Shown here: piece by piece, positions 1 to 64,000 of the stretch
Layout of the letters: every line of letters starts with the position of its first letter
Numbering within the stretch: the first letter of the stretch is position 1
Origin: Candidatus Woesearchaeota archaeon
Lineage (GTDB): Archaea > Nanobdellota > Nanobdellia > Woesearchaeales > UBA11576
Direction: 5' to 3'
Length of the DNA stretch: 64,000 nt
Assembly (NCBI GenBank): GCA_018668595.1
Contig: JABJCP010000026.1
Coordinates: forward strand, 323 to 64,322
The notes under the pieces: generated by a model
Database searches by the model: none
The model's input: only the letters and a program-made list of their open reading frames with translations
Told to the model about the DNA's origin: nothing
Made by a program: the position numbers and the translations under genes

Positions 1-594
1 AAAGATGGTGAAAGAATAGGTTTTGAAATAGAAACCAATACTGGAGAAAAATCCATACTTGCAAATATAAATTTCAAAACCAACTTTAAAGTTTCAAGAT
101 ATTTTGTAGATATTGAAAATCTAAATTTAATCATCCCTAAAGTTGAAGATTTCAATAGCAATGATTTTCTTTTTCTTGATGAGATTGGACAAATGGAACT
201 ATTTTCTGAAAAATTTAAAGTACTTGTAGAAAAATATCTTAATTCTTCCAATACTTGTATTGCTACTTTATCAAAAATTTATAGTGATAATTTTATGGAG
301 AATATCAAAAAAAGAAAAGATATTTTTCTAATCGAAATAACTGAAGAAAATCGTGATGAAAGAGAAAAATATCTTGAAACTTTATTAAGAAAAATCTCAA
401 AGGCAAAGAGGTATATTTCTGATCCCAAAAGATTTTCAATAAATCAAGATAAAGTGAGTATTACGACAAATCATGGCATTAGAAACTTAACAAAACAAAA
501 AGAAGGGTGGATTTGCAATTGTGAATTCTTCCGAGGCAATAAATTATGTAGCCATGTTATTGCCCTTGAAGAATATCTTAAAATACATAAATAA
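1..594 (+). CDS. THEP1/NTPCR-family NTPase with C-terminal SWIM zinc finger (5' end outside window)
   Basis: Frame +1 is open from base 1 (KDGERIGFEI...FLFLDEIGQMELFSEKF, Walker B plus the family motif DEIGxMEL). C-terminal WICNCEFFRGNKLCSHVIAL fits SWIM CxC...CxH. Confidence 0.8.
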   Translation, partial: KDGERIGFEIETNTGEKSILANINFKTNFKVSRYFVDIENLNLIIPKVEDFNSNDFLFLDEIGQMELFSEKFKVLVEKYLNSSNTCIATLSKIYSDNFMENIKKRKDIFLIEITEENRDEREKYLETLLRKISKAKRYISDPKRFSINQDKVSITTNHGIRNLTKQKEGWICNCEFFRGNKLCSHVIALEEYLKIHK

Positions 595-627
595 AGTACG
601 GCCTCTCAAAATTACGGAGCCTTTGGC

Positions 628-730
628 TTTTTTTCTTGCAGAAAAAACGTATAACAAGGATTTAGATATTCCGCCTTGCAGGCTCCATCCAAATTTTTGC
701 TACGCAAAAACTTCTCTTAATCTTAATATT
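628..730. other. Palindromic attC-like intergenic element (degenerate)
   Basis: Hairpins TTTTTTCT-tgc-AGAAAAAA, GCC-ttgca-GGC and TTTTTGC-tac-GCAAAAA. GTATAAC resembles an R'' box, and AAGGATTTAGA pairs imperfectly with TCTTAATCTT. The right-hand GTT box is not intact. Confidence 0.3.
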
Positions 731-783
731 ACTACAGCATACTACTAAAACTTTAAATACTCCTTCAACATCCATATAACACA

Positions 784-1791
784 ATGAAAGAGGCTCAGTT
801 CTATGATAAAAAAGAGGGAAGAGTTGTTCAGTGCAGACTTTGCCCTAATGAATGCACAATCCCTGAAGGAAAAACAGGAATTTGTAAAGCTAGAAAGAAC
901 GAAGAAGGACTTTTATTTTCTACAGTTTATGGAAAATTAGTTGCAACAAGTTCTGATCCTATTGAAAAAAAACCATTCTATCATTTCTTACCAGGATCTG
1001 AATCATTCTCAATCTCGACTAAAGGATGTAATTTTAAATGTTTATTTTGCCAAAATTGGGATATTTCTCAAAAAGGTGACGATCCTAGTGGTACAAAAAA
1101 AGTAACTCCTCAAGAAGTTGTTGATCTTGCAAAAAAACATAATTGCCAATCTATTGCTTACACTTACGTCGAGCCAACTATTTTTTATGAGTTTATTCTT
1201 GACACTGCAAAGCTTGCAAAAACTGCTGGAATAAAAAATGTAATAATTACAAATGGATACATTAATCCAAAACCTTTAAAAAAACTCTACAAATATATTG
1301 ATGCGGTAAACATAGATCTTAAATTTTTCGACGACAAAACATATCAAAAAGTTACAGGAGGACATTTAGATCCAGTTCTAAATACTATTTACACATTATA
1401 CAAAAGAGGAGTTTGGATTGAAATCACAAATCTAATAATTCCCGGATTAAATGATGATCGTAAAATGATTAAAGAAATGTGCGAGTGGATTAAAAATAAT
1501 ATTAATGATTCAGTCCCACTTCATTTTTCAAGATTCTTTCCAAAATACAAAATGAATCATGTTGAGCCAACTTCACCTAAAAAACTTGAAGAAGCTTATC
1601 ACATTGCAAAAAATGCAGGTTTAAAACATGTTTACATAGGAAACATTCCTAGCGACGAGTACGACACTACTTTTTGTTCAAAATGCAACCAAGTATTAAT
1701 CAGAAGAAATTTATTTAACATTATTTCAAACAATGTAGAAAAAAAGAAATGTAAATTCTGTAATGCTTCTGTAGAAGGAATTTTTGAATAG
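784..1791 (+). CDS. amrS: AmmeMemoRadiSam system radical SAM enzyme
   Basis: N-terminal CRLCPNEC..GKTGICKARKN, then DPIEKKPFYHFLPG, CNFKCLFCQNWDISQ, YTYVEPT and LHFSRFFP. Confidence 0.9.
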   Translation: MKEAQFYDKKEGRVVQCRLCPNECTIPEGKTGICKARKNEEGLLFSTVYGKLVATSSDPIEKKPFYHFLPGSESFSISTKGCNFKCLFCQNWDISQKGDDPSGTKKVTPQEVVDLAKKHNCQSIAYTYVEPTIFYEFILDTAKLAKTAGIKNVIITNGYINPKPLKKLYKYIDAVNIDLKFFDDKTYQKVTGGHLDPVLNTIYTLYKRGVWIEITNLIIPGLNDDRKMIKEMCEWIKNNINDSVPLHFSRFFPKYKMNHVEPTSPKKLEEAYHIAKNAGLKHVYIGNIPSDEYDTTFCSKCNQVLIRRNLFNIISNNVEKKKCKFCNASVEGIFE

Positions 1792-1816
1792 AAATAGATT
1801 ACTATAAAAACCAAGT

Positions 1817-3124
1817 TTATTTTAACGCAGAAGCATCTAAACACAAAAACAACCACAAAGGAACTAATTTAATATTTATACCATCTATTTTTTTTGAATC
1901 ATACAAATCATTTGTTATTAAAAAACAATCAGACTTTCGTTTTTTAGCTAATTCGACTAAACCCTTACTTTCTCTTTCATTCAAATCTCCATAAGAAACA
2001 TTAAACAGTTTAAGTTTTTTATCATAAACTACAAAATCTACTTCATTATTAGAGTCCCAATAATAAACAGTTCTAAAAACTCGTTTTAAATATAAAAAGA
2101 CTAAATTTTCTGCAAGTCTACCTGAGTCCCTACTGAATTTTAAAACAAGATTATTTCGCATTCCTCCATCAATACAATAAGATTTAAGAGGTTTTTGTAA
2201 AGACTCTTTTTTTGAAAATGAAAAAAATTCTATTGTAAATAATAAATAAGCTGAATCGAGATAACCCAAAAATTCTTTCACAGTATCAAAACCACAGCCA
2301 AAATATTTTGCTAATTTATTTATTGAAAATTTATTTGTAAAGTTTGTTAACAAATATAATGCTAATTGCTCAAGAAGAGAAGATTTTTTGATTTTATATC
2401 TTTTGACAAGATCTTTATACAAAATGTCTCTAAAATATCTTTGCAATAATTCTAATCTTAATTCAACACTACTATCTTTAACAACCTCCGGAAAACCTCC
2501 TGATTTCAAATATTCATCCAAATAATAACTAATATTTGTTCTTTTATCATAAAGATCTAAGTAAGCAGATTTTACCGACGAATAAGAACCAACAGAAACA
2601 CATTTATACTCCAAAAACTCTTTGAATGAAAAAGGAAATACTTCAATCAATAAATTTCTCCCTGTCAATAAAGTTGAAAATTCTGAAGATACTAAAGCTG
2701 ATGATGACCCAGAAATAACAAATTTAATATTTTTCTGCGAATCATACATTCTTTTGACCCATTTTTCCCAAAAAGGAACTGATTGAATTTCATCTAAAAA
2801 AACAAAAAGTTTTCCCTCAGGATTCAACATAGAACAATATTCATTTAAAATTTTATCAAGTAGTTTTTCATCCAATATACCCACAAAACGTTCATCATCA
2901 AAATTAATATACAAAATGTTTCGATTATTCACTGTTTCAAGCAAACTTTGTATTGTTTGAAGCATTAAAGTTGATTTGCCTGATCGTCTAACTCCTGAGA
3001 AACAAAGAACCTCTTTTCTCTGAATAAATAAATTTATTTTATTAAAATATTCTGACCTATTTATTGATTCTAATAAGTATTCACCTTTCCACCAAGGATT
3101 CCAAAACAACAATATTTCTTCCAT
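1817..3124 (-). CDS. AAA+ superfamily ATPase (AAA_14 plus DUF4143-type C-terminus)
   Basis: N-terminal NPWW, Walker A GVRRSGKST, Walker B FLDEIQ, ISGSS, GGFPE, and C-terminal ENLVF...EVDFV. Confidence 0.88.
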   Translation of the reverse strand: MEEILLFWNPWWKGEYLLESINRSEYFNKINLFIQRKEVLCFSGVRRSGKSTLMLQTIQSLLETVNNRNILYINFDDERFVGILDEKLLDKILNEYCSMLNPEGKLFVFLDEIQSVPFWEKWVKRMYDSQKNIKFVISGSSSALVSSEFSTLLTGRNLLIEVFPFSFKEFLEYKCVSVGSYSSVKSAYLDLYDKRTNISYYLDEYLKSGGFPEVVKDSSVELRLELLQRYFRDILYKDLVKRYKIKKSSLLEQLALYLLTNFTNKFSINKLAKYFGCGFDTVKEFLGYLDSAYLLFTIEFFSFSKKESLQKPLKSYCIDGGMRNNLVLKFSRDSGRLAENLVFLYLKRVFRTVYYWDSNNEVDFVVYDKKLKLFNVSYGDLNERESKGLVELAKKRKSDCFLITNDLYDSKKIDGINIKLVPLWLFLCLDASALK

Positions 3125-3246
3125 AACTACATAAAAAGTAACGCTTATTTATAAATCTTCCCAATATACTGGGAATTATATGAAATTATCTCCCTGCATA
3201 CTGGGAAGAAAGAAGATAAATAATAAATATGAATAAATTTAAAAAA

Positions 3247-3615
3247 TTAAACGCGTTGTTCTGCAGGCCACCATTGAGCAAATCTAGTTTCGTATTCTTC
3301 AAATTTCTTATCTCTATAAATTTTATCTCTACTCATTCTAAGAACAGACTCTGCCGCTTCATGACAACCAAAACCTGTTACTTTAGATGCAATACTTAAA
3401 CATTTTAAAGTCGCATATCCAAATAAACCTAATTTTAAATCATCCGCCGTTCCATTAGCATTATTTGTCCTGGTTCCAATAAATTGCATTTCTCCTTCAA
3501 AAACAGGCGACTCCCCGTTAATACTACAAGTTTGTTCTATCTTTGATTCTAATAAATCAACATCGCCATCAAAGGATCTGTATTTTGGTTGTTCTTGTTG
3601 AATTTCTTCTGACAT
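3247..3615 (-). CDS. Hypothetical protein
   Basis: ORF. GAGGT RBS precedes ATG at 3615 (MSEEIQQEQ), so the start is moved from the track's 3681. Confidence 0.6.
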   Translation of the reverse strand: MSEEIQQEQPKYRSFDGDVDLLESKIEQTCSINGESPVFEGEMQFIGTRTNNANGTADDLKLGLFGYATLKCLSIASKVTGFGCHEAAESVLRMSRDKIYRDKKFEEYETRFAQWWPAEQRV

Positions 3616-3798
3616 TTTTTTACCTCTTTGAATTTTAATTAAACTAACTAAATAATCAGTATTTACTAATAAATAAATCAAACCCCTTTATAAACCTTTC
3701 GCTTTTTAATCACTCTAAAGTGGTAAAATAGTATTATTCATACACTATCCTAAAGCTTTTTAAAAGCTCAAATTAAACTAAATATTATCAAAAAACAG

Positions 3799-3849
3799 CT
3801 GAGATGCCCTATAAAGGGTTGTTAGACCACTAACTTCAGTCTCGGGAGG
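3799..3849 (+). promoter_or_regulatory. Putative structured 5' leader of rps6e
   Basis: CTGAGA(3799-3804) pairs with TCTCGG(3840-3845) and encloses hairpins CCCT-ataa-AGGG and GTTAG-acca-CTAAC. The closing stem abuts the GGAGG Shine-Dalgarno. Confidence 0.3.
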
Positions 3850-3857
3850 AAAATAAA

Positions 3858-4313
3858 ATGGTAGAATTTAAATTAGTACTTTCTGACCCTAAAACAGGGA
3901 AATCTTATCAAAAAGAAGCTAAAGATGACGCTGCAAAGCTATTCATTGGCAAAAAGATAGGCGACAAGATAAAAGGAGAAGTCATTGACCTTACAGGTTA
4001 TGAATTCGAAATCAAAGGCGGTTCTGATGCTAGCGGATTCCCTATGAGATGGGATGTTGATGGAACTGGAAGAAAAAAAATCACCTCTGTTAAAAGCGTA
4101 GGAATATCAAACAAGAAAAAACTTCCTAATAAAAATAAAAAAGGACAAAGAAAAATTTTAGGACTTAGACGAAAAAAAGCAGTTGCTGGTAATACAATCC
4201 ATGAAAAAACTGCTCAAATAAATCTTAAAATAATTACTCAAGGAAAAACACCGCTTGATAAACCTGCAGAACCTGAAGCTCCAGCTGATAAACCTGCCGA
4301 AAAAGCAAAATAA
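3858..4313 (+). CDS. rps6e: 30S ribosomal protein S6e
   Basis: FKLVLSDPKTGKSYQKE, IGKKIGD, GYEFEIKGGSDASGFPMR and GNTI..KTAQINLKI. Confidence 0.96.
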   Translation: MVEFKLVLSDPKTGKSYQKEAKDDAAKLFIGKKIGDKIKGEVIDLTGYEFEIKGGSDASGFPMRWDVDGTGRKKITSVKSVGISNKKKLPNKNKKGQRKILGLRRKKAVAGNTIHEKTAQINLKIITQGKTPLDKPAEPEAPADKPAEKAK

Positions 4314-4491
4314 ACTCCTAAAGCAGAGTAAAACTATAAACTTAATAATTAAATTTTTTATTTTTTCTTAATATTTTTTCTATTCAAAATTATAAATCAC
4401 ATACAAAACAAAAAAGTTTATATTACATTTCAACTTAACGCATTTAATTCTTAAAATAGCTTAATAATAAAAATAAACGAGGTGGTAAATT

Positions 4492-4851
4492 ATGGCTAAA
4501 AGAAAAAAAACAAATACTATCCAGAAAGTTGGAAGTTGGGCTTTTATTATTGGAGTTCTCATTGCAATTATTGCAGGATTCTTTCCATTAAGCCCAGTAC
4601 TAACATCAATTTTAATTGTTCTTGGATTGATTGTTGGATTCTTAAACATTACTGGAACAGAAACTAACCAGTTTTTATTTGCAGCACTAGTATTAGTTGT
4701 CGTTGCAGGTGTTGGAGGAGGATTACTTTCTCAAATACAAACAATTGGTGAAGTTCTCAAAACAATCTTTGCTGGAATGATGACATTTGTCGTTCCTGCT
4801 ACAATCGTTGTTGCACTAAAAGCAGTTTATGTTTTAGCAAAGGACGAATAA
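4492..4851 (+). CDS. Small multi-pass membrane protein, function unknown
   Basis: Four hydrophobic segments; GAGGTGG RBS upstream. Confidence 0.8.
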   Translation: MAKRKKTNTIQKVGSWAFIIGVLIAIIAGFFPLSPVLTSILIVLGLIVGFLNITGTETNQFLFAALVLVVVAGVGGGLLSQIQTIGEVLKTIFAGMMTFVVPATIVVALKAVYVLAKDE

Positions 4852-4929
4852 GAACAAAAATAAAACCAAATAAATTTTTTCTTTTTTATTTATTTTTTTA
4901 AATATTCTATGAACATATCGATTTTCTAA

Positions 4930-5199
4930 TTAACCCATAGGACTTATAGTTGAAAAAATAATTATTAGAATTAAAATTATTGCAAAAAGCAACAATAAAA
5001 AAGAATGCCAATGACTATAAAATAATTGTTTGAAATCCATTTCAATTTTTTCGCCTGCAACAGTATTAATATTACTCTCTTGTATCTTTTTTTCAGACTT
5101 TGGTTTAACAAATTTATTTACTGTTTTCTTTTTTTTACTAGTTGTTTTACTTACAACTTTTTTCTTTTTAGATCCTGTTTTCTTAACCATAACAACCAT
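4930..5199 (-). CDS. Small Lys-rich protein with C-terminal transmembrane helix
   Basis: Basic N-terminus followed by a single hydrophobic C-terminal stretch. Confidence 0.5.
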   Translation of the reverse strand: MVVMVKKTGSKKKKVVSKTTSKKKKTVNKFVKPKSEKKIQESNINTVAGEKIEMDFKQLFYSHWHSFLLLLFAIILILIIIFSTISPMG

Positions 5200-5265
5200 A
5201 AAGTCATAATTGATATTTAAATCTTACTTAATATGAACGAAAAAAAGAAATTTAAAAAAAAACAT

Positions 5266-6357
5266 TTATTTTGAAAATCCAAACCGTCTCAACCAACTTT
5301 GCGCAGTTCCAGGTTCATCAGGCCCAAATTCAGTCGAAACACTCCCACTATAACCTGATCTTTGTTTAGATTCAGGTAACAAATAGGGTGCAGGTCTTCG
5401 AGCATAACTATTCCTAAAACTTTCAAATACATTAACTGCAGTTCCAAGCAAATCTCCTTTCAAACAAAGCTCGTCGCAAAGCATCATTTTTCTATAACCA
5501 ATATCATATAGCCACGCAAGTTCGGATAAATCTGCACAGCTAGGTACTGGTTTGTCCATTACAGATAATAACATTCTAGATCCAACTCCTGCGTCAGGAT
5601 CTTTATTAATAATTAACTTCATTGCATTTAATATGTCGTGTGGTTTGTCTACTTCTACATACATGTCTCCTCGTGCAGCCATTAAATTTAAATTATCACT
5701 TCGCCTAAATTCATTTTGCACATATCTTAATCCTGCTTTCGATTCAATTTTTGCATAAATGTGTGAGTCTCCTACCAACTCTCTAAACTCATCAATATCT
5801 CTTTGCGATTCAACAAATGATAAAAAATATTTATCAAATCCTGCTTTCATTGATTTTTCTATTTTTTCAATTTCATAGTCTAAAAAAATAGGGCCTGTCA
5901 CATTTAGACTAGGATCTCTAATATGTAACGACTCTCCTTCGTAAACCATAAACTCAGGTCCACCATCAAAAATTAAATGTTTTCCATCTACGACACGATC
6001 AAGAACTGCATAATCTTCTCCTGCTTTGAACAAAACTTCCACTGGTGTTTTGACTTCAATTGGATGGTTTAGTGTTAATTCTAAATTAGACTTATCTGCA
6101 TTAACTTCTCTTATTCGCAATTGTCTTCCTTTAAGATCAAAGTACATTGGAACTGCACCCTGAAGTTTTTTTGCTAAAGTCAATTCATTATCTAGTCTAT
6201 CTCCACCAACCATTGCACTGTTCAAACGAATTGCACTTAGTCTTTTATCTAAAGCAAATTGTTCAAAGTGAGGAAAAGTTGGCCACAATGTAACCGACAA
6301 TTCTAAATCTTTGAATCTTTGTTTATTTTTTCGCGCGTTCATTTTTTCCACCACCAT
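5266..6357 (-). CDS. Pyruvate-kinase-like TIM-barrel protein (divergent, no C-terminal regulatory domain)
   Basis: PK-type motifs AIRLNSA, FDLKGRQLRI, YFLSFVE, AKIESK and AARGDM. The canonical ATQMLESM is replaced by GSRMLLSV. Confidence 0.75.
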   Translation of the reverse strand: MVVEKMNARKNKQRFKDLELSVTLWPTFPHFEQFALDKRLSAIRLNSAMVGGDRLDNELTLAKKLQGAVPMYFDLKGRQLRIREVNADKSNLELTLNHPIEVKTPVEVLFKAGEDYAVLDRVVDGKHLIFDGGPEFMVYEGESLHIRDPSLNVTGPIFLDYEIEKIEKSMKAGFDKYFLSFVESQRDIDEFRELVGDSHIYAKIESKAGLRYVQNEFRRSDNLNLMAARGDMYVEVDKPHDILNAMKLIINKDPDAGVGSRMLLSVMDKPVPSCADLSELAWLYDIGYRKMMLCDELCLKGDLLGTAVNVFESFRNSYARRPAPYLLPESKQRSGYSGSVSTEFGPDEPGTAQSWLRRFGFSK

Positions 6358-6360
6358 AGT

Positions 6361-7335
6361 TTAGATTAATGATTTTGCACCTTTTGCTTTTTTCATTCTC
6401 CTCATAATTGATTCTCCTTCTTCTGAATGTCTAATGGAATCTCCCTGACCTTTGTGAATTGTGTAAAGAGATTTCATTACTGTTTCTACTTGTTGTGGTG
6501 TTTGTCTTCCTACTAATTCTTCATGGAAGTAATCAATTCTGTTTGTTTCTTGTGCTAAAATTCCAAAAATTGTGTCGACAACTCGTCCAGCTTCGGGCAG
6601 GATTGAAATTCTTTCTTCGCCTAAAATATTTGACCACTGTTGATATATTTGTCGATCTTTTGCACCTATATTATCACTCCACCCATTTTGATATGGTTTT
6701 CTAATTAAATAAACTGAAAATTTACTCATTAATTCTTCAATTACAGTTTTAGAATTTTTTCTTCCATCTACTTTTGTATATGCCCAATCTTTTGCATGAG
6801 CTTTGTTTACAAAATCATACAATCCTTCGTCGCCGATGTAAATAAAAACAGGATTTATTGCATTTGGCATTTCACAATTGTTTGCAAAGTAAAGTGCAGG
6901 TAGTTCATAACTTTCTTTCATTTGTCCTCCACCATTCCCTTCAATAATTAATTGTTGTAATCTTTTTTTAAGATCTGTTCCGGAGGTAAATGGTCTTACT
7001 TGCAGAGGATATTTATCAGTATAAGCATCACCTACTGCTGCAAAACAAATTTCCATATCTTCGCCTAAGTATTCTTTTCCTTCTAGTTCAAGATAAGGTA
7101 GTTTAGAAAACATTGTCGCTGGCCAATCACCCATGGATCCAGTTACATCACACGCAATTACCAATGGCGATGTGCTTTGAGTAATTACTTTTTTTTCTAA
7201 GAAAGAAGATTTATCTCTGTCTGAACTTACTGCTTGAGAATAACTTCTTCCTACATGCCGATCGTAAGTCTGACGAGCAGATTTAAAACTATGGCCACTC
7301 CAAGGTCCTGGGTTGTAATCTCCTGATTCTGACAT
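6361..7335 (-). CDS. vWA-domain protein
   Basis: MIDAS-like IACDVTGSM, FAAVGD, EGNGGG..ESYEL and FIYIGDE; GGAGG RBS. Confidence 0.75.
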   Translation of the reverse strand: MSESGDYNPGPWSGHSFKSARQTYDRHVGRSYSQAVSSDRDKSSFLEKKVITQSTSPLVIACDVTGSMGDWPATMFSKLPYLELEGKEYLGEDMEICFAAVGDAYTDKYPLQVRPFTSGTDLKKRLQQLIIEGNGGGQMKESYELPALYFANNCEMPNAINPVFIYIGDEGLYDFVNKAHAKDWAYTKVDGRKNSKTVIEELMSKFSVYLIRKPYQNGWSDNIGAKDRQIYQQWSNILGEERISILPEAGRVVDTIFGILAQETNRIDYFHEELVGRQTPQQVETVMKSLYTIHKGQGDSIRHSEEGESIMRRMKKAKGAKSLI

Positions 7336-7426
7336 TTTTATTCCTCCGTGGTTTAACTTATTTTTTGTTTTTTATTTTTAATTTACAATTTTTAATTTTT
7401 TTATTTGTTATATTAATTTTTTTTAC

Positions 7427-8515
7427 TCAAAATCCATCTATTGATTTAAGTTCAGAATATATTCGCCCAAATGAATCTTGTCTCACTTGTTTTATTGTTT
7501 CACACAAATCTTCTTTTTCCCAATTAGGTCTTGAAAGAACATCATAAACTAGTAGTCGTCGTATAAATTTACAAATTGGATCTGGAACACAGTCTGGAAC
7601 TCGTTTAGATTTTACATCTCCGCCTAGCGCATAGATCATAGTCATTCCAAGTGAATAAAAATCTGATTCTGGAAGTAAGGGTTGAGATCTTTTTTGTTCA
7701 GGCGGTGCAAAAAAAGGAGTGTATCCTTTATTCTTAGAACTATTTTGAGGATTTATCATGGATAGTCCATAATCGACGAGAACCACTGTGTGCTTTTCTG
7801 GTTGAACAATAACATTTTGTGGTTTTACATCTCCGTGTACAACTCCATGAAAATGCAAGTACTTCAATATATTTAAAGTTCGTTCTGCTATCCATGCTAC
7901 ATGTTCTGGATCTAGTTTTTTTGTTTTTTTAACGATTTGTTCTAATGTTGGTCCAGGAATATAACTCATAATTAATGCAGGACTTCCATCTTCAAGTTTC
8001 ATAACATCTTTTACTGCAGGTATTCCAAAATGTCTCAAATCCCACATTGCTTTTGCTTCTTCAAATAGAATTTCTGTATCTTGAGGAGAAACAAAATGTC
8101 CATGTTTTATACAAATAGGCGTGTTCAAATGTATGTGTTCTCCTTTGTATGTTTTTCCAAATCCTCCTTCTGCAATCAATTCTGTTACTTTATATTCTCC
8201 GACTATTTTTCCAAGCAAAGTATTTCTGTTTTGATCATATTCTGCTCTTTTATCGTCGTCTAATAAAACTGATTTTGCTGTATTTAAAATTTCAATAATT
8301 CTTTCTTCATTTACTTCTTCATCAACAGAATTAGAATATTCACTCAGTAAAGTATTATACGCTGCTTCAATTACTTCAGATCTTGCTCTCGGACTAACTT
8401 CTAAAATATCGTATAGATTAATTTTCGCAATATCTAAATCAGATTTGATAGCTGATTTAGTCTTTATTTTATTTTCTACTTTTTTCATTTTTGATTTAGT
8501 TTCTTTTTTTTTCAT
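7427..8515 (-). CDS. J-domain-like (HPD-less) / Ser-Thr protein kinase fusion
   Basis: NLYDILEV...IEAAY...AKSVLLDDDKRAEYD is J-like but lacks HPD. Kinase motifs AEGGFGKTY, CIK, HGDVKPQN, DYG, APPE and DFYSLG. Start placed at ATG 8515 (alternative 8488) because the upstream extension is A-rich low complexity. Confidence 0.85.
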   Translation of the reverse strand: MKKKETKSKMKKVENKIKTKSAIKSDLDIAKINLYDILEVSPRARSEVIEAAYNTLLSEYSNSVDEEVNEERIIEILNTAKSVLLDDDKRAEYDQNRNTLLGKIVGEYKVTELIAEGGFGKTYKGEHIHLNTPICIKHGHFVSPQDTEILFEEAKAMWDLRHFGIPAVKDVMKLEDGSPALIMSYIPGPTLEQIVKKTKKLDPEHVAWIAERTLNILKYLHFHGVVHGDVKPQNVIVQPEKHTVVLVDYGLSMINPQNSSKNKGYTPFFAPPEQKRSQPLLPESDFYSLGMTMIYALGGDVKSKRVPDCVPDPICKFIRRLLVYDVLSRPNWEKEDLCETIKQVRQDSFGRIYSELKSIDGF

Positions 8516-8875
8516 TTTTTGTTTTAATTGTTTTTTTATTTGTTTTTTTATTTGTGTACTGTATTTTTTTGTAGCTAAAGCTAATTTTTCCAGATTATCT
8601 AAAAACAATAGTCCCAACAATAGTTCACTAACAATATCGTACTAACAACAGTTTAGTAATTAATTTATCAATTCATAAAGTTTTTTAAAAAAGGTTAAAG
8701 TCGTCGAAAAAACATTTCAGCAGCAAAAAAACTATTTATCCATTATATTTACTATTAGACACGTTAGGAATATATTTGTGATGTATATTTTTAATATACT
8801 ACACGTTTTGTATATTCAATAGCACCCATTAACCCAAAAACTATTTAAACAAAACCAGTTTCCAAAATAAATAAT

Positions 8876-9529
8876 ATGAAAACAGTATTTATTAGTGCAA
8901 AATCAAGTATTGAAAAAATAGAGTTTGATATTAGTAAAATTAAGGATATCAAAAAAATAGGCATCTTAACTACTGTTCAATTTCTCCACGAAATTGGCAA
9001 AATAAAAAATTACTTGACAGAACAAGGGTTTGATCCTATTGAAGGTGGTCAAGTTCTTGGTTGTGAATTTGAAAACGCAAATAAAATAAAAGATCTTGTT
9101 GATGGATTTTTATATATTGGTTCTGGTAATTTTCACCCTATTGGAATCACACTACAGACAACAAAACCTGTTTTTATTTGGCATCCTGGTTCTGATAAAT
9201 TAACAGAAATTGATAAATCTAAAATAGATCAAATTCAAAAAAAGAAAAAAGGAATGTATACTAAGTTTCTCTCGTCAAAAGTAATTGGTGTTTTGGTTTC
9301 AACCAAACCTGGACAATATAATGTTCAAGCAAAACTTGATAAACTAAATAAATTGAAAACAGAATTCCCAAAAAAAGAATTTTATTTTTTCTTGACAAAC
9401 ACGTTTGATTTTAAAGAATTAGATAATTTTAATTTTATAGAATCCTGGATTAATGCTATGTGTCCGAGGATCGCAGAGGATATTAATGTTTTAAATTATT
9501 CTGATCTTGAAACGTTTAATAGCAACTAG
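8876..9529 (+). CDS. dph2: Diphthamide synthesis Dph2-family protein, N-terminally shortened
   Basis: ILTTVQF, GGQVLGC, IGSGNFHP, VLVSTKPGQ and AMCPRIAED. Only 217 aa. Confidence 0.82.
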   Translation: MKTVFISAKSSIEKIEFDISKIKDIKKIGILTTVQFLHEIGKIKNYLTEQGFDPIEGGQVLGCEFENANKIKDLVDGFLYIGSGNFHPIGITLQTTKPVFIWHPGSDKLTEIDKSKIDQIQKKKKGMYTKFLSSKVIGVLVSTKPGQYNVQAKLDKLNKLKTEFPKKEFYFFLTNTFDFKELDNFNFIESWINAMCPRIAEDINVLNYSDLETFNSN

Positions 9530-10239
9530 CTCGATCTTAGCATTTCTGAAATAGTTACAATTTTATATCCTTTATTTTTAATTCCTTTGATCACATAAGG
9601 TAATGCGTTTACTGTTTCTTTTCGAGTTTTTCCACCACCATCGTGAAACAATATTATATCTCCATGTTCTACATTATCTAAAACTTTAGTTATTATTTGT
9701 TCAGAAGATAAACCAAGATAATCTCGACTGTCTAAATTAAAATTGATAACTTGTAGTCCGAGTGATTCGACAATTTTTATTTGCTTCGGAGTTATCAGCC
9801 CATTTGGAGGTCTAAAATATTTTATTTCTGATGTATCAAAGTCATCAATTCCTGAATTTCCCAAAACTGATTTTGAAAGATAGATTTCTTGAATCAATAT
9901 TCTATCCTCAGTATTTGGCATAAATGGATGAGAGTATGTGTGAATTCCAACTTCATGACCTTGCCCTACTACTTGAGAAAAAATCTCTGGTTGAAATTCA
10001 ACATTTTGTCCCAACACAAAAAAAGTAGCTTTCACATTTTCTTCTTGGAGAATATCCAATATTTGTTCTGTGTATGGAGAATTTGGACCATCATCAAATG
10101 TTAGTGCCACACAATCTGAGCACTCACCTTTCCAAACTATTTGTTGCATTGGATTTGCAAAGTAAACAACCAACAATATGATTAGGAAAGACACAGCTGC
10201 CAAAAGCCCAATTAATGTTTTTAGATGTAAATCTCGCAC
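9526..10239 (-). CDS. Polysaccharide deacetylase (NodB homology) with N-terminal membrane anchor
   Basis: VALTFDDGP, ATFFVLG, GIHTYSHP, FRPPNG and IILFHD. Start placed at GTG 10239. Confidence 0.9.
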   Translation of the reverse strand: MRDLHLKTLIGLLAAVSFLIILLVVYFANPMQQIVWKGECSDCVALTFDDGPNSPYTEQILDILQEENVKATFFVLGQNVEFQPEIFSQVVGQGHEVGIHTYSHPFMPNTEDRILIQEIYLSKSVLGNSGIDDFDTSEIKYFRPPNGLITPKQIKIVESLGLQVINFNLDSRDYLGLSSEQIITKVLDNVEHGDIILFHDGGGKTRKETVNALPYVIKGIKNKGYKIVTISEMLRSS

Positions 10240-10469
10240 AACCACAATAATAAGGTAAATATTCACTTGATTTATAAATATTTTAGCTTTTCGCAGAAAA
10301 ACCACCCATTTTACTACTAAATAATGGCTAAAAAAACGAAACATTTATATATAATAAACACACCATATATTACAAGAAGAAGGCAATTTTATCATGATTT
10401 GTTGAGAATCAGTTTATTCAATTTTTTATTAAATTAGAGTTTAGCCACTAGGCTATAAGGCGAGAAAAG

Positions 10470-11060
10470 GTGTTGAGATTGGATGGAAGAAGTACTTATA
10501 CAAAATTAGAAGAACTTGGATTTAAACCAAGTATTATCGAAAAGATTCTTGCAATAGAGGCAGCACACGAAACTAATAGTCTCGCCAATAAATGTAGTAA
10601 AACAAGATCTGAAAATCAAGAAATGATAGCAGAAGCTGATAAATTAGCCGACGAGTATAATGTAGAAGGAAACATAGTTCTTCACGTAAAAGACGAGGAC
10701 TTGCCCGCAATTGATGATTTATTAAAAACAGAGCTTAATCTTAAGCCAGCTGATGACGATAATTGGGGAATTAGAGAAGGAAGTTGTACAAAGTGTCTCG
10801 TCTTTGAAAATCTAGATTATGTACGCGAAGGTCAAAAACCAGGAGTATTTAGAGTTCATTTAAGACCCTCTTACTTAAATCTAGAAGGAAAAGAAAAACA
10901 TGCAACAGTAAAGTTCCAATACTGGGATCAAAGAATTAACAAAAGGGCATATCAAGAAGATCCAATGCTGCAAGCAATAGACTTAATATTAATTCAAGAC
11001 ATCACACCCACACAAATTACAAACACTGGCGGAGAACCAATTGACAAGTACAATCAATAA
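10470..11060 (+). CDS. Hypothetical protein
   Basis: 196-aa ORF with protein-like composition; AAGGTG just before the TTG start; no motif recognised. Confidence 0.6.
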   Translation: MLRLDGRSTYTKLEELGFKPSIIEKILAIEAAHETNSLANKCSKTRSENQEMIAEADKLADEYNVEGNIVLHVKDEDLPAIDDLLKTELNLKPADDDNWGIREGSCTKCLVFENLDYVREGQKPGVFRVHLRPSYLNLEGKEKHATVKFQYWDQRINKRAYQEDPMLQAIDLILIQDITPTQITNTGGEPIDKYNQ

Positions 11061-11498
11061 TTACAAAAATACCCTTAATCGCAATATAACTGCAATATAA
11101 TACAATATAATCACTACAACCCTACAAATCATTCTACATAATAATTTTTTTCGTAATTTTTTCTCATTTTTCTTCTCGAGAATAACAAAAACAGAAGTTA
11201 TTGAAGAAATAATTCTACCAGTATACGAAAAGGTACAATCGGAAGTAACGGAAATAGGGGAAAAAACGGAACATTTATATATTTCATCAGACTACTAGAT
11301 TATAGAGTTGTTGGGGGTGCTTTTATCAAACCTCCTTACTCGCCTCTTTACTCGCCTCGTTTTTTTTTCTTTTTTTCTTTTTCCAAAAAATAATAAATAA
11401 AAAACAGATAACAGATTATTCCTTCTCATAAATATATCTCACCCTAACACATATAATTTAATTAGAGCACATTTACACAATTAAAGAATTAAATTAAT

Positions 11499-12059
11499 TT
11501 ATTTAGCCATCCAAATACCTACAACAACAAATGAAAATCCCATTATTGCAAAAAGAAATATCAAATTTAAAGTTGATTCTGTAAACAAAGGAGATATATC
11601 CAGGGTTTTTGGAGGTGGTGCATCAGGCATTATTACATCAGCAAATGAAACTGCGTTTCCCGAAATAGGAATTTCTCCTTTTTCTAAAAGTGATTGTCCA
11701 AAAACAAGAGATGCACCCAATGCGAAAATTATAAAAACAATCACCCCCACATATGTTCTCGTCGACGGATGAGTAAAAAAACTAGCAACATCCAGAGTTT
11801 TAGTTCCAAATGGCCCATACAATAGTGCACCTAAACCCAATGCGACAACAAGCAATGCGAGAAATGGAATAGAAAAACCCACAATATCTAAAATTGGTTT
11901 GAATAAAACAAGAATAACTATTATAAAAAATAATACAAGACCAGGACCTTGAGATATTTTATTCAACGGAGCCCATTGTTTAAGCAACGCATTTGCAAAT
12001 ACAACTATCACAATAAACGTGAAGATATATAACATAATAGTGCTCAAATCAAACATCAT
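11499..12059 (-). CDS. Multi-pass membrane protein, function unknown
   Basis: About five hydrophobic helices; GGGGG RBS-like sequence upstream. Confidence 0.75.
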   Translation of the reverse strand: MMFDLSTIMLYIFTFIVIVVFANALLKQWAPLNKISQGPGLVLFFIIVILVLFKPILDIVGFSIPFLALLVVALGLGALLYGPFGTKTLDVASFFTHPSTRTYVGVIVFIIFALGASLVFGQSLLEKGEIPISGNAVSFADVIMPDAPPPKTLDISPLFTESTLNLIFLFAIMGFSFVVVGIWMAK

Positions 12060-12143
12060 TTAAACCCCCTAAAACCAATAATGATCAATGTTGTAGATTG
12101 TTTATCTCATATATAAATTTGAGGGTTTTGATAGTATTTCAAA

Positions 12144-13088
12144 GTGATAACATTTATAAATAAGAAGGTCATAACTACAAATATGGGGGAAGAAAATGAT
12201 CACAATAGCACGTACAGCTTTACTGATGCTTTAGATAGAAATATAAGCTTAAGAAAGAAAAATGGCTCTCTTTCAGAAGTTATAATAAGTTTATTTAGAG
12301 ATTCTTATTTTATCCAACCAGATGCTATGAGATTTGCAATATTAGGAGATCTTCATGGACACATAACATTAGCACTCAATCAAATACATAAATGGGAACA
12401 ATTTTCTAATCTTAAATTTGATGCAATTTTACAAGTTGGAGATATCGGAGCATTTAATGAACATACTGTACTCGATAAAGTTACATTAGAAATGAGTGAG
12501 AAAGATCCTGACGAATTAGGATTTAAAAATTATCTTAATCAATCTAAAGAAGGCGATTTTTTCTTTGGAGAAAACGGAGTTTTAAAGAACACACCTTTTT
12601 ATTTCATTAATGGTAATCATGACGATTTAAAACTTCTTGAATCTAAAAACAATGATTTAAACAAAATTTGTTATTATTCACAAATTGAATATATTCCTAG
12701 TGGGAAAAAAATTACCTTAGAAAAAAAAGATTTAAAATCGACAATAGGCAGTTTAGGTTATACCTATGCTAATCGAGATTTAAAATTAATATCTAATGAC
12801 ATAAATATTCTTTTAAGTCACGTACCTCCTAAATCTCACTTAAATGAATATGGAGATCAAAACATTACAGAGCTTAAAACAATTCTACCCGACGCATTTC
12901 ATTTTTTTGGCCATTCACACGATCAAGCCGTTTCTCAATCAGTTCCTTACAAAAATCAATATGGACTTAATGAAGTTAACATAAAAAAAGGAGAGTTAAA
13001 ACAAAGCAGTATTGGTTTTCTAGAAATTTCTCAGACAAATTCTCAATTTTTATACTTACCTTCAAAATTAATTCCTAAAAAATCCTGA
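12144..13088 (+). CDS. Calcineurin-like metallophosphoesterase (start uncertain)
   Basis: GDLHG, QVGD, GNHD, LLSH and FFGHSH motifs. Confidence 0.88.
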   Translation: MITFINKKVITTNMGEENDHNSTYSFTDALDRNISLRKKNGSLSEVIISLFRDSYFIQPDAMRFAILGDLHGHITLALNQIHKWEQFSNLKFDAILQVGDIGAFNEHTVLDKVTLEMSEKDPDELGFKNYLNQSKEGDFFFGENGVLKNTPFYFINGNHDDLKLLESKNNDLNKICYYSQIEYIPSGKKITLEKKDLKSTIGSLGYTYANRDLKLISNDINILLSHVPPKSHLNEYGDQNITELKTILPDAFHFFGHSHDQAVSQSVPYKNQYGLNEVNIKKGELKQSSIGFLEISQTNSQFLYLPSKLIPKKS

Positions 13089-13110
13089 TAAAAAAATTTG
13101 AATAAACTAA

Positions 13111-14151
13111 TTAAGATAATCTAACATTTTCTTTAAAAACATCAATGTGTTCATCATCTGCTAAATTATGCTTATAAAAATCCTGATCTACCACAACAAG
13201 ACCTATCTTTCTATCTCTTCTTTTTGCAAAAGACAAATCTCGTAAGAAATGAAATATTTTATTAAACGGACCTAATTTTTCAGCATTTGATTCATAATAT
13301 GGTCCATGATATTGACCTTCTTTAAACAAACATCTACCTTCTAATGTAATTTGTTTAATTGTTTTTGTTTCAATAACAATCCCTAAATCAACATCGCTAA
13401 TTCTTTCAAAATCAGTAGGTAAACCTTTATGTTTACTATACTGCGAAGCAAATCCTGTTACAAGACTTCCATATAAGGATATTCTAATATGAATTACTCC
13501 ACTAACATCTAATCGAATAAACTTCATAAAATAGTCAGAATGAATATATTCTTTTAATTTATTTTTAATCAAAATAAATTCTCGTTCAGTAACTGTAGGT
13601 CCTGGTTGATTCAAGATTATTTCTTCAATTTGTAATTTCAAATATTTTTCTATTTTCTTTTTTAATCTTTTATTTGTTTTTAATTTGAAAAACTGAGAAT
13701 GCTTTTGGATAAATTTAGAAATTAATTCATTTGTTAATTCATGATATTCTAATAAATAATGAAAATCATCAATAACTTCGGTTTGTTTTTTTAGGTGTAA
13801 TTCTTCAGTTAATTTGATCGAGTCAATAACTTTGTTTATGTGTTTAACAAGATGAATTAAATTTTCGTGCTCAGATGGTCTTGCAAGATCTTTTATTTCT
13901 TCTAAAACCTCTTTTGCTTTTCGATAAACTGCATCATCTTGACGCATCAATTCAATAAGAATTTTTCGATCAATATGCCCTGCATCACAAATATGTTCAA
14001 AGAATTTAGGTGATCCCTCAGGGTGACTTAGTATTTGTTTTAGCTCTTTTTTTATTAATTCTAGATTTAACAATATAACTCTAGCATCATCAAGACCATT
14101 AGCCAATTTTTTTTCTATATTCTTTTTTTTAAAATAAGTCAAGATACCCAT
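13111..14151 (-). CDS. Helical N-terminus plus C-terminal Pol-beta-type nucleotidyltransferase-like domain
   Basis: LYGSLVTGF...RISDVDLGI matches a GS...DxD motif with an insertion, followed by KIGLVVVD. Start placed at ATG 14151 (MGILTYF). Confidence 0.55.
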   Translation of the reverse strand: MGILTYFKKKNIEKKLANGLDDARVILLNLELIKKELKQILSHPEGSPKFFEHICDAGHIDRKILIELMRQDDAVYRKAKEVLEEIKDLARPSEHENLIHLVKHINKVIDSIKLTEELHLKKQTEVIDDFHYLLEYHELTNELISKFIQKHSQFFKLKTNKRLKKKIEKYLKLQIEEIILNQPGPTVTEREFILIKNKLKEYIHSDYFMKFIRLDVSGVIHIRISLYGSLVTGFASQYSKHKGLPTDFERISDVDLGIVIETKTIKQITLEGRCLFKEGQYHGPYYESNAEKLGPFNKIFHFLRDLSFAKRRDRKIGLVVVDQDFYKHNLADDEHIDVFKENVRLS

Positions 14152-14272
14152 TATATGAATATAATAATAATAATAACATTTAAAGCTTTCTAAATTACTA
14201 AACAAAACACATAAAACCTCTGCAGTAAAAGAAATATTTATTAATGCGAACGATTCACAAAAAACCAACAAA

Positions 14273-15055
14273 ATGAATATCCTAATTCAAAACAAATTAA
14301 ATGAAAAACTCGACGCAGTAATCGAAGGAAACAAAGAGTCTAATCAAATTAACATTTTTGTCCATGGTTTTGGCACTAATAAAGATGAAGGATTTAATAT
14401 ATTCAAAGATCTTTCAGACTGTTTAAAACAAGATTTTCTCAACATCAGGTTTGATTTATCAGGTTATGGAAAAAGCGAAGGCAAAGATTATGAATTTAAT
14501 CTTGACAAAGCAGCAGACGATATTGAGTCAGTAATAAATTATGTAAAAAAACAATATTCCACCAAAAAAATAAACATTATCGCACACTCCCTTGGAACAT
14601 TTGCAGTAATGAGTCTGTCTCCTGCAAATATTACTAACATTACTAAAATAATCTTCACAGGAATTCCTAATTCAAAAACAGACTTTGTAGTAAAAGGAAT
14701 TCAAAAAAGAATATCCTCAAAAGGAGGAGAAATAAATGAATCAGGAATCACAACATATCCTCGATCAAGTGGTACCAAAGATATGATCGGTCCACAGTTT
14801 TGGACGACATTAAAAAATTTAAATCCATTAGAAGCACTAACCCATATTGGGAACAAAACAAACATAACTATTTTTAAGCCAATGCAAGATGAAGTGCTAG
14901 AGTATAAATATTTTGAAGAATATAAAAAAATAAGCGACAAAGAAGAAAATAAAAACCAAATTAATTATATTGAGCTCAACGGAGACCATAATTTTTCTAA
15001 ACCAAAAAATCGTAAGAATTTATTTGAACAAATAAAAAAAATATTATTATCTTAA
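14273..15055 (+). CDS. Alpha/beta hydrolase
   Basis: FVHGF, RFDLSGYGKSEG, nucleophile AHSLG, DEV and C-terminal GDHNF. Confidence 0.9.
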   Translation: MNILIQNKLNEKLDAVIEGNKESNQINIFVHGFGTNKDEGFNIFKDLSDCLKQDFLNIRFDLSGYGKSEGKDYEFNLDKAADDIESVINYVKKQYSTKKINIIAHSLGTFAVMSLSPANITNITKIIFTGIPNSKTDFVVKGIQKRISSKGGEINESGITTYPRSSGTKDMIGPQFWTTLKNLNPLEALTHIGNKTNITIFKPMQDEVLEYKYFEEYKKISDKEENKNQINYIELNGDHNFSKPKNRKNLFEQIKKILLS

Positions 15056-15933
15056 TGTTTATTAAACAAAATCAATCCCGATCTACGCATACTTCCAAAT
15101 TCTATTAAATTTGAACGCACAATTATTTCAGAACCAATATTGCCAGAATCAGATATAACTATTTTATTTCCTTTATTAAAGAGTTTATGATCTGAATTTT
15201 CACTAGTCAATAAAACTCCAGAATAATCAAAACCAGAACTATTAAATTTACAATGTTCAAAAACATGAACTCCTGTTTCATTCGAGTAATAAACCCCCAA
15301 ACTTAGTTTCTCCTTCAACCAATCTGCAAACTCAGAATTTAATTCACACACCGAGTCAAAATATCCATTAGCAATATCAATTGCACAACCACATTGAAAT
15401 GAGCAAGGGTAAAAGTCAATTAAAAGCAAACCAAAAAATCGCAGTAAATAATTAAGTCCAAAATAAACATCAGAAGCAGATTCACTATTTTGCATTGTGA
15501 TAATTGTATGATCTTTGTGAAAAAACTGTTCAGCCAGCCCATAATTTTTCATATAAAATCTTGCACAACATTCAGGATATCCCAATAACAAGCCAAGATT
15601 ATAATCATCTTGATTTGATTCATAGACTTTTGCTTTTTCTACAAGAGCTAAATCTTTTGAAAAGTAAACAAATCTCTTATCACCAACAAGGAAATCAGAG
15701 TAAACAAAGTGTAGCCCTAATTTTTCGCAAGCAGAACTTAGCCAAATTAAAACATCATCAGAAATAACCAGTTCAAATCGAGATACTGGTTTTAAACCTA
15801 AATGTGCAAAATAAACATTAATTGCATCCATGGGATTTTCAAATACTGCTAATAAATCAACACCACAACAAACTAACTTAAACTTACTTTTACATTCCTT
15901 AATTAATTTGTTTTTATCAGACATGCCAAACAC
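15052..15933 (-). CDS. DUF483-like protein
   Basis: LGLLLGYPECC..F and FYPCSFQC motifs. Confidence 0.65.
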   Translation of the reverse strand: MFGMSDKNKLIKECKSKFKLVCCGVDLLAVFENPMDAINVYFAHLGLKPVSRFELVISDDVLIWLSSACEKLGLHFVYSDFLVGDKRFVYFSKDLALVEKAKVYESNQDDYNLGLLLGYPECCARFYMKNYGLAEQFFHKDHTIITMQNSESASDVYFGLNYLLRFFGLLLIDFYPCSFQCGCAIDIANGYFDSVCELNSEFADWLKEKLSLGVYYSNETGVHVFEHCKFNSSGFDYSGVLLTSENSDHKLFNKGNKIVISDSGNIGSEIIVRSNLIEFGSMRRSGLILFNKH

Positions 15934-16037
15934 TAAACAGAGAAATAGTTTTGTTTTATTAAATATATCTTAACTAGAAACAATAAGTCAACACGTTATC
16001 AAAAAATTATTAAACAACCGCTCAAATCACTAAATCT

Positions 16038-16625
16038 ATGCCTTTTAAAAACGATAAGCGAAATTGCTTGCTTAAACTTGAAGAATTTGATAAAAGCCGC
16101 AAAGGTGATGTTGATAAACATGTTAGACCAATAATAGAATATTTAAATTCCTTAGATGACTATTATACTACTAGTAGTTGTTCTGGGAGAATCATTTTAC
16201 TAACAGTTCCAAAATCCAATAAAAAACACGAATTTGAATGGTTGTTTTGTAAACACGATACAATAACTTTTGAAGAATTAAAATCTACATTACCTAAAGC
16301 AGAACTCACTAATGAACTTGTTTGGCTTAGAATGGAAGGTCCGATAATTCATGTTTGTTGTAAAACTATTGATCATGCAAATGAATTGTTAAAGATTGCA
16401 AGAAGTGTAGGATTTAAACGCAGCGGAATAATAACTCTTGATAGACGTGTTATTGTTGAACTCGAAAGTGCTGTTCGCGCAGACACAATGATTTCTATTA
16501 ACAAAAAAATTCTAGTTGACGATAATTATTTACAAGAATTCATACCCTTATTAAATCAAAGATTAAGTGGTGAATTTGATCGACTAAAACAATTAGACCA
16601 AGAAATTAAAAAACAAATTAAATAA
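16038..16625 (+). CDS. taw3: tRNA wybutosine-derivative methyltransferase Taw3/TYW3
   Basis: DKSRKGDVD, YYTTSSCSGRI, WLFCKHD, EGPIIHV and VGFKRSGI. Confidence 0.93.
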   Translation: MPFKNDKRNCLLKLEEFDKSRKGDVDKHVRPIIEYLNSLDDYYTTSSCSGRIILLTVPKSNKKHEFEWLFCKHDTITFEELKSTLPKAELTNELVWLRMEGPIIHVCCKTIDHANELLKIARSVGFKRSGIITLDRRVIVELESAVRADTMISINKKILVDDNYLQEFIPLLNQRLSGEFDRLKQLDQEIKKQIK

Positions 16626-16701
16626 AAAAACATCCATACTTAATATTATTTTTCTTATCAGTTTCCAAAATCTTCTTCCAAAAAGTTCTTCCGCAAAAAC
16701 T

Positions 16702-17061
16702 TTAAGAAGTGGATTCTGAGTGTCCTCTGTCTGTGTGTTTATCTGTATGACCTCTATTAAAATTATCAATATGAATTTCTGAGTGATAAGGTCCCGCACC
16801 ATAATCTTGATACGAACCTCCTTCATCAGTATGTTGATCTCTATGATTATCTGAATGATCATGATGATCATTATATTCAGAATATTCTCTTTTTTGTCGC
16901 CTATTATAATCAGTATGAGGTGCTTTTTCTTTGTAAAAAAACATAAATTTGTCTTTGTTTTCTATTCTTTGTTTTATAACTCGTTTAAGTTTATGATTGG
17001 AAATTTCATTCAAGTCTATTTTATTTCCTTTTATATTTATTAAATTTTTTTCTAAACTCAT
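16702..17061 (-). CDS. Putative RiPP precursor with repeated (H/Y)-x-(D/E) motifs (triceptide-like)
   Basis: Directly downstream of the rSAM gene. GGAGGG RBS lies 11 nt before ATG 17061; the track's GTG at 17070 is an alternative. Helical leader followed by about 13 H/Y-x-D/E triads. Confidence 0.75.
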   Translation of the reverse strand: MSLEKNLINIKGNKIDLNEISNHKLKRVIKQRIENKDKFMFFYKEKAPHTDYNRRQKREYSEYNDHHDHSDNHRDQHTDEGGSYQDYGAGPYHSEIHIDNFNRGHTDKHTDRGHSESTS

Positions 17062-17069
17062 TTTATTCA

Positions 17070-18263
17070 CTACCCTCCAACTTTTGCTTTATCTAATTCC
17101 ACGCCTATTTTTTCTGAAATATGTTTAAATAGAATTTTATAACTAGCACAGTAATAATCTCTGTCCGTTATTCTTCCTCTTCTCATATACGCGTTATGCA
17201 TACAACCAGAATTGCATATTTTTTTATATTCACAAGGTTGACAAACTTTCAAATTATCTGCTCTGTTTTGAAGTTGTTTTCTTTTTGCATTATTAATTAT
17301 TTCTTCCATGCTATTTTCATTAATATTTCCTATTTGAAATTCTTTTACTCCATCAAATCTCCCGCAAGGATAAACATCACCTTGAGGTCCTACCGATATA
17401 AAACTATTTTGACATGATGTTGAATAGTTACAGCCCCAAGGATTTTCTGTTAGTATGTTTCCTATTAGCTCTTCAAACGGATCTAATCTTAAATTATCCG
17501 AATCATAAAACCATTTATCAAATAAGTCCACCATTGCGTTACCATATTCTCTGGGACTTATGCCTAGATCTTCGTAATTTTTACATGCATTTCCTGACTT
17601 AATTAATGGATTAAGTTTCAAATTTATATCTTCTTTTTTAGCAAATTCATATATTTTAGTCAAGTGGTTTATGTTGAGTTTATTAACGACAACAATAGCT
17701 CCACCTCCAACTTTTCTTTTTTTTGCTTTTTTGATACCTCTTAAAATTTTTTTAAATGCGCTCTCATTATTTTTGAAATATCTGGTTTTGTCATTAATTT
17801 CTTTTGGACCATCTAAACTAAACCCTATATCAAAGTCATACTCTTCACAAAAATCCAAAACAGCATCAGTAATTAAAGTTCCATTAGATTGGAACCCATT
17901 CGTTATAGGGTGATACATTCTTTTCAATCCTTTGCTTTTTTTATCCCCTCCTTTTTTTCTTTCCGCTATTTTATTTATTATTTCAGCAGGAGTTGTTTGT
18001 AAGAAAAATTTTTCTTGTAGTTCTTTTGCGTTTTTGTAAAAATCAAGAGGTATTAGTAAAGGCTCTCCCCCATGCCAAATAAAACTAACACTTTTGTGAG
18101 TAGAAACTGTTTTGAATATTAAATTCTCAAGTGTTTTATTACTCATAACACCTTTTTCTGCATTTGAATCTATATAACAATAATTACAAGATAAGTTACA
18201 TAAATGAGTTGGTTTTACAATAACTGATAATCGCTTAAATGGTTTATAAGATTTTTTATTCAT
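17070..18263 (-). CDS. Radical SAM/SPASM-domain maturase
   Basis: CNLSCNYCY, WHGGEPL, QSNG, FSLDG; SPASM cysteines GCNYSTSC, GDVYPCGRF, C..CEYKKICNSGC and YYC. Confidence 0.92.
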   Translation of the reverse strand: MNKKSYKPFKRLSVIVKPTHLCNLSCNYCYIDSNAEKGVMSNKTLENLIFKTVSTHKSVSFIWHGGEPLLIPLDFYKNAKELQEKFFLQTTPAEIINKIAERKKGGDKKSKGLKRMYHPITNGFQSNGTLITDAVLDFCEEYDFDIGFSLDGPKEINDKTRYFKNNESAFKKILRGIKKAKKRKVGGGAIVVVNKLNINHLTKIYEFAKKEDINLKLNPLIKSGNACKNYEDLGISPREYGNAMVDLFDKWFYDSDNLRLDPFEELIGNILTENPWGCNYSTSCQNSFISVGPQGDVYPCGRFDGVKEFQIGNINENSMEEIINNAKRKQLQNRADNLKVCQPCEYKKICNSGCMHNAYMRRGRITDRDYYCASYKILFKHISEKIGVELDKAKVGG

Positions 18264-18322
18264 ACGTGTTTATGCAATACTTTCTTATAAATAACTATTT
18301 TCAGCTTTTTCGAAATATTTCC

Positions 18323-18351
18323 GAACATAGATTGAACATAGATTGAACATA
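18323..18351. repeat. Short tandem repeat (GAACATAGATT x2.6)
   Basis: gaacatagatt gaacatagatt gaacata, located about 60 bp upstream of the rSAM start. Confidence 0.7.
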
Positions 18352-18381
18352 TAAAGAAATAAACTTACAACTACAAACAAA

Positions 18382-19059
18382 TCAATAAGAATATGTAATA
18401 TTATGTTTCTCTTTATACCAAAGCAAAAAAACAAATTCTATTGCTAGCAACAATCCAAATTCACAAAGTACACTTGGAAATTGTACGTAAAACATTGGAA
18501 GGAAAAACAAGAAAATGACTGTAGGTACTGTAAATATCAACATGCTTAGCATCCCTAAGTAATACAGATATCTTTCTTGTTTTGTTTTTGAATCATGAGA
18601 TCCAAGGTAGGCAAGTATTGCTGATGCAAGTAAATATGTCAAATAATAAAGTGCATAAAATTTCCCTAATAATCCAAGTCCAGGATATTGAATAAATACA
18701 GTATCACAAACAGTTAATTTTGTAAAATAAAATGGCATTGAAAACATAGTTATAAAAAATACAGCAGGAAGATAAATTAATGAATGCCAATAAAACTTTA
18801 ATTTATTTCTTCTCATAATGAGCGCGTACGTTACTGCTAATGCGGGAAGTACTGCAGTTACAATCATTGCAAATCTAGCAAATAAATTTATTTCAGTAAC
18901 ACAAATTAAAAATTCATTTAACTGATACAATCCCAGCAAGAAAGATATTAATGCAATCATTTGATTCAATTTGTCTTTTGGGTTTTGAAACAAAAAATAT
19001 ATTGCAAGCAAGAATTCTATAACAAATGTCGATAATGAAATATAAGGCGCAAAACACAT
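18382..19059 (-). CDS. ~7-TM membrane protein (sensor-like 7TM fold, standalone)
   Basis: About seven hydrophobic helices and conserved-looking Cys residues (MCF.., EFLIC, PSVLC). Confidence 0.75.
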   Translation of the reverse strand: MCFAPYISLSTFVIEFLLAIYFLFQNPKDKLNQMIALISFLLGLYQLNEFLICVTEINLFARFAMIVTAVLPALAVTYALIMRRNKLKFYWHSLIYLPAVFFITMFSMPFYFTKLTVCDTVFIQYPGLGLLGKFYALYYLTYLLASAILAYLGSHDSKTKQERYLYYLGMLSMLIFTVPTVIFLFFLPMFYVQFPSVLCEFGLLLAIEFVFLLWYKEKHNITYSY

Positions 19060-19322
19060 TTTAAATATAACAAAAATTTAGAATTTATAAAATTTGCTGA
19101 ATAAACAAACAATTACCTTACAAAACCAGGACTTATTTCAATCTAAACATAAACATATTTTAAATCTAAAAAACAAAATCAAGCTCCAAAATAAGCATAT
19201 TTAAAAGCAGTTAATTTACAAAAAAATGATGAAAAACAAGAAAGTTATGATACATATTTATATATTATTAATCATTATTGCTTAAAATATATTAAAATAA
19301 CAAATATTTAGAGGTAATAACA

Positions 19323-19514
19323 ATGGTAGAAGCATATTGCGTTAAGTGTAAGAAAAAAGGTCAAAAAATGAAGGATCCAGTCATTAATCAAACTGCTAAA
19401 GGCGGATATATGGCAAAAGGTACATGTCCAGATTGTGGTTGTAAAATGTGTGCTATGATGTCAAAAGACAATGCTGAAAAAGCAGTGGCTGATGGTGCTG
19501 GAAAAGCTTATTAA
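19323..19514 (+). CDS. Small zinc-ribbon protein (DUF5679-like)
   Basis: EAYCVKCK...KGTCPDCGCKM; GAGGT RBS. Confidence 0.85.
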   Translation: MVEAYCVKCKKKGQKMKDPVINQTAKGGYMAKGTCPDCGCKMCAMMSKDNAEKAVADGAGKAY

Positions 19515-19734
19515 TTTTTTTATTTTTATTAATTATTAAAAATTTAAACAATTTATAAAATAAATTAATTACAGTTCTATTAAACTATAATATATATTAA
19601 ACTAATAATTACTCATTAAAAAAAATAATAAAATCCATAAACAATCATTAAAAAATACACTTCAAAAACACATAATCTTTCTAAAAACTAAAACTACACT
19701 TAAATTTATAAATAAACTACTAATAATAGCTAAA

Positions 19735-20268
19735 ATGGTAAATATTAAAGGTCATGAGTTCAGTAAACTTACTATTCGCGATTCATATAATCGAAGAGCT
19801 TTACAGTATAAAAACAATATAATAAATTGTTTAAGAAGTCTTGGAATATCTGAAGATGATATAGAAATTGAATTAGAACCTGTTGCAATGCGAAAAGGAC
19901 AGGCTTCTGTTGCATGGTATGTGTGGAATGAACATTTATTTCTTAGTTATAATGGTTCTTCAAAATTTGTTGACAATATAGCAATGGTTGCACAAATCAT
20001 AAAGTATTTTATTAATCTTTTAGAAAAAAACGAAATAACTCAAGAAGAATTCTTAGAAATATTCATGGAGGAACCAGATATTCTTGAGCAAAGAAAAAAT
20101 GCAAGATCTGTTCTTTGTGTAGAAGAAGACTCACTAGATTTTGAAAAAATTCATGAAAATTACAAAAAGCTTTCGAAAAAATTTCATCCAGATATGCCTG
20201 AAGGTAATACTGAGAGATTTAAAAGAATAAACAAGGCCCATAAAATTCTAAAAAAAGAATTGCGTTGA
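19735..20268 (+). CDS. Protein with C-terminal J domain
   Basis: YKKLSKKFHPD...FKRINKAHKIL, with intact HPD. Confidence 0.85.
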   Translation: MVNIKGHEFSKLTIRDSYNRRALQYKNNIINCLRSLGISEDDIEIELEPVAMRKGQASVAWYVWNEHLFLSYNGSSKFVDNIAMVAQIIKYFINLLEKNEITQEEFLEIFMEEPDILEQRKNARSVLCVEEDSLDFEKIHENYKKLSKKFHPDMPEGNTERFKRINKAHKILKKELR

Positions 20269-20320
20269 ATATAATTTCAATGATCTAATTAAACTATTCT
20301 AAGAAAAAAAAGAAAAAAAA

Positions 20321-21685
20321 ATGAATAACATGGAACAAGAAATATTGTTTAAAAATTTGAATTTGAGTTCGCCAATAGAAAAAGCATTAATCAAACAAGG
20401 ATATACTATACCTACACCTATACAAGCAAAAGCAATACCTGGTTTATTAGACGGTAGAGATTTAATAGGTATTGCACAAACAGGAACTGGTAAAACTGCT
20501 GCATTTATATTGCCCATATTAAGCAAAATGACAGAGAACAATCCACGAAAAATTAAAACTTTAGTTATTACACCTACTCGAGAACTTGCTGCACAAATTG
20601 GAGAAAGTTTTAGAAAATATGGTGCATTTCTTAGATTTAGACATACTGTAATTTTTGGAGGCGTAGGTCAAGGATCTCAAGTTCAAGCATTAAATAAAGG
20701 AATCGACATTCTTGTTGCAACACCTGGTAGACTATTAGATTTAATGAATCAAAGAAAAATTTCTTTACGAGATGTAGAATTTTTTGTATTGGATGAAGCA
20801 GATAGAATGTTAGATATGGGATTTATTCATGATATCAAAAAAGTAATTGCAAAATTACCTTCTAAAAGACAATCTTTATTCTTTTCTGCAACAATGTCTT
20901 CTCAAATTAATAAACTTGCAACAACTCTACTTAAAGATCCAATTCATGTTGAAGTCACACCTCAAGCAACCACAGTCGAACTAATAAATCAACAACTATA
21001 TTTTGTTAATCAGACTTCAAAAGAACAATTATTACTCGAACTTTTAAAACAAAAGCATATCACTAGTGCTTTAATTTTTACTAGAACAAAACATCGAGCA
21101 AATAAAGTAGCAACATTTCTTAATAAAAATAATATCTTTGCTGATGCAATCCATGGAAATAAATCTCAAAATGCAAGAACTAAAGCAATTACTGATTTTA
21201 AAAAAGGTAAAGTCAAAGTATTAGTTGCAACAGATATTGCTGCTAGAGGAATTGATATAGATAATATTTCTCATGTTATAAATTTTGAACTTCCAAACGA
21301 GCCAGAAACTTATGTTCATAGAATTGGACGAACTGCTCGAGCAGGAGCAGATGGAACTGCCGTTTCATTTTGCGCAGCTGAAGAAAGAAGTTTTCTTAAT
21401 GATATTGAAAAATTAATAAAACAAAAAATTGAAGTTATAAATCATCAATATCACTCAGAACTAGCTAAAAATGCAGTAGGTGCAGCAGCTAAACCACCTC
21501 CAAAAGGTAAAAGATCATTTTCTAAAAAATCCAACTCTAGTAATAGATCAAAACCTAACTCTAAACATAAATCAGATTCTAAACCTAAATCAAATTCTAA
21601 AAATAGAAAACCATTTCCTAAAAAAGTTAAATCTCGCAAATCTAAACGCAAACCTCATAAATCTAAAAGAAACTCTAGAAGATAA
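20321..21685 (+). CDS. DEAD-box RNA helicase (RhlE-like) with Lys/Ser-rich tail
   Basis: Q motif [36 protein letters not shown] and [10 protein letters not shown]. Confidence 0.95.
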
Positions 21686-21849
21686 TCAATTTCTAAAAAA
21701 AGAACTACGTTAACATATAAACCACTAAAAAACCCTTAATTTACCACATACATTTATAAATAGGTGCAAATAGCTTTAATATTACTTAATTAGTGTTAAT
21801 TAAGCAATATCACCAAATAATAACAAGTAAACTAATACAAGGTAAAACA

Positions 21850-23559
21850 ATGGAAGAATTTAGAAAATTAGGATTATCAGAAAAAACTATTAAAATTTTA
21901 GAGAAAAAAGGATACACACACCCAACAGCAATTCAAGCTAAAGCAATTCCACTACTTTTAGAAGGAAAAAAAGATGTGGTTGGTCAATCTCAAACAGGAA
22001 CTGGAAAAACAGCAGTTTTTGCACTCCCAATTATTGAAAAAATTGATGAACGAAGCAGAACTGTTCAAGCAATTATTCTTACACCAACAAGAGAATTAGC
22101 TATCCAAGTTGCAAAAGAAATAGATTCATTAAAAGGAGATAAAAAAATCAATATTCTGTGCGTATATGGGGGTTCTTCAATTAATGATCAAAGAGCAAAA
22201 CTAAAAAAAGGAATAGATATAGTAGTTGGAACTCCTGGACGAATAATGGATTTGCAAAGAAGAAACTCCTTAAAACTCGATAACATAAAATATGCAGTTT
22301 TAGACGAAGCTGATGAAATGCTTAACATGGGTTTTGTTGATGACATCAAAACAATTCTAGAAAATACTCCTGAAGAAAAAAAAATGCTTTTGTTTTCTGC
22401 AACAATGCCTAGACCAATTCTAAAAATTGCAAAAACATACATGAGAGATTATGAAATTTTTGAAGTTGAACAAGCTCAAATTATAACAGAAACTGTTGAA
22501 CAGATTTATTATGATATAAATGCAAAAGACAGACTAGAAGGAATTAAACGAATAGTTGATTTTTATATTGATTTTTATGGAATTATATTTTGCAACACAA
22601 AAGCCACAGTTGATACTTTAACCCAACAATTAACAAAGTTAAATTATCATGCAGCAGCACTCCATGGAGATATTACTCAAGGTCAAAGAGAAAAAATTCT
22701 CCAGCAATTCAGAAACAAACACATCAAAATTTTGGTTGCAACAGATGTTGCAGCGAGAGGAATCGACGTAAATGACTTAACACACGTTATTAATTATTCT
22801 TTACCTCAAAGTCCAGAATCTTATGTTCACCGAATTGGTCGTACAGGAAGAGCTGGAAAAAAAGGAATATCTATTACATTAGTAATTCCTTCTGAAAAGA
22901 GAACATTAAAATTTGTTGAAAAAATTAATAAGTGTACAATTTTAAAACAAAAACTTCCTTCAGCAAAGGAAATTATTAAACATAAAGAAGCTCAAATTAA
23001 AACAATTATTAAAAATATTATCGCGGCAAATTCAGGTAAATCAAAAACATCAAAATATAATTTAATGGCAGAAGAACTTTTACAAGAAAATAGTCCTGAA
23101 GAAGTTATTTCTGCAGTTCTCAAATATAATTTCAAAAATGAGCTAGATGCTAGTAATTATAAAGATCTTTCTGAATATAAACCTGCAAAAAGTTCTGGTT
23201 CGGATAGAGGGAGACCTAGACGAGGATCAGGTAGAGACAGATCAAGTAGAGATAGATCTAATGGAAGAGGAAGAGATAAATCCGATAGCAGATCAGGACG
23301 AGGAAGATCCAACGACAGATCAAGAGGAAGATCCAGCGATAGATCAGAAAGATCTAGCAGAAGTAGATCTAGTGATAAACCAAGATCTGAAAGAAAACGA
23401 TCTGATAGACCAAAGTCTACAGATTCAAGAAAAAGTTCAGATGGTCGAGGACGAAGTTCTGAAAAATCAAGATTTAGCAAAACACATAAAAGTTCTGATA
23501 GACGAGATAAACCAAGTAGTAGATCAGGACCTAGGTCTGATAAGCGAAGATCAAGATAA
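21850..23559 (+). CDS. DEAD-box RNA helicase (DeaD/CsdA-like) with long Arg-Ser-Asp tail
   Basis: All DEAD-box motifs present (PTAIQ, QTGTGKT, DEAD, SAT, HRIGRTGRAG). Start placed at ATG 21850. Confidence 0.95.
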   Translation: MEEFRKLGLSEKTIKILEKKGYTHPTAIQAKAIPLLLEGKKDVVGQSQTGTGKTAVFALPIIEKIDERSRTVQAIILTPTRELAIQVAKEIDSLKGDKKINILCVYGGSSINDQRAKLKKGIDIVVGTPGRIMDLQRRNSLKLDNIKYAVLDEADEMLNMGFVDDIKTILENTPEEKKMLLFSATMPRPILKIAKTYMRDYEIFEVEQAQIITETVEQIYYDINAKDRLEGIKRIVDFYIDFYGIIFCNTKATVDTLTQQLTKLNYHAAALHGDITQGQREKILQQFRNKHIKILVATDVAARGIDVNDLTHVINYSLPQSPESYVHRIGRTGRAGKKGISITLVIPSEKRTLKFVEKINKCTILKQKLPSAKEIIKHKEAQIKTIIKNIIAANSGKSKTSKYNLMAEELLQENSPEEVISAVLKYNFKNELDASNYKDLSEYKPAKSSGSDRGRPRRGSGRDRSSRDRSNGRGRDKSDSRSGRGRSNDRSRGRSSDRSERSSRSRSSDKPRSERKRSDRPKSTDSRKSSDGRGRSSEKSRFSKTHKSSDRRDKPSSRSGPRSDKRRSR

Positions 23560-23719
23560 ATCTAATATACGGGATATTCCAAAAAACTAATATAATTAGT
23601 ATTCAAAAGTTCTTTAAAAAATTGCCAAGAAATAGATGTGCGCCCAACACAAATTAAAGTTTGATTTCTCATCATTCTCAACAACAACTTATTTAAACCA
23701 CCCCCATTTTTAAGCAAAT

Positions 23720-24703
23720 ATGAACTTCCAAGATCTAGTAAAAGTTGAACGAGCAGATTGGTTTATAGATATAGCGTTTAAAACAGCAGGTAAAGTTAGC
23801 GACGATAAGAGATCTGATGTTACAAAAACCAAAGCAAGTAAGCTTAGTAAAAGTAGAACTTTAGAATTAATGAAAATTACAACCATTCAAAAAGTTTTAA
23901 TTAAACATCTTAAAAATATAGTGGAAAAATTCCCTTCAATTGATGAACTACCTGACTTTTATCAAGAATTAATAAATTGCACTTTAGATAAAGATGAATT
24001 AAAAAAAAGTTTAGGAGGAGTTAGTTGGGCAATAACAAGAATAGGATTATTTTCTAAAAAATACTCTGGAAAAATTAAAGCAGGAAGAGAAATTATTACA
24101 ATCAATAGTCAAAGAAAAGAATATTATGGTAGAATTTGTTCTGTTCTAAAGCAAATTGATAAATTTCTCGTCGTTATTGAAAAAAGCAGAAGAATTATGA
24201 AAAGTTATCCTTCGATTAAAACAAATATTCCCACAATTGCAATTTTTGGTTTTCCCAATATTGGAAAGACAACTCTTCTTTCTAAACTCACAGGTTCAAC
24301 ACCAGATATTCAACCTTATGCATTTACAACCAAAGGACTAAATATTGGTTACATAAAAAAAAGTTATAAAAAACTTCAAGTCATAGACACTCCAGGTTCA
24401 TTAGATAGATTTGATAAACTTAACAATATTGAAAAACAAGCATATCTTGCATTAAAGCATTGCGCTCAAAAAGTAATTTATGTTTTTGATTTAACAGAAC
24501 CATTTCCAATAGAAGATCAACTCGAATTATTTAAAAAATTAAAAAAGCAGCTAGCAAAAGAACAAGAAATTGTTGTTTATTTCAGCAAATCAGACATACT
24601 TGATAAACAAATAATTACTGAATTCATAAAGAATAGTAAACTCTCAAATGCCTATTTTAATGCAGAATTACTGTTAGATAAGCTAAAACACATTTATTTA
24701 TAA
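23720..24703 (+). CDS. NOG1-family GTP-binding protein
   Basis: FP.IDELPDFYQEL, G1 GFPNIGKTT, G2 YAFTTK, G3 DTPG and G4-like SKSD. Confidence 0.9.
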   Translation: MNFQDLVKVERADWFIDIAFKTAGKVSDDKRSDVTKTKASKLSKSRTLELMKITTIQKVLIKHLKNIVEKFPSIDELPDFYQELINCTLDKDELKKSLGGVSWAITRIGLFSKKYSGKIKAGREIITINSQRKEYYGRICSVLKQIDKFLVVIEKSRRIMKSYPSIKTNIPTIAIFGFPNIGKTTLLSKLTGSTPDIQPYAFTTKGLNIGYIKKSYKKLQVIDTPGSLDRFDKLNNIEKQAYLALKHCAQKVIYVFDLTEPFPIEDQLELFKKLKKQLAKEQEIVVYFSKSDILDKQIITEFIKNSKLSNAYFNAELLLDKLKHIYL

Positions 24704-24937
24704 CTAAAATGTACAACTAAATTGAATAATAAATACAAAAGATTTCTCACTAATTAATAGTAAACTTTATAAAGAGTAGTTGTATAACTAACATATATAA
24801 TTATTAAAAGAGGTCATATACGTAAAAACTAATAAATCAAAACGTATATATGTATATTTTAGTAAAGCATAATATTAGTTATTATTAATTGAGATCAGGA
24901 AACTAACAGCTTAACAACTAGTTAGAATATCAAAAAA

Positions 24938-27100
24938 ATGTCTTCAGCAGAGAGAATTTTCAATTTAACAGATCTTTTGCTAGATGACATTATGCCACGG
25001 CCCAAACAATCTTCATCAAATATTCTAAATTTCCTAGGAAATTTGGTGTCTCAACCAAATAGTATTAGTACAACCAGCCCTACAAGCTCTAAGCTAAAAA
25101 ATAACTCAAAAGATAACGGATCATCTAATGAAAAATTAAATGTTTTAATTTATGATCCTGAAATTCTACTAAATCCTCAAGTATATTTAGAAACCAACTC
25201 AGAGTTTAACCTAAGCATTCCAAAATCATTTGAAGAAATAATAAATGAATTAAAAAAAACAACTCAACCCGATTTATTATTAACATCCCTACCTAATTCT
25301 AAAGCAATTACAGATCTTAGACGAATAAATCATTATGATCCATTATTCCCTATAATTTTAATGGTTAATGAGTTTGATGACAAAAAATTTAGCAACAAAG
25401 AATTAAAAGATATTGAATCATACGCGCCATCTCAAATAATTATTCCAGATATTCTAAAAGATAAAGATCACAAGAACTTCCAAGAAAGTACACAAGACTT
25501 TGTAATTGATGTTAAAAGAAATTATTTCTTAAGATTGACAGATATTCAATTAGATATGCAAAAACAAAGTAGACTTGAAAAAACTATTGAAGCTACCTGG
25601 TTTAACTTAATAAGATATGAAGACGAAAAAGACAATCCTCAGTTTAAAAGATCTTCAATGGAACGAAGAGCAAAAGCATTTGAGTACACAAATTACATTT
25701 ATGCAGTTAGACAAAAAAGCAATCCAGGACATGACATACTTTACAAAGTTCTCGACGAAGGATCCACAGAAGGAGGAGTAGGAAAAATTAGTTTAACTCT
25801 TGATGGACGAACATATGATCGAGAATGGACTCATTTTATAATTAAAAAATTAAGTAAAGAACGAGCAAGAAATGCAAAACGAGATTCAGACTATTTTAGT
25901 AAAACTGTTCCTGAATTAAAAATTGAAAAAATTAAACCAGATCTTTATACAGACGAAATTGATCGAGCGTATTTATGGAAAGAATTAGTTCCAGGTCCTG
26001 ATCTTAATAATATTTTAATTTGGATTAATGAAGAAACAGATCCAGATAAAAAAAAATTAGGAAATCAATTAAAAAAAGAATGTTATGATTTTGTCAAAGA
26101 TGCAGTCATTACTTGGCAAAAAAAAGCACAGCACATTCACAAATACAATAATCCAAAAACAGTTATTGACGCTTATAGATCTAATTTAATTCAAATTCTA
26201 GACGATTTTGAAAATTATACAGATATTAAATTTTCAACAAAGGAAAAATCATTATACCAAGAATGTGTCGAGGATTTACCTTTTGAAGAATTTATCACCC
26301 AAGATACTATAAAAAGAAATGCAGCAGCATCATTTAGAAATTACATATTAAAAATGAATGCAAAAAGTAGAGATGGTAAAGTAAAATCATTATCTGAAGT
26401 TTTAGAACAAATTACTAAAAATGGAAATATAGATAAAAACGCATTTAGAGATAAACTTATTTTAATTGATACACACATGAAATATTCATTTATTCTTGAA
26501 GACTGTTTTGAAATTGCAGATCACTATGAAGGTAAAATAGAAAAAAGGTTTAGAAAAGGTTTAATAAATTCAGTTAAAAACTCATATCCGGACGTAACAA
26601 ATTTACTAACAAAAGGAGAAAATATAATTAGGTTCTATCGAGCAATAAGAAAAACTCATTTTTTTACTAAAACATATGGATCAAGAAATTTCTTCAAATA
26701 TGAAAAAGGATTTAGAGATAAACAAACATTTGAAGAAAGATCTGATATTCACAAAGAAAACATAAAACATTATTTGAGTACTGCAATCAGCGCCATATAT
26801 CAAGAAATAAACGCGATTAGTTCTAAGCAGGATATTGATAAATGCGAGTTAGAAATAAAACACGGATTATATGCAAAGCAACCGCAAATAACTACAGATA
26901 GACTGACTAAAAAGTATAAACAAAGTATTTCAAAATTAGAAAAAGTGATTAAAAGACAACCGCGCAATAAAAAAGCCATTGCTAAAAAAAGAATAATACA
27001 ACTAAGTTATTTAGCCAACACATATCGAAAATTAATAAAATTTAGCGAGTTTGATTATACTATTGATCAAGCTAAAGAAAATATAGAGTTCTTTGATTAA
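24938..27100 (+). CDS. Large hypothetical protein: receiver-like N-terminal segment plus kinase-like (phosphotransferase) segment
   Basis: LNVLIYDP...PDLLLTSL...FPIILM resembles a receiver fold. EGGVGKI / IIKK / KELVPGPDL and later LILIDT resemble a kinase-like fold. No canonical HRD motif seen. Confidence 0.5.
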   Translation: MSSAERIFNLTDLLLDDIMPRPKQSSSNILNFLGNLVSQPNSISTTSPTSSKLKNNSKDNGSSNEKLNVLIYDPEILLNPQVYLETNSEFNLSIPKSFEEIINELKKTTQPDLLLTSLPNSKAITDLRRINHYDPLFPIILMVNEFDDKKFSNKELKDIESYAPSQIIIPDILKDKDHKNFQESTQDFVIDVKRNYFLRLTDIQLDMQKQSRLEKTIEATWFNLIRYEDEKDNPQFKRSSMERRAKAFEYTNYIYAVRQKSNPGHDILYKVLDEGSTEGGVGKISLTLDGRTYDREWTHFIIKKLSKERARNAKRDSDYFSKTVPELKIEKIKPDLYTDEIDRAYLWKELVPGPDLNNILIWINEETDPDKKKLGNQLKKECYDFVKDAVITWQKKAQHIHKYNNPKTVIDAYRSNLIQILDDFENYTDIKFSTKEKSLYQECVEDLPFEEFITQDTIKRNAAASFRNYILKMNAKSRDGKVKSLSEVLEQITKNGNIDKNAFRDKLILIDTHMKYSFILEDCFEIADHYEGKIEKRFRKGLINSVKNSYPDVTNLLTKGENIIRFYRAIRKTHFFTKTYGSRNFFKYEKGFRDKQTFEERSDIHKENIKHYLSTAISAIYQEINAISSKQDIDKCELEIKHGLYAKQPQITTDRLTKKYKQSISKLEKVIKRQPRNKKAIAKKRIIQLSYLANTYRKLIKFSEFDYTIDQAKENIEFFD

Positions 27101-27112
27101 AAAAAAAAAAAA

Positions 27113-28084
27113 ATGACAGAAAATAACCTGCCCGAATTTGTAAAAGCAAACTTACATGTCCATACAAATATTAGTGATGGTAGTCAGACTCTTAATGAAT
27201 ACATATTAGAATCATTAATGTCTAGAATGGAATACATAGCACCAGTAGATCACGACACTTGTGATTCTTGGCTAAATCTCACTGAAAGTGCAGGTCCAAT
27301 TTTTGAAATTAAAAAAAATAAAGGCTTTGTTAAAATTACTGCACTAGGAAATCTTAATCAAGAAATTAGAACTGAAAAAAATAGTCTTGAAGTCTTGCAC
27401 GGCATTGAACTTACAACTCTTCTTGATGGTAAAAAAATACACTTAGTAGGATTAGGAATTGATGAACCAGCTGAAAATATTTTAATACGACTAAACAGCA
27501 TTAACTCTACAAGAGAAGTTAGACTAAAAGAATTAGTTTCAGAAATTAATTATAGAACTGATGAAATTTATGCAGGACTTTATTTAGATTGGCCTGAAGT
27601 TAAGGCAGTAATGGGTCCTAGCAAAAGTCCCAGTAGACTCCATGTAGGAATCGCATTACAAATTAAATATCCATTTTTATTTAAAACTCCAAGAGCTGCC
27701 ATGAGTGCTTGTGTAAATCACAACTTAGAAAGTTATGCATTTGGCGGAGATAAATTTTATTCTGCTAGAGACGGAATTAATCTTATAGAAAAAACTCTTC
27801 ATGGAATTGCAATTATTCCCCATCCAGATAGAATTTTTGAAAATGGAGAAATAGGAAACCCCCATGACGTTATAAGAAAATTAGTAGAATATGGAGTATC
27901 AGGAATTGAAATTCAAAATCCTGAGTTTGAATATTGTTTAGAAGAATACCACTTACTTGCATCTATTGGCAGTGATTCACATGGCAAGTTCGATGGGCCT
28001 GGAAGAGCTAAAATGAGATATACAACAAAACTTGAAAGATCTCAATTAGAAAAAATAAAAGATAAAATTAATTCTAAAAAATAA
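27113..28084 (+). CDS. PHP-domain metal-dependent phosphoesterase (TrpH-like)
   Basis: NLHVHTNISDG, DHD, GIELTT, IHLVG, RLH, IPHP and GSDSHG. Confidence 0.9.
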   Translation: MTENNLPEFVKANLHVHTNISDGSQTLNEYILESLMSRMEYIAPVDHDTCDSWLNLTESAGPIFEIKKNKGFVKITALGNLNQEIRTEKNSLEVLHGIELTTLLDGKKIHLVGLGIDEPAENILIRLNSINSTREVRLKELVSEINYRTDEIYAGLYLDWPEVKAVMGPSKSPSRLHVGIALQIKYPFLFKTPRAAMSACVNHNLESYAFGGDKFYSARDGINLIEKTLHGIAIIPHPDRIFENGEIGNPHDVIRKLVEYGVSGIEIQNPEFEYCLEEYHLLASIGSDSHGKFDGPGRAKMRYTTKLERSQLEKIKDKINSKK

Positions 28085-28106
28085 AAATAATAACAAAAAC
28101 ATAAAG

Positions 28107-28287
28107 CATTACTGCCTTGGCACATTAATTTGAACATGTAAATGTTCAATTATTTCAAAGCAAAGCTTTGATGATTTCAGCAACGAGTGAAACGAGTTGT
28201 TGAGTTATTGCAGAAAATGGGCTGATTCATGCAAGGCCATTTTCGAGAAGTAAAATTCATAGAATTTTATGAACTGCCGCAGTAATG
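28107..28287. repeat. ~180-bp dispersed multi-hairpin element, copy 1
   Basis: Ends CATTACTGC...GCAGTAATG with five internal hairpins. A second left end follows at 28297-28314. Homologous to 51312-51491 and 57627-57805. Confidence 0.9.
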
Positions 28288-28337
28288 AAAATAAAGCATT
28301 ACTGCCTTGGCATAATACACCACAATACAAAAAATTC

Positions 28338-29267
28338 TCACAACTTATAAATTAATATTGGACCAACAAGATTGAATATTTTTTGCATGATTACCAAAAG
28401 ATGGTGTACAACTTTCAGTTCTCGTTTATCTGTAACTCCTTCAAATAAAGTGTGTGCTTTTTTTACAAATTGCTTTCTAGTATTTCCAATTTTAACTAAT
28501 TTAGCTTTATCAAACTTATAAAAAATCTCATAAAATGTTCGCATTAATTTTCCTGTTTCTTCATATAGTTTAATAATTGAATTATTAAGAGGTTCTTGAT
28601 TTTCATGTTGAGATAAATAATTTAACATATATTTATATTCATCAGCAAGGTTTTCTAAATCTTCAACCACATAATAAATAGGTCCTGTTTTACCATATTC
28701 TTTATGCCCTTTTTTATTTAGAAATCTTCGACAAGAAGTTGTAAATCTATTATTTGCTTCTTCTAAAAATGCAATATTCTTAAGTCGAGAAAACTCTCCT
28801 TTTTTTAGAGCAGATAGACTTTCATCAGCCATAGACATAAGTAAAAGTAGTGTTCGTCTAAGAACAGGATCAAAATCTTCAAACTCTCCTGAAACATGTT
28901 TAATTTTACAGTGGTTTTCTCCCTGATCAATAATTTCATAACCTACTGCTTCCTTCCCTATTGCTTTTTGTACAGATTCTATTAAACTAGGATCTTTAAA
29001 TCTAACTTTAATTTCGTCAACACCTTTTTTGTAAAGTGCAATAATACATCGCAGCACCATAGGATCTAAATTAGTAATATCCAATTCACTTTTGATAACT
29101 TGATTTTCTGCATTTGTTGAAATAAGAATTGTATCGTTTTGTTCTTGCACATCTACTTCATCACCTTTAGTAACACCATACTTAACTGCCCATTTTTTTG
29201 GCAATGATACTAAAAAAGAACTACCTGCAATTTGAATTACTTTTCGTTTAATTTTTATTACCCCCAA
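28338..29267 (-). CDS. AbrB/SpoVT-PhoU phosphate-uptake regulator family protein
   Basis: KRKVIQIAGSSFLVSLPKKWA..GD.V is the AbrB domain, followed by PhoU-like helical repeats (LENLAD). Confidence 0.85.
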   Translation of the reverse strand: MGVIKIKRKVIQIAGSSFLVSLPKKWAVKYGVTKGDEVDVQEQNDTILISTNAENQVIKSELDITNLDPMVLRCIIALYKKGVDEIKVRFKDPSLIESVQKAIGKEAVGYEIIDQGENHCKIKHVSGEFEDFDPVLRRTLLLLMSMADESLSALKKGEFSRLKNIAFLEEANNRFTTSCRRFLNKKGHKEYGKTGPIYYVVEDLENLADEYKYMLNYLSQHENQEPLNNSIIKLYEETGKLMRTFYEIFYKFDKAKLVKIGNTRKQFVKKAHTLFEGVTDKRELKVVHHLLVIMQKIFNLVGPILIYKL

Positions 29268-29272
29268 AATAC

Positions 29273-29340
29273 TGACACATATAATAATTTATTGACACAC
29301 ATAATAATTAATGCCAAATTAATATCACACATATCTAATT
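29273..29340. promoter_or_regulatory. Direct repeats upstream of the PhoU-family regulator
   Basis: TGACACATATAATAATT (29273-29289), TGACACACATAATAATT (29293-29309) and a degenerate third copy (29325-29340). Confidence 0.4.
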
Positions 29341-29992
29341 AACACCCTATATACCTACATAATATTCAATATAGTCTTTAAACTAACTCTTAAAAATTAT
29401 ATACATTATAAATAGCCCCTTTTAATGCTTTAAATAACCTAGTCATATATAAATTTTTCTGAAATATTTATAAAATTTATAAATCTGCCTTTTTTTATAA
29501 AATATATAGTTAAATATAAATATAGCAAGCCCTTTTTAGATAATATTACGGAAAAATGAGTTAAAAAATCATCAAAAAACAGTGATACAGTGTTGAGGGG
29601 CTTCACTTAATTAAAACTAATTAAAATGAATTTCAAAATACTAAAGCATAAACCAAGTATTATTGATGAAATTGAAGATGATCTGCTAAAAAATAACATT
29701 TCGACTGAAAAAGCTCCAAAAACAAATCAAAAAAAAATTTTAGAATCAATAATGTTTAGACAATCATAAAAAATCGTCACATACGAATTTTTAGGATGCC
29801 AAAAATTTCACCATAAATTATAGGACTTTAAACCCAACACAAAAATTCCTATTGAAATTTTTGTGCATAACAAAATCAATATCACTATCAAAAAATCGCA
29901 CACACACGAGTATATATCGCAAAAAAAAGACGTATGACAAAAGAGAGGTAAAGACATCTAATGTTATGCTCTTCCTAAAAGATCTCAACACA

Positions 29993-30038
29993 GGATGCGG
30001 TGGCCTTCTCGCCCTTCTTCTGATTGGCCACCTCATCC
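29993..30038. other. GC-rich intergenic stem-loop
   Basis: GGATGCGGTGGCC-(20 nt)-GGCCACCTCATCC: 13-bp stem with one mismatch in an otherwise very AT-rich spacer. Confidence 0.55.
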
Positions 30039-30181
30039 GCTATATTCCTTAGCTTAAGCAATATTCTAATTAACCAAATTTAACTAAAAAATAAATAAGA
30101 ATAATAATAGTAATAATAACAAATTCGTTTTAGTAAATAGAAAAAATTAAATCAAGAAAGAAAAAAAACAAAATTAATAAT

Positions 30182-31258
30182 TTATTCTAATTCTTCTTCA
30201 ATTGCACTCACTACATATTCAGTTAAGTCAAATTTATCTTTATACAATTCTTGTATTCCTCCAAATTGAACTAAACCATTTACTTCAAGCATTAAAGAAA
30301 CATTTTCTTCTCCTCGAAGATTGCTTGGAACATAAACCGCGCCAGGATCATCTCGATAATAAGCCAAGTTGGTTCTAATAAAATCATACCCTATAAAAAA
30401 TAAATTGAGGTGTTCTGAAAGTCGCTTAGAGAATTTTCGTTCTTGTTCATTTGCCCTTGTTGTTTGAACATCCCCATTCACAACTTTGTTTTTTGTTAGA
30501 CTCAAATTGTTAATAGGAGATTCTGCAATTCGTTTCATGGCAACAAAAGATGATCCTCCAATATCTAAAACTCTAATACTTTCACTTTCATTTATAGTAT
30601 TAAATTCATGAGTTGATTTAATATAAGGCTGTCCAATAAGTTCGTAACCAGACATATATTTTTTAAAAAGTTCTTTTAAATCATCAGTATTCAAAGTTTC
30701 ATTTATGTATTTTGTTTCCACACCCTCTACACAACTTATGTCACAAATATACAAAGATCCTTGTTTTTTTGCTTTCAAAACTCCTTTTCCAAGTCCACCA
30801 TATCTATCTTTTATGATTACTCCATTTGAAAAATCATCAGCAGTATCATTAACCCACTTTACTAGTTCTGAAGGTTTATTTTCTAAAGAATATGTTTTAA
30901 TATATGGAATTCTTAATTGCCTAAACACACCGCACATTTTTAATTTGTCACGAAGTATAACCAACCCATCTATAGAATTTAATATTCTCAATTTTTCTTC
31001 TGCACGTCTAAGTTTTTTTACAACATCTTCAACTTCATAATTATCATAATTCTTAATAAGAGAATAAAATAAATTTCTAATCAAAAGAACTGAATTATCA
31101 CATTCTTTAATTTTTTTTAATCGTCGAGGAAGCGATCTACGATTCCAAATTTCTGCTTCTAAACCTCTATCATTTAAAGAATTAAACAAATCTAATTCTT
31201 GACAATTATTTTTTTTGCTTCCAAAAATTATCACTTTCTTTTTTTTATTTATTTGCAT
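30182..31258 (-). CDS. RimK-like ATP-grasp ligase
   Basis: DKLKM...IPYIKT, IIKDRYGGLGKGV, QPYI, IRVL, GYDFI and LEVNG. Confidence 0.85.
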   Translation of the reverse strand: MQINKKKKVIIFGSKKNNCQELDLFNSLNDRGLEAEIWNRRSLPRRLKKIKECDNSVLLIRNLFYSLIKNYDNYEVEDVVKKLRRAEEKLRILNSIDGLVILRDKLKMCGVFRQLRIPYIKTYSLENKPSELVKWVNDTADDFSNGVIIKDRYGGLGKGVLKAKKQGSLYICDISCVEGVETKYINETLNTDDLKELFKKYMSGYELIGQPYIKSTHEFNTINESESIRVLDIGGSSFVAMKRIAESPINNLSLTKNKVVNGDVQTTRANEQERKFSKRLSEHLNLFFIGYDFIRTNLAYYRDDPGAVYVPSNLRGEENVSLMLEVNGLVQFGGIQELYKDKFDLTEYVVSAIEEELE

Positions 31259-31314
31259 TTTAGCCCTCCCAAAAAAGCATAAAAAATTTGCAACACATCA
31301 ATTTAATTGTTCAT

Positions 31315-32481
31315 TTATTTTATACACCTCAAACCCAATTCTTTAACAATATATTTGTCTAAAACATTGTGATTAATATTAATTCCAATTCCTTTCTCCA
31401 CTGGTCGAGTCGCATAAGGAATTAATGGAGTGAATTTTAATTTTGGTTGAGTGGGATTTTCAACAAACGTTCCACTTCTAGGTTTTCCTGTTGTAAAATA
31501 ATCAAGTTCAGGTAATGCAAATTCTATGTGCCTTGCAAAACCTGCAAAAATATCTGTAACTGTTGTTGCCCCACAATAAGTTTGTAATCCTGCAGCTTTT
31601 GCTTTTTTTATTTGTTTTTTTGTTTCTTCAAAACTTCCTAACTTCATTATTTTCAAATTGACAGCATCTGCACAACCCATATCAATAGTTTTATCTAAAT
31701 CAGCACCTGTTTGTACAGACTCGTCAAGCATTATAGGAATATTAGTATATTCTTTTAATTTTCTATGGCCTTCATAATCACTAGCAATTAAGGGTTGTTC
31801 TAACATCATTATATTAAGATCTTTAAATTTTTCAACATATGTTTTTGCTTGTTCTAATGTCCACGCTTGATTTACATCAAGCCACAGTCCAAAATCATTT
31901 CCTAAAACTCGACGAACATAACTTATCCGCCCATATTCTTGATCAAAACTTAATTCTCCTGCTTTTATTCTAACTATATTAAATCCATTTTTTTTTGCTC
32001 GCTTTAAGCTGCGAATAAATTTTTCACCAGAAGCATCACTATTTGCAAATCCGCAATATGAAATTCGAGGTTTAGACTCAGTTATATCATACTTATTAGA
32101 TAAAAAATCACAAAGAGGTAGCTGTTCTTGTTTGCTAATAAGATCTAAAAGCGCCATTTCCATTCCAAGATTTGCTGCAGGACTAAAACCTAAATGATTC
32201 AAAAGTTCCCACGCATATTTTGGTTCTTCTCCAATTATGTAATTAGAAATTAATTCCAATTCAGATAATGTCTGCTCAAGTGTTTCTCCAGTTATATGTT
32301 TTCTTGGTGCACTTTCTCCTGTTCCAATACTGACTCCAGGATCTTCGTTATCTAAACATAAATCAGAATTAACTATTTCTATAAAAATACCATTAGCAGA
32401 ATTTTGTACAGCCCTACTTGTTTTGAATGGATATTTTCTAGGTATTTTTGCAGGATATAACCTGACCTCCCTTATTATCAT
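31315..32481 (-). CDS. Enolase-superfamily enzyme, dipeptide (L-Ala-D/L-Glu) epimerase-like
   Basis: GTGESAP...TGET, RIKAG, LDVNQAW, EQP, DES and NLKIMK metal/catalytic motifs. Confidence 0.85.
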   Translation of the reverse strand: MIIREVRLYPAKIPRKYPFKTSRAVQNSANGIFIEIVNSDLCLDNEDPGVSIGTGESAPRKHITGETLEQTLSELELISNYIIGEEPKYAWELLNHLGFSPAANLGMEMALLDLISKQEQLPLCDFLSNKYDITESKPRISYCGFANSDASGEKFIRSLKRAKKNGFNIVRIKAGELSFDQEYGRISYVRRVLGNDFGLWLDVNQAWTLEQAKTYVEKFKDLNIMMLEQPLIASDYEGHRKLKEYTNIPIMLDESVQTGADLDKTIDMGCADAVNLKIMKLGSFEETKKQIKKAKAAGLQTYCGATTVTDIFAGFARHIEFALPELDYFTTGKPRSGTFVENPTQPKLKFTPLIPYATRPVEKGIGININHNVLDKYIVKELGLRCIK

Positions 32482-32685
32482 TTGCGCCCTTCTCCTAAAC
32501 TATCAAACCACAGACAAATTGCCCAGTAGCACATACATACATTCGACATATTTAAACTTAATTCGTCTAGAGTATACAAATTATACAACTTATAAAGTTT
32601 CAATTATAAATGACTAACAAAAATAATCCCTATTTCTAAACTAAAACATACAAATACACCCTTAGATTAACTACTGAATAAGGGT

Positions 32686-32707
32686 AAAAAAGCGAAACTT
32701 TTATAAA
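32686..32707 (+). promoter_or_regulatory. Archaeal BRE/TATA promoter of the paralogue array
   Basis: AAAAAGCGAAACTTTTATAAA about 70 bp upstream of ATG 32774. Confidence 0.55.
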
Positions 32708-32773
32708 TGCCGCACCTATTACTAGATATATTATAATTATAAAATCATAATAACACAGAAGAAGGGCGTTTAA

Positions 32774-33565
32774 ATGAAAGGGAGTCAAGATCTAGTTGGA
32801 AAAATAGAATCAATAAAAAGAAGCGCAAATATGCGACAAGTGTTAGCTGATCTAGCAAACGCAGATCCTATGTATGCATTCAATGTACCTCCCAGAATGG
32901 TTATGGCTTATTCTGATAAACAATTAAAATCATATTTAGATGAAGTTTATTCTCAAGAATTTTTTGTGTTTGAAGATCCAAATGATATTGCAAAATACGC
33001 AAAACCTAATGACAGAGTTATTAAAAAAGGTGTTAAAGAATTATTTGAAACAGTATTAGCACACGATCAAGAAGGAAAAGTTACAGAACGAAATACAGAT
33101 TCACAAAAAAAAGTTAGTGTAAATTTTGGTAATAAAACATATTTAATTCCAAGAGATAATCTAAGAATTCCAATAAAAAAAGGATTCATCAACACAAAAG
33201 TTATTGAACGAAAACCAATTCACCAAACAAATGCACTAAATCGTGGCGTTGTTGTTAGTTATGCAGGTAAAGAAATAAGAAAAACAACTTTATATGTTCC
33301 GCATAAATCAGAAGGAATAATAATGCATATTTCTACAAATACTAAAACAAACTCTCCCCTTATAGGTAGCATGTTTATTGCTTGGTTAGATACTGAAAAT
33401 GTGATTCAACACATAAATGAAACAACCCACAGATCTGATTATGGACCTATTTTTAGCGGCATCGTACATTCATATTGGTTCAAACCTAACGAATTAAAAC
33501 TGATTGTAAAAAATAAAGTTCCTTATCAACAAATTTATTCTACACAATTTGAAGACGGTGTTTAA
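32774..33565 (+). CDS. Uncharacterised tandem paralogue 1 of 6
   Basis: Shared N-terminal motif D..(Y/F).(F/Y)NVP...Y.D..L..YL..VYS.EF and C-terminal F(K)P.ELKLIVKN...Y. Confidence 0.85.
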   Translation: MKGSQDLVGKIESIKRSANMRQVLADLANADPMYAFNVPPRMVMAYSDKQLKSYLDEVYSQEFFVFEDPNDIAKYAKPNDRVIKKGVKELFETVLAHDQEGKVTERNTDSQKKVSVNFGNKTYLIPRDNLRIPIKKGFINTKVIERKPIHQTNALNRGVVVSYAGKEIRKTTLYVPHKSEGIIMHISTNTKTNSPLIGSMFIAWLDTENVIQHINETTHRSDYGPIFSGIVHSYWFKPNELKLIVKNKVPYQQIYSTQFEDGV

Positions 33566-34381
33566 ATGACTACAAATAATACAACAGAATTAGGATCATT
33601 TGTAAAAAAAGAAGCTAGAAAACCAGGAGTGGTTAAACTTCTAGAAGCATTAAAAGAAAAAGATGAACTGTTTAATTATAATGTTCCTGCAACAATTTTA
33701 AATGAATATAACGATACAGATCTTATTTCTCACTTAGACAAAATTTATTCTAAACCTGAATTTGCTTTTGATGATCCAGAACTTATTTCAAGATTCATTA
33801 AAGTTGGTTCTAGAGTTGTAAAAAAAGGTGCACTTGAAAACAGAGTTACATTACTAGAAGTAAGAACTCAAGGAAGAATATTCGAAGAGGAATTTGGACG
33901 CGAACTTTATTTTGCAAAAGATTTCTACTCTCCTAGATTTAGACTAGATACTCCTAAAAACAGAAAAAAATACCTTAATTCAAATTTAATACATCCTGCT
34001 CAATTCACTGTTACCGGTAAAAAAGGAGCTTTCAGAACAAAAAAAATAGATCCAATTAAACTAAACGAGTATGGAGAAGTAGAAAAAAATTTGTTTGTTT
34101 TTTATACAGGAAAACCAGTAACTCAAGTAACAACAAGCATCCCTGATAAATCTAAAGGATTGGTAATGGGAATGTATAGACGAACTGATGAACATCAATT
34201 GTCTATAGTATGGGAAGAAAATCCTGGAGTGGTTAATGGAATAAATTCAAACACTCGCAATTACACTCTTAATTCATGCTCATCAAATACAAGATTACAA
34301 CCCAAAGATATCCAACTCATCAAACCAAATAATACTAATTATGCACATCTAAAAAAAGAATGCTTAGGATTAGATCAATAA
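33566..34381 (+). CDS. Uncharacterised tandem paralogue 2 of 6
   Basis: RKPGVVKLLEALKEKDELFNYNVP...LISHLDKIYSKPEF; C-terminal QPKDIQLIKPNN..Y. Confidence 0.85.
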   Translation: MTTNNTTELGSFVKKEARKPGVVKLLEALKEKDELFNYNVPATILNEYNDTDLISHLDKIYSKPEFAFDDPELISRFIKVGSRVVKKGALENRVTLLEVRTQGRIFEEEFGRELYFAKDFYSPRFRLDTPKNRKKYLNSNLIHPAQFTVTGKKGAFRTKKIDPIKLNEYGEVEKNLFVFYTGKPVTQVTTSIPDKSKGLVMGMYRRTDEHQLSIVWEENPGVVNGINSNTRNYTLNSCSSNTRLQPKDIQLIKPNNTNYAHLKKECLGLDQ

Positions 34382-34393
34382 GGTGAATAAAAA

Positions 34394-35152
34394 ATGACAA
34401 ACACGGATTCAGATAACCTCGATACAATTGTAATCACGACTAAAAGAAAACCAGGAATAGTCAAACTTCTAGAAGCACTAAAAAAACAAGATGAAATATT
34501 TAATTATAACGTGCCTCCTGTAGCTCGAACAACATTTGATGACGATACACTTCTAAAACATTTAGAACAAATTTACTCAGAAGATAATTTCGTTGTTGAA
34601 GACCCTATTTTACTCTGGCAATATGCGAGAACAGGATTAATGGTTGAAGCAACTACAGACATAGAAGATAGCCAAGAACTTGTAAACACAAATGATCAGG
34701 GAAAAATATCTCATGTATATAGTAAAGAAACAGTTGTGATTAAAATAAACAAAAAAAACGTTCATGTTTCTAAAAAAGATATTGTAGTTCTATGCGAGCC
34801 TGGTTTCTTCACAAAGCCACATAACATTCCAAAAAAATCAGATGATGTTGAATTAAAAAAAGGACAAGAAGTTCAGTATAAAGGAAAACCAATAAAAGAT
34901 ATTAAAAGTTTAATCTGCAGAGGATCAAAAGGCGTTATTTCAGATAAAGTTAGAATAAACAGAGAAGACTGGTTTTTTGTTACTTGGCTAGATAATCCTG
35001 AAAATAAATTCAAAACAACTAGAAAAATAGGAGAATACGGTTATGTTGGAACTAGACCTTCAATATTTGCAAAAGCTGCCTATGTAAAACTTTTTGTTCC
35101 GAATAGAATTAATTATCATGAACTTTATCAACAGTGTGTAAGAGGTAAGTAA
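34394..35152 (+). CDS. Uncharacterised tandem paralogue 3 of 6
   Basis: RKPGIVKLLEALKKQDEIFNYNVP...LLKHLEQIYS; GGTGA RBS. Confidence 0.85.
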   Translation: MTNTDSDNLDTIVITTKRKPGIVKLLEALKKQDEIFNYNVPPVARTTFDDDTLLKHLEQIYSEDNFVVEDPILLWQYARTGLMVEATTDIEDSQELVNTNDQGKISHVYSKETVVIKINKKNVHVSKKDIVVLCEPGFFTKPHNIPKKSDDVELKKGQEVQYKGKPIKDIKSLICRGSKGVISDKVRINREDWFFVTWLDNPENKFKTTRKIGEYGYVGTRPSIFAKAAYVKLFVPNRINYHELYQQCVRGK

Positions 35153-35158
35153 AATAAA

Positions 35159-35995
35159 ATGAGCGATCCACATTTACTAAAAGAAGACAGAGAAAAAGAG
35201 TCAAAATCTCAAAAACCAAAAGTAAGAAAACCAGGACTAGAAAAACTAATTACAACACTAAAAGAAAAAGATAAATTATTCGAATTTAATGTTCCTTCAC
35301 AATTATTAAAATTATACGACGACAAAGCACTTCTTGCACATTTAGAAACTGTTTATTCTCAAAAAGAATTTATTATTGATGATGCAGATAACGTAAAAAA
35401 ATATGCACGTGCAGGAGACTTTGTTCTAAAAAAAGAACGATGGGAAACAACTAAAGTAATTGTAAAGACTTGCGAAACAGGAGTTGTAAAAAATAAAGAC
35501 GGAAAATTTTATGTTCAATTTAAAAAAAGCAGTTATTGGATTGAAAGCGACGATAAACTAATAAATCAAAAAAACCTAAAAGTTATTTCTGAACCAAAAA
35601 GTTTAGGTCGTAAACAAAAATATGATTCAAAACCTACATTAAACACATTTGAACAAATTAAAAAAGGAATGATTGTTGAGTACAGTGGAAAACCCCTTGA
35701 AGAAGATAAAAAATATGTTAGTAATGGTGCACGAGGAGTTATAGTAATGATTGATAAAAATCTAAGCGATGAAAAAGGAAATCCTATAGGCGAACACGAT
35801 CATCAAAAAAGAAATCCTATGTTCATAACATGGCTTGCAGGAGAAGATTGTAAACTAACAACATGGCAAGGTTATAATTCTGAAAAATTTTCATATTACC
35901 CAGACAAACTTTTTTATCCAAAAGATGTTCAACTTATCAAGAAAAATAATATTGACTATCAAGCACTTTACAAAACACACGTAATAAGGGAATAA
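35159..35995 (+). CDS. Uncharacterised tandem paralogue 4 of 6
   Basis: RKPGLEKLITTLKEKDKLFEFNVP...LLAHLETVYSQKEF; C-terminal FYPKDVQLIKKNN..Y. Confidence 0.85.
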   Translation: MSDPHLLKEDREKESKSQKPKVRKPGLEKLITTLKEKDKLFEFNVPSQLLKLYDDKALLAHLETVYSQKEFIIDDADNVKKYARAGDFVLKKERWETTKVIVKTCETGVVKNKDGKFYVQFKKSSYWIESDDKLINQKNLKVISEPKSLGRKQKYDSKPTLNTFEQIKKGMIVEYSGKPLEEDKKYVSNGARGVIVMIDKNLSDEKGNPIGEHDHQKRNPMFITWLAGEDCKLTTWQGYNSEKFSYYPDKLFYPKDVQLIKKNNIDYQALYKTHVIRE

Positions 35996-36033
35996 AACAA
36001 TGAAAAAATATCAATTAAACAAATACTATTAAA

Positions 36034-36855
36034 ATGACAGAACTAGATTTTTTAGAAACAAAAGTGCAAGAACAAGTACCAAGAAAGAATACTCTAGAAG
36101 AATTGCTAAAAAAATTAAAACAAAAAGACAGATTATTTGACTATAATGTTCCTGAGACAATAATAAAGTTATACAATGACCATCAATTATTAGATCATTT
36201 AAAAATAGTATATGCTCAACCCGAATTTATTGTTGACGATCCTCGAGTTGTTAGAGATAACTCATCTAATAATGACATAGTTATTAAAAAAGGATACGTT
36301 GAAACAAAAAAAACAGTACTTACCAAAAACACAAACGGAACAATCAAAAGAGAGTGTGACAACTTATATGCTATTTTTAATGGAATTAAATTTTTAATTA
36401 GTGAAGGAGAAATCAAAGAAGGAGAAAGAAAGATTGCTAAAAACGACATTCAAATATATTCCAAAAAAAGAGCAATTGGATCTAAAAAATACAACCCTCC
36501 GATAAACGCTATGGAATATAAAGAAAAATTAACTGAAAAATCATCAATAAAATACATAGGACCAGAAAAAAAAGAAAGAGATCAATATGTAGATAATGGA
36601 ACTAAAGGAATTATTGTTTTTAATAATTATAATACGAAAAATAATAGAGGAACGCATGGAGATAAATTATTCATTACTTGGATTGCAGGACAAGAAAAAA
36701 AATTCTCTACACACAATTACCTGCAAAATAAAAATGGTGACTTCAAATATTATCCCAAATTATTTTTTAAACCCGAAGATATTAAATTAGTCGTTAAAAA
36801 CAATATCGATTTTGATAAATTATATGAACAAGTATTAAACAAACAACAACAATAA
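36034..36855 (+). CDS. Uncharacterised tandem paralogue 5 of 6
   Basis: LEELLKKLKQKDRLFDYNVP...LLDHLKIVYAQPEF; C-terminal FFKPEDIKLVVKNN. Confidence 0.85.
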   Translation: MTELDFLETKVQEQVPRKNTLEELLKKLKQKDRLFDYNVPETIIKLYNDHQLLDHLKIVYAQPEFIVDDPRVVRDNSSNNDIVIKKGYVETKKTVLTKNTNGTIKRECDNLYAIFNGIKFLISEGEIKEGERKIAKNDIQIYSKKRAIGSKKYNPPINAMEYKEKLTEKSSIKYIGPEKKERDQYVDNGTKGIIVFNNYNTKNNRGTHGDKLFITWIAGQEKKFSTHNYLQNKNGDFKYYPKLFFKPEDIKLVVKNNIDFDKLYEQVLNKQQQ

Positions 36856-36893
36856 AAAAAAAAAAAAAAACTAATCAGACAAATACAATTAAA

Positions 36894-37673
36894 ATGACAG
36901 ATCCACAATTACTAACAGATGAATGCAAAGAAGCAAATCAACTTCATAGCGACGGGCTTAAGTCTTTATTAGAAAAATTAGAAAAAGAAGATACTTTATT
37001 TAAACATAATGTTCCTGAATCAATCATTTCGTTATATTCTGAAACTGAACTTATCCAATATCTAGATCGCGTTTATTCTCAACCAGAATTTATTGTTGAA
37101 TCTGAGAAAACAATTAATGATCATGCCAAAGAAGGATGTAAAGTTATAGCAAAAAAAGATATAGAACTTAGTAAATTGCTTTCACCCATCAAAGGAGATA
37201 CAGGATTTGTTGAAGAGAATACTAGTTGCGAAAGTGTTTACGTAAAGTTTAGAGATCTTAGCATAAATCGTAAAGACAAAGTTAGGTCAGTTCATAAAAG
37301 TGATCTTGTGGTTTATGGAAGAAAAATAATGGGAGTTTCTAAAACATTTAAAGAATCTAAACCTGCTACAGCATATAAAAAACTTAAAAAAAATATGTTA
37401 ATGGAATATGTAGGAGAAAACAGAAAACACTTACTTAAATTTATTCCAAAAAATACAGAAGGAATAATAATGCGAAAAGGATATGGTTGGAATGTAGTAA
37501 TTGCTTGGCGCAAAAATAAAACAGTTAAACTTCAATATAATTCACTAGCTGCATTACAACACGGAGACAAATATGCCGATTCATTTGACAATTTAAAACT
37601 TCTAATTAAAAACGAAGTTCCTTATCGAAAACTAAAACATACTTGTTTAACTGATAATAAACTAACTGCCTAA
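36894..37673 (+). CDS. Uncharacterised tandem paralogue 6 of 6
   Basis: GLKSLLEKLEKEDTLFKHNVP...LIQYLDRVYSQPEF; C-terminal LKLLIKNEVPY. Confidence 0.85.
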   Translation: MTDPQLLTDECKEANQLHSDGLKSLLEKLEKEDTLFKHNVPESIISLYSETELIQYLDRVYSQPEFIVESEKTINDHAKEGCKVIAKKDIELSKLLSPIKGDTGFVEENTSCESVYVKFRDLSINRKDKVRSVHKSDLVVYGRKIMGVSKTFKESKPATAYKKLKKNMLMEYVGENRKHLLKFIPKNTEGIIMRKGYGWNVVIAWRKNKTVKLQYNSLAALQHGDKYADSFDNLKLLIKNEVPYRKLKHTCLTDNKLTA

Positions 37674-37701
37674 ATAAAAAGAAAAAACAAAAAAAAACTA
37701 T

Positions 37702-38769
37702 TCACTTTTTAACATGAACAGTTCTTGTCGGGAACGGTATCCCAATCTTTGCTTTGTTAAGCGCATCATATATCATACATGTTGCTTTTTCTTTAGTTTC
37801 ATATCTTTCTGAAATATTTTTTACCCAAAACTTTGCTTCGAAAAGTAGTGCAGAATCACCCATTGATGTAAACACAACTACAGGTGCCGGATCATCAAGC
37901 ATATTACTAATTTTTGCAACAGTATCTAAAACTAGTTTTTTAACTTTCTCGTGTTTTGTTCCATACTCAACACCAAAAGAAACCACAACTCTTGCAGATA
38001 ATGTTGGTTGGTTATAATTTGTAACTCGGCCATTTGCTAGTTGTCCATTCGGAATAATCATAAGTTCATTATTGAATGTTCTAACTCGCGTACTTCGAAT
38101 TCCAATGTCATCAACAACTCCTTTTATTCCTGATTCAAGTTCTATCATATCACCTACTTGAAATGCTTTATCAAAAAGAAGAGATATTCCTCCAAAAATA
38201 TTTGCAAGACTATCTTTTATTGCAAAGCCAATTGCAATTCCTGCAATTCCTACTCCTGCAAGTAAACCAGTAACATCTACATTCCATAATTTTAAAATCC
38301 AAATCACTGCAAATATTATAAATATTGCATTAATAATTTTTTTAGAAAGAGGCAATAAAGCATCGTCTATTGTTGATGCTGTTTTTTTAGCCCATCTATG
38401 GCCAAAGTGATCAATCACCACTCTAAAAACTCTCGAGACTATAACTACTGCCAATATTATTAATGCTGAATAAATTGCAGTGCCTACAATAAAATTAATT
38501 AATCCTCCTAATTGCAAATAATTAAATCCTAAAAATAAACCTATAACCATAATAAAATAAGTCAACGGTCCTCTTACTGCTTCTACAAGATTATCATCTA
38601 GTTTTGTTTTAGTTTTTTCAGCAAATCCGACAACAATTCTTTCTACCACAAAAACAAATAACTTCATCAATATAAAGAATGTCAAAAAAATAACAAATGC
38701 ATAAAAATAGTTATTCTGCAAAGCAGGAATAGATATAAATAATTCATTTAGTGTTGTTGTAATATTCAT
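37702..38769 (-). CDS. mscS: Small-conductance mechanosensitive channel
   Basis: TM helices, GIAGIAIGFAIKDSLANIFGG, FQVGDMI, IGIRSTRV, IPNG and GIPFPTRTV. Confidence 0.93.
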   Translation of the reverse strand: MNITTTLNELFISIPALQNNYFYAFVIFLTFFILMKLFVFVVERIVVGFAEKTKTKLDDNLVEAVRGPLTYFIMVIGLFLGFNYLQLGGLINFIVGTAIYSALIILAVVIVSRVFRVVIDHFGHRWAKKTASTIDDALLPLSKKIINAIFIIFAVIWILKLWNVDVTGLLAGVGIAGIAIGFAIKDSLANIFGGISLLFDKAFQVGDMIELESGIKGVVDDIGIRSTRVRTFNNELMIIPNGQLANGRVTNYNQPTLSARVVVSFGVEYGTKHEKVKKLVLDTVAKISNMLDDPAPVVVFTSMGDSALLFEAKFWVKNISERYETKEKATCMIYDALNKAKIGIPFPTRTVHVKK

Positions 38770-39109
38770 ATTATCACCCCATATTTAACAGTTAAAAAGT
38801 TATTTGTTTAAAAATTTTGTGTAGATAACTTTGAATAATTGGTTTTTGAAAATAAACAGTTAATTAAAATCATCAAATTCAAAGTTCTCTCTGAAAATTT
38901 TATCAAATTTAATTATTATATGTAAAATTATCTATAACATTGTAAAGTTAGTGCAAAAAATAAAGTGAAATTTATTCAAATATGACAAAATCACCACCAA
39001 AAATTATATAAATGACTACTTCAAAATAACACTTAAAGATAATAATCTAAATAAAAGAAGTGTTGAGATAAGTATAACTATCAATAATTAATTTTAAGAG
39101 GTAATTTTA

Positions 39110-39688
39110 ATGCCCAGCATAGACCTATTAGTTGAACATGCACAAGTCCCTACAATATTTGCACAATACAGAATAGAAGTAATTGGTACTGGAAAGAATA
39201 AAACCGCACATTTGTACCACAGAGATACGATTTACAGAAAACACGATTCTGATGATGGGTTCCATAACCTTAATTCAGATAAAAAAATAGAGCTATTAAA
39301 AAAATATAGCGTTAGAGATTTTTACAAATTACTAAAAATTATGACTCGCTCTTATAATTTCACAGCAACAGGTCAACTTGAACATATGATGATTGTCGAC
39401 GGAGATTTCACAGATTCTGATTTTAGATGGAACAAAGCAGAAAAAATCGTTAATCAATATGGTAATCAAAGTGAACATAGATTTAAATTATCCGCTTATG
39501 TTGATGCAAAAAAAGTTTATGATGAATTAACAGAATTACAAAAAAACGCAAAACTTGTTAAAAAAAAAGAAGGTTTTGATTTATACATTTCAGCATTAAA
39601 GCCAGTAATAAACGTGGGAAAAACGATTTTAGAAAACGAAAGATCAAAAAGAAAATTATATAGTCAAAGAAAAAAACTGCTTTTATAA
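39110..39688 (+). CDS. Hypothetical protein
   Basis: 192-aa ORF; GAGGT RBS. Confidence 0.7.
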   Translation: MPSIDLLVEHAQVPTIFAQYRIEVIGTGKNKTAHLYHRDTIYRKHDSDDGFHNLNSDKKIELLKKYSVRDFYKLLKIMTRSYNFTATGQLEHMMIVDGDFTDSDFRWNKAEKIVNQYGNQSEHRFKLSAYVDAKKVYDELTELQKNAKLVKKKEGFDLYISALKPVINVGKTILENERSKRKLYSQRKKLLL

Positions 39689-39752
39689 AATTCTGATTTT
39701 ACAAAATTCTTATACAATATTAAATGAATAATTCAAAGAATAAATATTAAAC

Positions 39753-40499
39753 TTATGCAGCTGCTTGAGTTGATTCTACAACTTCTTCAGGTGCTACTTT
39801 TTCAACAGACTTTTCTTCAGACACTTTTTCATCTGCTACCAGCTCAGGTTTAGCTTCTAGTTCAGGAGTTGTTTCAGGTTCTGATTTAACTGCAGGTTCT
39901 ACCTTAACTTCTTCTTGTTTCTCTTCTTTTTTAATTTCCTTCTTAGCTTCTGCAACAGGTTTTTCTTGATTTGGAAGAGGGTTTTCAAAAACTTCTAATG
40001 AGCATGGACAAGGAAGTTTTGATGCTGCTCGTTTCAATCCAATTTTTGAAGGTGCAACTCCTGCTTTTCCTAGATATACTTGAATTAAAGGTTGACCATA
40101 TTTTATTTGTGCTGCAACTCCTATACATTTTCCAAAGCTACATTTCATCCCTGTACTCATACGATCTGCTCCAGCTCCACTAGCTAAAGGATTCTCTCTT
40201 AGAATATGATGTGGAAATACTCTTAGTTGAATTCTAAATTCACCCTTTCCAACTTTCTTAACTAAATATCTGTTTATAGTCTGCCTTGCAGCTTCGAGTG
40301 CATTGTCTCTAATCTGCAAATTAGCCTTTGATTTAAGAAGAACGCACATCGGGAAGTGCTTTCTAAGATTACCCATATCATAAAGAACTATTTTACTATT
40401 AGGCCTCGCTCTAACGTAGCTTTTGTTTCTAAACTTACTAACTCGTGTGTAAGGACGTTCAAGCCTTCTATATGCCGCAAATTTTCTTATTCTCGCCAT
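39753..40499 (-). CDS. rpl10e: 50S ribosomal protein L10e (uL16) with acidic C-terminal extension
   Basis: YRRLERPYTR, QIRDNALEAAR, FPHHILREN, GADRMSTGM and AASKLPC. Confidence 0.96.
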   Translation of the reverse strand: MARIRKFAAYRRLERPYTRVSKFRNKSYVRARPNSKIVLYDMGNLRKHFPMCVLLKSKANLQIRDNALEAARQTINRYLVKKVGKGEFRIQLRVFPHHILRENPLASGAGADRMSTGMKCSFGKCIGVAAQIKYGQPLIQVYLGKAGVAPSKIGLKRAASKLPCPCSLEVFENPLPNQEKPVAEAKKEIKKEEKQEEVKVEPAVKSEPETTPELEAKPELVADEKVSEEKSVEKVAPEEVVESTQAAA

Positions 40500-40886
40500 T
40501 TTAACCTTTTTGAGTGTAATTTTTAAGTGTTTATAAATATAGTAGTTTTTGTATACATCAAATCATACCATCAACAATTCCAGTAAAAAATATAACTAAA
40601 CTGAGCACTAAAACTACTGGTTAATAGTAACATTTATATATGGGTAACTTAATACTTTACATAATTGTAACATAATTATAATAATATTTTAATAATATCA
40701 TAATATAACATCAAAACAATATAAATTCAAATAAAAAAGGGCGTGGGATAGTAAAATACTAATGTGTTGAGATTGTGTTAAGAATAAAACTAGCCAAACC
40801 CTAGTTAAATAACTGTTAAAATAACAAACAGCTAATTCTAAGCAGAATCTAAATTTAAAACCAATATAGAGTAGGGAGGAAAAAAA

Positions 40887-41321
40887 ATGAGTTTGTTTAA
40901 ATGGAAAAGAAAATCAACAGTAATAACACCAGAAAATAAATTAGGCGGTAAGCTAGAAGAATTAGCAGATGAAAATTTGCCAATTATTGCAAGTGGAAAA
41001 ACAGGACTTGCTTCTGAAGATGAAGCAATTGTAATGAGAGTTCCTGCAGATTATAGTCAAAAAACTGTAAGAGACTGTATCAATTATGTTTTAGAACAAC
41101 CTGCTAAGGATGCTGATCTTTCAATAATGAGCGGACTTAAAAAAGTAATGAATGCTAAAGGCCGTGTTGTTATGGTTAATGGAAGAAACGCAGATCTTGA
41201 TGCTGATGTTATTAATTATTTAGTTAAAGCAGATCATGAACTTGAAGGCGGAGCTAAAAAAGTATATAGAAAATTTGAATTTGAAGTTTCATCTGTTCAA
41301 GAAGGCGGTTATAGAAACTAA
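40887..41321 (+). CDS. Ubiquitin-like (beta-grasp) protein with C-terminal GG plus 3-aa extension
   Basis: TVRDCINYVL helix, VMVNGRNADLDADV (ThiS/MoaD/Ubl-like) and ending FEVSSVQEGG-YRN; GGGGAGG RBS. First gene of the E2/JAB/E1 operon. Confidence 0.75.
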   Translation: MSLFKWKRKSTVITPENKLGGKLEELADENLPIIASGKTGLASEDEAIVMRVPADYSQKTVRDCINYVLEQPAKDADLSIMSGLKKVMNAKGRVVMVNGRNADLDADVINYLVKADHELEGGAKKVYRKFEFEVSSVQEGGYRN

Positions 41322-41453
41322 TTGTTTCTAAATCATAAAAATATTTTTTATTTCTTTTACTAAATTTTTAAAATTTAACAAAAAAATAATTCAATTAAAA
41401 AACTGACTCAATAAAAAAACTAACTTAATAAAAAAATAAACAGTGTTGCTAAA

Positions 41454-43112
41454 ATGAGTACTAAATTAAAACAAGGTTTAGAAGTTCGAGCTTTAAGAAA
41501 CTTAGGTCCGCAAAATAATCACGCAAATAACAACTATTATTATAAAGGAACAATTGAAAAAGTAGCACTCGGATCTGCAGGTAAAATAATTGACAATAAC
41601 AATCCTTCTAGGATCCAAGTTAGATTAAATAATGGAATGGACTGGTGGTTTCATCCTGATGAACTTAGCATATTACGCTCCAGTATTGAACGAGAATTAA
41701 ATTGTGTTTTACCTGATGCAAGAGGAATGGAACGACACCCCTTTGTTCAACTTGCTCAAACAAATCCTGTGTTCTTAGTTGATGGAAAAATATACGCAGC
41801 AGTAGATGGAAAACATAGTGGGTCTTATTTTGAACAAAAAAAATTTTTTGGAACAAAAAAAATGCGTGTTGAAGAAGTAGGTGATTTTGATTCTATAGAT
41901 GATTTGTTTTTCAAACGAGCACACCTAAAAATTAAAGAAGCAGAAGTAAAATATACAAAAAAAATTATTCAAGATACAAAATTGGATCAATTAATTAAAC
42001 CTGCAACAGATACTGCTAACCTAATCATAAAAACAATATATCCTAATTTAAAAAATGGAGTTCATGAAGAAAAACTTTCGGAATTATTATCTGATGACGA
42101 AGATGTCACTACTAGCGACCCTGTTTTTGTTAGACGAAGATTAACTCCTGAAGAATTTAGAGAAATTCAAGAAAAAAGAGAAAAAGTAAAAGCGAAATTA
42201 GAAGAAAATATAGAATATTTATTAGAACTTGCAGGAATATCTGAACTAAACAGAGAACATTCTGCAAATAAAACTGCATACGAATCAAGACTAGATACTA
42301 TTTTTTTAAGTAAAGAAAATTGCGACGATGAATTTGAATCTCCTCTTAACTTAGCATTTAAAGATAGACCTATAGCAATTATAAACAATAAAGTTTATGA
42401 TTTAGTAAGAACTGAATTAGATGAATGTAAACAAAGTTTGAATATAGAAGGAAGAAGATTTGCACTAAATAAAACAAAAAAAACATTAGAAATTGAAGAA
42501 AAAAATTATTATACTAAATTTATATCTTTATTAAGAGTCCATACTGTAATGACTCAGTTAGATGAAAATAAAATATTAAATGATCTTGATTCTTTTGAAA
42601 ATGAACAAATAGATGCTGCATCACTAGACGAGCACAGAATAGAAAATTTCGGATTTATTAGATATGCGAGAGATTATTATGCGTTTTTAGAAGTTCCTGA
42701 ATTTGCAATAAAAAGTCAGATGGATGGTAAACATTATTTATTTCGAAAAGCAAGAGTAGGTATTCGAGTTTGGAACAACGGTTCAAATTTAAAATATAGT
42801 GAACAAATAGTTATGATCGATAACAACAACCACCCATTCTTACATAATAAAAGAAGTAATTATGCAAAACTATGTTTAGGAAATCAAGCATTTCCAACAA
42901 GCGGTAAAGATACAGGAGATGTTGTTGCAAAACGACTTAGAAGATGTAAAGAAATGTTAATGTTCGGTTATACTCATAAAAAATATGCCGAATGTTATGA
43001 ATTGAGAAAGTGTATACTTTGTAACTACAATCATTTCAGAGATAACTTAGTTGAAGAATCATATTTGAAAGAAAAACAAATTCCAATTATACGCGGAGGC
43101 CCAAGAAAATGA
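41454..43112 (+). CDS. Multidomain protein: N-terminal SH3-like barrel, helical middle, C-terminal E2 (UBC-like) domain
   Basis: C-terminal YAFLEVPEF...IVMIDNNNHPFLHNKRSNYAKLCLGN matches the E2 HP...LCL signature with a candidate catalytic Cys. Cys-rich tail follows. Confidence 0.7.
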   Translation: MSTKLKQGLEVRALRNLGPQNNHANNNYYYKGTIEKVALGSAGKIIDNNNPSRIQVRLNNGMDWWFHPDELSILRSSIERELNCVLPDARGMERHPFVQLAQTNPVFLVDGKIYAAVDGKHSGSYFEQKKFFGTKKMRVEEVGDFDSIDDLFFKRAHLKIKEAEVKYTKKIIQDTKLDQLIKPATDTANLIIKTIYPNLKNGVHEEKLSELLSDDEDVTTSDPVFVRRRLTPEEFREIQEKREKVKAKLEENIEYLLELAGISELNREHSANKTAYESRLDTIFLSKENCDDEFESPLNLAFKDRPIAIINNKVYDLVRTELDECKQSLNIEGRRFALNKTKKTLEIEEKNYYTKFISLLRVHTVMTQLDENKILNDLDSFENEQIDAASLDEHRIENFGFIRYARDYYAFLEVPEFAIKSQMDGKHYLFRKARVGIRVWNNGSNLKYSEQIVMIDNNNHPFLHNKRSNYAKLCLGNQAFPTSGKDTGDVVAKRLRRCKEMLMFGYTHKKYAECYELRKCILCNYNHFRDNLVEESYLKEKQIPIIRGGPRK

Positions 43113-44083
43113 AATTATTAGATGAATTATTATCTCAAGATGAACCCACACAAAATTTTGTTCGAAATGCTATTAAACAAGAACTTGGACGAATAGACAT
43201 TACAACAGAAGCATTTGAAAAAGCATACACTTATGCTAAACTTGTTAAAGAAATTTCAGGATTACCAAATATGGAATGTGGAGGATATTTGACAATTCCA
43301 AAAGATTGCACAGATAGAATTGCACGAGATGCTTTTCTTGCATCTGATCAAGATGTTAGAGAAGGATTATTTCAGATTCAAGCAAAAGATGTTATCAAAG
43401 CAGGTAAAGAAATAAGTGCTAAAGGCCATAGAGTTGTTGGTTGGTGGCACAGTCATGGAATGATGGATACATTTTTTTCAAACCTAGATGATCAAGGACA
43501 AGAAACAGTACTTAATGAAATTGCTGGATCAAACCACATAATAATATCCCAAGAAGAAGAAATTGCTGACCCTCAAGTTATTAGTGAAGGAAAAATTTTA
43601 GTTATTAGTGATCCTTCTAATCCTGGTCGAAGATATGAACTTGAATTTAATAGAAAACCTCTTTTTGTTCAAGGTACCCGGTTTAAATTAATTGAAGATA
43701 AAAAAATTAGTTTCTCATATGGATTGGTTGTTAATTGTCAACCTGGAAAACGAAAACCTTATGCAGAAATTGCTACGCAAGAGTATTGTGGTTTTTGTAA
43801 GCAATCAACTTATGACAGTCGTGTTGTTGGAGTTAGACTACATGATTCGGGTGCGTTTTATTTAGATGAAACTAAAATGAAAGAAGAAATAAAAAAGAAA
43901 GTTAAAATGCGAGGAATATTAAGCAAAATGTTGGGCGGCATATTTGGAAATGGCTTAGGTCAAAATAAGTTATTAGGTGATGAAGCGTTTGGAGATTCTG
44001 AAAATAAATCTGATTCACACGAATCCCTGCCTTATGCTATTAGAATTTCTAATGAACCCATCCCTCCTAAACAAAAAGAATAA
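43109..44083 (+). CDS. JAB/MPN+ (JAMM) metallo-isopeptidase
   Basis: MECGGYL...WWHSHGMMDTFFSNLD matches E...HSH-x7-S-x2-D. ATGA overlap with the E2 gene. Confidence 0.92.
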   Translation: MKLLDELLSQDEPTQNFVRNAIKQELGRIDITTEAFEKAYTYAKLVKEISGLPNMECGGYLTIPKDCTDRIARDAFLASDQDVREGLFQIQAKDVIKAGKEISAKGHRVVGWWHSHGMMDTFFSNLDDQGQETVLNEIAGSNHIIISQEEEIADPQVISEGKILVISDPSNPGRRYELEFNRKPLFVQGTRFKLIEDKKISFSYGLVVNCQPGKRKPYAEIATQEYCGFCKQSTYDSRVVGVRLHDSGAFYLDETKMKEEIKKKVKMRGILSKMLGGIFGNGLGQNKLLGDEAFGDSENKSDSHESLPYAIRISNEPIPPKQKE

Positions 44084-44199
44084 GGGCATAAAAATATTCA
44101 AAAAAAAATAATAAGAAAAACAAATAAGAAAATAAAAACAAAAAAACTAATAAAACTAATAAAAATAAAAAACAAAATAAAAAATAAAACAAAATAAAA

Positions 44200-45801
44200 A
44201 TGGTTGTTGACGACAGATTTAATAGACAAGAATTAATAAAAGGTTGGAATCAAAATAGTTTGAAGAAAACCAGAGTAGCTATAATAGGTTCAGGTCCGTT
44301 AGCAGAATCTACGTCCGCAGCATTAACTGCATTAGGAATCGGATGCATTGAAGTTTATGATAATAGAATTGTAGAAAAAAATAAGAAAGAAAATTTAGGG
44401 AGGGAAGGTTTTTTAACTTTTACCGCGAGAGAAAAAGATTCTAGAACAAAAAGTATTGAACATATTTTATCTAAGATTAATCCTACAGCTCAAATAACAG
44501 GAATTAATTTATCTTTGGAAAAAACTAATTTATTAAATATCCTAGGAACTCCTGATTTAATTATTGACACAACCAATTCTCCCAAATCTAAACAACAAGT
44601 TTTGGACTACAGTCAAACAAAAAGAATAAAAGTGATAAGTGCTTCTGCAAATAATCTTACAGGAAAGTTTTTCATAAACTGCGGAGAATCGTTCAAGAAT
44701 GAATATTTACTTCAAGAATATTCAGATGATACTCAAGGTAATACTATTAGCGGAATTCTCGGAGGAATAATTACAGAAGAAGTGAGAAAAATTGTTATGC
44801 CTCTTGAACAAGATGCAAAATTAATAGACCAGTTAGAATATTCATTAGATTCTCCTAACCGATTTAACAGTTCAAAAAAGCAATCCGAAGAAAGTAAAAA
44901 AAGTAAAAAGAATAAAAAAAGCAAACAAAATAAAAAAAGCGAACAAAATAAAAAAAACAGAACATTGAACAATAATAATTACAGATCTAGCAATATTTCA
45001 TTATTAAATAAAAAAGTTTTGATTATTGGTGCTGGTGCTCTTGGAAATTTTGCTGCTTTAAACATTGCACTCGAAGGAGTGGGCCATATTGATATTATGG
45101 ATCATGACGATATTGAATCAACCAATCTTAATAGACAAATTTTATTTTATGATGCTGTTGGAAAAATGAAAGCAACTGCATTAGCTGAAAGAATTTCTGA
45201 AATAGTTAATCCTAAAAATATTTATGGAAAATATGAAAATAAAAATTTAATAAACATTGGAGGAATAATTGACAAACTTGATGAAGAGTCAACGTATTTT
45301 GAAGAAAATAAACCTGATTTAATTCTTGATTGTGTAGATAGTTTTGCAGTGAGAGCAATAATTAATTATTATGCAGTAAGGCATCAAATCCCATTAGTTA
45401 GTGGAGGTACTAATCCAAGATCTGGACAAGTTTCGATTTATGTCCCTGGTAAAAGTAGTTGTCTTGATTGTAAATTAGGTGTGGAAGAAGCTCTTGCAGA
45501 ACAACGTGCTGCTGCAAGTTGTCGTTATGCTCCAGATCCTAGCGTTATTATGACTAATCAAATTGTAGGTAATATGATTGTTGGTGAAGCTGTTAAAATT
45601 TTAACTAATGATATTACTCATGCAGAAGATTATGTAAAAAAAATTCTAAAGTACGATTCAACTTCTGCTCAAAGAGGCGGTTTGATTGGATCAAAATATC
45701 CTTGTGATTGCACAAAACCCGAAGTAAATCAGTGGCTAAAAAATGTTGATAAAAAAGCACCTAAGAGAAAAAACACAGTTTCAAAAGATGCAAATGAATA
45801 A
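44200..45801 (+). CDS. E1-like enzyme with tandem ThiF domains (degenerate N-terminal plus active C-terminal)
   Basis: Domain 1: DRFNRQELI.GWNQ...IIGSGPLA, with a degenerate Gly loop. Domain 2: IIGAGALG, DHDDIESTNLNRQ, DCVD, CLDC, a candidate catalytic Cys in AAASCRY, and C-terminal CDC. Confidence 0.92.
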   Translation: MVVDDRFNRQELIKGWNQNSLKKTRVAIIGSGPLAESTSAALTALGIGCIEVYDNRIVEKNKKENLGREGFLTFTAREKDSRTKSIEHILSKINPTAQITGINLSLEKTNLLNILGTPDLIIDTTNSPKSKQQVLDYSQTKRIKVISASANNLTGKFFINCGESFKNEYLLQEYSDDTQGNTISGILGGIITEEVRKIVMPLEQDAKLIDQLEYSLDSPNRFNSSKKQSEESKKSKKNKKSKQNKKSEQNKKNRTLNNNNYRSSNISLLNKKVLIIGAGALGNFAALNIALEGVGHIDIMDHDDIESTNLNRQILFYDAVGKMKATALAERISEIVNPKNIYGKYENKNLINIGGIIDKLDEESTYFEENKPDLILDCVDSFAVRAIINYYAVRHQIPLVSGGTNPRSGQVSIYVPGKSSCLDCKLGVEEALAEQRAAASCRYAPDPSVIMTNQIVGNMIVGEAVKILTNDITHAEDYVKKILKYDSTSAQRGGLIGSKYPCDCTKPEVNQWLKNVDKKAPKRKNTVSKDANE

Positions 45802-45991
45802 TTGAATCAAAATCAATAATAACTAACAATTACCAACAATTGCCCACAATACTTCAAAAATTAAAAAAGTTTATATTCTAAAGAAATTATTACACAAACA
45901 TAAAGAGTATAATTAAAAATTATTACATACTTATTAAACCTAGCAAACATAATAAGAAATAAAATAACAAGTAAAAAAATGAGGTGTTATC

Positions 45992-46765
45992 ATGAAAAAA
46001 ATAATTATCTTACTGAGTTTAGTTATTATTACATTATTGATCATTGGTTGTCAAACAAAACAAGAAATTTCTGATGAAGAATTAGAATCTAAATTAGATC
46101 AACTTTCAGATCAAGAATTAGAACAATTAAGTATGGATGCAGATTCATTAAATTATATTGAAGAAGGCAACATGGCAGGTCAAGCATTTAATAGTTTAGT
46201 CCGAAATAGAAGATCAACAATTCGAAAAGCAAACATTGCAAAAAAAATTATTCAAAGAAGATTGTCTCAAAAACAAATAACAAGAACTCAAGATATTAAA
46301 TCTCAAGAATCTACTGTTACAGAAGAAAGTCAAGAACAAGATGACGCTGAAGAAACAACAGCTATACAAATACCTATTCCAAGTACTACCTGCGATGACA
46401 CCTGTTCAAGTTTAATTAACTGTTATCAAACTGAAAATATATGTGGAGGAACTGTTTTAATTAGAGGACAAAATTGGGGTTTTATTCAAAAAAATATAAT
46501 CAAGTCTGATAAGATATCAAATACGACATACTTTAATGGGGCCGAAGCTTGCATTAGAAGTTTTCAGGATACCTGTAAACAAATAGAAAAGTATGAAAAT
46601 AATAATTGGGTTGTTATTTCTCAGGCAGACATTAGTTGCAATGATGAAATAAATTCAACAAAGTACGAAACAGGAAAAAGTTACAGAGCAGTTTGTAAAA
46701 TGCAAATTAACATCCCTACAGAACCACCCACTAGTGGAAATAATGGAGGAGTATTAAATATTTAA
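45992..46765 (+). CDS. Secreted/lipoprotein-like protein, Cys-containing
   Basis: MKKIIILLSLVIITLLIIGC signal peptide with lipobox-like Cys; GAGGTG RBS. Confidence 0.75.
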   Translation: MKKIIILLSLVIITLLIIGCQTKQEISDEELESKLDQLSDQELEQLSMDADSLNYIEEGNMAGQAFNSLVRNRRSTIRKANIAKKIIQRRLSQKQITRTQDIKSQESTVTEESQEQDDAEETTAIQIPIPSTTCDDTCSSLINCYQTENICGGTVLIRGQNWGFIQKNIIKSDKISNTTYFNGAEACIRSFQDTCKQIEKYENNNWVVISQADISCNDEINSTKYETGKSYRAVCKMQINIPTEPPTSGNNGGVLNI

Positions 46766-46913
46766 TTAATTTTTTTTATATTCATTTTATTTATTTTCTC
46801 TACATCTTACACAAAGTTTATAAATAAAAAGTATTATTATGCTTGTATAAAGTATATTTTATGTAATTCATATTAGATTTTAAAAACATTTAATTTTAAA
46901 AAGAGGTGATCAA

Positions 46914-47381
46914 ATGAAAAAGAGAGGAAGTTTAAGTCTTTCTATTAATGCAATTGTTATTCTAGTTTTAGCTATAACAATGCTTGGACTTGGCCTGGGA
47001 TTTACAAAAGGTATGTTTAGTAAGTTCCAAAGTAAATTAGAAGTTCCAGAACCTGACATTCCAGCAACAGCAGATGATCAAATTGCTCTACCTGGAGATA
47101 CAATAAAAGTAATAAAAGGTAAAGCAGCAGTTTTTTCAGTTAATGTATACAACGATCAGTGGACAGGAGAAATAAGCCCCAGTTTATCATGTGTCGGCGA
47201 TAATGCTCCAGTTGCACAAGAAGGAGTTAGTCAATCAATCGCCATGGGAAAGGATGCTATGTTTAAATTTGTTTTACCAAAATCTTCAACCAATACCAGA
47301 GGAACCTATATCTGTAAATTATCATTTACTGGCGAAGGTGGTTCTGATTTGTCAAAACAAATTGTGATCGAGATACAATAA
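46914..47381 (+). CDS. Type IV pilin-like protein (class III signal peptide)
   Basis: MKKRG/SLSLSINAIVILVLAITML, then an Ig-like beta-rich C-terminus; GAGGTGA RBS. Confidence 0.75.
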   Translation: MKKRGSLSLSINAIVILVLAITMLGLGLGFTKGMFSKFQSKLEVPEPDIPATADDQIALPGDTIKVIKGKAAVFSVNVYNDQWTGEISPSLSCVGDNAPVAQEGVSQSIAMGKDAMFKFVLPKSSTNTRGTYICKLSFTGEGGSDLSKQIVIEIQ

Positions 47382-47395
47382 ACAGGTGATACTTA

Positions 47396-47623
47396 ATGAC
47401 TAAAAAACTTAAAAAAAGATTAACTCAACAACAAGAATTTGAAATCATGAAACTTGTGCTTGATAAGTTCTTGTGGGTTGCGATGGTTATCATCGGTTAT
47501 GGTGTTTATCAAGGTGTTATCTTAGAAAACTGGGGCAATGGTATTGCTTGGGGAGTTGCAGGAATAATTATCCTTATTCTGTTCCTCGTGATGATTGTTC
47601 GAGAATACGAAATCATAAGATAA
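47396..47623 (+). CDS. Small two-helix membrane protein
   Basis: Two TM segments; GGTGA RBS; lies between the two pilin-like genes. Confidence 0.75.
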   Translation: MTKKLKKRLTQQQEFEIMKLVLDKFLWVAMVIIGYGVYQGVILENWGNGIAWGVAGIIILILFLVMIVREYEIIR

Positions 47624-47692
47624 AAACTTAAAACAAAACAATAAACAAATTTTTCTTTTTTTTATTATTTTATTAAAAAATATAAATTAAAA

Positions 47693-48298
47693 ATGATATC
47701 AATAAAAAAATTATTAAAAAATAAAAAGGCTATTCAACTTTCTATTAATTTTATAGTTATGCTCATACTCGCAGTTGCAATGTTTAGCGGCGGATTGATT
47801 TTCTTAAATAAATTTTTTAGTAAAACTACTGAAATGAAAGGTAATCTCGACGCACAAACAGAAAAGCAGATTGAAAAACTTCTTGATTCTGGAAGTCCTG
47901 TTGTATTGCCAATCCATACTAAAGAAGTTTATCGAGGAAAAACAGCAGTGTTTGGAATTGGCGTTCTTGCTGACAAAACTGCAGAATATACTATGAAACC
48001 TGATTTCAAAACAGCTTTTGATAGTGAAAAAAAAACTATTTGCGGTACTGGTATGGATGATTGTAGTTTAAACAGTTGGTTAACTTTAGGCAGCGGAAAA
48101 ATGACAACTCCAGGAATTATTGGTGAAACTCAATCTCTTAAGAAAAATGAGAAGGGTAAGTTTTTGATTCTTGTCAGCGTTCCATCTACTGCTAAACGAG
48201 GAACTTATATTTTCAAAGTTGATGTAGATAAGACAGTGGAAGGTGCAGTTAGTACACCTTATGATGCTCCTCTTGAGATGATTGTGAAAGTGCCTTAG
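47693..48298 (+). CDS. Type IV pilin-like protein (class III signal peptide)
   Basis: KNKKA/IQLSINFIVMLILAVAMF; C-terminal RGTY.FKV is shared with 46914..47381. Confidence 0.75.
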   Translation: MISIKKLLKNKKAIQLSINFIVMLILAVAMFSGGLIFLNKFFSKTTEMKGNLDAQTEKQIEKLLDSGSPVVLPIHTKEVYRGKTAVFGIGVLADKTAEYTMKPDFKTAFDSEKKTICGTGMDDCSLNSWLTLGSGKMTTPGIIGETQSLKKNEKGKFLILVSVPSTAKRGTYIFKVDVDKTVEGAVSTPYDAPLEMIVKVP

Positions 48299-48634
48299 AA
48301 ACATAGACTTAATATAAAATTAATGCCTTAAATTTTTTCTTTTTTTCAGTCTTTTTAACTTTGAAAAATCCTTTGCGTTTATTACGGATTTTTCATTAAT
48401 TAGTTTTTTAAATAAAAATCACATTCTAAGTATATAATGGTTGCAACAAGCATCAAAAACGCAATCTAAGCACACATTGACACCACAAAGTAGTAACAAA
48501 ATCGAAAGATTTATAAACAGGAGCGTATTACTAAATAAAAAAGAGTTGATTCTAAGAAAAAATAGCCAATATCATGCTATAATTAAGAAAATAAAACGAG
48601 ATCATAATCAAAGATCTATTAGGAGGAAATTAAA

Positions 48635-48868
48635 ATGGGAGAAGTATTAGATACAATTATAGGTGGATGCGGTAAAGTTAAAGATAAATATGTAGGATTA
48701 AATCCAACAGGAAAAGACGCTGTTAAAGGCGGAATTGGAGCAACTGTATTTATTTTAAGTTCAGGATTTTTTTTACCCCTTGCAGCAGGAGCAGCAACTA
48801 TTTATTACGGCGGTAAACTTGCTAAGAAAGGATACGAAAAACTAAATGAAGATCCTAATCAAAAGTAA
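48635..48868 (+). CDS. Small Gly-rich membrane protein
   Basis: GGAGG RBS; one hydrophobic glycine-zipper-like segment. Confidence 0.65.
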   Translation: MGEVLDTIIGGCGKVKDKYVGLNPTGKDAVKGGIGATVFILSSGFFLPLAAGAATIYYGGKLAKKGYEKLNEDPNQK

Positions 48869-48982
48869 TTATCTTTTGAGGATTTAAATTTTTTAAATTA
48901 TTTTTCAAATTTCTATTATCTATAATATAATATACTCATATTAGAGTTAACTTTATAAAGAACTGGTTTTTCTAAAGTCTCA

Positions 48983-50260
48983 ATGGCTAAGAAAGAAGAA
49001 CCTAAGAAAACTAGTAAAGAAACTAAAAAGAAAGTTACTAAGTTTAACCAACCTGAAATTAATATAGGTTTAATTGGACATGTAGATCATGGTAAAACAA
49101 CCCTTACAGAACGATTTTCTGGAAAATGGGCAGATACTCATTCTGAAGAAATTAAACGAGGAATCACAATCAGACTCGGTTATGCAGATGCTGAGTTCAG
49201 CATTTGTGAAAAATGCAAATTATATGTTGTGGGAGAAAAATGCCCTAAATGTGAAGGTAAAACAAAATTTCTAAGAAAAGTTAGTTTTGTTGATGCTCCT
49301 GGTCACGAAAGTTTAATGGCAACAATGCTTGCAGGTGCAACCATGATGGATGGTGCTATTTTATTAGTTTCTGCAGCAGAAGAATGTCCACAACCTCAAA
49401 CACGCGAACACTTAATGGCTTTAGAAATTATGGGTGTAAAAAATGTTATTGTTGTTCAAAATAAAGTTGATATTGTAAAAGAAGATCAAGCCTTAAAAAA
49501 TTATGAACAAATTAAAACATTCTTGAGTAAAACTAAATTTAAAGATGCTCCAATCATTCCAATTTCTGCTCAACATAATATCAATATTGATTTATTAATT
49601 CAAGCAATTGAAGAACACATTAAAACTCCAAAAAGAGATAATAGCAAATCACCTTTAATGTTTGTTGCGAGAAGTTTCGATATTAATAAACCAGGTCAAC
49701 CACCTAAAAAACTCGTCGGAGGTATTTTAGGCGGTGCTCTAACTCAAGGAAAATTAAAAGTTGGAGATACTATTGAAATCAAACCTGGAAGAGAAGTTGA
49801 AAAAGATGGTCGTAAAAATTATATTCCAATTCAAACAGAAATTACAGGACTAAAAAGTGGAGGAGACAATACAGATGAACTTAGTCCCGGAGGAAGTATT
49901 GGTGTTTTAACACTACTTGATCCTGGAATTGTTAAGAGCGATAAACTTGCAGGAAGTGTTGTTGGACTTTCAGGTAAACTACCACCTGTATTAAGATCAC
50001 TAAAACTTGAAACTCATTTACTTGATCGCGTCGTAGGTTCTAAAGAAGATATTGATGTAGATCCTATTAAACTTAAAGAGCCTCTTATGCTTAATGTTAA
50101 TTCTGCAGCAACAGTAGGAGTTGTGACTGAAATTGGAAAAGATGAATTTGACTGTATTTTAAAACTTCCTGTTTGTGCCGATATTGGTGCGAGAGTTACA
50201 ATTTCTCGCCGAGTTGGTGCTAGATTCAGATTAATTGGTTTTGGAATTATTAAAGAATAA
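48983..50260 (+). CDS. eif2g: Translation initiation factor 2 gamma subunit (aIF2-gamma)
   Basis: QPEINIGLIGHVDHGKTT, RGITIRLGYA, zinc-ribbon CxxC pairs, DAPGHE, QNKVD and RFRLIGFG. Confidence 0.97.
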   Translation: MAKKEEPKKTSKETKKKVTKFNQPEINIGLIGHVDHGKTTLTERFSGKWADTHSEEIKRGITIRLGYADAEFSICEKCKLYVVGEKCPKCEGKTKFLRKVSFVDAPGHESLMATMLAGATMMDGAILLVSAAEECPQPQTREHLMALEIMGVKNVIVVQNKVDIVKEDQALKNYEQIKTFLSKTKFKDAPIIPISAQHNINIDLLIQAIEEHIKTPKRDNSKSPLMFVARSFDINKPGQPPKKLVGGILGGALTQGKLKVGDTIEIKPGREVEKDGRKNYIPIQTEITGLKSGGDNTDELSPGGSIGVLTLLDPGIVKSDKLAGSVVGLSGKLPPVLRSLKLETHLLDRVVGSKEDIDVDPIKLKEPLMLNVNSAATVGVVTEIGKDEFDCILKLPVCADIGARVTISRRVGARFRLIGFGIIKE

Positions 50261-50386
50261 TTACTACAATCAAAAATTTAATTCATTACTTATTTTTATT
50301 ATTTAATTTAAAATTTTTATTTATGTTCTAAAAAAAAGGTGAAATTTTATAGTTTAACTTATAATTAGTTTGCGGGGGCGCTAAAC

Positions 50387-51301
50387 ATGTTATACAAAAT
50401 TAATGATCCGAATTTTATTAAACTTGTAGAAAAAGAAATTCCGTTAGATCGTCTTGAACAGAGACTTCGACCAAAACTAGGTCTAGAGGATAGTGATGCA
50501 GAATATAAAGCTCACGATAATTATAGAGATTTTTCAGGAGAAGGTTTTTTAGGAAAAGATGAATCTCTTCTCGAAGTCATTCATTCAGATTGGCAAATTC
50601 TTAGCAAATACAAAACAACTCATGCAGAAATTGCTAATGCTCTTGAAAAAGTTGTTGCAGGAGATTATGCACTTCATCCAGATTATGAATTTCGCGATGA
50701 TGGAATGGCAAGTTTAGGAACTCAAGGATGTCCTTGGTATTGTGGAGTTAATGGACAAAATACAGGCGTTATTACTAAGAAAAATTTAACAGATGATGAA
50801 GAACAAGAAGCAATTTTTATCCAATTACCACTATTACTTGGCAAAAATTCTAAAGAAGACTATAAAGAAATAATTAAAATCAAACAAGATATTAAAAAAA
50901 GATTAAAATCAGGACCTACCATTTATGCTCCAATAACTGATCTTCTTCCGCATTTAATTAGAGATCATTATTTCTTTGAAGGAAAAGACGTTCCTTATCG
51001 TGCAGATCCTGAATTCCTAATTAAAGCTCTCAACCTTGGACTTTCAAGATTTGAAACTCCTATTTTTACAATTTATGATGAAGCAACTCAAACAACTCAA
51101 TCACAGCTCACATCTGACGAAACTGAAGAAATAGTCTTAGAAGAATTAATACTAGAAAATCCATCTGAATTTTTAGAAGATACAAAAAAAGAAAAAAAAC
51201 TAAGTAAAGATTCTAATGAACTCACTGAAGCTGAAATGAACGCAGCAAGAACTTGGGGAGCTAAAATAAAGTTTGGTTTCAAAAAACTATTTAGAAAATA
51301 A
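50387..51301 (+). CDS. Hypothetical protein
   Basis: 304-aa ORF with conserved-looking motifs GFLGKDESL, QGCPW and HLIRDHYFFEG..YRADP; function not recognised. Confidence 0.7.
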   Translation: MLYKINDPNFIKLVEKEIPLDRLEQRLRPKLGLEDSDAEYKAHDNYRDFSGEGFLGKDESLLEVIHSDWQILSKYKTTHAEIANALEKVVAGDYALHPDYEFRDDGMASLGTQGCPWYCGVNGQNTGVITKKNLTDDEEQEAIFIQLPLLLGKNSKEDYKEIIKIKQDIKKRLKSGPTIYAPITDLLPHLIRDHYFFEGKDVPYRADPEFLIKALNLGLSRFETPIFTIYDEATQTTQSQLTSDETEEIVLEELILENPSEFLEDTKKEKKLSKDSNELTEAEMNAARTWGAKIKFGFKKLFRK

Positions 51302-51311
51302 CAACCCACCC

Positions 51312-51491
51312 AATTACTGCCTTGGCATATTAGTTGAACACAGGGTGTTCAATTATTTCAAAGCAAAGCTTTGATGATTTCAGTAACGATTGAAATGAGT
51401 TGCTGATATACTGCGTAAGAACTGCTGATTTATGCAAGCAGTTCGTCGATATGTCATACTTCATAGAAGATGATAACTTGCCGCAGTAATG
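51312..51491. repeat. ~180-bp dispersed multi-hairpin element, copy 2 (most diverged)
   Basis: AATTACTGCCTTGGCA...CCGCAGTAATG, followed by a partial second left end at 51508-51538. Confidence 0.9.
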
Positions 51492-51554
51492 AAAAAATAA
51501 ATAACTAAATTACTGACTCGGCATATTAGCTAAACACGCCGCATTCTATAGTTC

Positions 51555-52964
51555 TCATCTAGAAAATAATTTATACACAATAATCACAATTGGAAATACT
51601 TCTAATCGTCCAAGAAACATCATTACAATCATTGTATACTTCCCTATTAGTGGAACACCAATTAACGACATTGATGAAAGTCCAACAGTGCACAATGATG
51701 AAATTATTTGATATACTGAATGAAAAAAGTCATATCCTAAAAACATAAATATTAATATTCCCATTAATGCAAATAAAATATACATAAAAAAGAATATTCC
51801 TGCAAGTGTTAGTTCTTCTATTTCTACAGCTTCGCCTTGAATCTTTAGTGGAATTACTGCGTTTGGAGGAGAGGTTAATTTTTTAAGTTTCCATGCTATA
51901 GATTTTAAAAGAAGTCCTACTCTATAAAGTTTAAATCCTCCTGCTGTTGATCCTGTTGAACCCCCAATAAACATTCCAAGTACGACCAACAACACAACAA
52001 CTTGCGGAAGTAAATTCGTGTCAGTTATAGAAAATCCTGCAGTGGTTAATGCAGAAATAAGTTCAAATATTATTTCTTTATATTTGTCAGAAAAAAACAT
52101 AGATATTACAAAAAACAGAATTAAAATATATGAAAAAAGTTTCATTTGCGATTTTTGAAAAATATTTTTTAATTTTAGTCTAAATACTTTATGATGGAAT
52201 ACAAACGAGGTTGCACCCAAAATCATGATAATACTTATCACTAATAATTGCCAAGCATTTGTATAAAATACGTTTGTAACTGAAAATCCTCCTGTTGATA
52301 ATGCCGCAAAACATATAGTTATTGCTTCAAATAGTGGCAGTCCAGTTATGTAGAGAAATCCTATTCCAAGAAAAGTATAAAATAAGTATATCCAAAGTGT
52401 GGATTTTATTACTTCTCTTGGTGTTCCATCTGGAGAATTTACAGACGCTGTTGCGTGATATAATCTTCCAATTGATTGAACATGCATTTTTGTATCTTTT
52501 AGTGATTTTCTACTAGTCATTACAGATATCAAAAATAAGAATACAACAACTATTCCTATTCCTCCAATCCATTGAGTTTGTGCTCTCCAAAATAAAACGC
52601 TTTTAGGAACAATGCTCAAATCAGAAATCATAGAAAGTCCTGTTGTTGTAAATCCTGATACTGATTCAAAAAATGCATTATGAAAATTCCATTTGAATAA
52701 GGGTAAAAATGCTATTGATCCAATAAGCGAACTTACTAAAAAACAAAGCGCGGTTAGTATGAATGCTTTTGTTATTGTAAATTCATCTTTTTCTGGTTGG
52801 ACTAATGAACATACAATACCTACTACAAGTGTTATTGTAAAAGAAATTAAATGAAGTTTTATAGATTCTCCATATATTAGTGCTACAATTAGAGGAATCA
52901 ATCTTAAAACTGCAGAAATTAATAACAAATATCCTAAATATTTTAGAATAACTCTCATGTGCAC
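51555..52964 (-). CDS. trkH: Trk potassium uptake membrane subunit
   Basis: FFESVSGFTTTG, QWIGGIG, STGGFS, GGSTGSTAGG and MFLGRLE. Confidence 0.95.
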   Translation of the reverse strand: MHMRVILKYLGYLLLISAVLRLIPLIVALIYGESIKLHLISFTITLVVGIVCSLVQPEKDEFTITKAFILTALCFLVSSLIGSIAFLPLFKWNFHNAFFESVSGFTTTGLSMISDLSIVPKSVLFWRAQTQWIGGIGIVVVFLFLISVMTSRKSLKDTKMHVQSIGRLYHATASVNSPDGTPREVIKSTLWIYLFYTFLGIGFLYITGLPLFEAITICFAALSTGGFSVTNVFYTNAWQLLVISIIMILGATSFVFHHKVFRLKLKNIFQKSQMKLFSYILILFFVISMFFSDKYKEIIFELISALTTAGFSITDTNLLPQVVVLLVVLGMFIGGSTGSTAGGFKLYRVGLLLKSIAWKLKKLTSPPNAVIPLKIQGEAVEIEELTLAGIFFFMYILFALMGILIFMFLGYDFFHSVYQIISSLCTVGLSSMSLIGVPLIGKYTMIVMMFLGRLEVFPIVIIVYKLFSR

Positions 52965-53026
52965 TCCTTTTTATTAAATCAAACTATTAAATCAAACAAA
53001 TAAACTATACTGATTTTAACAAGATT

Positions 53027-53674
53027 TTATTTTCCTGAAAATAGTTTTTTTACTTGAAGTAAATCTTTTGTTTTTACAGTTATGATTACTGAATCTCCTT
53101 TTTCAATTACAGTAGATTCTTTTGGAAATATTAAATCTCCTTTTCTATATATTGTTCCAATGATTGCAGATTGTATATCTGCTATTTTTAATCCTACTAT
53201 TTTGCTTTCTTCTCCAACACTCATAATAAGTACTTGTACCTCTCCTTTTCCTAGTGTTAAAATTGTTTTTTCATCAGTAAGTGAGCTGATATTTCTTTTT
53301 ATAGCAGAAACAATAGAAGATACTGAGGATACTGCAACTGCTCCAAGTCTAGTGAATAATTCTTCATTACCTACATTGTTTACTCTAGAAACTATTTGTT
53401 TAACTCCTGCATCTTTTGCAATTTCACAAGCCATAATATTTGTTTTATCATCGCCTGTACATGCAATAACTATCTCGCAGTCCTTAATACCTGCTTGTTT
53501 CATAATATCCATGCTTCCTGCATCACCGTGAATTACTAATGCTGTTGTTTCGTTAGCAATGTCTTTAGCAGTATCGGATTCATTTTCAACTAGAACTACA
53601 TCATATTTTTCTGCGATCAGAACACTTGCAAGGGTATTTCCTATTTGTCCTGCTCCTGCAACAAGTATTTTCAT
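53027..53674 (-). CDS. trkA: Trk potassium uptake NAD-binding subunit
   Basis: VAGAGQIG, GDAG, CTGDD and a TrkA-C domain (IYRKG...GD). Confidence 0.92.
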   Translation of the reverse strand: MKILVAGAGQIGNTLASVLIAEKYDVVLVENESDTAKDIANETTALVIHGDAGSMDIMKQAGIKDCEIVIACTGDDKTNIMACEIAKDAGVKQIVSRVNNVGNEELFTRLGAVAVSSVSSIVSAIKRNISSLTDEKTILTLGKGEVQVLIMSVGEESKIVGLKIADIQSAIIGTIYRKGDLIFPKESTVIEKGDSVIITVKTKDLLQVKKLFSGK

Positions 53675-53749
53675 TTTATCCCTCTTTTAGATCAATAAAA
53701 AAATAGATTTTAAAAAAAATTGGTTTGATCTATACACATCTACAAATAA

Positions 53750-54313
53750 TTAATCCACAAATAATTTATATTTTTCTTTTTCTTCTAATTCCAAAACTAA
53801 TCTTTTCAAAAGAATTTTTTCTGGATCTGGAATCAATTTAACACGACTCTTTAAATCCTCAAAATTTTTGAATGGATCACCTTTTCTTTCTTCGATAATT
53901 GCCCACATATGTTTTTTTCCAAGACCTGGAAGTAATTCTAATTGGTGCATTCTTGTAGTTAAAGGTCTAGCAGTATTAAAAAATTCAATAAAATCTAATT
54001 CTCGTTCTTTTATTAAATCTTTTAGAACATATTCTATTGATGATTTTGCAGTGGATGTTAATTTAGCATAAGCTAATTTTCCAAGTATGTGATGTATTTG
54101 ATCTCTTTTTCCGTCTCCAATATATACTTCTTGATTGGGTTGTAAGAATACATCTTTTTTTGGAACAAGTTCTAGTAATGTAAATCTTTTTTTTCCTAAT
54201 ACTTGAACTATAGGTGTTTTTCTGTGAGAAGGTCTTGAATCAAAGGGATATCCATTTGGTAAAAAATCTAATACAACTACTTCTTCTTCTTTGGATTTTC
54301 TTTGTTGTTCCAT
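53750..54313 (-). CDS. DUF655 RNA-binding protein
   Basis: VVLDFLPNG, FTLLEL, FFNTA.P.TTRMHQLELLPGLGKK; conserved position after rpoF. Confidence 0.93.
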   Translation of the reverse strand: MEQQRKSKEEEVVVLDFLPNGYPFDSRPSHRKTPIVQVLGKKRFTLLELVPKKDVFLQPNQEVYIGDGKRDQIHHILGKLAYAKLTSTAKSSIEYVLKDLIKERELDFIEFFNTARPLTTRMHQLELLPGLGKKHMWAIIEERKGDPFKNFEDLKSRVKLIPDPEKILLKRLVLELEEKEKYKLFVD

Positions 54314-54470
54314 TTTGGGCTCTTAAAATTTTTGCTTCATAAAAAATTAAATAAAAAAAATCAATTAAACAATTAATTAAAATATGAAATTAAAACATAA
54401 ATTATAAACAACAAATTAAAAATAAAATTTAATAAATTTAATAATTTAAATAAAACAATTAATTAAAAAA

Positions 54471-54836
54471 TTATTTCTTTTTTGAATCTTTCTCTTCAAC
54501 AAATGCTACGAAAATATCTGCAATCTTTTTCATATTCTCTTTTGTAACAATTATAGGATATGCTTGAAGTACTGATGAAACTTCTTCTTGAGATATAGGA
54601 ACTATATCAATCATTTTGATTATATGTTCAGGTTTAAGTCTTGGAACTTCTAATCCTTCAACTTGCTTGAACAAAGCTTTTGCTTCAGATGATTTCATAG
54701 ATACAAACATATTTAGGAATTCTTCTGTTTTTTGTGCTCTGAAATTTAATTCATCATCTCGCTTTTTTATTTTTTTGAGTGATTCTTTTAACTCAACCAT
54801 TGTTATTGATTGTTCTTCTAATATTTTTGGATTCAT
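54471..54836 (-). CDS. rpoF: RNA polymerase subunit Rpo4/F
   Basis: ELNFRAQKTEEFL and IKMIDIVP....V; synteny rpl21e-rpoF-DUF655. Start placed at ATG 54836. Confidence 0.88.
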   Translation of the reverse strand: MNPKILEEQSITMVELKESLKKIKKRDDELNFRAQKTEEFLNMFVSMKSSEAKALFKQVEGLEVPRLKPEHIIKMIDIVPISQEEVSSVLQAYPIIVTKENMKKIADIFVAFVEEKDSKKK

Positions 54837-54890
54837 TTTTTGCACCTTAAGTCAAAGTAGAGTAAACAAATACGCACAGTTTGATTCAAC

Positions 54891-55184
54891 TTATGCGATT
54901 TTTTTTAGGTGTACTGGATGTACTACTAATGTTTTCTCTTTGTTGATATCTTTAATCATTATTTCATAGCATTTACCACGCGTACATTTAACAACTCCAG
55001 TTTTACCATGGAATCTTCTAAAGTACATTCCTTTTTGATATGCAGTTTCTGCTAATAATTGAACTTTGTCCCCTTCTTCCATTTTTTGGAAAAATTTGGA
55101 TATGCTAATTTTACCTTTTCGTCTTATGGGTTTCTTGAATTTATTTCTTGTTTTTCTTCTCGCTCCCCCAACTCTACTTACCAT
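54891..55184 (-). CDS. rpl21e: 50S ribosomal protein L21e
   Basis: RRKTR, GDKV, RRFHGKTGVV and VHPVHLK. Confidence 0.96.
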   Translation of the reverse strand: MVSRVGGARRKTRNKFKKPIRRKGKISISKFFQKMEEGDKVQLLAETAYQKGMYFRRFHGKTGVVKCTRGKCYEIMIKDINKEKTLVVHPVHLKKIA

Positions 55185-55605
55185 TTAAAACACTCTCCAA
55201 TCGCTTTTTAACTTATTTTTGTACTTTCACACTCTTTTTACGCAACATGCGCATTTTAGCGCAATATACTCATTTACTTATTATTAACTTGTTATTATCC
55301 TGATTATTATTAAATTCCTGTCAGTCAATAAGCAGGAACAATTTCTAAATACTTTATAAATCTAAATATTTAAATCTATGCTTTTTTAAAAGGAATTTTA
55401 ATGGGTATAAAAAGGTTTCGCACAAATCCCTGAATTTAACACTATTTAAGACAATTAACAAACTAACCCTATTAAAAGTGTTATGAATTTAGAGTGATAC
55501 AAAAATTCTAGAAAATAGAAAAGTTTAAATATTAAGGTAAATTGTATTTTTGTTGATAAAAACGAGGTTTTTAATTTTCAATAAAGAAAAAGGGAGGGAG
55601 TATAA

Positions 55606-56019
55606 ATGGGTTTTTTTGACAAACTTAAAGAAAAAATAGCAACACGTTCTGATGATTTTGAACCTGAAGAACATCAACCAGAGGACTATGTTGAAATCAG
55701 TCATGATTCACAAGGAGATAAACATTCTAGAATATTAGTAAGACCATTTGTTATTGAAGAATTTGGAGACATCAAACCAGTTCTTGATTGTTTAAGAGAA
55801 GGCTACACAATAGCATTAGTAAATATTCGTCCACTTAAAGATAAAGATCTTGTTGAACTTAAGCGTGCAATAAATAAACTTAAGAAAACTTGTGAAGCTA
55901 TCGAGGGTGACATTGCAGGTTTTAGCGATGATTGGGTTGCAGTAACTCCAAGCTTTGCAAAGATTTATAGAGAAAAAACACCAAGAGTTAAAAGTCTTGA
56001 AGCAGATGAAGATTTCTAA
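55606..56019 (+). CDS. sepF: Cell division protein SepF
   Basis: VLDCLREGYTIALVNI, LKRAINKLKK..EAIEGDIAG and VTP; GGAGGG RBS. Confidence 0.9.
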   Translation: MGFFDKLKEKIATRSDDFEPEEHQPEDYVEISHDSQGDKHSRILVRPFVIEEFGDIKPVLDCLREGYTIALVNIRPLKDKDLVELKRAINKLKKTCEAIEGDIAGFSDDWVAVTPSFAKIYREKTPRVKSLEADEDF

Positions 56020-56179
56020 ATCATTTTAAATCAATTAATTTTTTCTTTTTTAATTATTAATTTCTCAAACTTTATTTTTTTATTTACTTTAATTTTCTGG
56101 TTTAAACTAGTCTTATTTTTTCTTTAGTCAATTTCTTTATAGTAAAATATTTAAACATAAAACAATTCTCTGTTTTGAT

Positions 56180-56782
56180 ATGAGTGAAGAAGAATCAAAT
56201 CAAGAAAATTCAGAACAGCAAAGTGAAACTGCACCAGCAATTGATGGAGAGTTCAAAGCTGTAACTCCTGCAGATATTCTCGGCGGGGAAACTTGTCCAA
56301 TTTGTAGCACTAAAAATTTGACATTAAGAGAAGAAGAATTAGAAATTCCTTTTTTTGGTAATGTTTATGTTTTTTCTATGAGTTGTTCAAATTGTAAATT
56401 TCACAAAGCAGATCTTGAGTGCAAAGACCAAAGAGGTCCTGCGAAATATACATTAGATATTGATTGTGAAGAAGATATGAAAATAAGAGTTATTAGAAGC
56501 TCTGAAGCAACTATTAAAATTCCTAGAATCAGCGATATAGAACCAGGTCCTGCAGCACAAGGATTTGTTACAAATGTTGAAGGAGTGTTTTCAAGAGTTA
56601 AACAAAGACTTGAACATTTAAAAGAAAGTGAAGAAGATAATGATGTCAAAAAGAAAATTCGCAATATGATCAAAAAAATTAATAGAATTACGTGGGGTCA
56701 GGATAAAGCTAAATTAATTATTGAAGATCCTAGCGGTAATAGTGCAATTATTTCAGAAAAAGTTAAGAAAGGTAAACTGTAA
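56180..56782 (+). CDS. ZPR1 zinc-finger protein
   Basis: CPIC, IPFFG, CSNC, RVIRS, IEPGP, TNVEG and EDPSGNS. Confidence 0.93.
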   Translation: MSEEESNQENSEQQSETAPAIDGEFKAVTPADILGGETCPICSTKNLTLREEELEIPFFGNVYVFSMSCSNCKFHKADLECKDQRGPAKYTLDIDCEEDMKIRVIRSSEATIKIPRISDIEPGPAAQGFVTNVEGVFSRVKQRLEHLKESEEDNDVKKKIRNMIKKINRITWGQDKAKLIIEDPSGNSAIISEKVKKGKL

Positions 56783-56872
56783 AAAAAAGTAAACAATTTT
56801 AATAAAAAAATAAGAATAATAGAAAAATATTACAATAATCAAAAATAGTAAATTTTCTTAGGGGTGGTTTGT

Positions 56873-57619
56873 TTGGTAAAAATTGGCATCATTGGTGGTT
56901 CAGGATTAGATGATCCTAAAATTCTTAAAGATTCTAAAGAAGTAGAAATTAAAACTCCTTATGGAGATCCAACATCTGTTTTGACAGAGGGTACAATAAA
57001 CAATGTTAATGTTTTTTTGATTGCAAGACATGGGAAACAACATCAGCATTCTCCTACAAGTGTTAATTATAGAGCAAATATTTGGGCACTTAAAGAAGTT
57101 GGTTGTACTCATATTATTGCAACTACTGCTGTCGGTAGCTTGCGAAAAGAAATTGATCGAGGACATCTTGTTATCATGGATCAGTTTATTGATTTTACTC
57201 GACATAGAAAAGTTACTTTTCATGACACATTTGAAAAGGGTGCAATTCATACTCCTATGGCAAATCCATTCTCTGAAGATCTTAGAAACTTATTAGTCAG
57301 CGGATGCAAATCTTTAAATCTTGATCATCATGAAAAAGGAACAGTAATTACTATTGAAGGTCCTAGATTTTCAACTAAAGCAGAAAGTCGCATGTTTCGT
57401 GCTTGGGGTGCAGATATTATTAACATGTCTATTGCTCCTGAATGTATTCTTGCAAATGAAATTGGAATTCCTTATGCTGCTGTTGCTATGAGTACTGATT
57501 ACGATTGTTGGAAAGAAGATGAAAAACCAGTTACTTGGGATGCAATACTTGAAATTTTTAAAGCAAATGTGGGCAAGGTTACAAAGTTATTATTCGAAGT
57601 TATTCCCAAAGTTAAGTAA
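56873..57619 (+). CDS. mtnP: S-methyl-5'-thioadenosine phosphorylase
   Basis: IGIIGGSG, TPYG, RHG, NYRANIWAL, EGPRFSTKAES and STDYDCW. Start placed at TTG 56873 after GGGGTGG. Confidence 0.93.
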   Translation: MVKIGIIGGSGLDDPKILKDSKEVEIKTPYGDPTSVLTEGTINNVNVFLIARHGKQHQHSPTSVNYRANIWALKEVGCTHIIATTAVGSLRKEIDRGHLVIMDQFIDFTRHRKVTFHDTFEKGAIHTPMANPFSEDLRNLLVSGCKSLNLDHHEKGTVITIEGPRFSTKAESRMFRAWGADIINMSIAPECILANEIGIPYAAVAMSTDYDCWKEDEKPVTWDAILEIFKANVGKVTKLLFEVIPKVK

Positions 57620-57626
57620 ACAACAA

Positions 57627-57805
57627 CATTACTGCCTTGGCATATTAGTTGAACACAAAGTGTTCAATTAATTCAAAACAAAGTTTTGATGAATTCAGCG
57701 ACGAGTAAACCGAGTTGCTGAGTTACGGCAGAAAATGGTCTGATTCATGCAAGACCATTTTCGTTAACTAAAATTCATAGAATTTTATAAACTGCCGCAG
57801 TAATG
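57627..57805. repeat. ~180-bp dispersed multi-hairpin element, copy 3
   Basis: CATTACTGCCTTGGCA...ACTGCCGCAGTAATG; same hairpin order as the other two copies. Confidence 0.9.
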
Positions 57806-57880
57806 CACAAAAAAAAATTATTCAACAATAAATAAAAAGCACAATAAATAATAAAACAAACAAAACAGAGGTAAAATAAA

Positions 57881-58408
57881 ATGTCAATCAAATCAAAAAT
57901 TAGAACAATTCCAAATTATCCTAAAGAAGGAATTATGTTTCGAGATATTACAACACTTCTACAAGATGCTCAAGGTATGCGTCAAGTTATTGACGAGCTT
58001 GTTCAAAGATACATAGACACAAAAATTGATGTGATCTGCGGTATTGAAGCTAGAGGTTTTGTTATGGGTGGAGCTCTTGCTCATCAAATGAATAAAGGTT
58101 TTGTTCCTATTAGAAAAAAAGGTAAACTTCCTGCAGAAACTGTGAGTCAAGAATATGCTCTAGAGTATGGAACTGATACTATAGAAATGCATAAAGATTC
58201 TATTAAACCAGGAGATAATGTTCTTATTGTTGACGACCTACTTGCAACCGGCGGAACTGCTGGTGCTGCTGCAAAACTTGTTGAACAACTAGGTGGCAAA
58301 ATTGTTGAGCTTTCTTTCATTGTCGACTTACCAGATATTGGCGGCAGAAAAAAACTTGAAGCTGCAGGTTACAAAATTTTTGCACTTTGCGAATTTGAAG
58401 GAGATTAG
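57881..58408 (+). CDS. apt: Adenine phosphoribosyltransferase
   Basis: [29 protein letters not shown] and [10 protein letters not shown]. Confidence 0.97.
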
Positions 58409-58439
58409 TTTTTTGTTTTATTCCTGCTAATATAAAACC

Positions 58440-58860
58440 CTTGTAATTTTGATGAACATCAAAAGTCTCTTTTCTATATTTCCCAGTTCTTCAATATTTT
58501 GAAACGTACTGATTTTTTTAAAAAATCAAAGAATATGCTTTAAGTTTCTCAAAGAATAAACGGAAAATGTTATTGTCACCATAACCCCCGTCTGCGTAAA
58601 GAATATTTAGTTTGTAATATCTACTAAGTTTTTTGATCATTAGCTTAACATCTTTTGTATTGTGCCGAGCTTTTTTTTTCAAATTGTACAGCAAAATAAC
58701 ATAACTTTCAATATCGACGAAAAACACCCAATATAATTTACAGTTTTCTTAGGAGAGTTTTATAATGGTCCTATTCAAAACAAAACACATAATTTAATTG
58801 CAAACAAAAATAAATTATAATTTGGCACTATGCACGCAGTGTAGATTTTTACTTAATGAT
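58440..58860 (-). pseudogene. Decayed IS5/IS4-like DDE transposase fragment
   Basis: VFVDIESYVIL...RHNTKD...LYADGGY is typical of DDE_Tnp_1. In-frame stops lie upstream and there is a frameshift at an A-run downstream. Boundaries are approximate. Confidence 0.65.
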
Positions 58861-59165
58861 AACAAAGAAGAGTTAATCCACTACTAAAACAAAAACCCTG
58901 TTTCCCAATATATTTTTTTAAATCATCTCTCGTTAACTAAAGCAATTACATTAATGTTATGAACATCTCTGTTTGTTATTTCTAAAAAAGAATATTTCCT
59001 ATTTTCATTTTCAACAAAATCACCCCAAAATTATTTACAAAAATCTAAAGATAAAAATTGCTAATTATCTGCCTCCACCCAATAGTCTTACTCAATACAA
59101 CTAAAGAATATATAGTAATAACCCTTCCCACCATAAAGTAGTTAAATTTACCTAATTAAATAAAA

Positions 59166-59945
59166 ATGAAAAAAAGAAAAAACATAGAAATTATTGTAAA
59201 ATTAAATAATGCAAGTTCACATCACGTACAAGAATTTGCTATACAGGAATCACTGGGCAACAATCAAAAAGCATTAATAAAATTATCATATGCAACTTCT
59301 TACAAATTCTATGCTAATATGTTTGATAAACCACAACTTGAAGATGATCAAATAGTTGAAAAAACAATTAGAGACATTGTTTCCGAGGCAAATTTTTGGC
59401 AAAATGAAGGACTTGGAAAAACAATTATCCATTTAAATTCACCCAACACCGCATATAATTTGCTAAATAAAGTAGGTAACACAATAAAAGATTATCCATT
59501 TTGGAGCGGATATTTCTTTGCAGAACATTGGGATAATAAAAATGCACTAAAAGTATTTAATAATTTATCAAAAAATAATCCTGTCAATTTGCATTGGCAG
59601 GGAAATTTACTTACAAAAGTCGGACGCTTTAATGAAGCATTAATACCCCTAGTAGAAGTTGCAAAAATGGAACCAAACAGATATAATCATTTTTCACATC
59701 TGGGTAATGCATATCGTGGTCTAGGTATAAAATATGAAGCAAAAATAGCATATAAGAAAGCAATTTCATTAATATTAAACAAAGAAAATATTGGGAGAGT
59801 TGAACATATTCACCTTGTAAGAAGTTATCATGGTCTTTCTCGTTTGGGCTTTAATGAATACCGTTTAGCTGAAGATAAACAGCAAAAAGAAGCAATTCGA
59901 ACTGGAACAGTTAGTAAACATGAACTCGAAAGAATCAAATTTTAA
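59166..59945 (+). CDS. TPR-repeat protein
   Basis: HWQGNLLTKVGRFNEAL...AKMEPN..HFSHLGNAYRGLG..EAKIAYKKA. Confidence 0.8.
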   Translation: MKKRKNIEIIVKLNNASSHHVQEFAIQESLGNNQKALIKLSYATSYKFYANMFDKPQLEDDQIVEKTIRDIVSEANFWQNEGLGKTIIHLNSPNTAYNLLNKVGNTIKDYPFWSGYFFAEHWDNKNALKVFNNLSKNNPVNLHWQGNLLTKVGRFNEALIPLVEVAKMEPNRYNHFSHLGNAYRGLGIKYEAKIAYKKAISLILNKENIGRVEHIHLVRSYHGLSRLGFNEYRLAEDKQQKEAIRTGTVSKHELERIKF

Positions 59946-59956
59946 TAGGCTAAAAA

Positions 59957-61108
59957 ATGACAAAAAATGAAGAATTACTTAATAATACAATCAGAACCTG
60001 TAATACTGGCACTATCAGCATAACTGCTAAAGTGACAAAAAGATGCAATATCAGACCTGCTTGTGAATATTGTTATGATTTCGAGGCACAATCCGATAAT
60101 AAGGAGTTCGATATGTCTACCCAGACACTTGACAATTTAATAAAAAAATCAGTAGGAAGCGGTGATTTTAATAGAGTTATTTTTGTATGGCACGGTGGTG
60201 AACCATTGGTTGTAGGGAAAAAGTTTTATCAAAAAGCACTTGAATTTCAGGATAAATACAATTCGGGAAAAGTTATTATCGAAAATCGATTGCAGACAAA
60301 TGCTGTTGCAATGGATAGAGCATGGATTAATTTTTTAAAAACTCATAATTTCAAGATGGAATCCAGCTTTGATGCATTTGATAATGATAAATCAAGAGGG
60401 AAGTCTCAACAAGTATTAAGGAATCTTTTGCTTGCAAAAGACATGGATTATGCTCCAGGAAATGTTATGTTTATTGTAACAAAAAGAAATGTTAATAGAC
60501 TTAAGGAAGCGTATGATTATTTCAATAAAAGGGAACTTAATTTCACACCTTCACCAATTATTTCGCTTGGTCAAGCATGTCAATATAAAGAATTATCTAT
60601 CACTCCAGAAGAATATGGTCATTCTGTAGTTGACCTCATGGATTACATTTTAAAGCAGCCAAAACCAAAGATCAAAGTACGTTTTATCGACGCTGTACTT
60701 CGATCAGTTCTAGGTTTTGAACAGAATTTATGTAGTCACGGTTTTTGTGCGTATCAATTTATTGCCAGCGAGTCAAGTGGTGAAATTTATCCCTGTGCAA
60801 AAGTAGATCAACCTGAATGGAGCTTTGGAAATATTAATGAACTTGACAAATTGTCAGACATTTTTTCAACAGAAAAATATAGAAAATATGGAACTGCAGC
60901 CACTAATAGATTAACTGATTGCCTAACTGAAAATAGCGGCAAACCCTGCGAAGTTTTTCAACATTGTAAAGGAGGTTGTGCGAGTAACTCACTTGCCGCA
61001 GGTGGATACTCAAAAAGAGATTTTTATTGTACAGCCTATAGAATCGTATTTAATCACGCTCTTAATGTTAGAGCTGAGTTATTAAAACAATTAAATAACG
61101 GAGGATAA
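59957..61108 (+). CDS. Radical SAM/SPASM-domain maturase (CX5CX2C variant)
   Basis: CNIRPACEYCY, WHGGEPL, QTNA; SPASM LCSHGFC, GEIYPC, HCKGGC and FYC. Confidence 0.92.
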   Translation: MTKNEELLNNTIRTCNTGTISITAKVTKRCNIRPACEYCYDFEAQSDNKEFDMSTQTLDNLIKKSVGSGDFNRVIFVWHGGEPLVVGKKFYQKALEFQDKYNSGKVIIENRLQTNAVAMDRAWINFLKTHNFKMESSFDAFDNDKSRGKSQQVLRNLLLAKDMDYAPGNVMFIVTKRNVNRLKEAYDYFNKRELNFTPSPIISLGQACQYKELSITPEEYGHSVVDLMDYILKQPKPKIKVRFIDAVLRSVLGFEQNLCSHGFCAYQFIASESSGEIYPCAKVDQPEWSFGNINELDKLSDIFSTEKYRKYGTAATNRLTDCLTENSGKPCEVFQHCKGGCASNSLAAGGYSKRDFYCTAYRIVFNHALNVRAELLKQLNNGG

Positions 61109-61110
61109 AA

Positions 61111-61296
61111 ATGGAAAAAATAAAAAAAGATTTGGATAAAATAGTAAAAGAAGCTAAGAAAGATTCAGCAGTACTGGAAAAATTAAATTTACCCAAACAC
61201 ATCAAATCGATTATAACTGAAGAAGCAGGATACAACCCCGCAAAGATAGGCGGCTATAAATCAGAAGGTAAGTGTGATCACCAGTATCACAATTAA
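61111..61296 (+). CDS. Putative RiPP precursor peptide
   Basis: 61 aa with a GGAGG RBS, directly after the rSAM gene. Helical leader followed by a Gly/Tyr/His-rich C-terminus (AGYNPAKIGGYKSEGKCDHQYHN). Confidence 0.7.
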   Translation: MEKIKKDLDKIVKEAKKDSAVLEKLNLPKHIKSIITEEAGYNPAKIGGYKSEGKCDHQYHN

Positions 61297-61328
61297 TTTT
61301 TTTTACTTTTTTTTGAGGAATTCAATAA

Positions 61329-62240
61329 ATGGAAATTATATATACTGCATCACCCTATGAAACATATCACGAAGAGATTAATAAAATGCCAAGTGTTTCT
61401 GGCATGCGATTAAATACCATATCTCAAATTAGTGAACCTTTAACTAATTTAATTTCTAGATTAGATTCTAAAATTGGAGAGAACAAACTTTGGATAGATC
61501 TTAAAGGGAGACAATTAAGAATCATTGATAAAAAAAGAACACCTTATCACATTGAACTGACATTAAACCACAAATTAACAGCAGATTTACCATTAAAAGT
61601 TGAGTTTAATACAGGAACATTAAAGGGTAGGATTACCCATGCATATGAGGATAAAGCAATATTGCTTGATTGTAAGTGGGATGATATTCGTGCAGGACAA
61701 TCTTTAAATATTACTCACCCAAGTCTTAAAGTTGAAAAATACCTGAGCCCTAGTTGTGAATTGTATATAAAAGCCGCAAAGAAATGTGGTGTTCATAATT
61801 ATATGTTATCATTTGCGGAAGAAGAATCAGATGTAAGTGATGTACTTGCTATTGATTCCGCAGCAAAGATATATGCAAAAATTGAAACAAAAAGAGGTGT
61901 TGATAATTTTGTTGAAAATGTATTCCCTAAATATAAAGATAGTATTCGGTTAATCGCTGCACGAGGAGATTTATTATTACATCTTAATTCAGCACATGAT
62001 TTAGATGATACATTAACAAAAATCATCAAATTTGATTCTAATGCAATTTTAGCTTCACGTCTTCTTGCAACCTCAAAAGAAAAAATTAGTTCACAAGATA
62101 TGTCCGATTTATTTTATATCCTGCGCGATCTTAAATATCAATCATTTCTTATTGGAGATGGAGTTAGTTTATTCAAACCCTCACTTATAAGAGCAATTAA
62201 CGCTCTTAATACTGTAAATTCAAAGGTTAATGAAAAGTGA
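61329..62240 (+). CDS. Pyruvate-kinase-like TIM-barrel protein (homologue of 5266..6357)
   Basis: MRLNT, IDLKGRQLRI, LTLNH, MLSFAE, AKIETK, AARGDL and ASRLL. Confidence 0.75.
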   Translation: MEIIYTASPYETYHEEINKMPSVSGMRLNTISQISEPLTNLISRLDSKIGENKLWIDLKGRQLRIIDKKRTPYHIELTLNHKLTADLPLKVEFNTGTLKGRITHAYEDKAILLDCKWDDIRAGQSLNITHPSLKVEKYLSPSCELYIKAAKKCGVHNYMLSFAEEESDVSDVLAIDSAAKIYAKIETKRGVDNFVENVFPKYKDSIRLIAARGDLLLHLNSAHDLDDTLTKIIKFDSNAILASRLLATSKEKISSQDMSDLFYILRDLKYQSFLIGDGVSLFKPSLIRAINALNTVNSKVNEK

Positions 62241-63334
62241 AAGCGAAATTACCTCAAATTAATTTATTGATGTCAGTTACAGGAAAGTGTAATCTTGCTT
62301 GCTCTTATTGTTACGTTAATAAAAAATCAGATGTTAATATGCCTGAAAATCTATTAGAAAATATTACAAAAAAAGCTTTGAATGAATTTAAAAAAGTGAT
62401 TTTCATTTGGCATGGAACGGAACCAACTATGCGTGGCATTGACTTTTTCAAATCCGCAGTTGAATTTCAAAAAAAATATTCTTTCAACAATGAAATTGAA
62501 AATCAGATTCAAACTAACCTTACTCTTTTTGATAAAAACTGGATTAAGTTTGCAAAAGATTCTGGTTTTATGGTTAACTTTTCGTATGATGGTAAGAATG
62601 CAAATGAATTAACACGACCCGGATCAACTAAGCAAATATTTAATAATCTGTCTTTATTACAAGCTGAAGGAATTTTTCCTTCATGTAATGTCGTTATTAG
62701 TCAAACAAATATTAATAATTTAATTGACATCAATAATGAATTAACAAAAGAGCATAATGTTTCGTTTTATATGAATCCTGCATATAATTATCATAATAAG
62801 AAAACATCTATATTTATTCCAGCAGAAAAATATGCTGAAGCAGTGAATAATATGTTTAATTATTGGTTCAATGATCAAAATGCTTCTAACACTGCACAAA
62901 ATAAATTATGTCAAAGTCTATTGACAAGCATACTTAGAATTAAAGGTGTAGAGAATGGAAAATATGTTGCACAACCCGCAAGCAGCTATAACAAATGTAC
63001 ATTTAATCATTGTTATGGCAAATTTTTAGGCGTGTTAGAAAATGGTTTGGTTTACCCCTGCGATAACTTTATTTCAGAAAAATCGTGCCTGGGTCATGTT
63101 TCTAGTGTTGAAAATTTGAGTGATTTTTTTAGAAAAGATGAGTTTAACAATTTAATTAGAAGTTACCATAAGACTAATGAAGAATGTATGCAGATATGTA
63201 AATGGTACCAGTTATGTAATTCAGGTTGCCCAAGTCACACTCGCGGTAAGAGAAAAGATCCATTGTGCAGGGCATATCAAAAAATATTTTCAAACGTTAA
63301 ATCAATTGTTGACAATAAAATTTTTGGAAAATGA
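62237..63334 (+). CDS. Radical SAM/SPASM-domain maturase
   Basis: CNLACSYCY, WHGTEP, QTN, FSYDG; SPASM KCTFNHC, GLVYPC, ICKWYQLCNSGCP and LC. GTGA overlap with the upstream gene. Confidence 0.9.
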   Translation: MKAKLPQINLLMSVTGKCNLACSYCYVNKKSDVNMPENLLENITKKALNEFKKVIFIWHGTEPTMRGIDFFKSAVEFQKKYSFNNEIENQIQTNLTLFDKNWIKFAKDSGFMVNFSYDGKNANELTRPGSTKQIFNNLSLLQAEGIFPSCNVVISQTNINNLIDINNELTKEHNVSFYMNPAYNYHNKKTSIFIPAEKYAEAVNNMFNYWFNDQNASNTAQNKLCQSLLTSILRIKGVENGKYVAQPASSYNKCTFNHCYGKFLGVLENGLVYPCDNFISEKSCLGHVSSVENLSDFFRKDEFNNLIRSYHKTNEECMQICKWYQLCNSGCPSHTRGKRKDPLCRAYQKIFSNVKSIVDNKIFGK

Positions 63335-64000
63335 AATTAAATAAAATTGCTAAAGGATACAATCTTGGAAAAGTAATCTCTTCCAACGAAATAATTGGAG
63401 GATATAATAGTCGCAACTATGATCTTTTAACTTCAAAAGGACATTTTTTTATTAGAAAATTTGTTAGCCACAGACAAAAAGATCAAATCAAATTGGAACT
63501 AAATTTTTTAGATTATTTAAAAAATGAAAGGTTCCCCTGTGTTCCTGCATTAAGGACGACCGAGGGCGATCTTTATCTAAATACCCTCGAGGGTAATTTT
63601 GCTTTGTTTGAATGGCAAGCTTCAGAACCGTATGATAATCAATTAGAATCTACCGCGCTTTGCTTATCACAATTACATAAATTATCTACTAATTATAAAA
63701 GAATTGTTAGCGGTCGTGATTGCCTAGATAAATGTTTTGATAATGATATTGATTGTGCAAAAAAAATTCTTTCAGGGAATGATATTATCCACCAAAGCAA
63801 TTTACCGATTTGTCATCCGCTAAAAAACAAAGAGCTATTTAAAATAAATGAAATAAATAAAATAAATATAAGGAGACTGTTTAAAGAATATTTTAACAAT
63901 TTTATTGTACCAAAAGCAAATGAATATTCAAAAATTGTTTCTTTATTTGAGTATAGTAGTTTTAATAAACCAATTATACATGGCGATTTCATTGCAAGAA
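63331..64000 (+). CDS. Aminoglycoside/homoserine-kinase-type phosphotransferase (3' end outside window)
   Basis: ATGA overlap with the rSAM gene. Open to the window end: GGYNSRNY, FFIRK, E..FLDYL, FALFEW, LSQLH and IIHGDF. Confidence 0.85.
   Translation, partial: MKLNKIAKGYNLGKVISSNEIIGGYNSRNYDLLTSKGHFFIRKFVSHRQKDQIKLELNFLDYLKNERFPCVPALRTTEGDLYLNTLEGNFALFEWQASEPYDNQLESTALCLSQLHKLSTNYKRIVSGRDCLDKCFDNDIDCAKKILSGNDIIHQSNLPICHPLKNKELFKINEINKINIRRLFKEYFNNFIVPKANEYSKIVSLFEYSSFNKPIIHGDFIAR

What the first reader, a model, noticed from the sequence alone, without database searches (positions are those of the whole stretch)
5266..62240. The same divergent pyruvate-kinase-like family is recruited twice into unrelated accessory operons
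Seen: 5266..6357 and 61329..62240 share motifs that differ from canonical PK in the same way: DLKGRQLRI for DTKGPEIR, LTLNH, and SR(M/L)L for TQML. Both keep the AKIE Lys/Glu and the ARGD Asp, and both lack the C-terminal allosteric domain. One lies in a kinase/vWA operon and the other in an rSAM/peptide operon, each alongside a kinase-fold enzyme. Inference: an uncharacterised PK-fold subfamily with a non-glycolytic function, such as PEP-dependent phosphotransfer, local NTP regeneration or modification of another substrate.
Basis: partly seen in the sequence, partly recalled or inferred. Interest (0 to 1): 0.62.

Follow-up and report, generated by a model that had tools for sequence, protein, structure and literature searches.

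The report
Mini pyruvate-kinase paralogues in two operons
A small archaeon carries three copies of a stripped-down, undescribed relative of the glycolytic enzyme pyruvate kinase; two sit in the family's usual kinase-plus-vWA operon, which elsewhere lies inside NAD-recycling gene clusters, and one has moved into a rare peptide-modifying radical-SAM operon.

Summary
Window 5266-6357(-) and 61329-62240(+) encode paralogues (30% identity, E 4e-36) that share the quoted motifs and lack the PK C-domain.

They belong to one clade ("PKL": 100% support, very long stem) outside canonical pyruvate kinases. The genome also has a canonical PK. PKL keeps the PEP, metal and phosphate residues (R73, N75, D113, R120, K270, E272, D296; T328 is Ser). 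Its K+ site is rebuilt, and it has an invariant His in the lid domain.

The two contexts are not equivalent.
- The kinase/vWA context is the family's native one. A novel MIDAS vWA protein sits next to PKL in about 72 of 77 loci from 353 species and one huge phage. This genome holds a second such triad outside the window.
- In the sister clade, the vWA-PKL pair lies inside NAD salvage operons (NadM 33/34, NadE 31/46).
- The radical-SAM/peptide context is rare. I found two instances with PKL and a third peptide locus without it. This copy has no vWA partner.

Most likely PKL is an active, K+-independent PEP-dependent phosphotransferase with a non-glycolytic role. Its acceptor is unknown. A role replacing NadC or PncB was tested and rejected. 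I found no published description.

The parts
7427..8620 (-). Hanks-type Ser/Thr kinase with an N-terminal J-like domain (no HPD motif); first gene of triad A
   Evidence: Pfam Pkinase 104.5 bits and DnaJ 32.9 bits. The translation shows GxGxxG, HGDVKPQN, DYG and APPE motifs, and YSNS where HPD would be. A kinase lies upstream of PKL in 29/31 clade-A loci.
6361..7335 (-). VWX: a novel MIDAS-type vWA protein (324 aa), the obligate neighbour of PKL
   Evidence: No Pfam, NCBIfam or PADLOC hit. About 970 homologues, all unannotated. Invariant residues D63, T65, G66, S67 ... G168, D169, E170; conserved N-terminus MSESGDYDPGPW and C-terminus K-S-L-[IL]. AF2 pLDDT 83.7; Foldseek best hits are integrin beta I-like vWA domains, E 3e-7. 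Its stop codon lies 3 nt before the PKL start.
5266..6357 (-). PKL clade A (P0001): a C-domain-less pyruvate-kinase-like A+B-domain protein
   Evidence: PF00224 54.9 bits. More than 1140 homologues at 60-70% identity in DPANN and CPR organisms. AF2 pLDDT 88.8; the top 50 Foldseek hits are all pyruvate kinases, E 4e-18. Falls in clade A (97% support) in the tree.
59166..59945 (+). TPR protein; first gene of the rSAM/peptide operon
   Evidence: Weak TPR hits. A 12-nt gap separates it from the next gene, and about 750 nt of non-coding DNA lie upstream.
59957..61108 (+). Radical SAM/SPASM peptide-maturase-like enzyme 1
   Evidence: Below-cut-off best hits to anSME (TIGR03942, 199.8 bits) and DynA (NF041298, 189 bits), plus a SPASM domain. 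Its C-terminus is conserved in loci L135 and L136 next to the same peptide.
61111..61296 (+). 61-aa putative precursor peptide (…EAGYNPAKIGGYKSEGKCDHQYHN)
   Evidence: A GGAGGA Shine-Dalgarno-like motif lies upstream. Only three family members exist among 1.84 billion cluster representatives, all ending CDxxYHN. All three lie directly after an rSAM1 homologue.
61329..62240 (+). PKL orphan copy (P0002), without a vWA partner
   Evidence: Scores 344 bits against the PKL HMM, versus 66-67 bits for the genome's true PKs. Keeps all 13 residues invariant across the 92 PKLs censused. Groups with P0123 (100% support) inside clade B. The same gene order occurs on an independent contig. Its stop overlaps the next gene's GTG start.
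62237..63334 (+). Radical SAM/SPASM enzyme 2
   Evidence: TIGR03942 162 bits, DynA 152 bits, SPASM domain. ATGA overlap with the next gene.
63331..64000 (+). APH/CotS/homoserine-kinase-fold phosphotransferase. It runs past the window end (349 aa in full) and is followed by two more rSAM genes.
   Evidence: PF01636 APH 53.7 bits on the full ORF. NCBIfam hits to homoserine kinase and CotS, all below cut-off. Downstream rSAM genes at L011:2700-3893(+) and 3871-5046(-).

Best explanation
Both genes encode members of one undescribed pyruvate-kinase paralogue family, called PKL here. PKL has the A (TIM barrel) and B (lid) domains only.

Inferred activity. PKL is a catalytically active, Mg2+-dependent and probably K+-independent enzyme. 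It binds PEP or pyruvate and transfers the phosphoryl group to a nucleotide-type acceptor. It is not the cell's glycolytic PK. Its missing allosteric C-domain is replaced in trans by a dedicated MIDAS vWA partner (VWX). In archaea, CPR bacteria and one huge phage, a Hanks kinase is also part of the unit.

Shown facts. The family's home context is VWX-PKL, with or without a kinase. In the sister clade this pair is embedded in NAD salvage and biosynthesis operons (PncB, PncA, NadE, Nudix, NadM, NadK).

Inferred role. PKL therefore serves adenine or pyridine nucleotide upkeep rather than glycolysis.

In the window:
- 5266-8620(-) is a standard clade-A triad.
- 61329-62240(+) is a divergent orphan copy that lost VWX. 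It was captured by a rare rSAM/SPASM precursor-peptide operon that has its own APH-fold kinase. There it most likely supplies the same chemistry (PEP-driven phosphorylation or ATP supply) for peptide maturation. This last step is the weakest inference.
For: Distinct family:
- The PKL clade (92 sequences) has 100% SH-aLRT support and a stem of 3.84 substitutions/site. It separates from 8 canonical and 3 short PKs.
- The PKL HMM scores the three PKLs at 344 bits or more, but the genome's canonical PK and PK350 at only 66-67 bits.
- A canonical 481-aa PK is present in the genome.

PK fold and active site:
- The top 50 Foldseek hits are all PKs.
- The family profile aligns over its full length to E. 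coli PykF, E 6e-19.
- 36 of 36 members hit only PF00224.
- In 92 of 92 PKLs the equivalents of R73, N75, D113, K115, R120, K270, E272 and D296 are invariant, and T328 is always Ser.

Rebuilt K+ site: Leu/Val/Ile at T113, Arg at P116 (88/92), Gln at E117 (91/92). Leu113 with a non-Glu residue at 117 marks K+-independent PKs (PMC4284704, PMC8835810, PMC4374775).

Context:
- VWX lies within two genes of PKL in 30/33 clade-A and 42/44 clade-B loci.
- A kinase lies upstream in 29/31 clade-A and 16/37 clade-B loci.
- NadM-like NT lies upstream in 33/34 clade-B loci, and NadE nearby in 31/46.
- NT best matches the archaeal NMNAT models at 80-112 bits, below their cut-offs. NadE scores 435 bits to NF010588, just under its 479-bit cut-off.

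Example operon in the complete genome of archaeon AR15: PncB, a 174-aa protein, PncA, NadE, Nudix, NadM, kinase, VWX, PKL, NadK.

Other support:
- The triad also occurs in a 485-kb phage.
- The orphan copy has the same order (rSAM1, peptide, PKL, rSAM2) on an independent SRA contig at 50% identity.
- Genes in the window operon overlap or lie 2-32 nt apart.
Against: - No biochemical data exist for any member.
- Several PK residues are not kept: the lid Lys (K207 equivalent), the S362/E364 proton-relay pair and H78. True ADP-dependent PK activity is therefore uncertain.
- The window's own copies are not next to NAD genes. NT or NadE is near 0 of 34 clade-A loci.
- A kinase plus vWA context is typical of signalling or conflict modules, so PKL could be a sensor rather than an effector.
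- The third known peptide locus (L136) has no PKL between the peptide and the next rSAM gene. PKL is therefore not obligatory for that system.
- The NAD link is guilt by association only.
Confidence: 0.5

Rival explanations
1. PKL is a ligand-sensing, non-catalytic or weakly catalytic subunit. It would bind PEP, pyruvate or a nucleotide and report energy status to the vWA/kinase pair, which then controls other proteins such as NAD enzymes. On this view the module is a signalling switch, not a metabolic enzyme.
For: - vWA plus Ser/Thr kinase modules are known signalling or conflict switches, for example the TerY-P triad (PMC11090510).
- The allosteric C-domain, the lid Lys and the S362/E364 relay are lost.
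- VWX has conserved terminal peptides that look like docking motifs.
Against: - All metal, PEP-phosphate and catalytic Lys residues are 100% invariant in 92 sequences spanning two domains of life and a phage. That is unusual for a pure sensor.
- Bacterial clade-B operons mostly lack the kinase (upstream in 16/37 clade-B loci; none in the NadM-VWX-PKL-NadE arrangements) but keep VWX-PKL between nadM and nadE.
Confidence: 0.17
2. PKL uses the conserved Mg2+/enolate site for chemistry other than phosphoryl transfer to a nucleotide. Examples are decarboxylation or lyase-type C-C chemistry on an alpha-keto acid, or transfer of a PEP-derived C3 unit to a small molecule or to the peptide.
For: - The PEP/pyruvate superfamily includes lyases and mutases built on the same barrel.
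- The nucleotide-side residues (K207, H78) are not conserved, while the pyruvate and metal side is.
- The setting inside a peptide-modification operon.
Against: - The two phosphate-binding arginines (R73 and R120 equivalents) are invariant.
- No family member hits HpcH/HpaI, PEP mutase or any Pfam family other than PK.
- The fold and lid-domain topology are PK-specific.
Confidence: 0.12
3. They are simply extra glycolytic pyruvate-kinase isozymes that happen to be short. The neighbourhoods would have no functional meaning.
For: - Public annotation calls many members 'pyruvate kinase'.
- The catalytic core is retained.
Against: - A canonical PK is present in the same genome.
- PKL scores far below every PK equivalog cut-off: 54 and 35 bits against 306 for TIGR01064.
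- PKL forms a separate long-branched clade.
- The vWA partner is conserved in 72 of 77 assessable loci across phyla.
- 12 of 31 relatives lack any PK-family hit, and PKL occurs both with and without canonical PK.
Confidence: 0.05
4. VWX-PKL is a non-homologous replacement for the NaMN-forming step of NAD synthesis (NadC, PncB or NadV).
For: Six of twelve bacterial genomes with nadM-VWX-PKL-nadE lacked NadA, NadC and NAPRTase-family hits.
Against: - In DPANN operons PncB sits in the same operon as VWX-PKL.
- Across 20 VWX-positive genomes (Chloroflexi plus two Acidobacteria), 12 have a strong NadC hit, against 8 of 20 VWX-negative relatives. There is no anticorrelation.
Confidence: 0.03
5. The orphan PKL at 61329-62240 is a passenger insertion in the rSAM operon, without a role in peptide maturation.
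For: - The third peptide locus lacks PKL at that position.
- The operon has a possible IS remnant at its left edge.
Against: - Order and tight spacing are conserved in a second organism at only about 50% protein identity.
- The stop and start codons overlap with the downstream rSAM gene.
- All catalytic residues are kept despite the long branch.
Confidence: 0.13

Closest known systems
Canonical pyruvate kinase (EC 2.7.1.40), especially K+-independent enzymes with Leu113 and a non-Glu residue at 117 (PMC4284704, PMC8835810, PMC4374775)
   Same: - A-domain TIM barrel with the B-domain lid inserted at the same point.
- Equivalents of R73, N75, D113, R120, K270, E272 and D296 are kept.
- Hydrophobic residue at position 113, as in K+-independent PKs.
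   Different: - No C-domain.
- B domain about 30 residues shorter.
- Arg at 116 and Gln at 117; Ser for T328; Arg for Q329.
- No K207 equivalent.
- An invariant lid His (H98).
- A separate clade on a very long stem.
- An obligate vWA neighbour.
- Scores of 35-60 bits against PK equivalog cut-offs of 306-686.
TerY-P triad (TerY-like vWA + PP2C phosphatase + Ser/Thr kinase with a C-terminal zinc ribbon), as summarised in PMC11090510
   Same: A three-gene unit that pairs a MIDAS vWA protein with a Hanks-type kinase. It is mobile across lineages and also found in phage.
   Different: - No PP2C phosphatase in the window or in surveyed loci.
- The kinase carries an N-terminal J-like domain, not a C-terminal zinc ribbon.
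- The third gene is a PK-like enzyme.
- The vWA protein matches no Pfam, NCBIfam or PADLOC vWA or TerY model.
Preiss-Handler NAD salvage operons (pncA, pncB, nadM/nadD, nadE, nadK, Nudix)
   Same: In clade B, VWX-PKL lies inside such operons in DPANN archaea, Chloroflexi and Acidobacteria. The window's own genome has such a cluster on contig C40, with a different C-domain-less PK.
   Different: The window's two PKL copies are not in that cluster. No known NAD pathway step is assigned to a PK-fold or vWA protein.
rSAM/SPASM peptide-maturation systems with a short precursor (PqqA/PqqE, mycofactocin MftA/MftC, darobactin and dynobactin DarE/DynA, anSME family)
   Same: A short precursor peptide with conserved C-terminal Tyr, Cys and His residues, encoded directly after an rSAM/SPASM enzyme. 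Several rSAM genes lie in one operon.
   Different: - All rSAM hits fall below the equivalog cut-offs.
- The peptide family has only three known members.
- No described system of this type includes a PK-fold enzyme plus an APH-fold kinase. That last point rests on my own knowledge and on literature searches with no hit.
PEP-utilising phospho-histidine enzymes (PTS Enzyme I, pyruvate phosphate dikinase). Compared by mechanism only.
   Same: A PEP/pyruvate-superfamily barrel working with a mobile domain. PKL has an invariant His on its mobile lid, next to the R120-equivalent hinge arginine.
   Different: No sequence or domain homology to the Enzyme I or PPDK His domain. Phospho-His formation is pure conjecture.

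Membership tests
Pyruvate kinase proper (TIGR01064 / PF00224 + PF02887) | Score above the curated family cut-offs | tested here: not met
   TIGR01064: 54.3 bits (P0001) and 34.9 bits (P0002) against a cut-off of 306.4. PF00224: 54.9 bits (met) and 22.7 bits (not met) against a cut-off of 30.
Pyruvate kinase proper (TIGR01064 / PF00224 + PF02887) | C-terminal alpha/beta (allosteric, tetramer-forming) domain | tested here: not met
   No PK_C hit in any of 36 members. The proteins are 303-363 aa, and the model ends after the A domain.
Pyruvate kinase proper (TIGR01064 / PF00224 + PF02887) | Catalytic constellation R73, K270, E272, D296, T328 (rabbit numbering) | tested here: met
   R, K, E and D are invariant in 92 of 92 sequences. 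T328 is conservatively replaced by an invariant Ser.
Pyruvate kinase proper (TIGR01064 / PF00224 + PF02887) | K+ site (T113, E117), lid Lys207, and S362/E364 relay | tested here: not met
   Leu/Val/Ile at 113 and Gln at 117. There is no Lys at the K207-aligned position. Position 362 is Gly, Cys or Ser, and 364 is variable.
Pyruvate kinase proper (TIGR01064 / PF00224 + PF02887) | Placement inside the canonical PK clade | tested here: not met
   PKL is a separate clade with 100% SH-aLRT support.
Pyruvate kinase proper (TIGR01064 / PF00224 + PF02887) | ADP + PEP -> ATP + pyruvate activity | not testable with these tools
   Needs an enzyme assay.
HpcH/HpaI aldolase / citrate-lyase beta family | Match to PF03328, or an aldolase-type barrel without a lid domain | tested here: not met
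   No member hits any Pfam family other than PK. The top 50 structural matches are all PKs with the lid domain.
vWA / MIDAS domain (for the partner VWX) | vWA fold with a DxSxS...T...D metal site | tested here: met
   The predicted fold matches integrin beta I-like vWA domains, E 3e-7. D63-x-T65-x-S67 and D169 are invariant. No sequence model of vWA matches it.
TerY-P triad | PP2C phosphatase gene in the unit, and a kinase with a C-terminal zinc ribbon | tested here: not met
   No PP2C among the window neighbours or in the recurrent gene orders. The kinase has an N-terminal J-like domain.
vWA-PKL module of NAD operons (defined here and in earlier notes from this scan) | PKL directly downstream of a VWX-family gene | tested here: met
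   Met for 5266-6357 (VWX at 6361-7335). Not met for 61329-62240: the genome has only two VWX genes, on C9 and C14.
vWA-PKL module of NAD operons (defined here and in earlier notes from this scan) | NadM-like NMNAT and/or NadE within a few genes | tested here: not met
   Neither window copy has them. This is a clade-B trait (0/34 in clade A). The genome's NadM and NadE lie on contig C40.
rSAM/SPASM RiPP-type maturation operon (context of the second copy) | Radical SAM + SPASM enzyme next to a short conserved precursor peptide | tested here: met
   Radical_SAM, Fer4_12 and SPASM hits. The peptide is conserved in three loci, always after rSAM1. Actual modification of the peptide is not testable here.

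The most novel reading that the evidence does not exclude
PKL may not be a nucleotide kinase at all. It could be a PEP-driven phospho-histidine enzyme.

The invariant lid histidine (H98 in P0001, H81 in P0002) sits beside the hinge arginine. It would take the phosphoryl group from PEP, as in Enzyme I or PPDK, and pass it to a partner or substrate. In the triads and NAD operons the acceptor would be the MIDAS site of VWX or a pyridine or adenine nucleotide intermediate. In the rSAM operon it would be the 61-aa peptide.

The second operon would then make a phosphorylated or PEP-decorated, peptide-derived cofactor-like product.
Probability: 0.1. Interest if true: 0.85.

Novelty: new variant of a known kind. 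Interest (0 to 1): 0.6.

Why it matters
If PKL is an active PEP-dependent phosphotransferase tied to a dedicated vWA partner, it defines a new functional branch of one of the best-studied enzyme families. That branch occurs in at least 353 species across DPANN archaea, CPR bacteria, Chloroflexi and Acidobacteria, and in a huge phage. Public annotation labels its members either 'pyruvate kinase' or 'hypothetical protein'.

Calling it a glycolytic pyruvate kinase inflates glycolytic reconstructions of ultra-small symbionts. Its tight embedding in NAD salvage operons suggests an unrecognised step or control point in NAD or adenylate upkeep.

The orphan copy in an rSAM/peptide operon offers a second, simpler experimental handle, with no vWA and no Hanks kinase, on what chemistry the barrel performs.

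Tried and rejected
1. Non-orthologous displacement of NadC, PncB or NadV by VWX-PKL. Rejected: they co-occur. PncB lies in the same DPANN operons. Strong NadC hits occur in 12 of 20 VWX-positive genomes against 8 of 20 VWX-negative ones.
2. Known anti-phage defence system. PADLOC hits only the generic kinase domain; VWX and PKL match nothing.
3. HpcH/HpaI or another PEP/pyruvate-superfamily family. No hits.
4. The 484-aa protein next to PK350 on contig C40 as a hidden VWX analogue or NAPRTase. hhalign probability 0.1; no PDB or PncB similarity.
5. Identity of the roughly 290-aa gene inserted between VWX and PKL in some archaea. No Pfam, NCBIfam, PDB or VWX similarity.
6. More relatives of the orphan copy. 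Two metagenome scans found none. The best hit in 200 genomes of the same order is 38% identical and lies in ordinary triads.
7. Literature. Five full-text searches combining PK-like, vWA, kinase, NAD and DPANN terms found no description of the family or module.
8. The sigma-70 promoter and terminator scan is uninformative for an archaeon.
9. I could not read model coordinates, so the position of H98 relative to the active site rests on the secondary-structure register only.

Full report
**1. The observation**

ORFs at 5266-6357(-) (363 aa, P0001) and 61329-62240(+) (303 aa, P0002) exist as described. Every quoted motif is present at equivalent positions: DLKGRQLRI, LTLNH, AKIE, ARGD and SRML/SRLL. 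The proteins align end to end at 30% identity, E 4e-36.

Both match only the pyruvate-kinase barrel family PF00224. P0001 scores 54.9 bits. P0002 scores 22.7 bits, under the 30-bit cut-off. Both fall far below every NCBIfam PK cut-off. Neither has a PK C-domain.

The window is archaeal (ribosomal protein S6e, diphthamide synthase, ZPR1). It comes from a 2.3-Mb, 30% GC DPANN-type genome.

**2. Fold and active site**

An AlphaFold2 model of P0001 (36-sequence alignment, pLDDT 88.8) shows a TIM barrel, an inserted beta lid and a disordered tail. Its 50 best PDB matches are all pyruvate kinases (E about 4e-18, TM 0.6-0.69). A family profile aligns over its full length to E. coli PykF residues 1-335 and hits nothing but PKs. 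All 36 aligned members hit PF00224 and no other Pfam family.

I censused 92 family members.
- Invariant: the equivalents of rabbit-muscle R73, N75, D113, K115, R120, K270, E272 and D296.
- T328 is always Ser.
- Family-specific changes are equally fixed:
  - Leu/Val/Ile for T113.
  - Arg for P116 (88/92).
  - Gln for E117 (91/92).
  - Arg for Q329 (89/92).
  - An invariant His (H98) in the lid.
- The lid Lys (K207), H78 and the S362/E364 pair are not kept.

Leu113 with a non-Glu residue at 117 is the published signature of K+-independent PKs (PMC4284704, PMC8835810, PMC4374775). Inference: the PEP, metal and phosphate side of the site is intact, the K+ site is replaced (possibly by Arg116), and the nucleotide side is remodelled.

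**3. Phylogeny**

I built a maximum-likelihood tree of 104 sequences. PKL forms one clade (92 sequences, 100% SH-aLRT, stem 3.84 substitutions/site), apart from canonical PKs and from a small group of C-domain-less but otherwise ordinary PKs.
- Clade A (97% support) holds P0001 and its relatives at 60-70% identity from Woesearchaeota, Pacearchaeota, CPR bacteria and others.
- Clade B holds a large NAD-context group, the genome's third copy, and P0002 paired with P0123 (100% support).

The genome also encodes a canonical 481-aa PK. The PKL HMM scores the three PKLs at 344 bits or more, against 66-67 bits for the true PKs.

**4. The kinase/vWA context is the family's home**

The 324-aa protein at 6361-7335 (VWX) has no hit in Pfam, NCBIfam or PADLOC. 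It has about 970 unannotated homologues. It carries an invariant DxTxS...D MIDAS-like pattern and conserved termini. Its predicted fold is vWA / integrin beta I-like.

A pattern scan of one genome per species found 353 species with a PKL. I surveyed 80 loci by ORF calling and custom HMMs.

| Feature near PKL | Clade A | Clade B |
|---|---|---|
| VWX within two genes | 30/33 | 42/44 |
| Hanks kinase upstream | 29/31 | 16/37 |
| NadM-like NT upstream | 0/34 (NT or NadE) | 33/34 |
| NadE nearby | 0/34 (NT or NadE) | 31/46 |

Most apparent exceptions are ORF-calling artefacts in high-GC contigs.

The same triad occurs in three further places:
- in a Woesearchaeota contig;
- in a 485-kb phage;
- a second time in this genome on contig C14, as kinase, VWX, PKL and a PurA-like gene. 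All three proteins are 28-39% identical to the window's set.

In the window, VWX and PKL are 3 nt apart. The kinase has intact catalytic motifs, but its J-like domain lacks HPD.

**5. Link to NAD metabolism**

The gene upstream of clade-B modules best matches archaeal-type NMN adenylyltransferase (NF002243 and TIGR01527, 80-112 bits, below cut-off). The downstream gene is NAD synthetase (NF010588, 435 bits against a cut-off of 479).

Two operons show the full setting.
- Complete genome of archaeon AR15: PncB, a 174-aa protein, PncA-type isochorismatase, NadE, Nudix, NadM, kinase, VWX, PKL, NAD kinase.
- Another Woesearchaeote: PncB, PncA, a small rSAM protein, NadE, NadM, kinase, VWX, PKL, nucleoside hydrolase, ADP-ribosylglycohydrolase.

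In Chloroflexi and Acidobacteria the unit is NadM-VWX-PKL-NadE, usually without a kinase.

The window's genome keeps its NAD genes on contig C40: NadM, NadK, PncB, NadE, Nudix, ARH, nucleoside hydrolase and PncA. There a different C-domain-less PK (350 aa, 244 bits to PF00224) sits between a kinase/NadM pair and a PRTase. That PK shares the Leu113 and Gln117 substitutions. Barrel-only PKs therefore sit beside NAD salvage genes in two separate lineages of the tree. Earlier notes from this scan report the same trio-NAD association in other genomes. I reached it independently and treat those notes as leads only.

**6. What the NAD link does not mean**

I tested whether VWX-PKL replaces the NaMN-forming step.
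- Six of twelve bacterial carriers lacked NadA, NadC and NAPRTase.
- However, DPANN operons contain PncB alongside the module.
- In a wider sample, strong NadC hits are at least as frequent in VWX-positive genomes (12/20) as in VWX-negative ones (8/20).

The displacement idea is rejected.

**7. The rSAM/peptide context is a rare secondary capture**

Genes 59166-65570 form one tight operon: TPR, rSAM/SPASM, 61-aa ORF, PKL, rSAM/SPASM, APH-fold kinase, rSAM. Gaps are 2-32 nt or 4-nt overlaps, and a fourth rSAM gene converges on it.

None of the 80 surveyed PKL loci has a SPASM-type rSAM neighbour. The best relative of P0002 in 200 genomes of the same order is 38% identical and sits in ordinary triads. 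Two metagenome scans found nothing closer.

One SRA contig carries a 50%-identical PKL (P0123) in the same order: rSAM1 C-terminus, 60-aa peptide, PKL, rSAM2 N-terminus.

A profile of the two peptides finds only one further member among 1.84 billion representatives. All three end in CDxxYHN and share an aromatic-Gly/GY core. That third locus comes from a 54% GC organism and is an 808-nt contig. It has rSAM1, the peptide, then an rSAM gene directly, with no PKL in between.

P0002 keeps all 13 residues invariant across the 92 PKLs censused. It has no cognate VWX, because the genome has only two VWX genes. Operon GC content equals that of the genome. A possible IS remnant lies at its left edge.

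**8. Mechanism**

Shown:
- PK fold;
- conserved PEP, metal and phosphate residues;
- a distinct clade;
- an obligate vWA neighbour, with a frequent kinase;
- an NAD-operon setting in clade B;
- a rare rSAM setting for P0002.

Inferred:
- PKL is an active, K+-independent, PEP-dependent phosphotransferase with an undetermined nucleotide-type acceptor.
- The missing allosteric domain is replaced by regulation in trans through VWX, which docks by its MIDAS site, and by kinase phosphorylation.
- The orphan copy contributes the same chemistry to peptide maturation, beside the operon's own APH-fold kinase.

Rivals are a sensor or pseudoenzyme role, non-kinase enolate chemistry, a plain isozyme, and a passenger insertion. 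They are weighed in their own sections.

**9. Known relatives and novelty**

- The module resembles TerY-P triads only in pairing a vWA protein with a kinase. It lacks PP2C, and the kinase architecture differs.
- Five literature searches found no description.
- I rate it a new variant of a known kind: a new, widespread PK-superfamily branch with a dedicated partner. Its appearance in an rSAM peptide operon is new even relative to earlier notes from this scan.

Noticed in passing
Own genome, contig C40:12191-33728 (outside the window; locus L010 covers 8000-20000): An NAD(P) salvage supercluster. It holds a 521-aa kinase, NadM, a 484-aa protein of unknown fold, a 350-aa C-domain-less but otherwise canonical PK (with the Leu113 and Gln117 substitutions), a PRTase, NadK, PncB, NadE, Nudix, ADP-ribosylglycohydrolase, a nucleoside hydrolase, PncA, a second NadK-like gene and a second Nudix gene.
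   Followed up: partly
Own genome, contig C14:103094-107692 (locus L009:2295-6893): A second kinase/VWX/PKL triad, followed by a divergent adenylosuccinate-synthetase-like gene (218 bits against a cut-off of 402). The genome has three PurA-like genes. The same PurA-like adjacency recurs in loci L015 and L039.
   Followed up: partly
window 8240-8420 (-), kinase residues 68-129: The J-like domain of the kinase has YSNS where the HPD motif should be. It probably cannot stimulate Hsp70. A Lys-rich N-terminal extension precedes it, so the true start codon is uncertain.
   Followed up: partly
window 6361-7335 (-): The VWX family has a near-invariant N-terminus, MSESGDYDPGPW, and a conserved extreme C-terminus, K-[SP]-L-[ILV], after a disordered Lys/Ser-rich tail. 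They look like docking or phosphorylation motifs.
   Followed up: no
window 58518-58727 (-): This 69-aa ORF, in the 750-nt gap left of the rSAM operon, reads ...LNILYADGGYGDNNIF.... It resembles the end of a DDE transposase and may be an IS remnant marking an insertion boundary. GC content of the operon is not atypical.
   Followed up: partly
L134 (phage LR745208.1, 131689-134652 of the record): A 485-kb uncultured phage carries the complete kinase/VWX/PKL triad. Its PKL is 47% identical to P0001.
   Followed up: partly
Loci L054, L056, L058, L060, L068, L071, L077, L084: A roughly 290-aa protein of unknown family is inserted between VWX and PKL (or before VWX) in a subset of archaeal clade-B operons.
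   Followed up: partly
PDB entry 8iw2: A 321-aa chain deposited as 'pyruvate kinase' matches the PKL profile about as well as full-length PKs. It may be a solved barrel-only PK worth comparing.
   Followed up: no
window 1817-3124 (-): An AAA_14 / DUF4143 ATPase gene lies downstream of the triad on the same strand, about 2 kb from PKL with short ORFs between. It is probably unrelated.
   Followed up: no

Follow-up and report, generated by a model that had tools for sequence, protein, structure and literature searches.

A small open reading frame (ORF) rich in histidine and acidic residues lies directly behind a radical SAM (rSAM) gene in a Candidatus Woesearchaeota archaeon, which raises the question of whether the two form a peptide-modification system and, if so, what chemistry the enzyme would carry out. 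The original prediction, made on a 64,000-nucleotide stretch of DNA (hereafter the 64-kb window), described an archaeal, triceptide-like locus consisting of a SPASM rSAM enzyme and a precursor peptide, and we found both genes at the places it had given, with support for each part of the prediction that lends itself to computational testing. The archaeal origin is borne out by the genes for Taw3/TYW3, a diphthamide-synthesis protein and a NOG1-type GTPase that the window also encodes, alongside DUF5679 and DUF483 proteins, as well as by the nearest homologues of the enzyme, which were found in MAGs of Woesearchaeota, Aenigmarchaeota and Pacearchaeota.

The upstream gene of the pair (17070–18263, minus strand) encodes a radical SAM/SPASM peptide maturase of 397 aa and ends in a TAG stop codon at 17072–17070. 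The precursor peptide gene (16702–17070, minus strand; TAA stop at 16702–16704) can be read from either of two starts: a GTG at 17070, which gives 122 aa and has one base in common with the TAG of the rSAM gene, or an ATG at 17061, which lies 8 nt past that stop, gives 119 aa and is the start chosen for this ORF by public gene callers. With the ATG start, the precursor begins a few bases after the enzyme gene, as had been proposed. A GGAGGG motif within the final rSAM codons (17073–17078, minus strand), read from the sequence as a candidate ribosome-binding site, is spaced 3 nt from the GTG and 12 nt from the ATG, neither of which is ideal, and could possibly couple translation of the precursor to the enzyme gene.

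Within the precursor, residues 1–45 (…INIKGNKIDLNEISNHKLKRVIKQRIENKDKFMFF; 16936–17070, minus strand) constitute a leader region as defined by the family consensus and a leader HMM, and are presumed to be the segment recognised by the maturase; the string IDLNEISNHKLKRVIKQRIE corresponds to residues 18–37. The core region (residues 46–122, 77 aa; 16705–16935, minus strand) has a net charge of −6 and contains 11 His and 16 Asp/Glu, with only 5 hydrophobic residues. All 13 of the [H/Y]-x-[D/E] triads that had been listed are present (residues 52, 63, 66, 69, 72, 76, 80, 87, 96, 100, 108, 112 and 117), together with a 14th, YKE46, at the leader/core junction, and it is at these triads that crosslinks are predicted. 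Shuffling the 77-aa core 100,000 times gave a mean of 3.7 triads, and none of the shuffles reached 14 (P<1e-5). An Asp or Glu stands at +2 from 10 of the 11 core His, and the other registers of the core are not enriched (+1, one; +3, two). At the DNA level the triads do not stem from a recent tandem repeat, the sole array found by TRF being a 9-bp unit in 3.2 copies.

A short ORF of biased composition with no matching Pfam or NCBIfam family could be a chance frame in AT-rich DNA, and a word-based homologue search with the peptide indeed returned the query alone; a word-index profile search added few members, all without names. The comparative data have already refuted this explanation, to which we assign practically no probability. 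A phmmer search with the precursor, which uses no profile, recovered 31 further representatives (E<1e-3) in 1.84e9 proteins, and their consensus (…FLFxYxDHTD…YSDYxEYxDHxDHxD) is identical to that of the family. The leader HMM matched the precursor at 57 bits (E 2e-17), its single match in the 64-kb window, an identical precursor gene is present in 23 contigs from several samples, and the ORF has a conserved place beside the same enzyme.

This conserved placement was seen in 39 of 55 related loci, where a small ORF adjoins the enzyme on the same strand and nearly always starts −10 to +41 nt from the rSAM stop; among loci with an enzyme score of 300 bits or more, a precursor accompanies 28 of 34. 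No precursor was detected in 16 of the 55, some of which are on incomplete contigs and five of which have a dynobactin-like core instead. The leaders are homologous over ~43 aa (G-x-x-I-D-L-x-x-I-x-N-P-x-L-x-R-V-x-x-x-R…F-L-F-x-Y), with N25, L28 and R35 each conserved in at least 90% and F42 and F44 invariant, and the 43-position leader HMM identified 59 neighbours of rSAM homologues. At scores of 353 bits or more, the enzymes of the family make up at least 120 clusters at 90% identity, with precursor clusters numbering in the dozens, and its hosts are chiefly DPANN archaea together with some bacteria.

Across 53 non-redundant precursors, the residue at +2 is Asp or Glu for 66% of His, 62% of Tyr, 46% of Trp and 9% of Phe, compared to a D/E background of 18% and values of 8–33% at other offsets. 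The most frequent triads are HxD (150) and YxD (100), followed by YxE (62) and HxE (39), with up to 18 triads in one peptide, and most single precursors exceed 2000 shuffles in triad enrichment. Position 2 is variable: Thr and Ser make up 42%, and Lys, Gly, Arg, Asp, Asn and Ile also occur. The cores contain essentially no Cys. Homologous rSAMs do have a motif-repeat peptide beside them, in which both the leader and the aromatic-x-D/E triads are conserved, and the attempt to refute the original prediction on this point fails.

The same data bear on whether the peptide is modified at all. HxD/HxE strings bind metals unaided, and a JGI record calls one homologue of the enzyme a 'serine-type anaerobic sulfatase-maturating enzyme', so the ORF might encode an unmodified His-rich metal-binding or storage protein whose position next to an rSAM acting on another substrate, such as a sulfatase maturase, is incidental. 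We consider this very improbable, as the tight, same-strand and often overlapping adjacency recurs across distant archaeal and bacterial lineages, several related loci carry 2–3 tandem precursors, and among the phmmer representatives the leader-like N-terminal region is more conserved than the core. Furthermore, a sulfatase domain is absent among the 20 flanking proteins scanned, and the enzyme misses the anSME thresholds.

The gene pair stands without obvious partners in this genome. As had been noted, no protease or exporter is nearby; none is encoded in the 64-kb window, nor is an immunity gene, and there is no Rfam match in it. A papain-like peptidase follows the precursor in eight related loci, indicating that the absence of a protease is a trait of this genome and not of the family, and neither this peptidase nor a 506-aa protein of related loci has a homologue in the window. 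The upstream protein described as having seven transmembrane segments is 225 aa long with ~6–8 hydrophobic segments and is absent from every related locus. This neighbour, Taw3 and an α/β-hydrolase were rejected as parts of the system because they are not conserved beside homologues.

The assignment of the enzyme as a SPASM rSAM is supported by its Pfam matches (Radical_SAM PF04055, 3.3e-14; SPASM PF13186, 1.4e-10). The CX3CX2C motif (C22/C26/C29) and eight SPASM cysteines (C278, C284, C300, C341, C344, C350, C354 and C372) are invariant in a 35-sequence alignment and align with the cluster ligands of anSMEcpe. The maturase has no N-terminal RRE domain, and it carries a Lys-rich insertion of roughly 30 aa (residues ~88–118) that its homologues are without. 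Its AF2 model (pLDDT 87.9) has as its closest PDB folds anSMEcpe (PDB 4K36–4K39; TM 0.77/0.83), with which it shares the fold, the identical cysteine spacing and the three [4Fe-4S] clusters that this spacing would hold, and the triceptide synthase ChlB (0.75/0.79).

Every curated family cutoff was missed by the maturase. With the top NCBIfam model, DynA NF041298, it reached 316 of the 450 bits required, and with the second, anSME TIGR03942, 250 of 349. Named 3-CyFE models scored lower still, namely YhhB (144/445), GrrM/OscB (140/310), AmcB (127/425), FxsB (92/370) and XyeB (75/450), as did PapB NF047865 (131 bits, cutoff 340) and HxsB TIGR03978 (90.5 bits, cutoff 370). As controls for the DynA model, L038, a genuine DynA with WNSNVHSYRF encoded downstream, and L057 scored 609 and 588 bits. 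The locus is triceptide-like in its precursor motifs and in having an rSAM/SPASM enzyme, with the qualification that DynA and anSME are closer to this enzyme than the maturases of the classical triceptides are.

The maturase falls within a DynA-related radiation. The enzymes associated with D/E triads form a clade of their own in an NJ tree, a single tree that has no support values and lacks YxdB, HaaB, YhhB, OscB and DarE references. In adjacent clades the enzymes are accompanied by dynobactin-like cores (…NVYKYAFF) and by leaders that open with a similar VLGKKID; dynobactin-like cores occur solely in clades other than the D/E clade. Like dynobactin from Photorhabdus australis, the system here has its precursor directly downstream of the enzyme (as in L038), but its score lies well below the 588–609 bits of true DynA proteins, it occupies a separate clade, and its core is unrelated to that of dynobactin, which has two rings and an aromatic acceptor in place of many triads with acidic ones. 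The Pandoraea loci L057, L071 and L137 were considered as HtkB and rejected, as the precursors (HWNGNVHTYHYF) and a score of 588 with the DynA model mark them as dynobactin-like. A Bacteroidales clade was likewise rejected as true anSMEs, its representative reaching 220 bits with the anSME model, short of the cutoff, and 294 with DynA. Within the alignment, the basic R302 shows no variation across the D/E clade and is replaced by Ser/Thr in the DynA clade, and position 183 (R183) is basic in both clades with Asp at precursor position 3 and not basic in the clades with Tyr there. The Bacteroidales clade likewise has basic residues at both positions, which weakens the link of these positions to the acidic residue, and R183 and R302 are suggestive candidates for clade-specific basic residues.

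The resemblance to anSME, together with the frequent Ser/Thr at position 2, leaves room for oxidation chemistry at that position. The locus would then still be a RiPP pair, with residues 1 and 3 unjoined and the triads subject to other radical chemistry. The position-2 Ser/Thr could be oxidised to an aldehyde or ketone as by anSME, Asp/Glu could undergo oxidative decarboxylation, or residues could be epimerised or β-hydroxylated. In favour of this are the chemical diversity of SPASM enzymes and the standing of anSME as both the second profile and the best solved structure; however, it is positions 1 and 3 that are conserved in the triads, and Ser, Thr or Lys at position 2 are also found in the HTK, dynobactin HSY and YKY cores. 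Gly301 of the maturase, Gly in 32 of 36 clade members, aligns with Asp277 of anSMEcpe, a residue after the third SPASM cysteine that we take to be the proposed catalytic base. In addition, the anSME score lies below its cutoff, as given above, no sulfatase is found nearby, the partner here is a dedicated leader-bearing peptide, and crosslinking is what both DynA, the relative that has been characterised, and ChlB, the relative by fold, carry out. Overall, we regard non-crosslinking chemistry as unlikely, though deserving of some weight. What anSMEcpe does share with the proposed reaction is that its peptide substrate loses a hydrogen at the Cβ of a side chain.

Precursors with repeated short motifs are known from other SPASM systems. 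In the freyrasin/PapB ranthipeptides, a C-x3-D motif is repeated and the SPASM enzyme takes a hydrogen at the Asp Cβ (or Glu Cγ) of each repeat. The precursor here similarly has many short repeats ending in Asp, but the partner atom in freyrasin is a Cys sulfur and the present core has no Cys. The His-Xaa-Ser system (HxsA–D, Haft & Basu) likewise has repeated His-x-small/polar triads encoded beside rSAM/SPASM enzymes; it differs in having paired rSAMs, HxsB and HxsC, as well as HxsD, with Ser at position 3, where the present locus has one rSAM and D/E.

The closest parallels are found among the triceptides, a class defined by C–C crosslinks of −2 Da each from an aromatic ring to Cβ between residues i and i+2 (PMC11499958). 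The locus resembles them in its rSAM with CX3CX2C and a SPASM domain, and in a precursor composed of a leader and a core with conserved aromatic-X-X motifs, a feature seen in the window, the 53 precursors and the 31 representatives. The precedents that had been invoked, YxD- and His-motif cyclophanes, are documented in the chemistry of YxdB and HaaB/YhhB (PMC11002830). YxdB (WP_226048651.1; Sugiyama et al. 2022 via PMC11002830) is an rSAM/SPASM cyclophane former acting on a Tyr-x-Asp motif, and its Tyr C3–Asp Cβ link is exactly that predicted here for the YxD/YxE triads; in the present family, by contrast, His dominates, a single peptide can hold as many as 18 triads, and the hosts are mainly DPANN archaea. 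OscB makes a Trp C7–Asn/Asp Cβ link, HaaB and YhhB a His C2–Cβ link, and DynA, which also connects His to the Cβ of the +2 residue (H-S-Y), does so through nitrogen (His N–Tyr Cβ; PMC11002830). HtkB joins His C2 to Lys Cβ on HTK (PMC11499958). The enzymes of the His triceptides (HaaB, HAA; YhhB, HNR; HtkB, HTK; MicB, HAS) are RRE-less SPASM proteins, as is the maturase here, and they join the C2 of the position-1 His to the position-3 Cβ and accept Thr, Ser or Ala at position 2 (PMC11499958, PMC12912966). At position 3 their motifs have Ala, Arg, Lys or Ser instead of the acidic residue found here, and a His combined with an acidic third residue was not reported in the literature searched.

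Taken with the conserved gene pair, these parallels make it reasonably probable, in our judgement, that this DPANN-type archaeon has here a minimal RiPP cassette of two genes, and that the triads of the precursor become three-residue cyclophanes. By analogy with the enzymes above, each triad is most likely converted by joining the His or Tyr ring to the Cβ of Asp/Glu, at a cost of 2 Da. The precursor would be translated jointly with the enzyme, and its conserved ~45-residue leader would dock on the RRE-less, anSME-fold maturase. At each aromatic-x-acidic triad of the ~77-residue core, reductive cleavage of SAM would generate a 5'-deoxyadenosyl radical that takes a hydrogen from the Cβ of the position-3 Asp/Glu; the resulting carbon radical would add to the position-1 ring, at C3 of Tyr or, for His, at C2 or at a ring nitrogen of the kind used in dynobactin, and an auxiliary [4Fe-4S] cluster would accept an electron as aromaticity is restored. 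The product, from which the leader would presumably be removed, may be a His- and carboxylate-rich peptide with up to 13–14 three-residue cyclophanes, each −2 Da. Metal binding by such rigidified His/carboxylate pairs would be plausible. A more far-reaching and distinctly tentative proposal, which we think has a smallish chance of being right, is that the His-x-Asp/Glu triads yield a new crosslink type, imidazole (C2 or N) to acidic-residue Cβ, repeated more than 10 times to form a rigid, pre-organised imidazole/carboxylate array that would serve genome-reduced DPANN archaea as a ribosomal metallophore, a metal buffer or a host-interaction factor.

To our knowledge, all characterised triceptides, daropeptides and dynobactin are bacterial, and the literature searched held no description of this family, an archaeal relative or the His-x-Asp motif. 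The locus belongs to a widespread, so far undescribed family whose product is most likely an archaeal variant of the bacterial triceptides. Should YxdB fall in the same clade, the finding would shrink to a known family being extended widely into archaea; the imidazole–acidic-Cβ array, if it is real, would make this the first rSAM cyclophane RiPP class from archaea themselves to be characterised. Enzymologists would gain a compact system of two genes with 13–18 substrate sites per peptide, and its position between DynA and anSME in sequence space makes it useful for studying acceptor specificity (acidic, basic or aromatic) and the choice of ring atom (C–C or C–N). DPANN archaea have tiny genomes and depend on hosts, and a conserved peptide-modification cassette therefore probably matters for their lifestyle.

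The enzyme gene (17070-18263, minus strand; 397 aa) and the peptide ORF (16702-17070, minus strand) lie side by side. Read from a GTG overlapping the TAG stop of the enzyme gene (17072-17070) by one base, the peptide comprises 122 aa; public gene calls choose an ATG at 17061, 8 nt past this stop, which gives 119 aa. The ATG agrees with the original prediction that the peptide gene begins a few bases after the radical SAM (rSAM) stop codon, and GGAGGG is present within the final codons of the enzyme gene. The string IDLNEISNHKLKRVIKQRIE and all 13 of the listed triads were found in the peptide, along with an additional triad, YKE, at residue 46. The identical locus was seen in 23 contigs from several metagenomes. 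Other genes of the window, for Taw3/TYW3, a diphthamide-synthesis protein, a NOG1-type GTPase, DUF5679 and DUF483, suggest an archaeal host, as had been proposed. The window also contains two neighbouring DEAD-box helicase genes (20321-21685 and 21793-23559, plus strand), both with long, strongly basic C-terminal tails rich in Ser/Arg/Lys, and a gene (7427-8620, minus strand) whose product joins a DnaJ domain to a Ser/Thr protein kinase domain of eukaryote-like type.

The C-terminal 77 residues of the peptide include 11 His, 16 Asp/Glu and 7 Tyr, with hardly any hydrophobics. Where 3.7 [H/Y]-x-[D/E] triads would be expected it holds 14, a count that none of 100,000 shuffles of these residues reached. 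Asp or Glu lies at +2 of 10 of the 11 core His, and D/E enrichment is absent from the +1 and +3 registers of the core. Tandem Repeats Finder reported nothing on the triad DNA beyond a trivial 9-bp array. Given the shuffle excess, the register specificity and the triviality of this array, the repetition therefore represents a selected motif and not recent DNA duplication.

Conservation of the pair was examined in loci surrounding relatives of the window enzyme, 80 from genomes and 80 from metagenomes. The nearest enzyme homologues (42-62% identity) are from MAGs labelled Woesearchaeota, Aenigmarchaeota, Pacearchaeota and Nanoarchaeota, with a bacterial minority of Verrucomicrobia, Syntrophaceae, Kiritimatiellae and Parabacteroides. 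The ORF immediately downstream is usually a small protein whose N-terminus resembles the window leader and whose C-terminus is packed with HTD, HSD, YSE and YTD. A 43-position leader HMM, seeded with 16 leaders and iterated, recovered 59 small ORFs (53 non-redundant). The original prediction hinged on homologous rSAMs also adjoining a motif-repeat peptide, and among the 55 loci with an enzyme score of 270 bits or more against that of the window, 39 have a detected one, as do 28 of the 34 at 300 bits or more; several of the loci lacking one sit on truncated contigs or fall in a neighbouring clade. Precursors nearly always start -10 to +41 nt from the enzyme stop, on the same strand, and some occur in tandem (three in locus L001; two each in L004, L008, L009, L022 and L088). 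An independent phmmer search of 1.84 billion representatives, with the window peptide as query, identified 31 relatives at E<1e-3, none with a Pfam domain or a name besides "hypothetical protein". Their alignment yielded the consensus M…G-x-x-I-D-L-x-x-I-x-N-P-x-L-x-R-V-x-x-x-R…F-L-F-x-Y-x-D-H-T-D…Y-S-D-Y-x-E-Y-x-D-H-x-D-H-x-D, with a common leader and aromatic-x-D/E triads.

Motif statistics were pooled across the 53 non-redundant precursors. D/E occupies the +2 position of 66% of His (n=291), 62% of Tyr (n=276), 46% of Trp (n=63) and 9% of Phe, relative to a background of 18%; at every other offset from His/Tyr it ranges from 8% to 33%. HxD is the most frequent triad (150), followed by YxD (100), YxE (62), HxE (39), WxD (18) and WxE (10). 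Position 2 is varied, with Thr and Ser together accounting for 42%, then Lys, Gly, Arg, Asp and Asn. What is conserved is therefore an aromatic residue at position 1 and an acidic residue at position 3 with a permissive middle, the pattern that a reaction between residues 1 and 3 would be expected to leave.

The window enzyme contains Radical_SAM and SPASM domains (Pfam). Across 35 aligned homologues, its CX3CX2C motif (C22, C26, C29) and eight more cysteines never vary, and its conserved cysteines match the two-auxiliary-cluster ligands of anSMEcpe one-to-one. It has no N-terminal extension able to house an RRE domain. The closest fold to its AlphaFold2 model (pLDDT 87.9) is anSMEcpe (TM 0.77/0.83), and the second is ChlB (TM 0.75/0.79), a triceptide synthase crystallised with leader bound. 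Against NCBIfam the enzyme stays below every curated cutoff, those of all named maturase models included: DynA, the dynobactin maturase, was best (316 bits, cutoff 450), followed by anSME (250, 349), TIGR04083 (184, 300), DarW (161, 650), YhhB (144, 445), DarE (142, 650), GrrM/OscB (140, 310), PapB (131, 340), FxsB (92, 370), HxsB (90, 370) and XyeB (75, 450). The Photorhabdus australis enzyme (L038), whose downstream ORF terminates in WNSNVHSYRF, served as a control and scored 609 bits on DynA. Gly301 of the window enzyme aligns with anSMEcpe Asp277, the proposed catalytic base, and no sulfatase was found among 20 flanking proteins scanned. The sub-cutoff scores, Gly301 and the absence of a sulfatase set the enzyme apart from both DynA and anSME; sequence comparison places it in an unnamed lineage in their neighbourhood. 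A Lys-rich insertion of ~30 residues (…AERKKGGDKKSKGLKRMY…; residues ~88-118, window 17910-18002, minus strand) has lower model confidence, splits profile matches into two stretches and was not found in the 360-370-aa homologues. Some close homologues of 484-490 aa (P0024, P0025, P0027 and P0120; 46-49% identity) have TPR domains (PF13424/PF13374) at the C-terminus; for one of them the source gives the name 'serine-type anaerobic sulfatase-maturating enzyme', probably a misannotation.

In a neighbour-joining tree of 145 enzymes, indicative only and without support values, the D/E-associated enzymes all fall within one clade, and the DynA clade (Photorhabdus, Pandoraea and others; cores WNSNVHSYRF, WSGNVYTYRF, WSGNVYKYSF and HWNGNVHTYHYF) stands apart. 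One neighbouring clade has leaders that start VLGKKID, resembling IKGNKID of the window, and cores that terminate …N[V/I]Y[K/R]YAFF, reminiscent of the NVHSYRF C-terminus of dynobactin; precursors of a second terminate …YDKHSDWGQQGQCGCVMGCLGG. These pairings indicate that the whole radiation consists of leader-dependent peptide maturases, whose substrates, judging by sequence, carry an aromatic two positions before the residue attacked in the sole characterised member. The …YAFF(D) precursors (L020:5128-5352, L027:4714-4932, L028:5025-5336, L101:3014-3271, L105:1674-1874), from Ignavibacteriales, Thorarchaeota, Terracidiphilus and metagenomes, may be dynobactin-like peptides of an undescribed kind; one comes from the MAG of an Asgard archaeon. 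In a Bacteroidetes/Ignavibacteria clade (L047:3008-3211, L053:5073-5279, L066:1320-1550, L126, L144, L148), precursors have the same leader type, a single HSD/HKD triad, then WGQQGQCGCVMGCLGG, a tail rich in Cys and Gly. Enzymes of a gut and rumen Bacteroidales clade (L034-L133) are anSME-like in appearance, and no leader-type peptide was detected beside them; the representative tested, L048, scores 220 bits on anSME (below the cutoff of 349) and higher, 294, on DynA. Position 302 is Arg/Lys in all 36 enzymes of the D/E clade, where the DynA clade has Ser/Thr, and position 183 is basic in the two clades with Asp at precursor position 3 but not in Tyr-at-position-3 clades. Both are also basic in the Bacteroidales clade, and these residues may weakly back acidic-acceptor chemistry.

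A second RiPP-like cluster (59166-63334, plus strand) comprises a 259-aa protein of no family, a 383-aa rSAM/SPASM protein (59957-61108, plus strand; anSME 200 and DynA 189 bits, both sub-cutoff; 154 bits against the window enzyme), a 61-aa ORF (…GYKSEGKCDHQYHN; 61111-61296, plus strand) starting 3 nt past the stop of that rSAM gene, a 303-aa pyruvate-kinase-barrel-like protein (plus strand) and a second, 365-aa rSAM/SPASM protein (62237-63334, plus strand).

From the DynA homology, the ChlB fold and the motif rule, three-residue crosslinking of the triads would be the most economical reading. The 5'-deoxyadenosyl radical would take hydrogen from Cβ of the position 3 Asp/Glu, with Cγ as an alternative for Glu, the resulting carbon radical would add to the His/Tyr ring two residues upstream, and an auxiliary cluster would re-oxidise the ring adduct. 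PapB removes hydrogen at Asp Cβ within repeats of a C-x3-D motif, and the rings of MicB are Tyr-Lys and His-Ser. Direct precedents are the Tyr C3-Asp Cβ link of YxdB, the Trp C7-Asn/Asp Cβ link of OscB, the His C2-Cβ link of HaaB and YhhB, and the His ring nitrogen-Tyr Cβ link of DynA (review PMC11002830); HtkB acts on an HTK motif, joining His C2 to Lys Cβ (PMC11499958). As in triceptides, an rSAM/SPASM enzyme without an RRE accompanies a conserved aromatic-X-X motif, the crosslink that defines the class being predicted here. In motif and predicted chemistry, the YxD/YxdB family comes closest as a functional precedent. Full-text literature searches found no described archaeal triceptide-like family or His-x-Asp motif, though the family may be listed in the sequence networks of a 2022 survey.

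A papain-like cysteine peptidase of ~210 aa (PF09778, E 1.9e-7; weak Peptidase_C39_2) sits immediately 3' of the precursor in eight related loci (L093:5433-6065, L002:5562-6218, L024:5383-5994 and five more), and the leader/core junctions in several of these share F-N-Y-G-D, a candidate cleavage site. A ~506-aa protein without a Pfam family, with a Lys/Glu-rich C-terminal part, adjoins the enzyme in 11 loci (L018:3025-4545 and 10 more), either divergently upstream or downstream. Neither has a homologue in the 64-kb window, where no transporter is evident, in line with the reported lack of an adjacent protease or exporter. The upstream multi-pass membrane protein was left out of the system because it was found in no related locus. 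Characterised triceptides are all cut just before the first ring (PMC12912966); the window peptide may rely on a housekeeping protease for trimming, or may work uncleaved. Metal binding by rigidified His/carboxylate pairs would be a reasonable function. The peptide and its enzyme represent a real, sizeable, unannotated and mostly archaeal family, whose predicted chemistry would extend known reactions.

Follow-up and report, generated by a model that had tools for sequence, protein, structure and literature searches.

We have found in the window (the whole stretch of DNA analysed, 64,000 nucleotides) three copies of a ~180-nt non-coding element that belongs to a lineage-restricted family, whose copies are dispersed among unrelated short intergenic spacers. 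The explanation that we put forward, tentatively and as a whole at somewhat less than an even chance, is that this lineage-restricted, dispersed and structured repeat is co-transcribed with its neighbours, is probably mobile and may be excised from mRNA tails by EndA, the host tRNA-splicing endonuclease. The excision step is the least certain part and we regard it as rather doubtful. On this view the repeat is a non-autonomous mobile element that spread by a mechanism leaving no target duplication; it would be transcribed either in the 3' tail of the upstream mRNA or between two cistrons, and its structure would work as RNA. The host is a DPANN-type (Woesearchaeota/Nanoarchaeota-like) archaeon from one uncultured marine population: it encodes eIF2-gamma and TYW3, and the relatives closest to it bear the label Woesearchaeota or Nanoarchaeota.

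Copies, flanking genes and distribution

A previous sequence-only reading had described three copies, each starting 8–23 bp after a stop codon of the + strand. All three lie where it placed them, on that strand, and the preceding stop codons end at 28084, 51301 and 57619, that is, 22, 10 and 7 nt before copies 1, 2 and 3. The copies, the genes beside them and the partial second left ends (L') that follow two of them are:

28107..28287, + strand: element copy 1, 181 nt, closing stem and hairpins P1–P5, covariance-model score 196.1 bits
51312..51491, + strand: element copy 2, 180 nt, first base A not C, 193.2 bits
57627..57805, + strand: element copy 3, 179 nt, between MTAP and APRT, 205.8 bits
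27113..28084, + strand: host gene 5' of copy 1, 323 aa, weak PHP domain, proposed carrier transcript
50387..51301, + strand: host gene 5' of copy 2, 304 aa, no Pfam family
56864..57619, + strand: host gene 5' of copy 3, MTAP-type phosphorylase
57881-58408: APRT, downstream of copy 3
28291..28317, + strand: L' after copy 1, a copy of the upstream flank (ATAAAG) and a partial second left end CATTACTGCCTTGGCATAATA (28297-28317), repeat family D12
51508..51550, + strand: L' after copy 2, a diverged partial second left end (AATTACTGACTCGGCATATTAGCTAAACAC...), nhmmer match 51499-51549

The window copies have a mutual identity of 77–87% (nhmmer E ~1e-62). Their terminal arms are CATTACTGC and GCAGTAATG, with AATTACTGC at the start of copy 2, and the 9-bp terminal inverted repeats with one mismatch at the left end of that copy had thus been correctly described. 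The same is true of the truncated second left ends and of the 22-bp direct repeat around copy 1 (28101-28122 and 28291-28312). The L' of copy 1 is able to pair with the right arm, that of copy 2 has the same private first-base A as copy 2, and the left-end 15-mer occurs 7 times versus 1.4 expected. These partial second left ends are not accounted for by our explanation and count against it.

At least 12 distinct sites exist, three in the window and nine in Saanich-Inlet-type metagenome contigs, and three of these ≥12 sites fall within the ~81 kb of the source contig. We used 14 occurrences altogether, and the alignment contains 13 sequences from the 12 sites. The search pattern that retrieved 10 of the 14 demanded exact ends and so accounts in part for the invariant closing stem; only w1, w2, w3 and L006a are unbiased. 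A covariance-model search gave no copy in 29 loci of relatives, MTAP relatives or 80 viral loci. The MTAP-APRT gap is 261 nt in the window versus 1 nt in a relative (L055, 77% identical), so that the comparison of empty and filled sites proposed in the earlier reading finds this site empty in the relative. Besides, contigs break off inside the element.

The element had been called unannotated, in agreement with Rfam 15, that gave no matches at gathering score (window and 10 loci) nor at E<=0.05 (window); for copy 1, with E up to 10, the only matches were at E 1.9–6.4 with scores far under the cut-offs. C/D box sRNAs carry a C box (RUGAUGA) and a D box (CUGA) joined by a terminal stem in a k-turn, with a guide spacing of 10–12 nt. 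UGAUGA and CUGA both occur in the element, and the Rfam sR11 match reaches 13.3 bits versus a cut-off of 39. We rejected this class: CUGA is Watson-Crick paired within P3, the spacing is 26 nt and GAUGA differs among copies. A protein or small-peptide gene was also rejected, as no frame is open in all copies and the substitutions are pairwise-compensatory; a search with the longest open frame of the element found nothing.

Fold, covariation and orientation

The predicted fold, the same in every copy on the sense strand, is a closing stem around five hairpins (P1–P5). Folding z-scores were -6.07, -6.05 and -10.72 for copies 1, 2 and 3, and none of 200 shuffles folded as well. The five hairpins and all the compensatory changes quoted in the sequence-only reading are present, and its claim that pairing is kept through sequence change is borne out by the 13-sequence alignment, where 96.4% of the pair cells are paired, 3.6% are broken and 23–24 of the 54–55 pairs (80 cells) have changed on both sides. 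These values were not equalled in any of 500 shuffles, and slid alignments were only 29–50% paired, with at most 8 doubly changed pairs. Pairwise identity within the family is 66–87%. Its mean is 75.5% and yet so few pair cells are broken, indicating that the divergence has not been neutral after insertion.

The P4 loop is invariant in nine of its ten columns over the 12 sites, although the P4 stem is the most variable of all. In the window it is located at:

28224..28233, + strand: P4 loop of copy 1, GATTCATGCA
51427..51436, + strand: P4 loop of copy 2, GATTTATGCA
57742..57751, + strand: P4 loop of copy 3, GATTCATGCA

The P4 and P5 stems of copy 2 are of the 'B' flavour, common to L006a and L008. 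Invariant P4 and P5 loops and a conserved junction, UGAUGAUU, are set against variable hairpin stems. The stems are near-perfectly Watson-Crick with 3-nt loops, and G-U pairs make up only 2.5%; in this respect they look more like DNA palindromes than like a typical functional RNA.

At 10 of the 12 sites the element lies 4–22 nt past a co-oriented stop codon, a proximity that can also come from selection against insertion into downstream promoters. Its flanks have 61–64% A and 16–18% T, where the ordinary 3' flank of a gene has 43% A and 35% T, so that no T-run stands ahead of the element. This lack of a terminator-like T-run, together with the sense orientation, points to co-transcription. Sense RNA folds better than antisense at all 12 sites (by a mean of -7.6 kcal/mol), with 17 G-U pairs on the sense strand versus 8 A-C cells. 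The element is sense in seven of the eight sites having co-directional neighbours (p ~0.035). This signal is weak, as orientation cannot be read from convergent sites, and one site, L006b, runs antisense to the genes on either side. Between an RNA element and an ssDNA mobile element, sense-strand G-U pairs and orientation favour the RNA side. An additional observation, absent from the sequence-only reading, is that in convergent pairs the position of the stop codon is uninformative on orientation.

Mobility and alternative explanations

REP/REPIN sequences and the PATEs derived from IS200/IS605 are single hairpins or doublets of 20–100 nt that have a conserved tetranucleotide and go together with a Y1/HUH gene. 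REP/REPIN palindromes are short and imperfect, with the tetranucleotide at the 5' side and a RAYT gene as partner; IS200/IS605 PATEs insert on the 3' side of a constant tetra- or pentanucleotide, TnpA/TnpB being encoded nearby or elsewhere. An ssDNA hairpin transposon of the REPIN/PATE kind, folding on one strand for a Y1/HUH enzyme (RAYT or IS200/IS605 TnpA-like) encoded elsewhere, is a serious rival even if we judge it unlikely; orientation would then reflect the replication strand and transcription would be incidental. Like those repeats, the element is extragenic, often at gene 3' ends, and has strand-specific hairpins with pairing kept. It also has no target-site duplication, in agreement with the earlier reading: the longest string in common has a mean length of 6.7 nt between the two flanks of one copy versus 6.35 nt for cross-copy flanks, and the strings common to own flanks are A-rich and of low complexity. 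The conserved and paired ends, the near-perfect palindromic stems with 3-nt loops and the strand-asymmetric fold (G-T wobble is tolerated in DNA too) fit as well, as do the presence of all three window copies on one strand and the co-orientation of L006a and L006b, 1 kb apart, despite L006b being antisense to the adjoining genes. However, in REP and IS200/IS605 each end forms a subterminal hairpin of its own, whereas the ends of the element pair with each other across its whole length, in one stem around five hairpins. The left flanks vary (AAAG, ACAG, ACAA, AAAA, CCCA) with no fixed target tetranucleotide, and nothing like the invariant 10-nt P4 loop or the asymmetric 3-nt bulge is known from REP or IS200/IS605. 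Our gene and transposase scans, over ~190 kb of an incomplete genome, revealed neither a HUH nor a TnpB-like gene; there was no Y1_Tnp match in the scanned ORFs (in one scan, among the 25 of 44 families listed), and the window had no Rfam IS605-orfB or omega-like match. With varying left flanks, mutually paired ends and no TnpB-like ORF seen in this incomplete genome, the element does not fit an IS200/IS605 PATE or omega-RNA. The lack of a mobility partner protein in those ~190 kb also weighs against our own explanation. A decaying MITE of a DDE transposon, with the arms as terminal inverted repeats, would fit the size, copy number, intergenic location and inverted ends (complementary arms of 9 bp and 4 bp), and an IS4/IS5-type DDE transposase is encoded in the related contig L005 (800-1948). 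We disfavour it as very improbable: this is the only DDE gene found and its ends are unrelated, no transposase bearing the ends of the element (a check that the earlier reading had suggested) appeared in ~190 kb of the incomplete genome, and no ORF was found flanked by an isolated element end. Fixed-length target-site duplication is absent, the 3-nt indel between the two 'repeats' is constant in every copy, and 96% pairing in five internal stems at ~25% divergence is not decay. The mobile-element reading holds, then, as regards dispersal and insertion-like behaviour (the empty MTAP/APRT site and the assembly breaks), while membership of REP, PATE or MITE families was not established.

Alternatively, each copy could be a small-RNA gene that is transcribed by itself, from a promoter within the A-rich spacer on its 5' side, and that acts in trans by way of the invariant loops. 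Variable stems carrying invariant loops, a conserved sense-strand fold and a G+C of 30–43% versus 29% for the genome, as in RNA genes of AT-rich archaea, agree with this, but the 4–22 nt spacer (10 sites) is too short for a BRE/TATA ~25 nt upstream without gene overlap, and the upstream flanks have no common motif beyond A-richness. So compact a genome would also be an unusual place for a trans-acting RNA in a dozen diverged copies, and we consider the idea improbable. We give equally little credence to a purely mutational origin of the 'compensatory' changes, by which template switching in DNA quasi-palindromes would keep the hairpins perfect in a functionless repeat. Almost perfectly Watson-Crick stems, short loops and the fact that the hairpin stems themselves are the most variable segments agree with it, but it leaves unexplained the invariant P4 and P5 loops and junction, the strand asymmetry of wobble pairs, the compensatory change over 160 nt in L006a with the covariation of the innermost helix (h', below), and an element that stays nearly identical between strains that differ by 3–9% in the flanking gene.

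The closing stem and known systems

Returning to the co-transcribed, probably mobile repeat that we prefer, a feature absent from the sequence-only reading is the bulge-helix-bulge (BHB) geometry of the closing stem. A 9-bp helix (h) is followed by a 3-nt bulge, a 4-bp helix (H), an opposite 3-nt bulge and a 2-bp helix (h'):

28107..28124, + strand: copy 1, 5' half; h CATTACTGC, bulge CTT, H GGCA, h' CA
28270..28287, + strand: copy 1, 3' half; h' TG, bulge AAC, H TGCC, h GCAGTAATG
51312..51329, + strand: copy 2, 5' half; AATTACTGC, CTT, GGCA, TA
51474..51491, + strand: copy 2, 3' half; TA, ACT, TGCC, GCAGTAATG
57627..57644, + strand: copy 3, 5' half; CATTACTGC, CTT, GGCA, TA
57788..57805, + strand: copy 3, 3' half; TA, AAC, TGCC, GCAGTAATG

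The family has CUU or CUC as 5' bulge, GGCA/UGCC as central helix and, as 3' bulge, mostly AAC, otherwise ACU, AUU or AAU. Both bulges are 3 nt long in all 13 sequences, given that h' pairs and with the ends of 10 preset by the search pattern, and the helices too are of constant size. In a BHB substrate the flanking helices have at least 2 bp. Helix h is 99% paired, with one compensatory change (L006a; arms 160 nt apart). Helix h', stacked on P5 in the proposed fold, is 81% paired, and each of its pairs has one both-side change; L005, L012 and L003 lack it or have a weaker version and would for this reason be relaxed hBH forms. The L008 and L007 strains differ at just two positions of the element, both in the 3' bulge, which stays 3 nt long. 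The predicted geometry, a 4-bp central helix between two opposite 3-nt bulges, resembles that of BHB sites cut by archaeal EndA, a motif described, together with its known mRNA substrates cbf5 and the HVO_1309 5'UTR, in PMC7714728 and PMC6379350. We read the closing stem (CUU, GGCA/UGCC, mostly AAC) as a putative, and on balance doubtful, site of this enzyme. Cleavage would free a ~155-nt five-hairpin core, probably circularised by RtcB, and the mRNA would be religated or left with a 9-bp hairpin at its end. No DNA copy of a spliced form was found.

Known EndA substrates are tRNA introns, the processing stems of 16S and 23S rRNA, the cbf5 mRNA intron and the HVO_1309 5'UTR intron (PMC7714728, PMC6379350). 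The element shares with them an archaeal host and a 4-bp helix between opposite-strand 3-nt bulges, set between two further helices, and with the rRNA stems a long helix from both ends enclosing structured RNA. Its inner helix is only 2 bp, however, and its cleavage is a prediction; it follows the stop codon in some dozen transcripts unrelated to one another and does not lie in tRNA, rRNA or a single mRNA, and what it encloses is a five-hairpin RNA module that is itself repeated. The Correia/NEMIS repeats of Neisseria are intergenic, non-autonomous, 100–150 nt long and co-transcribed with their neighbours, and the hairpin of their paired ends is recognised by RNase III, altering the fate of the mRNA (PMC2649163). 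Our proposal has in common with them an intergenic repeat, paired ends and a host RNA-processing enzyme, here putative; they differ in being bacterial, with TA target duplications, 26-bp inverted repeats and no sequence similarity to the element. The ERIC elements of enterobacteria are the same kind of intergenic co-transcribed repeat. RNase III is missing from most archaea, and excision by EndA, if true, would be an archaeal counterpart of its processing of Correia/NEMIS repeats. Transposed tRNA introns of Thermoproteales, as they are summarised in PMC4090602 (Fujishima et al., 2010), are bounded by BHB motifs and have similar copies at many sites in one lineage. From that summary, they resemble the element as a BHB-bounded repeat multiplied within one archaeal lineage and differ in being short and within tRNA genes, while the element has 180 nt, a conserved internal fold and a location in mRNA tails or spacers.

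Copies of the element and their host

We have found the three window copies of the element, a non-coding repeat of ~180 nt, where the sequence-only reading had placed them, all on the + strand and each a short way past a + strand ORF's stop codon, and they align over their full length (nhmmer E-values ~1e-62). The RNA of each folds into a terminal stem around a five-hairpin multiloop, and none of 200 shuffles was as stable.

28107-28287, + strand: copy 1, 22 nt after the stop codon; minimum free energy -59.7 kcal/mol, folding z-score -6.07
51312-51491, + strand: copy 2, 10 nt after the stop codon; minimum free energy -62.2 kcal/mol, folding z-score -6.05
57627-57805, + strand: copy 3, 7 nt after the stop codon; minimum free energy -67.1 kcal/mol, folding z-score -10.72

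The compensatory pair examples quoted in that reading were recovered in these copies, as were the truncated second left ends 3' of copies 1 and 2 and the 22-bp direct repeat that flanks copy 1.

The window has a G+C content of 29% and encodes eIF2-gamma, TYW3 and the ribosomal proteins L10e and L21e, so the host is archaeal. The closest GTDB genomes are MAGs labelled Woesearchaeota or Nanoarchaeota, with an eIF2-gamma identity of just 60-70%, and the best homologues of its MTAP are 77% identical. The same DNA recurs in several assemblies from a single series of Saanich Inlet samples ('HAWL17-1_SAMN0522...'), in the JGI metagenomes Ga0257119, Ga0209142 and Ga0233431 and in the NCBI MAG GCA_018671815.1.

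A search pattern with exact ends gave ten matching stretches in JGI metagenomes and none in the GTDB species-representative genomes; the ends of these ten copies are those set by the pattern, and unbiased ends come only from the window copies and L006a, a metagenome copy met incidentally. Similarity between the JGI contigs and the window is confined to the element, and no orthologous genes are shared with the window or among the contigs except at L004, L007 and L008, which are a single site in different strains. The element-bearing JGI contigs may therefore come from elsewhere in the same genome or from very close genomes. The distinct sites are 12 in total. The covariance model R1, built from the element, detected no copy near eIF2-gamma in 29 relatives, in the MTAP relatives, in another 17 kb of the source contig or in 80 viral loci. 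The left-end 15-mer matched IMG/VR only at chance level, R1 rejecting these hits, an internal pattern had 0 matches there, and blastn against plasmids and phages gave no element match. A literature search with the end sequences returned an unrelated primer alone, and an approach through spurious ORFs gave no candidates for further copies. Rfam (gathering and E-value modes, window and 10 loci) had no match to the element, and a tRNA/tmRNA scan was empty, indicating that the element is not tRNA-linked.

A conserved fold and its closing stem

In the trimmed alignment of 13 sequences (A3), 96.4% of the pair cells hold standard pairs and 3.6% are broken, far fewer than neutral decay after insertion would have left. 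Both sides have changed in 23-24 of the 54-55 pairs (~80 cells), and 0/500 shuffles matched A3 in either pairing or both-side changes; when the 3' partners were slid by 1-3 columns as a control, 29-50% of cells were paired, with at most 8 both-side-changed pairs. The mean pairwise identity of the copies is 75.5% (range 66-87%). The most variable segment is the stem of the fourth hairpin, P4 (majority frequency 0.68), and 9 of the 10 columns of its 10-nt loop, GAUUYAUGCA, are invariant; the P5 loop and the junction preceding P3 are conserved too. Stable loops on variable, still-paired stems imply that the stems are constrained in their pairing and the loops in their sequence. The family therefore has a covariation-supported fold that is missing from Rfam and comes with a ready covariance model. 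As for the strand, the sense RNA folds better than the antisense at all 12 sites (mean difference -7.6 kcal/mol) and G-U cells outnumber A-C cells by 17 to 8, which favours the + sense single strand; RNA and single-stranded DNA both fit.

The five hairpins are enclosed by a stem with three helices (h, H and h') and two bulges:

outer helix h: 9 bp, CAUUACUGC/GCAGUAAUG
5'-strand bulge: 3 nt, CUU, with CUC in L006a; at 57636-57638 in copy 3
central helix H: exactly 4 bp, GGCA/UGCC
3'-strand bulge: 3 nt, A-N-Y, mostly AAC; at 57790-57792 in copy 3
inner helix h': 2 bp, running on into P5

The inner helix is 81% paired and its pairs vary as C-G, U-A and U-G and as A-U and G-C, that is, with one both-side change per pair; it is absent or weakened in three copies (L005, L012 and L003). 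In L006a a compensatory change joins arms 160 nt apart (CAGUACUGC/GCAGUACUG). These data bear on a rival explanation of the pairing pattern, template switching in DNA quasi-palindromes, which could keep short hairpins perfect by mutation; it leaves unaccounted for the conserved loops and the wobble asymmetry, as well as the long-range change of L006a and the covariation in h'.

A 4-bp helix with a 3-nt bulge to either side, the bulges being on opposite strands, defines the archaeal bulge-helix-bulge (BHB) motif, substrate of the tRNA-splicing endonuclease EndA (PMC7714728, PMC6379350). Beyond tRNA and rRNA, the known substrates are the intron of the cbf5 mRNA and, in the 5'UTR of HVO_1309, an intron of 46 nt; relaxed BHB forms are substrates for the (alpha-beta)2 and epsilon2 enzymes of Crenarchaea, Nanoarchaea and ARMAN (PMC7714728, PMC6379350). 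The layout of the element also resembles that of rRNA processing stems, where the two flanks form a long helix around a structured RNA. Because of this geometry and layout we propose that EndA would cut the five-hairpin core of ~155 nt out of the carrier transcript, a reading weakened by the shortness of h', by its loss or weakening in three copies and by the pattern-fixed ends. It is possible, if rather unlikely, that the element as a whole is a mobile 'BHB cassette', carried at the 3' ends of mRNAs unrelated to one another and in operon spacers, excised by EndA and circularised. If so, no repeated and apparently transposed element bounded by a BHB would have been known before it outside tRNA and rRNA genes, and it would be a tractable case for the spread of archaeal BHB introns; excision, if real, would add a new substrate class for the archaeal splicing endonuclease and would bear on how BHB introns move.

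Other motifs were tried and discarded. A hammerhead-like CUGAUGA/GAAA has a core that is not contiguous with stems, and a k-turn or C/D box was rejected from the alignment. Pairing of J3/4 (UUGCA) with the P4 loop as a pseudoknot would join a variable junction to a constant loop, without covariation, and a conserved 18-codon ORF from the loop AUG meets a stop codon in copy 3.

Genomic context and mobility

At 10 of the 12 sites the element lies 4-22 nt past the stop codon of a co-oriented ORF. In L010 it lies 253 nt past the co-oriented stop, beyond an A/G-rich tandem repeat, and L006b is antisense to both neighbours. The L010 repeat (1001-1214 within the stretch 984-1256, with periods of 30 and 57) follows the TAA stop of the gene, whose frame stays open for 91 codons past it and into the element, coding for a low-complexity peptide rich in K, R and Q. 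A convergent gene stands opposite at five sites, where being sense to an upstream gene holds automatically; at sites with co-directional neighbours the orientation is sense in 7/8 (p ~0.035). The proximity to stop codons could alternatively stem from selection that spares the following gene's promoter. On the sense strand the flanks of the element contain 61-64% A and 16-18% T, whereas ordinary 3' flanks in the window have 43% A, 35% T and frequent T-runs. No terminator-like T-run was found between the upstream gene and the element, so read-through is expected.

The genes adjoining the sites are mutually unrelated. Purine/AMP metabolism appears at three of them (MTAP/APRT, PurA/PurB and an AMP/thymidine-phosphorylase-like gene), and the element lies within purine-salvage and AMP-synthesis operons. 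A riboswitch was not adopted, given that five sites face convergent genes and the remaining neighbours are unrelated.

The gap between MTAP and APRT is 1 nt (TAA-A-ATG) in L055, the closest relative available, whose MTAP is 77% identical, against 261 nt in the window. Every strain contig with the flanking genes retains the element at the same spacing, with no presence/absence polymorphism among strains across these contigs, so that it is fixed in the population. Several contigs terminate within the element, as a repeat would cause, and short-read assemblies of this lineage are broken by it. At the L004/L007/L008 site synteny is lost ~60 nt downstream and the element adjoins a rearrangement breakpoint; L008:13601-13834 and L004:1960-2215 are this one site in two strains, with different genes downstream. 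When L008 is compared with L007, divergence is 8.9% over the whole upstream gene, 2.8% over the last 250 nt of that gene and 1.1% in the element, where both changes are within the 3' bulge (AAC to AUU); this low divergence is consistent with constraint and is not significant.

A test for target-site duplications was negative, and Pfam scans found no transposase among the window ORFs and a single one, of IS4/IS5 type, among the locus ORFs. This DDE transposase gene (L005:800-1948, - strand; PF01609, E 2.4e-17) has possible 31-nt imperfect inverted repeats at 658-688 and 2316-2346, unrelated to the element ends. The tests speak against a classical MITE, with no target-site duplication and no parent IS in the ~190 kb covered of an incomplete genome, and against a PATE of IS200/IS605 type, as there is no fixed target motif and the ends of the element pair together. 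REP sequences differ from it in architecture, and no Y1_Tnp partner gene appeared among the families listed for the ORFs scanned in this incomplete genome. The element is best rated a structured non-autonomous intergenic repeat, a kind already known. Such repeats, processed from transcripts, are familiar from bacteria; to our knowledge they have scarcely been described in archaea, and least in the DPANN lineages with their tiny, compact genomes. Closest to it in working, by our proposal, are the Correia/NEMIS repeats, intergenic, co-transcribed and processed by enzymes (PMC2649163); the candidate processing site here is a BHB of archaeal type. In its dispersal the element is similar to the transposed tRNA introns of Thermoproteales (PMC4090602).

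The partial second left ends (L') were found 3' of copies 1 and 2 and of L006a, at 3/5 convergent sites versus 0/7 co-directional ones. Each combines variants private to its own left arm with a copy of the flank upstream, and the L006a variant preserves complementarity of L' to the right arm. The A-rich spacer between right arm and L' is a T-run on the opposite strand, where it would sit in the loop of a right-arm/L' hairpin directly past the stop of the convergent gene. L' may thus be a terminator hairpin of that gene, or a by-product of insertion.

Other features of the DNA

No tRNA genes or Rfam families were detected in ~190 kb (window 1-64000; L003-L012, L056 and L062) with ARAGORN and Rfam in gathering mode, and at E<=0.05 on the window. 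Several tRNAs are expected from an archaeon of ~1 Mb, and those of this host may lie together elsewhere, or may have escaped the scan because introns interrupt them. Two unusually long stretches of the otherwise compact window, 29268-30181 (914 nt) and 58409-59165 (757 nt), are without an ORF of at least 80 aa, and a 47-aa ORF is the sole call in the former in other assemblies.

Two tandem DEAD-box helicase paralogues occupy window positions 20321-23559 (repeat families D11 and D13), the second with a repetitive RG/SR-rich C-terminal tail (D14, 23212-23324). At 32774-37673 six paralogous ORFs of 252-278 aa are arranged in tandem and in the same direction (repeat families D2 and D4), the first without a Pfam match; a similar long co-directional array of small ORFs was seen at L008:42-13413, and some of these are paralogues of the gene that lies upstream of the element. 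At 43109-45801 a JAB-domain protein adjoins a ThiF-family E1-like protein, which suggests a ubiquitin-like (SAMP-type) conjugation pair. The contig L054, of uncertain lineage, carries an MTAP homologue with 74% identity, and at 6436-9225 its genes for adenylosuccinate synthetase and for ISAZ013-type and IS66-type transposases were called in fragments, suggesting that frameshifts are many, or that this is a long-read contig rich in pseudogenes or in errors. Finally, four or five radical-SAM genes, together with an APH-family phosphotransferase gene and small ORFs, are found at window 59957-64000 and L056:8629-15386 and may form a peptide- or metabolite-modification cluster.

Follow-up and report, generated by a model that had tools for sequence, protein, structure and literature searches.

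A conserved trio of TPR protein, SPASM radical SAM enzyme and YHN-ending peptide in a Woesearchaeota gene cluster: a possible peptide-modification module

What do six tightly packed archaeal genes do, and do they all belong to the same system? The window (the whole stretch of DNA analyzed here, 64,000 nucleotides from a Candidatus Woesearchaeota archaeon) ends in a run of genes in which a 61-aa peptide is encoded in the company of radical SAM (rSAM) enzymes with SPASM domains. Pairings of such enzymes with peptides are known, and to our knowledge there are few reports of specialised peptide chemistry from DPANN archaea. The archaeal markers, the 29% GC and the names on homologues are consistent with a DPANN host. 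A sequence-only reading had proposed a multi-enzyme RiPP pathway with two phosphoryl-transfer tailoring enzymes. We observe that this proposal stands in part: a precursor-like peptide is conserved together with one rSAM, but the conserved unit is only a TPR protein, that rSAM, and the peptide.

The six ORFs at 59166–64000 are all on the + strand and closely spaced, with the coordinates first given for them. They encode a TPR protein (59166–59945, 259 aa, weak TPR_1/2/8 matches); rSAM1 (59957–61108, 383 aa, matching the Radical_SAM and SPASM domain models); the precursor-like peptide (61111–61296, 61 aa); a pyruvate kinase-like (PK-like) protein (61329–62240, 303 aa, PK barrel with E = 6e-5); rSAM2 (62237–63334, 365 aa, Radical_SAM and SPASM); and an APH-family kinase (63331–64000, 223 aa before the window end cuts it). 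The first four genes are separated by 11, 2 and 32 bp, and two 4 bp ATGA overlaps follow. The expectation that the cluster continues past the window end is borne out by an identical contig, L001 (25.9 kb), from which we retrieved the remainder of the kinase (complete at L001 8913–9962, 349 aa, Pfam APH E = 3e-14) and two further rSAM genes. The third rSAM (397 aa) overlaps the kinase gene, and the fourth (388 aa) is convergent to the third and paralogous to it, with 35% identity. The cluster has four rSAMs, then, and not the two first counted. In compact genomes unrelated genes are also tightly packed, and the link of the PK-like and APH genes to the peptide is seen in two fairly close loci. 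The decayed insertion sequence noted directly upstream is real: an IS5-family transposase gene fragment (58518–58745, − strand), in which the frame with the 58518–58727 ORF matches positions 145–206 of the 289 in NF033579 (E = 2.2e-5) and is interrupted by stops on either side. It is the upstream boundary of the cluster, and no working part of the system. Domain searches of the window and its L001 extension find neither a leader protease nor an exporter in the cluster, and thus a RiPP natural product is not the sole possible reading.

Is the 61-aa ORF a gene at all? As had been claimed, it has its own ribosome-binding site, a GGAGGA box 8 nt 5′ of its ATG (the PK-like gene has one as well, GAGGA), and it has no match in Pfam, NCBIfam or PADLOC. 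Its C-terminus, Tyr59-His60-Asn61, is encoded at 61285–61293, and a stop codon follows. Nine distinct orthologous peptides, 53–136 aa long and from genomes of 29–58% GC, all terminate in YHN and a stop; the probability of YHN at one C-terminus, calculated from local amino-acid composition, is about 6e-5. All nine also have an Asp 1–3 residues before the Tyr of YHN, and a second conserved Tyr 12–20 residues upstream. Outside this tail, length and sequence vary, and the body shows nearly no family-wide conservation. Several motifs had been flagged in a Tyr/His/Gly-rich C-terminus, and the terminal YHN is the conserved one among them. Because the ORF recurs 3′ of the orthologous rSAM in all related loci with sequence, always ending YHN-stop, its presence goes beyond chance, and it is a real precursor-like gene. 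Lack of conservation beside homologous rSAMs had been named as a reason to abandon the sequence-only reading, and we see the opposite.

The conservation extends to the 5′ side of rSAM1. In every related locus with sequence available, a TPR protein of about 250 aa is encoded 5′ of the rSAM1 relative, as its inclusion in the original proposal implied, and a small YHN-ending ORF is found shortly 3′. TPR, rSAM1 and peptide occur in the same order in L009, L010, L011, L012/L015 and L020/L021, while contig ends truncate L017, L018/L019 and L022, all of which have the peptide. One gene intervenes in L018/L019, where a 517-aa member of the aconitase family (Pfam E = 2e-103) lies between rSAM1 and the peptide. 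The conserved core is these three genes only. Neither the curated families nor the literature searched has a description of a system with a TPR protein, rSAM1 and a YHN peptide, and it looks like an undescribed peptide-modification system. We lean, with no great confidence, towards the core being a peptide-modification module made of a TPR partner, an anSME-like rSAM1, and a ribosomal precursor that always ends in Tyr-His-Asn. The most likely function of such a module is modification of the C-terminal Tyr-x-Asn, possibly into a three-residue cyclophane, with the TPR protein as receptor for the tail.

What kind of enzyme is rSAM1? It has only 12 close homologues, at 52–63% identity, after which identity drops to 29%. 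The rSAM1 family profile gives a full-length alignment with the anaerobic sulfatase maturase anSMEcpe (Clostridium perfringens, 4K36; E = 1.7e-42), the closest solved structure, and the best curated match is also anSME (TIGR03942, 199.8 bits against a cutoff of 349.45). In anSMEcpe, we take the cluster ligands to be Cys15/19/22 for the rSAM cluster, and Cys255/261/276/330 and Cys317/320/326/348 for two auxiliary [4Fe-4S] clusters; Asp277, beside Cys276, is presumably the catalytic base proposed in the structure paper. All 11 of these cysteines (3 + 4 + 4) are kept in rSAM1, which on this alignment has the rSAM cluster and both auxiliary clusters. The family cluster motif is CX5CX2C in 12 of 13 members. 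The position of Asp277, in contrast, is Ala in 13 of 13. We reject rSAM1 as a sulfatase maturase because it scores below the curated cutoffs and has Ala for Asp277, so that the clustering with sulfatase maturases that would have spoken against the original proposal does not hold for rSAM1. Also unlike anSME, for which a sulfatase substrate has a C/S-x-P/A-x-R motif, its presumed substrate motif, YHN, has no Cys or Ser, and no sulfatase domains are found among the neighbours in the loci inspected. Indeed, rSAM1 falls under the cutoff of every curated family. We propose that it is the maturase of the YHN tail.

The TPR protein belongs to a very small family. An exhaustive search of 1.84 billion representatives reports only 7 full-length relatives, with invariant motifs (FW..Y..AE.W.N, HW.GNL..K, P..YNH.SHLG and a C-terminal ELERI.F) and strong conservation outside the generic TPR positions. 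The AF2 model is all-alpha (pLDDT 94), and its Foldseek matches are TPR superhelices (E about 3e-4, TM 0.45–0.49). By analogy of fold, we propose that this protein may be a receptor or chaperone for the C-terminal tail of the peptide. It would grip the free tail in the way that PEX5- or Hop-type TPRs take C-terminal peptides, and it would replace the usual RRE/PqqD domain.

As for the chemistry, rSAM1 would take a hydrogen from the tail and then cross-link it, and the likeliest link would be from a Tyr ring carbon to the C-beta of Asn, a triceptide-type three-residue cyclophane on aromatic-x-Asn. Among the links described in triceptides are those that join Trp or Phe to the Asn C-beta at position i+2, and those from Tyr C3 to an Asp or Arg C-beta (PMC11002830, section 16). 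The defining C(aryl)–C(beta) cross-link between residues i and i+2 would entail a −2 Da change. Both halves of the proposed link have precedents, Asn as the i+2 partner of Trp or Phe and Tyr as the ring donor to Asp or Arg, and the review lists no Tyr-x-Asn cyclophane (PMC11002830). The triceptide systems (XncB/XyeB, OscB/GrrM, MscB/FxsB, YxdB, YhhB, HaaB) share with ours an rSAM/SPASM gene beside a short precursor with an aromatic-x-x motif. This arrangement, which is used to recognize 3-CyFE enzymes, is found here with YHN in nine peptides and with the one intervening gene in L018/L019. The differences are several. Triceptide motifs are internal and often repeated, whereas here a single motif sits at the extreme C-terminus; here there is a dedicated TPR partner, and the hosts are archaeal. 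Moreover, rSAM1 is far under every curated cyclophane-maturase cutoff: against XyeB, GrrM/OscB, FxsB, YhhB and AmcB it scores 54–82 bits with cutoffs of 310–450 (YhhB 82 vs. 445, GrrM/OscB 70 vs. 310, FxsB 68 vs. 370, XyeB 54 vs. 450). The second-best curated match of rSAM1 is the dynobactin maturase DynA (NF041298, 189 bits vs. 450). That enzyme (named DynE in PMC11002830) joins Trp to Asn C-beta and His to Tyr C-beta, and dynobactin chemistry, with its Asn C-beta link and His-Tyr joining, involves the same three residue types as YHN (PMC11002830). The dynobactin and darobactin systems (maturases DynA, DarE) differ in being antibiotic clusters of gammaproteobacteria with unrelated precursors and no TPR partner.

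The operon of this genome and of its nearest relative has acquired rSAM2, the short PK-like phosphotransferase, and the APH-type kinase. rSAM2 is 26% identical to rSAM1 and has the same top curated match, TIGR03942 (162.2 bits vs. 349.45), with DynA (NF041298) at 152 bits vs. 450. In the window copy all 11 Fe-S cysteines are kept. Its orthologues adjoin YHN peptides in L022 (57% identity) and L011 (33% identity, without the Cys276 equivalent). In all three loci rSAM2 keeps the Asp277 equivalent and comes with a YHN peptide that has a Cys 5–10 residues before its end; the peptide in L010 also has a Cys, without a neighbouring rSAM2. rSAM2 thus retains the anSME Asp and occurs exclusively alongside YHN peptides that contain Cys. 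We propose that it has its own target site in the peptide, a second one and perhaps the Cys, which it may oxidize or form into a thioether.

The PK-like gene is a member of a distinct family of short proteins found in DPANN, CPR and Asgard genomes. Its profile aligns with residues 4–335 of E. coli pyruvate kinase PykF (E = 3.5e-19), and the protein has the A and B domains only: it ends where the A domain ends, without the C-terminal regulatory domain of pyruvate kinase. The motifs RLN, DLKGRQLR, KIE and ARGD are present here, and R27, N29, D57, K59, K184, E186, R212 and D214 are invariant in the family and align with PykF. We take these residues (Arg/Asn, DxKG, K-I-E, A-R-G-D) to be the catalytic residues of the pyruvate kinase A domain. 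Scores are below the gathering score of 30 for Pfam PF00224 (22.7 bits) and the cutoff of 306 for TIGR01064 (34.9 bits). Type II homoserine kinase and CotS are the models closest to the APH kinase, which scores far under both cutoffs, and its PDB match is the homoserine kinase 2PPQ (E = 6e-7).

Do these two phosphotransferases belong to the system? They could instead be unrelated housekeeping genes caught in the operon of a compact genome, with only TPR, rSAM1, peptide, and perhaps rSAM2 belonging together. We regard this as a real possibility, though the less probable view, and it is compatible with our preferred explanation. The PK-like family is widespread, and elsewhere its members usually sit beside a vWA-like gene and a Ser/Thr kinase gene rather than beside rSAMs. 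Both the PK-like and APH genes are absent from the other YHN loci inspected: the two sequence-predicted phosphoryl-transfer genes are indeed present in the window, but they accompany the peptide only there and in L022, the one further locus of the closest subclade. On the other hand, a second PK-like paralogue in the window (5266–6357) retains the usual vWA-like and kinase neighbours, so that the cluster copy is an extra, diverged one, a paralogue recruited from the widespread DPANN/CPR family. And L022 repeats the order peptide, PK-like, rSAM2, APH, with overlapping stop and start codons and 50–57% amino-acid identity (PK-like 50%); the APH orthologue has the same position there, and its start and the stop of rSAM2 overlap, by 4 bp in the window. 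If the peptide-modification module includes them, both enzymes would probably phosphorylate a hydroxyl, either of the peptide (the conserved Tyr) or of a released product.

Another view is that the YHN ORFs are small functional proteins, to which rSAM1 adds a permanent C-terminal cap, cross-link, or metal site, with no cleavage or export. Some of them are long (95–136 aa) with charged, probably helical, coiled-coil-like stretches, features uncommon in RiPP leaders that point instead to a modified small protein. N-terminal motifs are conserved within subgroups, His, Asp and Tyr abound in and around the tail and could bind metal, and the absence of a protease or transporter in the window cluster would be natural. 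However, the short members (53–61 aa) are little more than a leader-like helix and the tail, and a body almost unconserved across the family argues against a shared protein function. We judge this view unlikely.

Slightly more doubtful is that a small molecule is built from the tail, in the manner of mycofactocin or PQQ: rSAM1 would cross-link or oxidize the tail in the grip of the TPR chaperone, the modified tripeptide would be cut off, and it would then be processed by the PK-like protein, the homoserine-kinase-like APH enzyme and, in L018, the aconitase-family dehydratase found between rSAM1 and peptide. MftA likewise has an invariant C-terminus and a variable remainder. The accessory genes encode enzymes of small-molecule rather than peptide-tailoring types, and the cluster has no exporter. 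Like MftA/B/C and PqqA/D/E, the module combines an rSAM/SPASM enzyme, a separate peptide-binding helper, and invariant residues at or near the precursor's C-terminus. But the helper here is a TPR protein, not RRE/PqqD; the last residue is Asn, not Tyr; rSAM1 scores only 33 bits against the MftC model (cutoff 265); and the cluster has no RRE or peptidase gene and no downstream oxidases. No peptidase is conserved with the module, nor does it have the flavoenzyme or glycosyltransferase of known cofactor pathways. Accessory enzymes vary by locus and most loci have none, which makes a common multi-step pathway unlikely. A bolder version, in which YHN is the building block of a previously unrecorded peptide-derived cofactor or signal of genome-reduced archaea, with the TPR protein as "tail clamp" in place of an RRE and metabolic-like enzymes processing the released product, we consider a long shot.

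Finally, that both SPASM enzymes are sulfatase maturases or other dehydrogenases acting on an unlinked protein or small molecule, with the 61-aa ORF incidental, is highly improbable: the shared top match to TIGR03942, the anSME structure, and the Asp277 equivalent of rSAM2 point that way, but scores of 200 and 162 bits against 349, the invariant Ala of rSAM1, the absence of sulfatase genes from the neighbourhoods inspected, and a YHN ORF conserved with rSAM1 in every locus point against it.

If the trio is a peptide-modification module, it departs from known rSAM/SPASM-peptide systems in its free C-terminal motif, in having a TPR partner in place of an RRE, and in its small low-GC archaeal genomes. 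A new kind of cross-link (Tyr-x-Asn) may come to light with it, as may a new mode of substrate presentation to rSAM enzymes. Two phosphotransferases and three more rSAMs, added in a lineage-specific way, provide a natural series for stepwise tailoring, and the trio is small and directly accessible to co-expression. A virus appears to carry one version of the module.

The sequence-only reading had described six tightly packed, co-oriented genes running past the window end, and the ORF listing, the family scans and L001, an identical metagenomic contig of 25.9 kb that extends the cluster, all bear this out. In order on the forward strand these are a TPR protein of 259 aa with weak TPR matches in family scans (59166-59945), the radical SAM/SPASM enzyme rSAM1 of 383 aa (59957-61108), a 61-aa peptide ORF with no family match (61111-61296), a 303-aa pyruvate-kinase-like (PK-like) protein with a weak match to the pyruvate-kinase barrel (61329-62240), a second radical SAM/SPASM enzyme, rSAM2, of 365 aa (62237-63334), and an APH-family kinase, assigned by family scan, that starts at 63331, is truncated at the window end and is 349 aa long when complete in L001. 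Intergenic gaps of 11, 2 and 32 bp are followed by two ATGA overlaps of 4 bp. The peptide does have a ribosome-binding site of its own, a GGAGGA box 8 nt 5′ of its ATG, and the decayed insertion sequence noticed upstream is an IS5-family transposase gene fragment (E = 2.2e-5). On L001, the end of the APH kinase gene is overlapped by rSAM3 (397 aa), and convergent to it lies its paralogue rSAM4 (388 aa, 35% identity); both match known families only over the N-terminal radical SAM core. Past rSAM4 lie genes for a lipoprotein-like protein of 547 aa and a metallophosphoesterase, neither of which seems related to the cluster.

What is conserved is smaller than this cluster. Close homologs of rSAM1 number only 12 in a set of 5.8 billion clustered proteins (52-63% identity), and the next match falls to 29%; scans with the rSAM1 alignment found 2 loci in species-representative genomes and 4 in JGI metagenomes. 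Wherever flanking sequence exists, a TPR ortholog precedes the rSAM1 ortholog and a small ORF lies directly downstream of it, with one gene between in L018/L019. These small ORFs (53-136 aa) are widely divergent in sequence, and Tyr-His-Asn-stop closes each of the nine distinct versions. The tails are GKCDHQYHN in the window, EGCDFKYHN (L022), SNSHDWYHN (L011), RRDDYSYHN (L018), PDDDQHYHN (L020), SDDDTNYHN (L012), SKDDESYHN (L010), NDNAGDYHN (L009) and NDNIGDYHN (L017), with an Asp 1-3 residues ahead of the Tyr and a second conserved Tyr 12-20 residues upstream. Since the YHN-stop is invariant across loci that range from 29% to 58% GC, and the probability of YHN at one C-terminus by chance is about 6e-5, we infer from sequence comparison that the 61-aa ORF is a real gene and that the conserved unit is the trio of TPR protein, rSAM1 and YHN peptide. 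The small ORF is thus conserved beside homologous radical SAM enzymes, the point on which the earlier proposal of a multi-enzyme RiPP pathway had been made to depend. That proposal holds in that there is a real rSAM-peptide system here, but the core is only three genes, and the local cluster has four radical SAM enzymes.

Pfam, NCBIfam and PADLOC hold no curated model for the peptide and none that captures the TPR partner family, and full-text literature searches (for DPANN rSAM RiPPs, archaeal triceptides, YHN, and TPR with SPASM) returned no description of the system, which is real, rare and apparently undescribed. It would resemble the triceptide or darobactin-class rSAM RiPPs in its mode of working, but it belongs to no defined family.

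The most divergent YHN module (TPR, rSAM1, 53-aa peptide, rSAM2) is found in L011 (JGI Ga0180009_10008118, 1-10500), a virus-like contig. A dCMP-deaminase-like gene stands at the contig start, and the genes directly 3′ of the module encode a head maturation protease of the ClpP type (phrog_2976, E = 1e-15) and a protein of 357 aa with a match to phrog_7293 (E = 2e-80). Scans of IMG/VR gave radical SAM relatives at no more than 32% identity and no copy of the TPR partner. In L018/L019, the gene between the rSAM1 ortholog and the 70-aa YHN peptide is a 517-aa aconitase-family gene (1463-3016; Pfam E = 2e-103), in a genome of 58% GC.

We consider it likely that rSAM1 acts on the YHN peptide, and the site of modification would be the Tyr-His-Asn tail itself. 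As no RRE is present, the TPR protein is the candidate peptide holder, probably keeping either the leader or the C-terminal tail in place for rSAM1. When 1.84 billion representatives were searched exhaustively with HMMER, 7 full-length relatives of this protein emerged, the remaining matches being generic TPR similarity to residues 130-205. The family is invariant at many aromatic and His positions and keeps an ELERI.F motif at the C-terminus. Its predicted structure is a 14-helix TPR superhelix (pLDDT 94), whose structural neighbors are TPR proteins, some of them C-terminal-tail binders (Tom71, PEX5, Trip8b), at modest scores (E of about 3e-4 to 3e-3, TM ≤0.49). As to the exact chemistry, YHN matches the triceptide rule, aromatic(i)-x-x(i+2), and DynA, the dynobactin maturase whose model is the second-best match of rSAM1, links to the C-beta of Asn and joins His to Tyr. 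The triceptide links described in PMC11002830 include those of Trp or Phe to the C-beta of Asn, and of Tyr C3 to the C-beta of Asp or Arg. The fit to the rule and the match to DynA are why we favor a C-C cross-link between Tyr and Asn, a tentative and rather doubtful assignment.

A classical secreted RiPP is not the only product that such a modified tail could lead to. The YHN ORF could instead be a small protein that is modified and kept as such, or its tail could be the source of a peptide-derived small molecule. Both alternatives stay alive because the cluster has no protease or exporter, the YHN precursors include long and charged ones, and the accessory enzymes are metabolic in type, the aconitase-family gene of L018 included; each of these counts against a classical secreted RiPP.

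The two phosphotransferases had been read as possible tailoring enzymes of the pathway. In favor of this, the order peptide, PK-like, rSAM2, APH is conserved in L022 at 50-57% identity, but PK-like and APH are both absent from the remaining YHN loci. If they do take part, they may phosphorylate a conserved Tyr or a released product. The APH kinase has an intact HGD motif and is closest to type II homoserine kinases and CotS-type kinases, with scores far under the cutoffs. A class V lanthipeptide-like role for this kinase is disfavored, as no Ser/Thr is conserved between the window and L022 peptides. The PK-like protein is a member of a pyruvate-kinase-like family of about 300 aa present in DPANN, CPR and Asgard MAGs, whose profile aligns with residues 4-335 of E. 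coli PykF (E = 3.5e-19) and whose invariant RLN, DLKGRQLR, KIE and ARGD motifs are kept in the cluster copy. Elsewhere the family has no linkage to radical SAM genes, its usual neighbors being a vWA-like protein that carries a DVTGSMG motif and, frequently, a DnaJ-Ser/Thr kinase, which excludes the use of this gene to mark the system. Since a canonical set with these neighbors occurs at 5266-8620 on the reverse strand of the window, the cluster copy is an additional, recruited paralog. This set (PK-like, a vWA-like protein of about 300 aa, often the kinase) is a conserved module of DPANN and CPR genomes in its own right, found also in L006, L007, L008 and L025, and two of the module's loci have an adenylosuccinate-synthetase-like neighbor as well.

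The two radical SAM enzymes in the window are distant paralogs (26% identity). For both, the best curated match is the anaerobic sulfatase maturase, anSME (200 bits for rSAM1 and 162 for rSAM2, cutoff 349), followed by DynA (189 and 152 bits, cutoff 450); cyclophane, sactipeptide, ranthipeptide and cofactor families all score far lower, and rSAM1 is below every curated family cutoff. The alignment of the rSAM1 profile to anSMEcpe (4K36) is full-length, and in a MAFFT alignment both enzymes keep all 11 cysteines that bind its three clusters. The residue after Cys276, Asp277, the proposed base of anSME, is Ala in every member of the rSAM1 family and Asp in rSAM2. In 12 of the 13 rSAM1 family members the radical SAM motif (residues 30-39 of rSAM1) is CX5CX2C (C-N-I-R-P-A-C-E-Y-C) in place of CX3CX2C, the canonical form being kept by one (P0130/L009). 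Scores below cutoff, a complete set of cysteines, and Ala for Asp277 make rSAM1 a complete SPASM enzyme that lies outside the sulfatase maturases, in a family as yet undefined; the sulfatase-maturase alternative, which would have undone the RiPP proposal, is ruled out by its score, by the Ala and by the lack of sulfatase genes in the neighborhoods inspected.

Orthologs of rSAM2 adjoin YHN peptides in L022 (57% identity) and L011 (33% identity). All three peptides accompanied by rSAM2 contain a Cys, located 5-10 residues before the C-terminus, and four of the six without a neighboring rSAM2 have no Cys. The enzyme may act on this Cys, by thioether formation or by an anSME-like oxidation. A defense system is rejected, PADLOC matching only a generic N-terminal viperin model for rSAM2, rSAM3 and rSAM4.

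The archaeal origin of the locus is supported by nearby L21e, SepF, ZPR1 and TYW3 genes, and the names carried by homologs (Aenigmatarchaeota, Nanoarchaeota, Woesearchaeota) are compatible with a placement in DPANN. The 64-kb window has no Rfam family at gathering score and no tRNA gene by ARAGORN. Just upstream of the cluster (56864-58408, forward strand) are one gene of the purine/methylthioadenosine phosphorylase family and one of the phosphoribosyltransferase family. Their products, probably MTAP and adenine phosphoribosyltransferase, could recycle the 5′-deoxyadenosine released by radical SAM enzymes, an idea that comes from adjacency alone.

The window also carries a third anSME-like radical SAM/SPASM gene, at 17070-18263 on the reverse strand (397 aa, 30% identity to rSAM1). 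Where this gene stops, a 122-aa ORF starts (16702-17070, reverse strand) that is rich in His, Asp and Tyr and has four HTD motifs; together (16702-18263) the two appear to be another rSAM-peptide pair, unlike the first. In L024 (3842-5895), from an Aenigmatarchaeota MAG, the outgroup enzyme closest to rSAM1 (29% identity) has neither a TPR partner nor a YHN ORF. Overlapping the end of its gene is a 67-aa ORF that contains Cys, and next comes a 222-aa protein whose match to a C39 peptidase is very weak; the neighboring small ORF suggests that the peptide association may extend to adjacent radical SAM clades.
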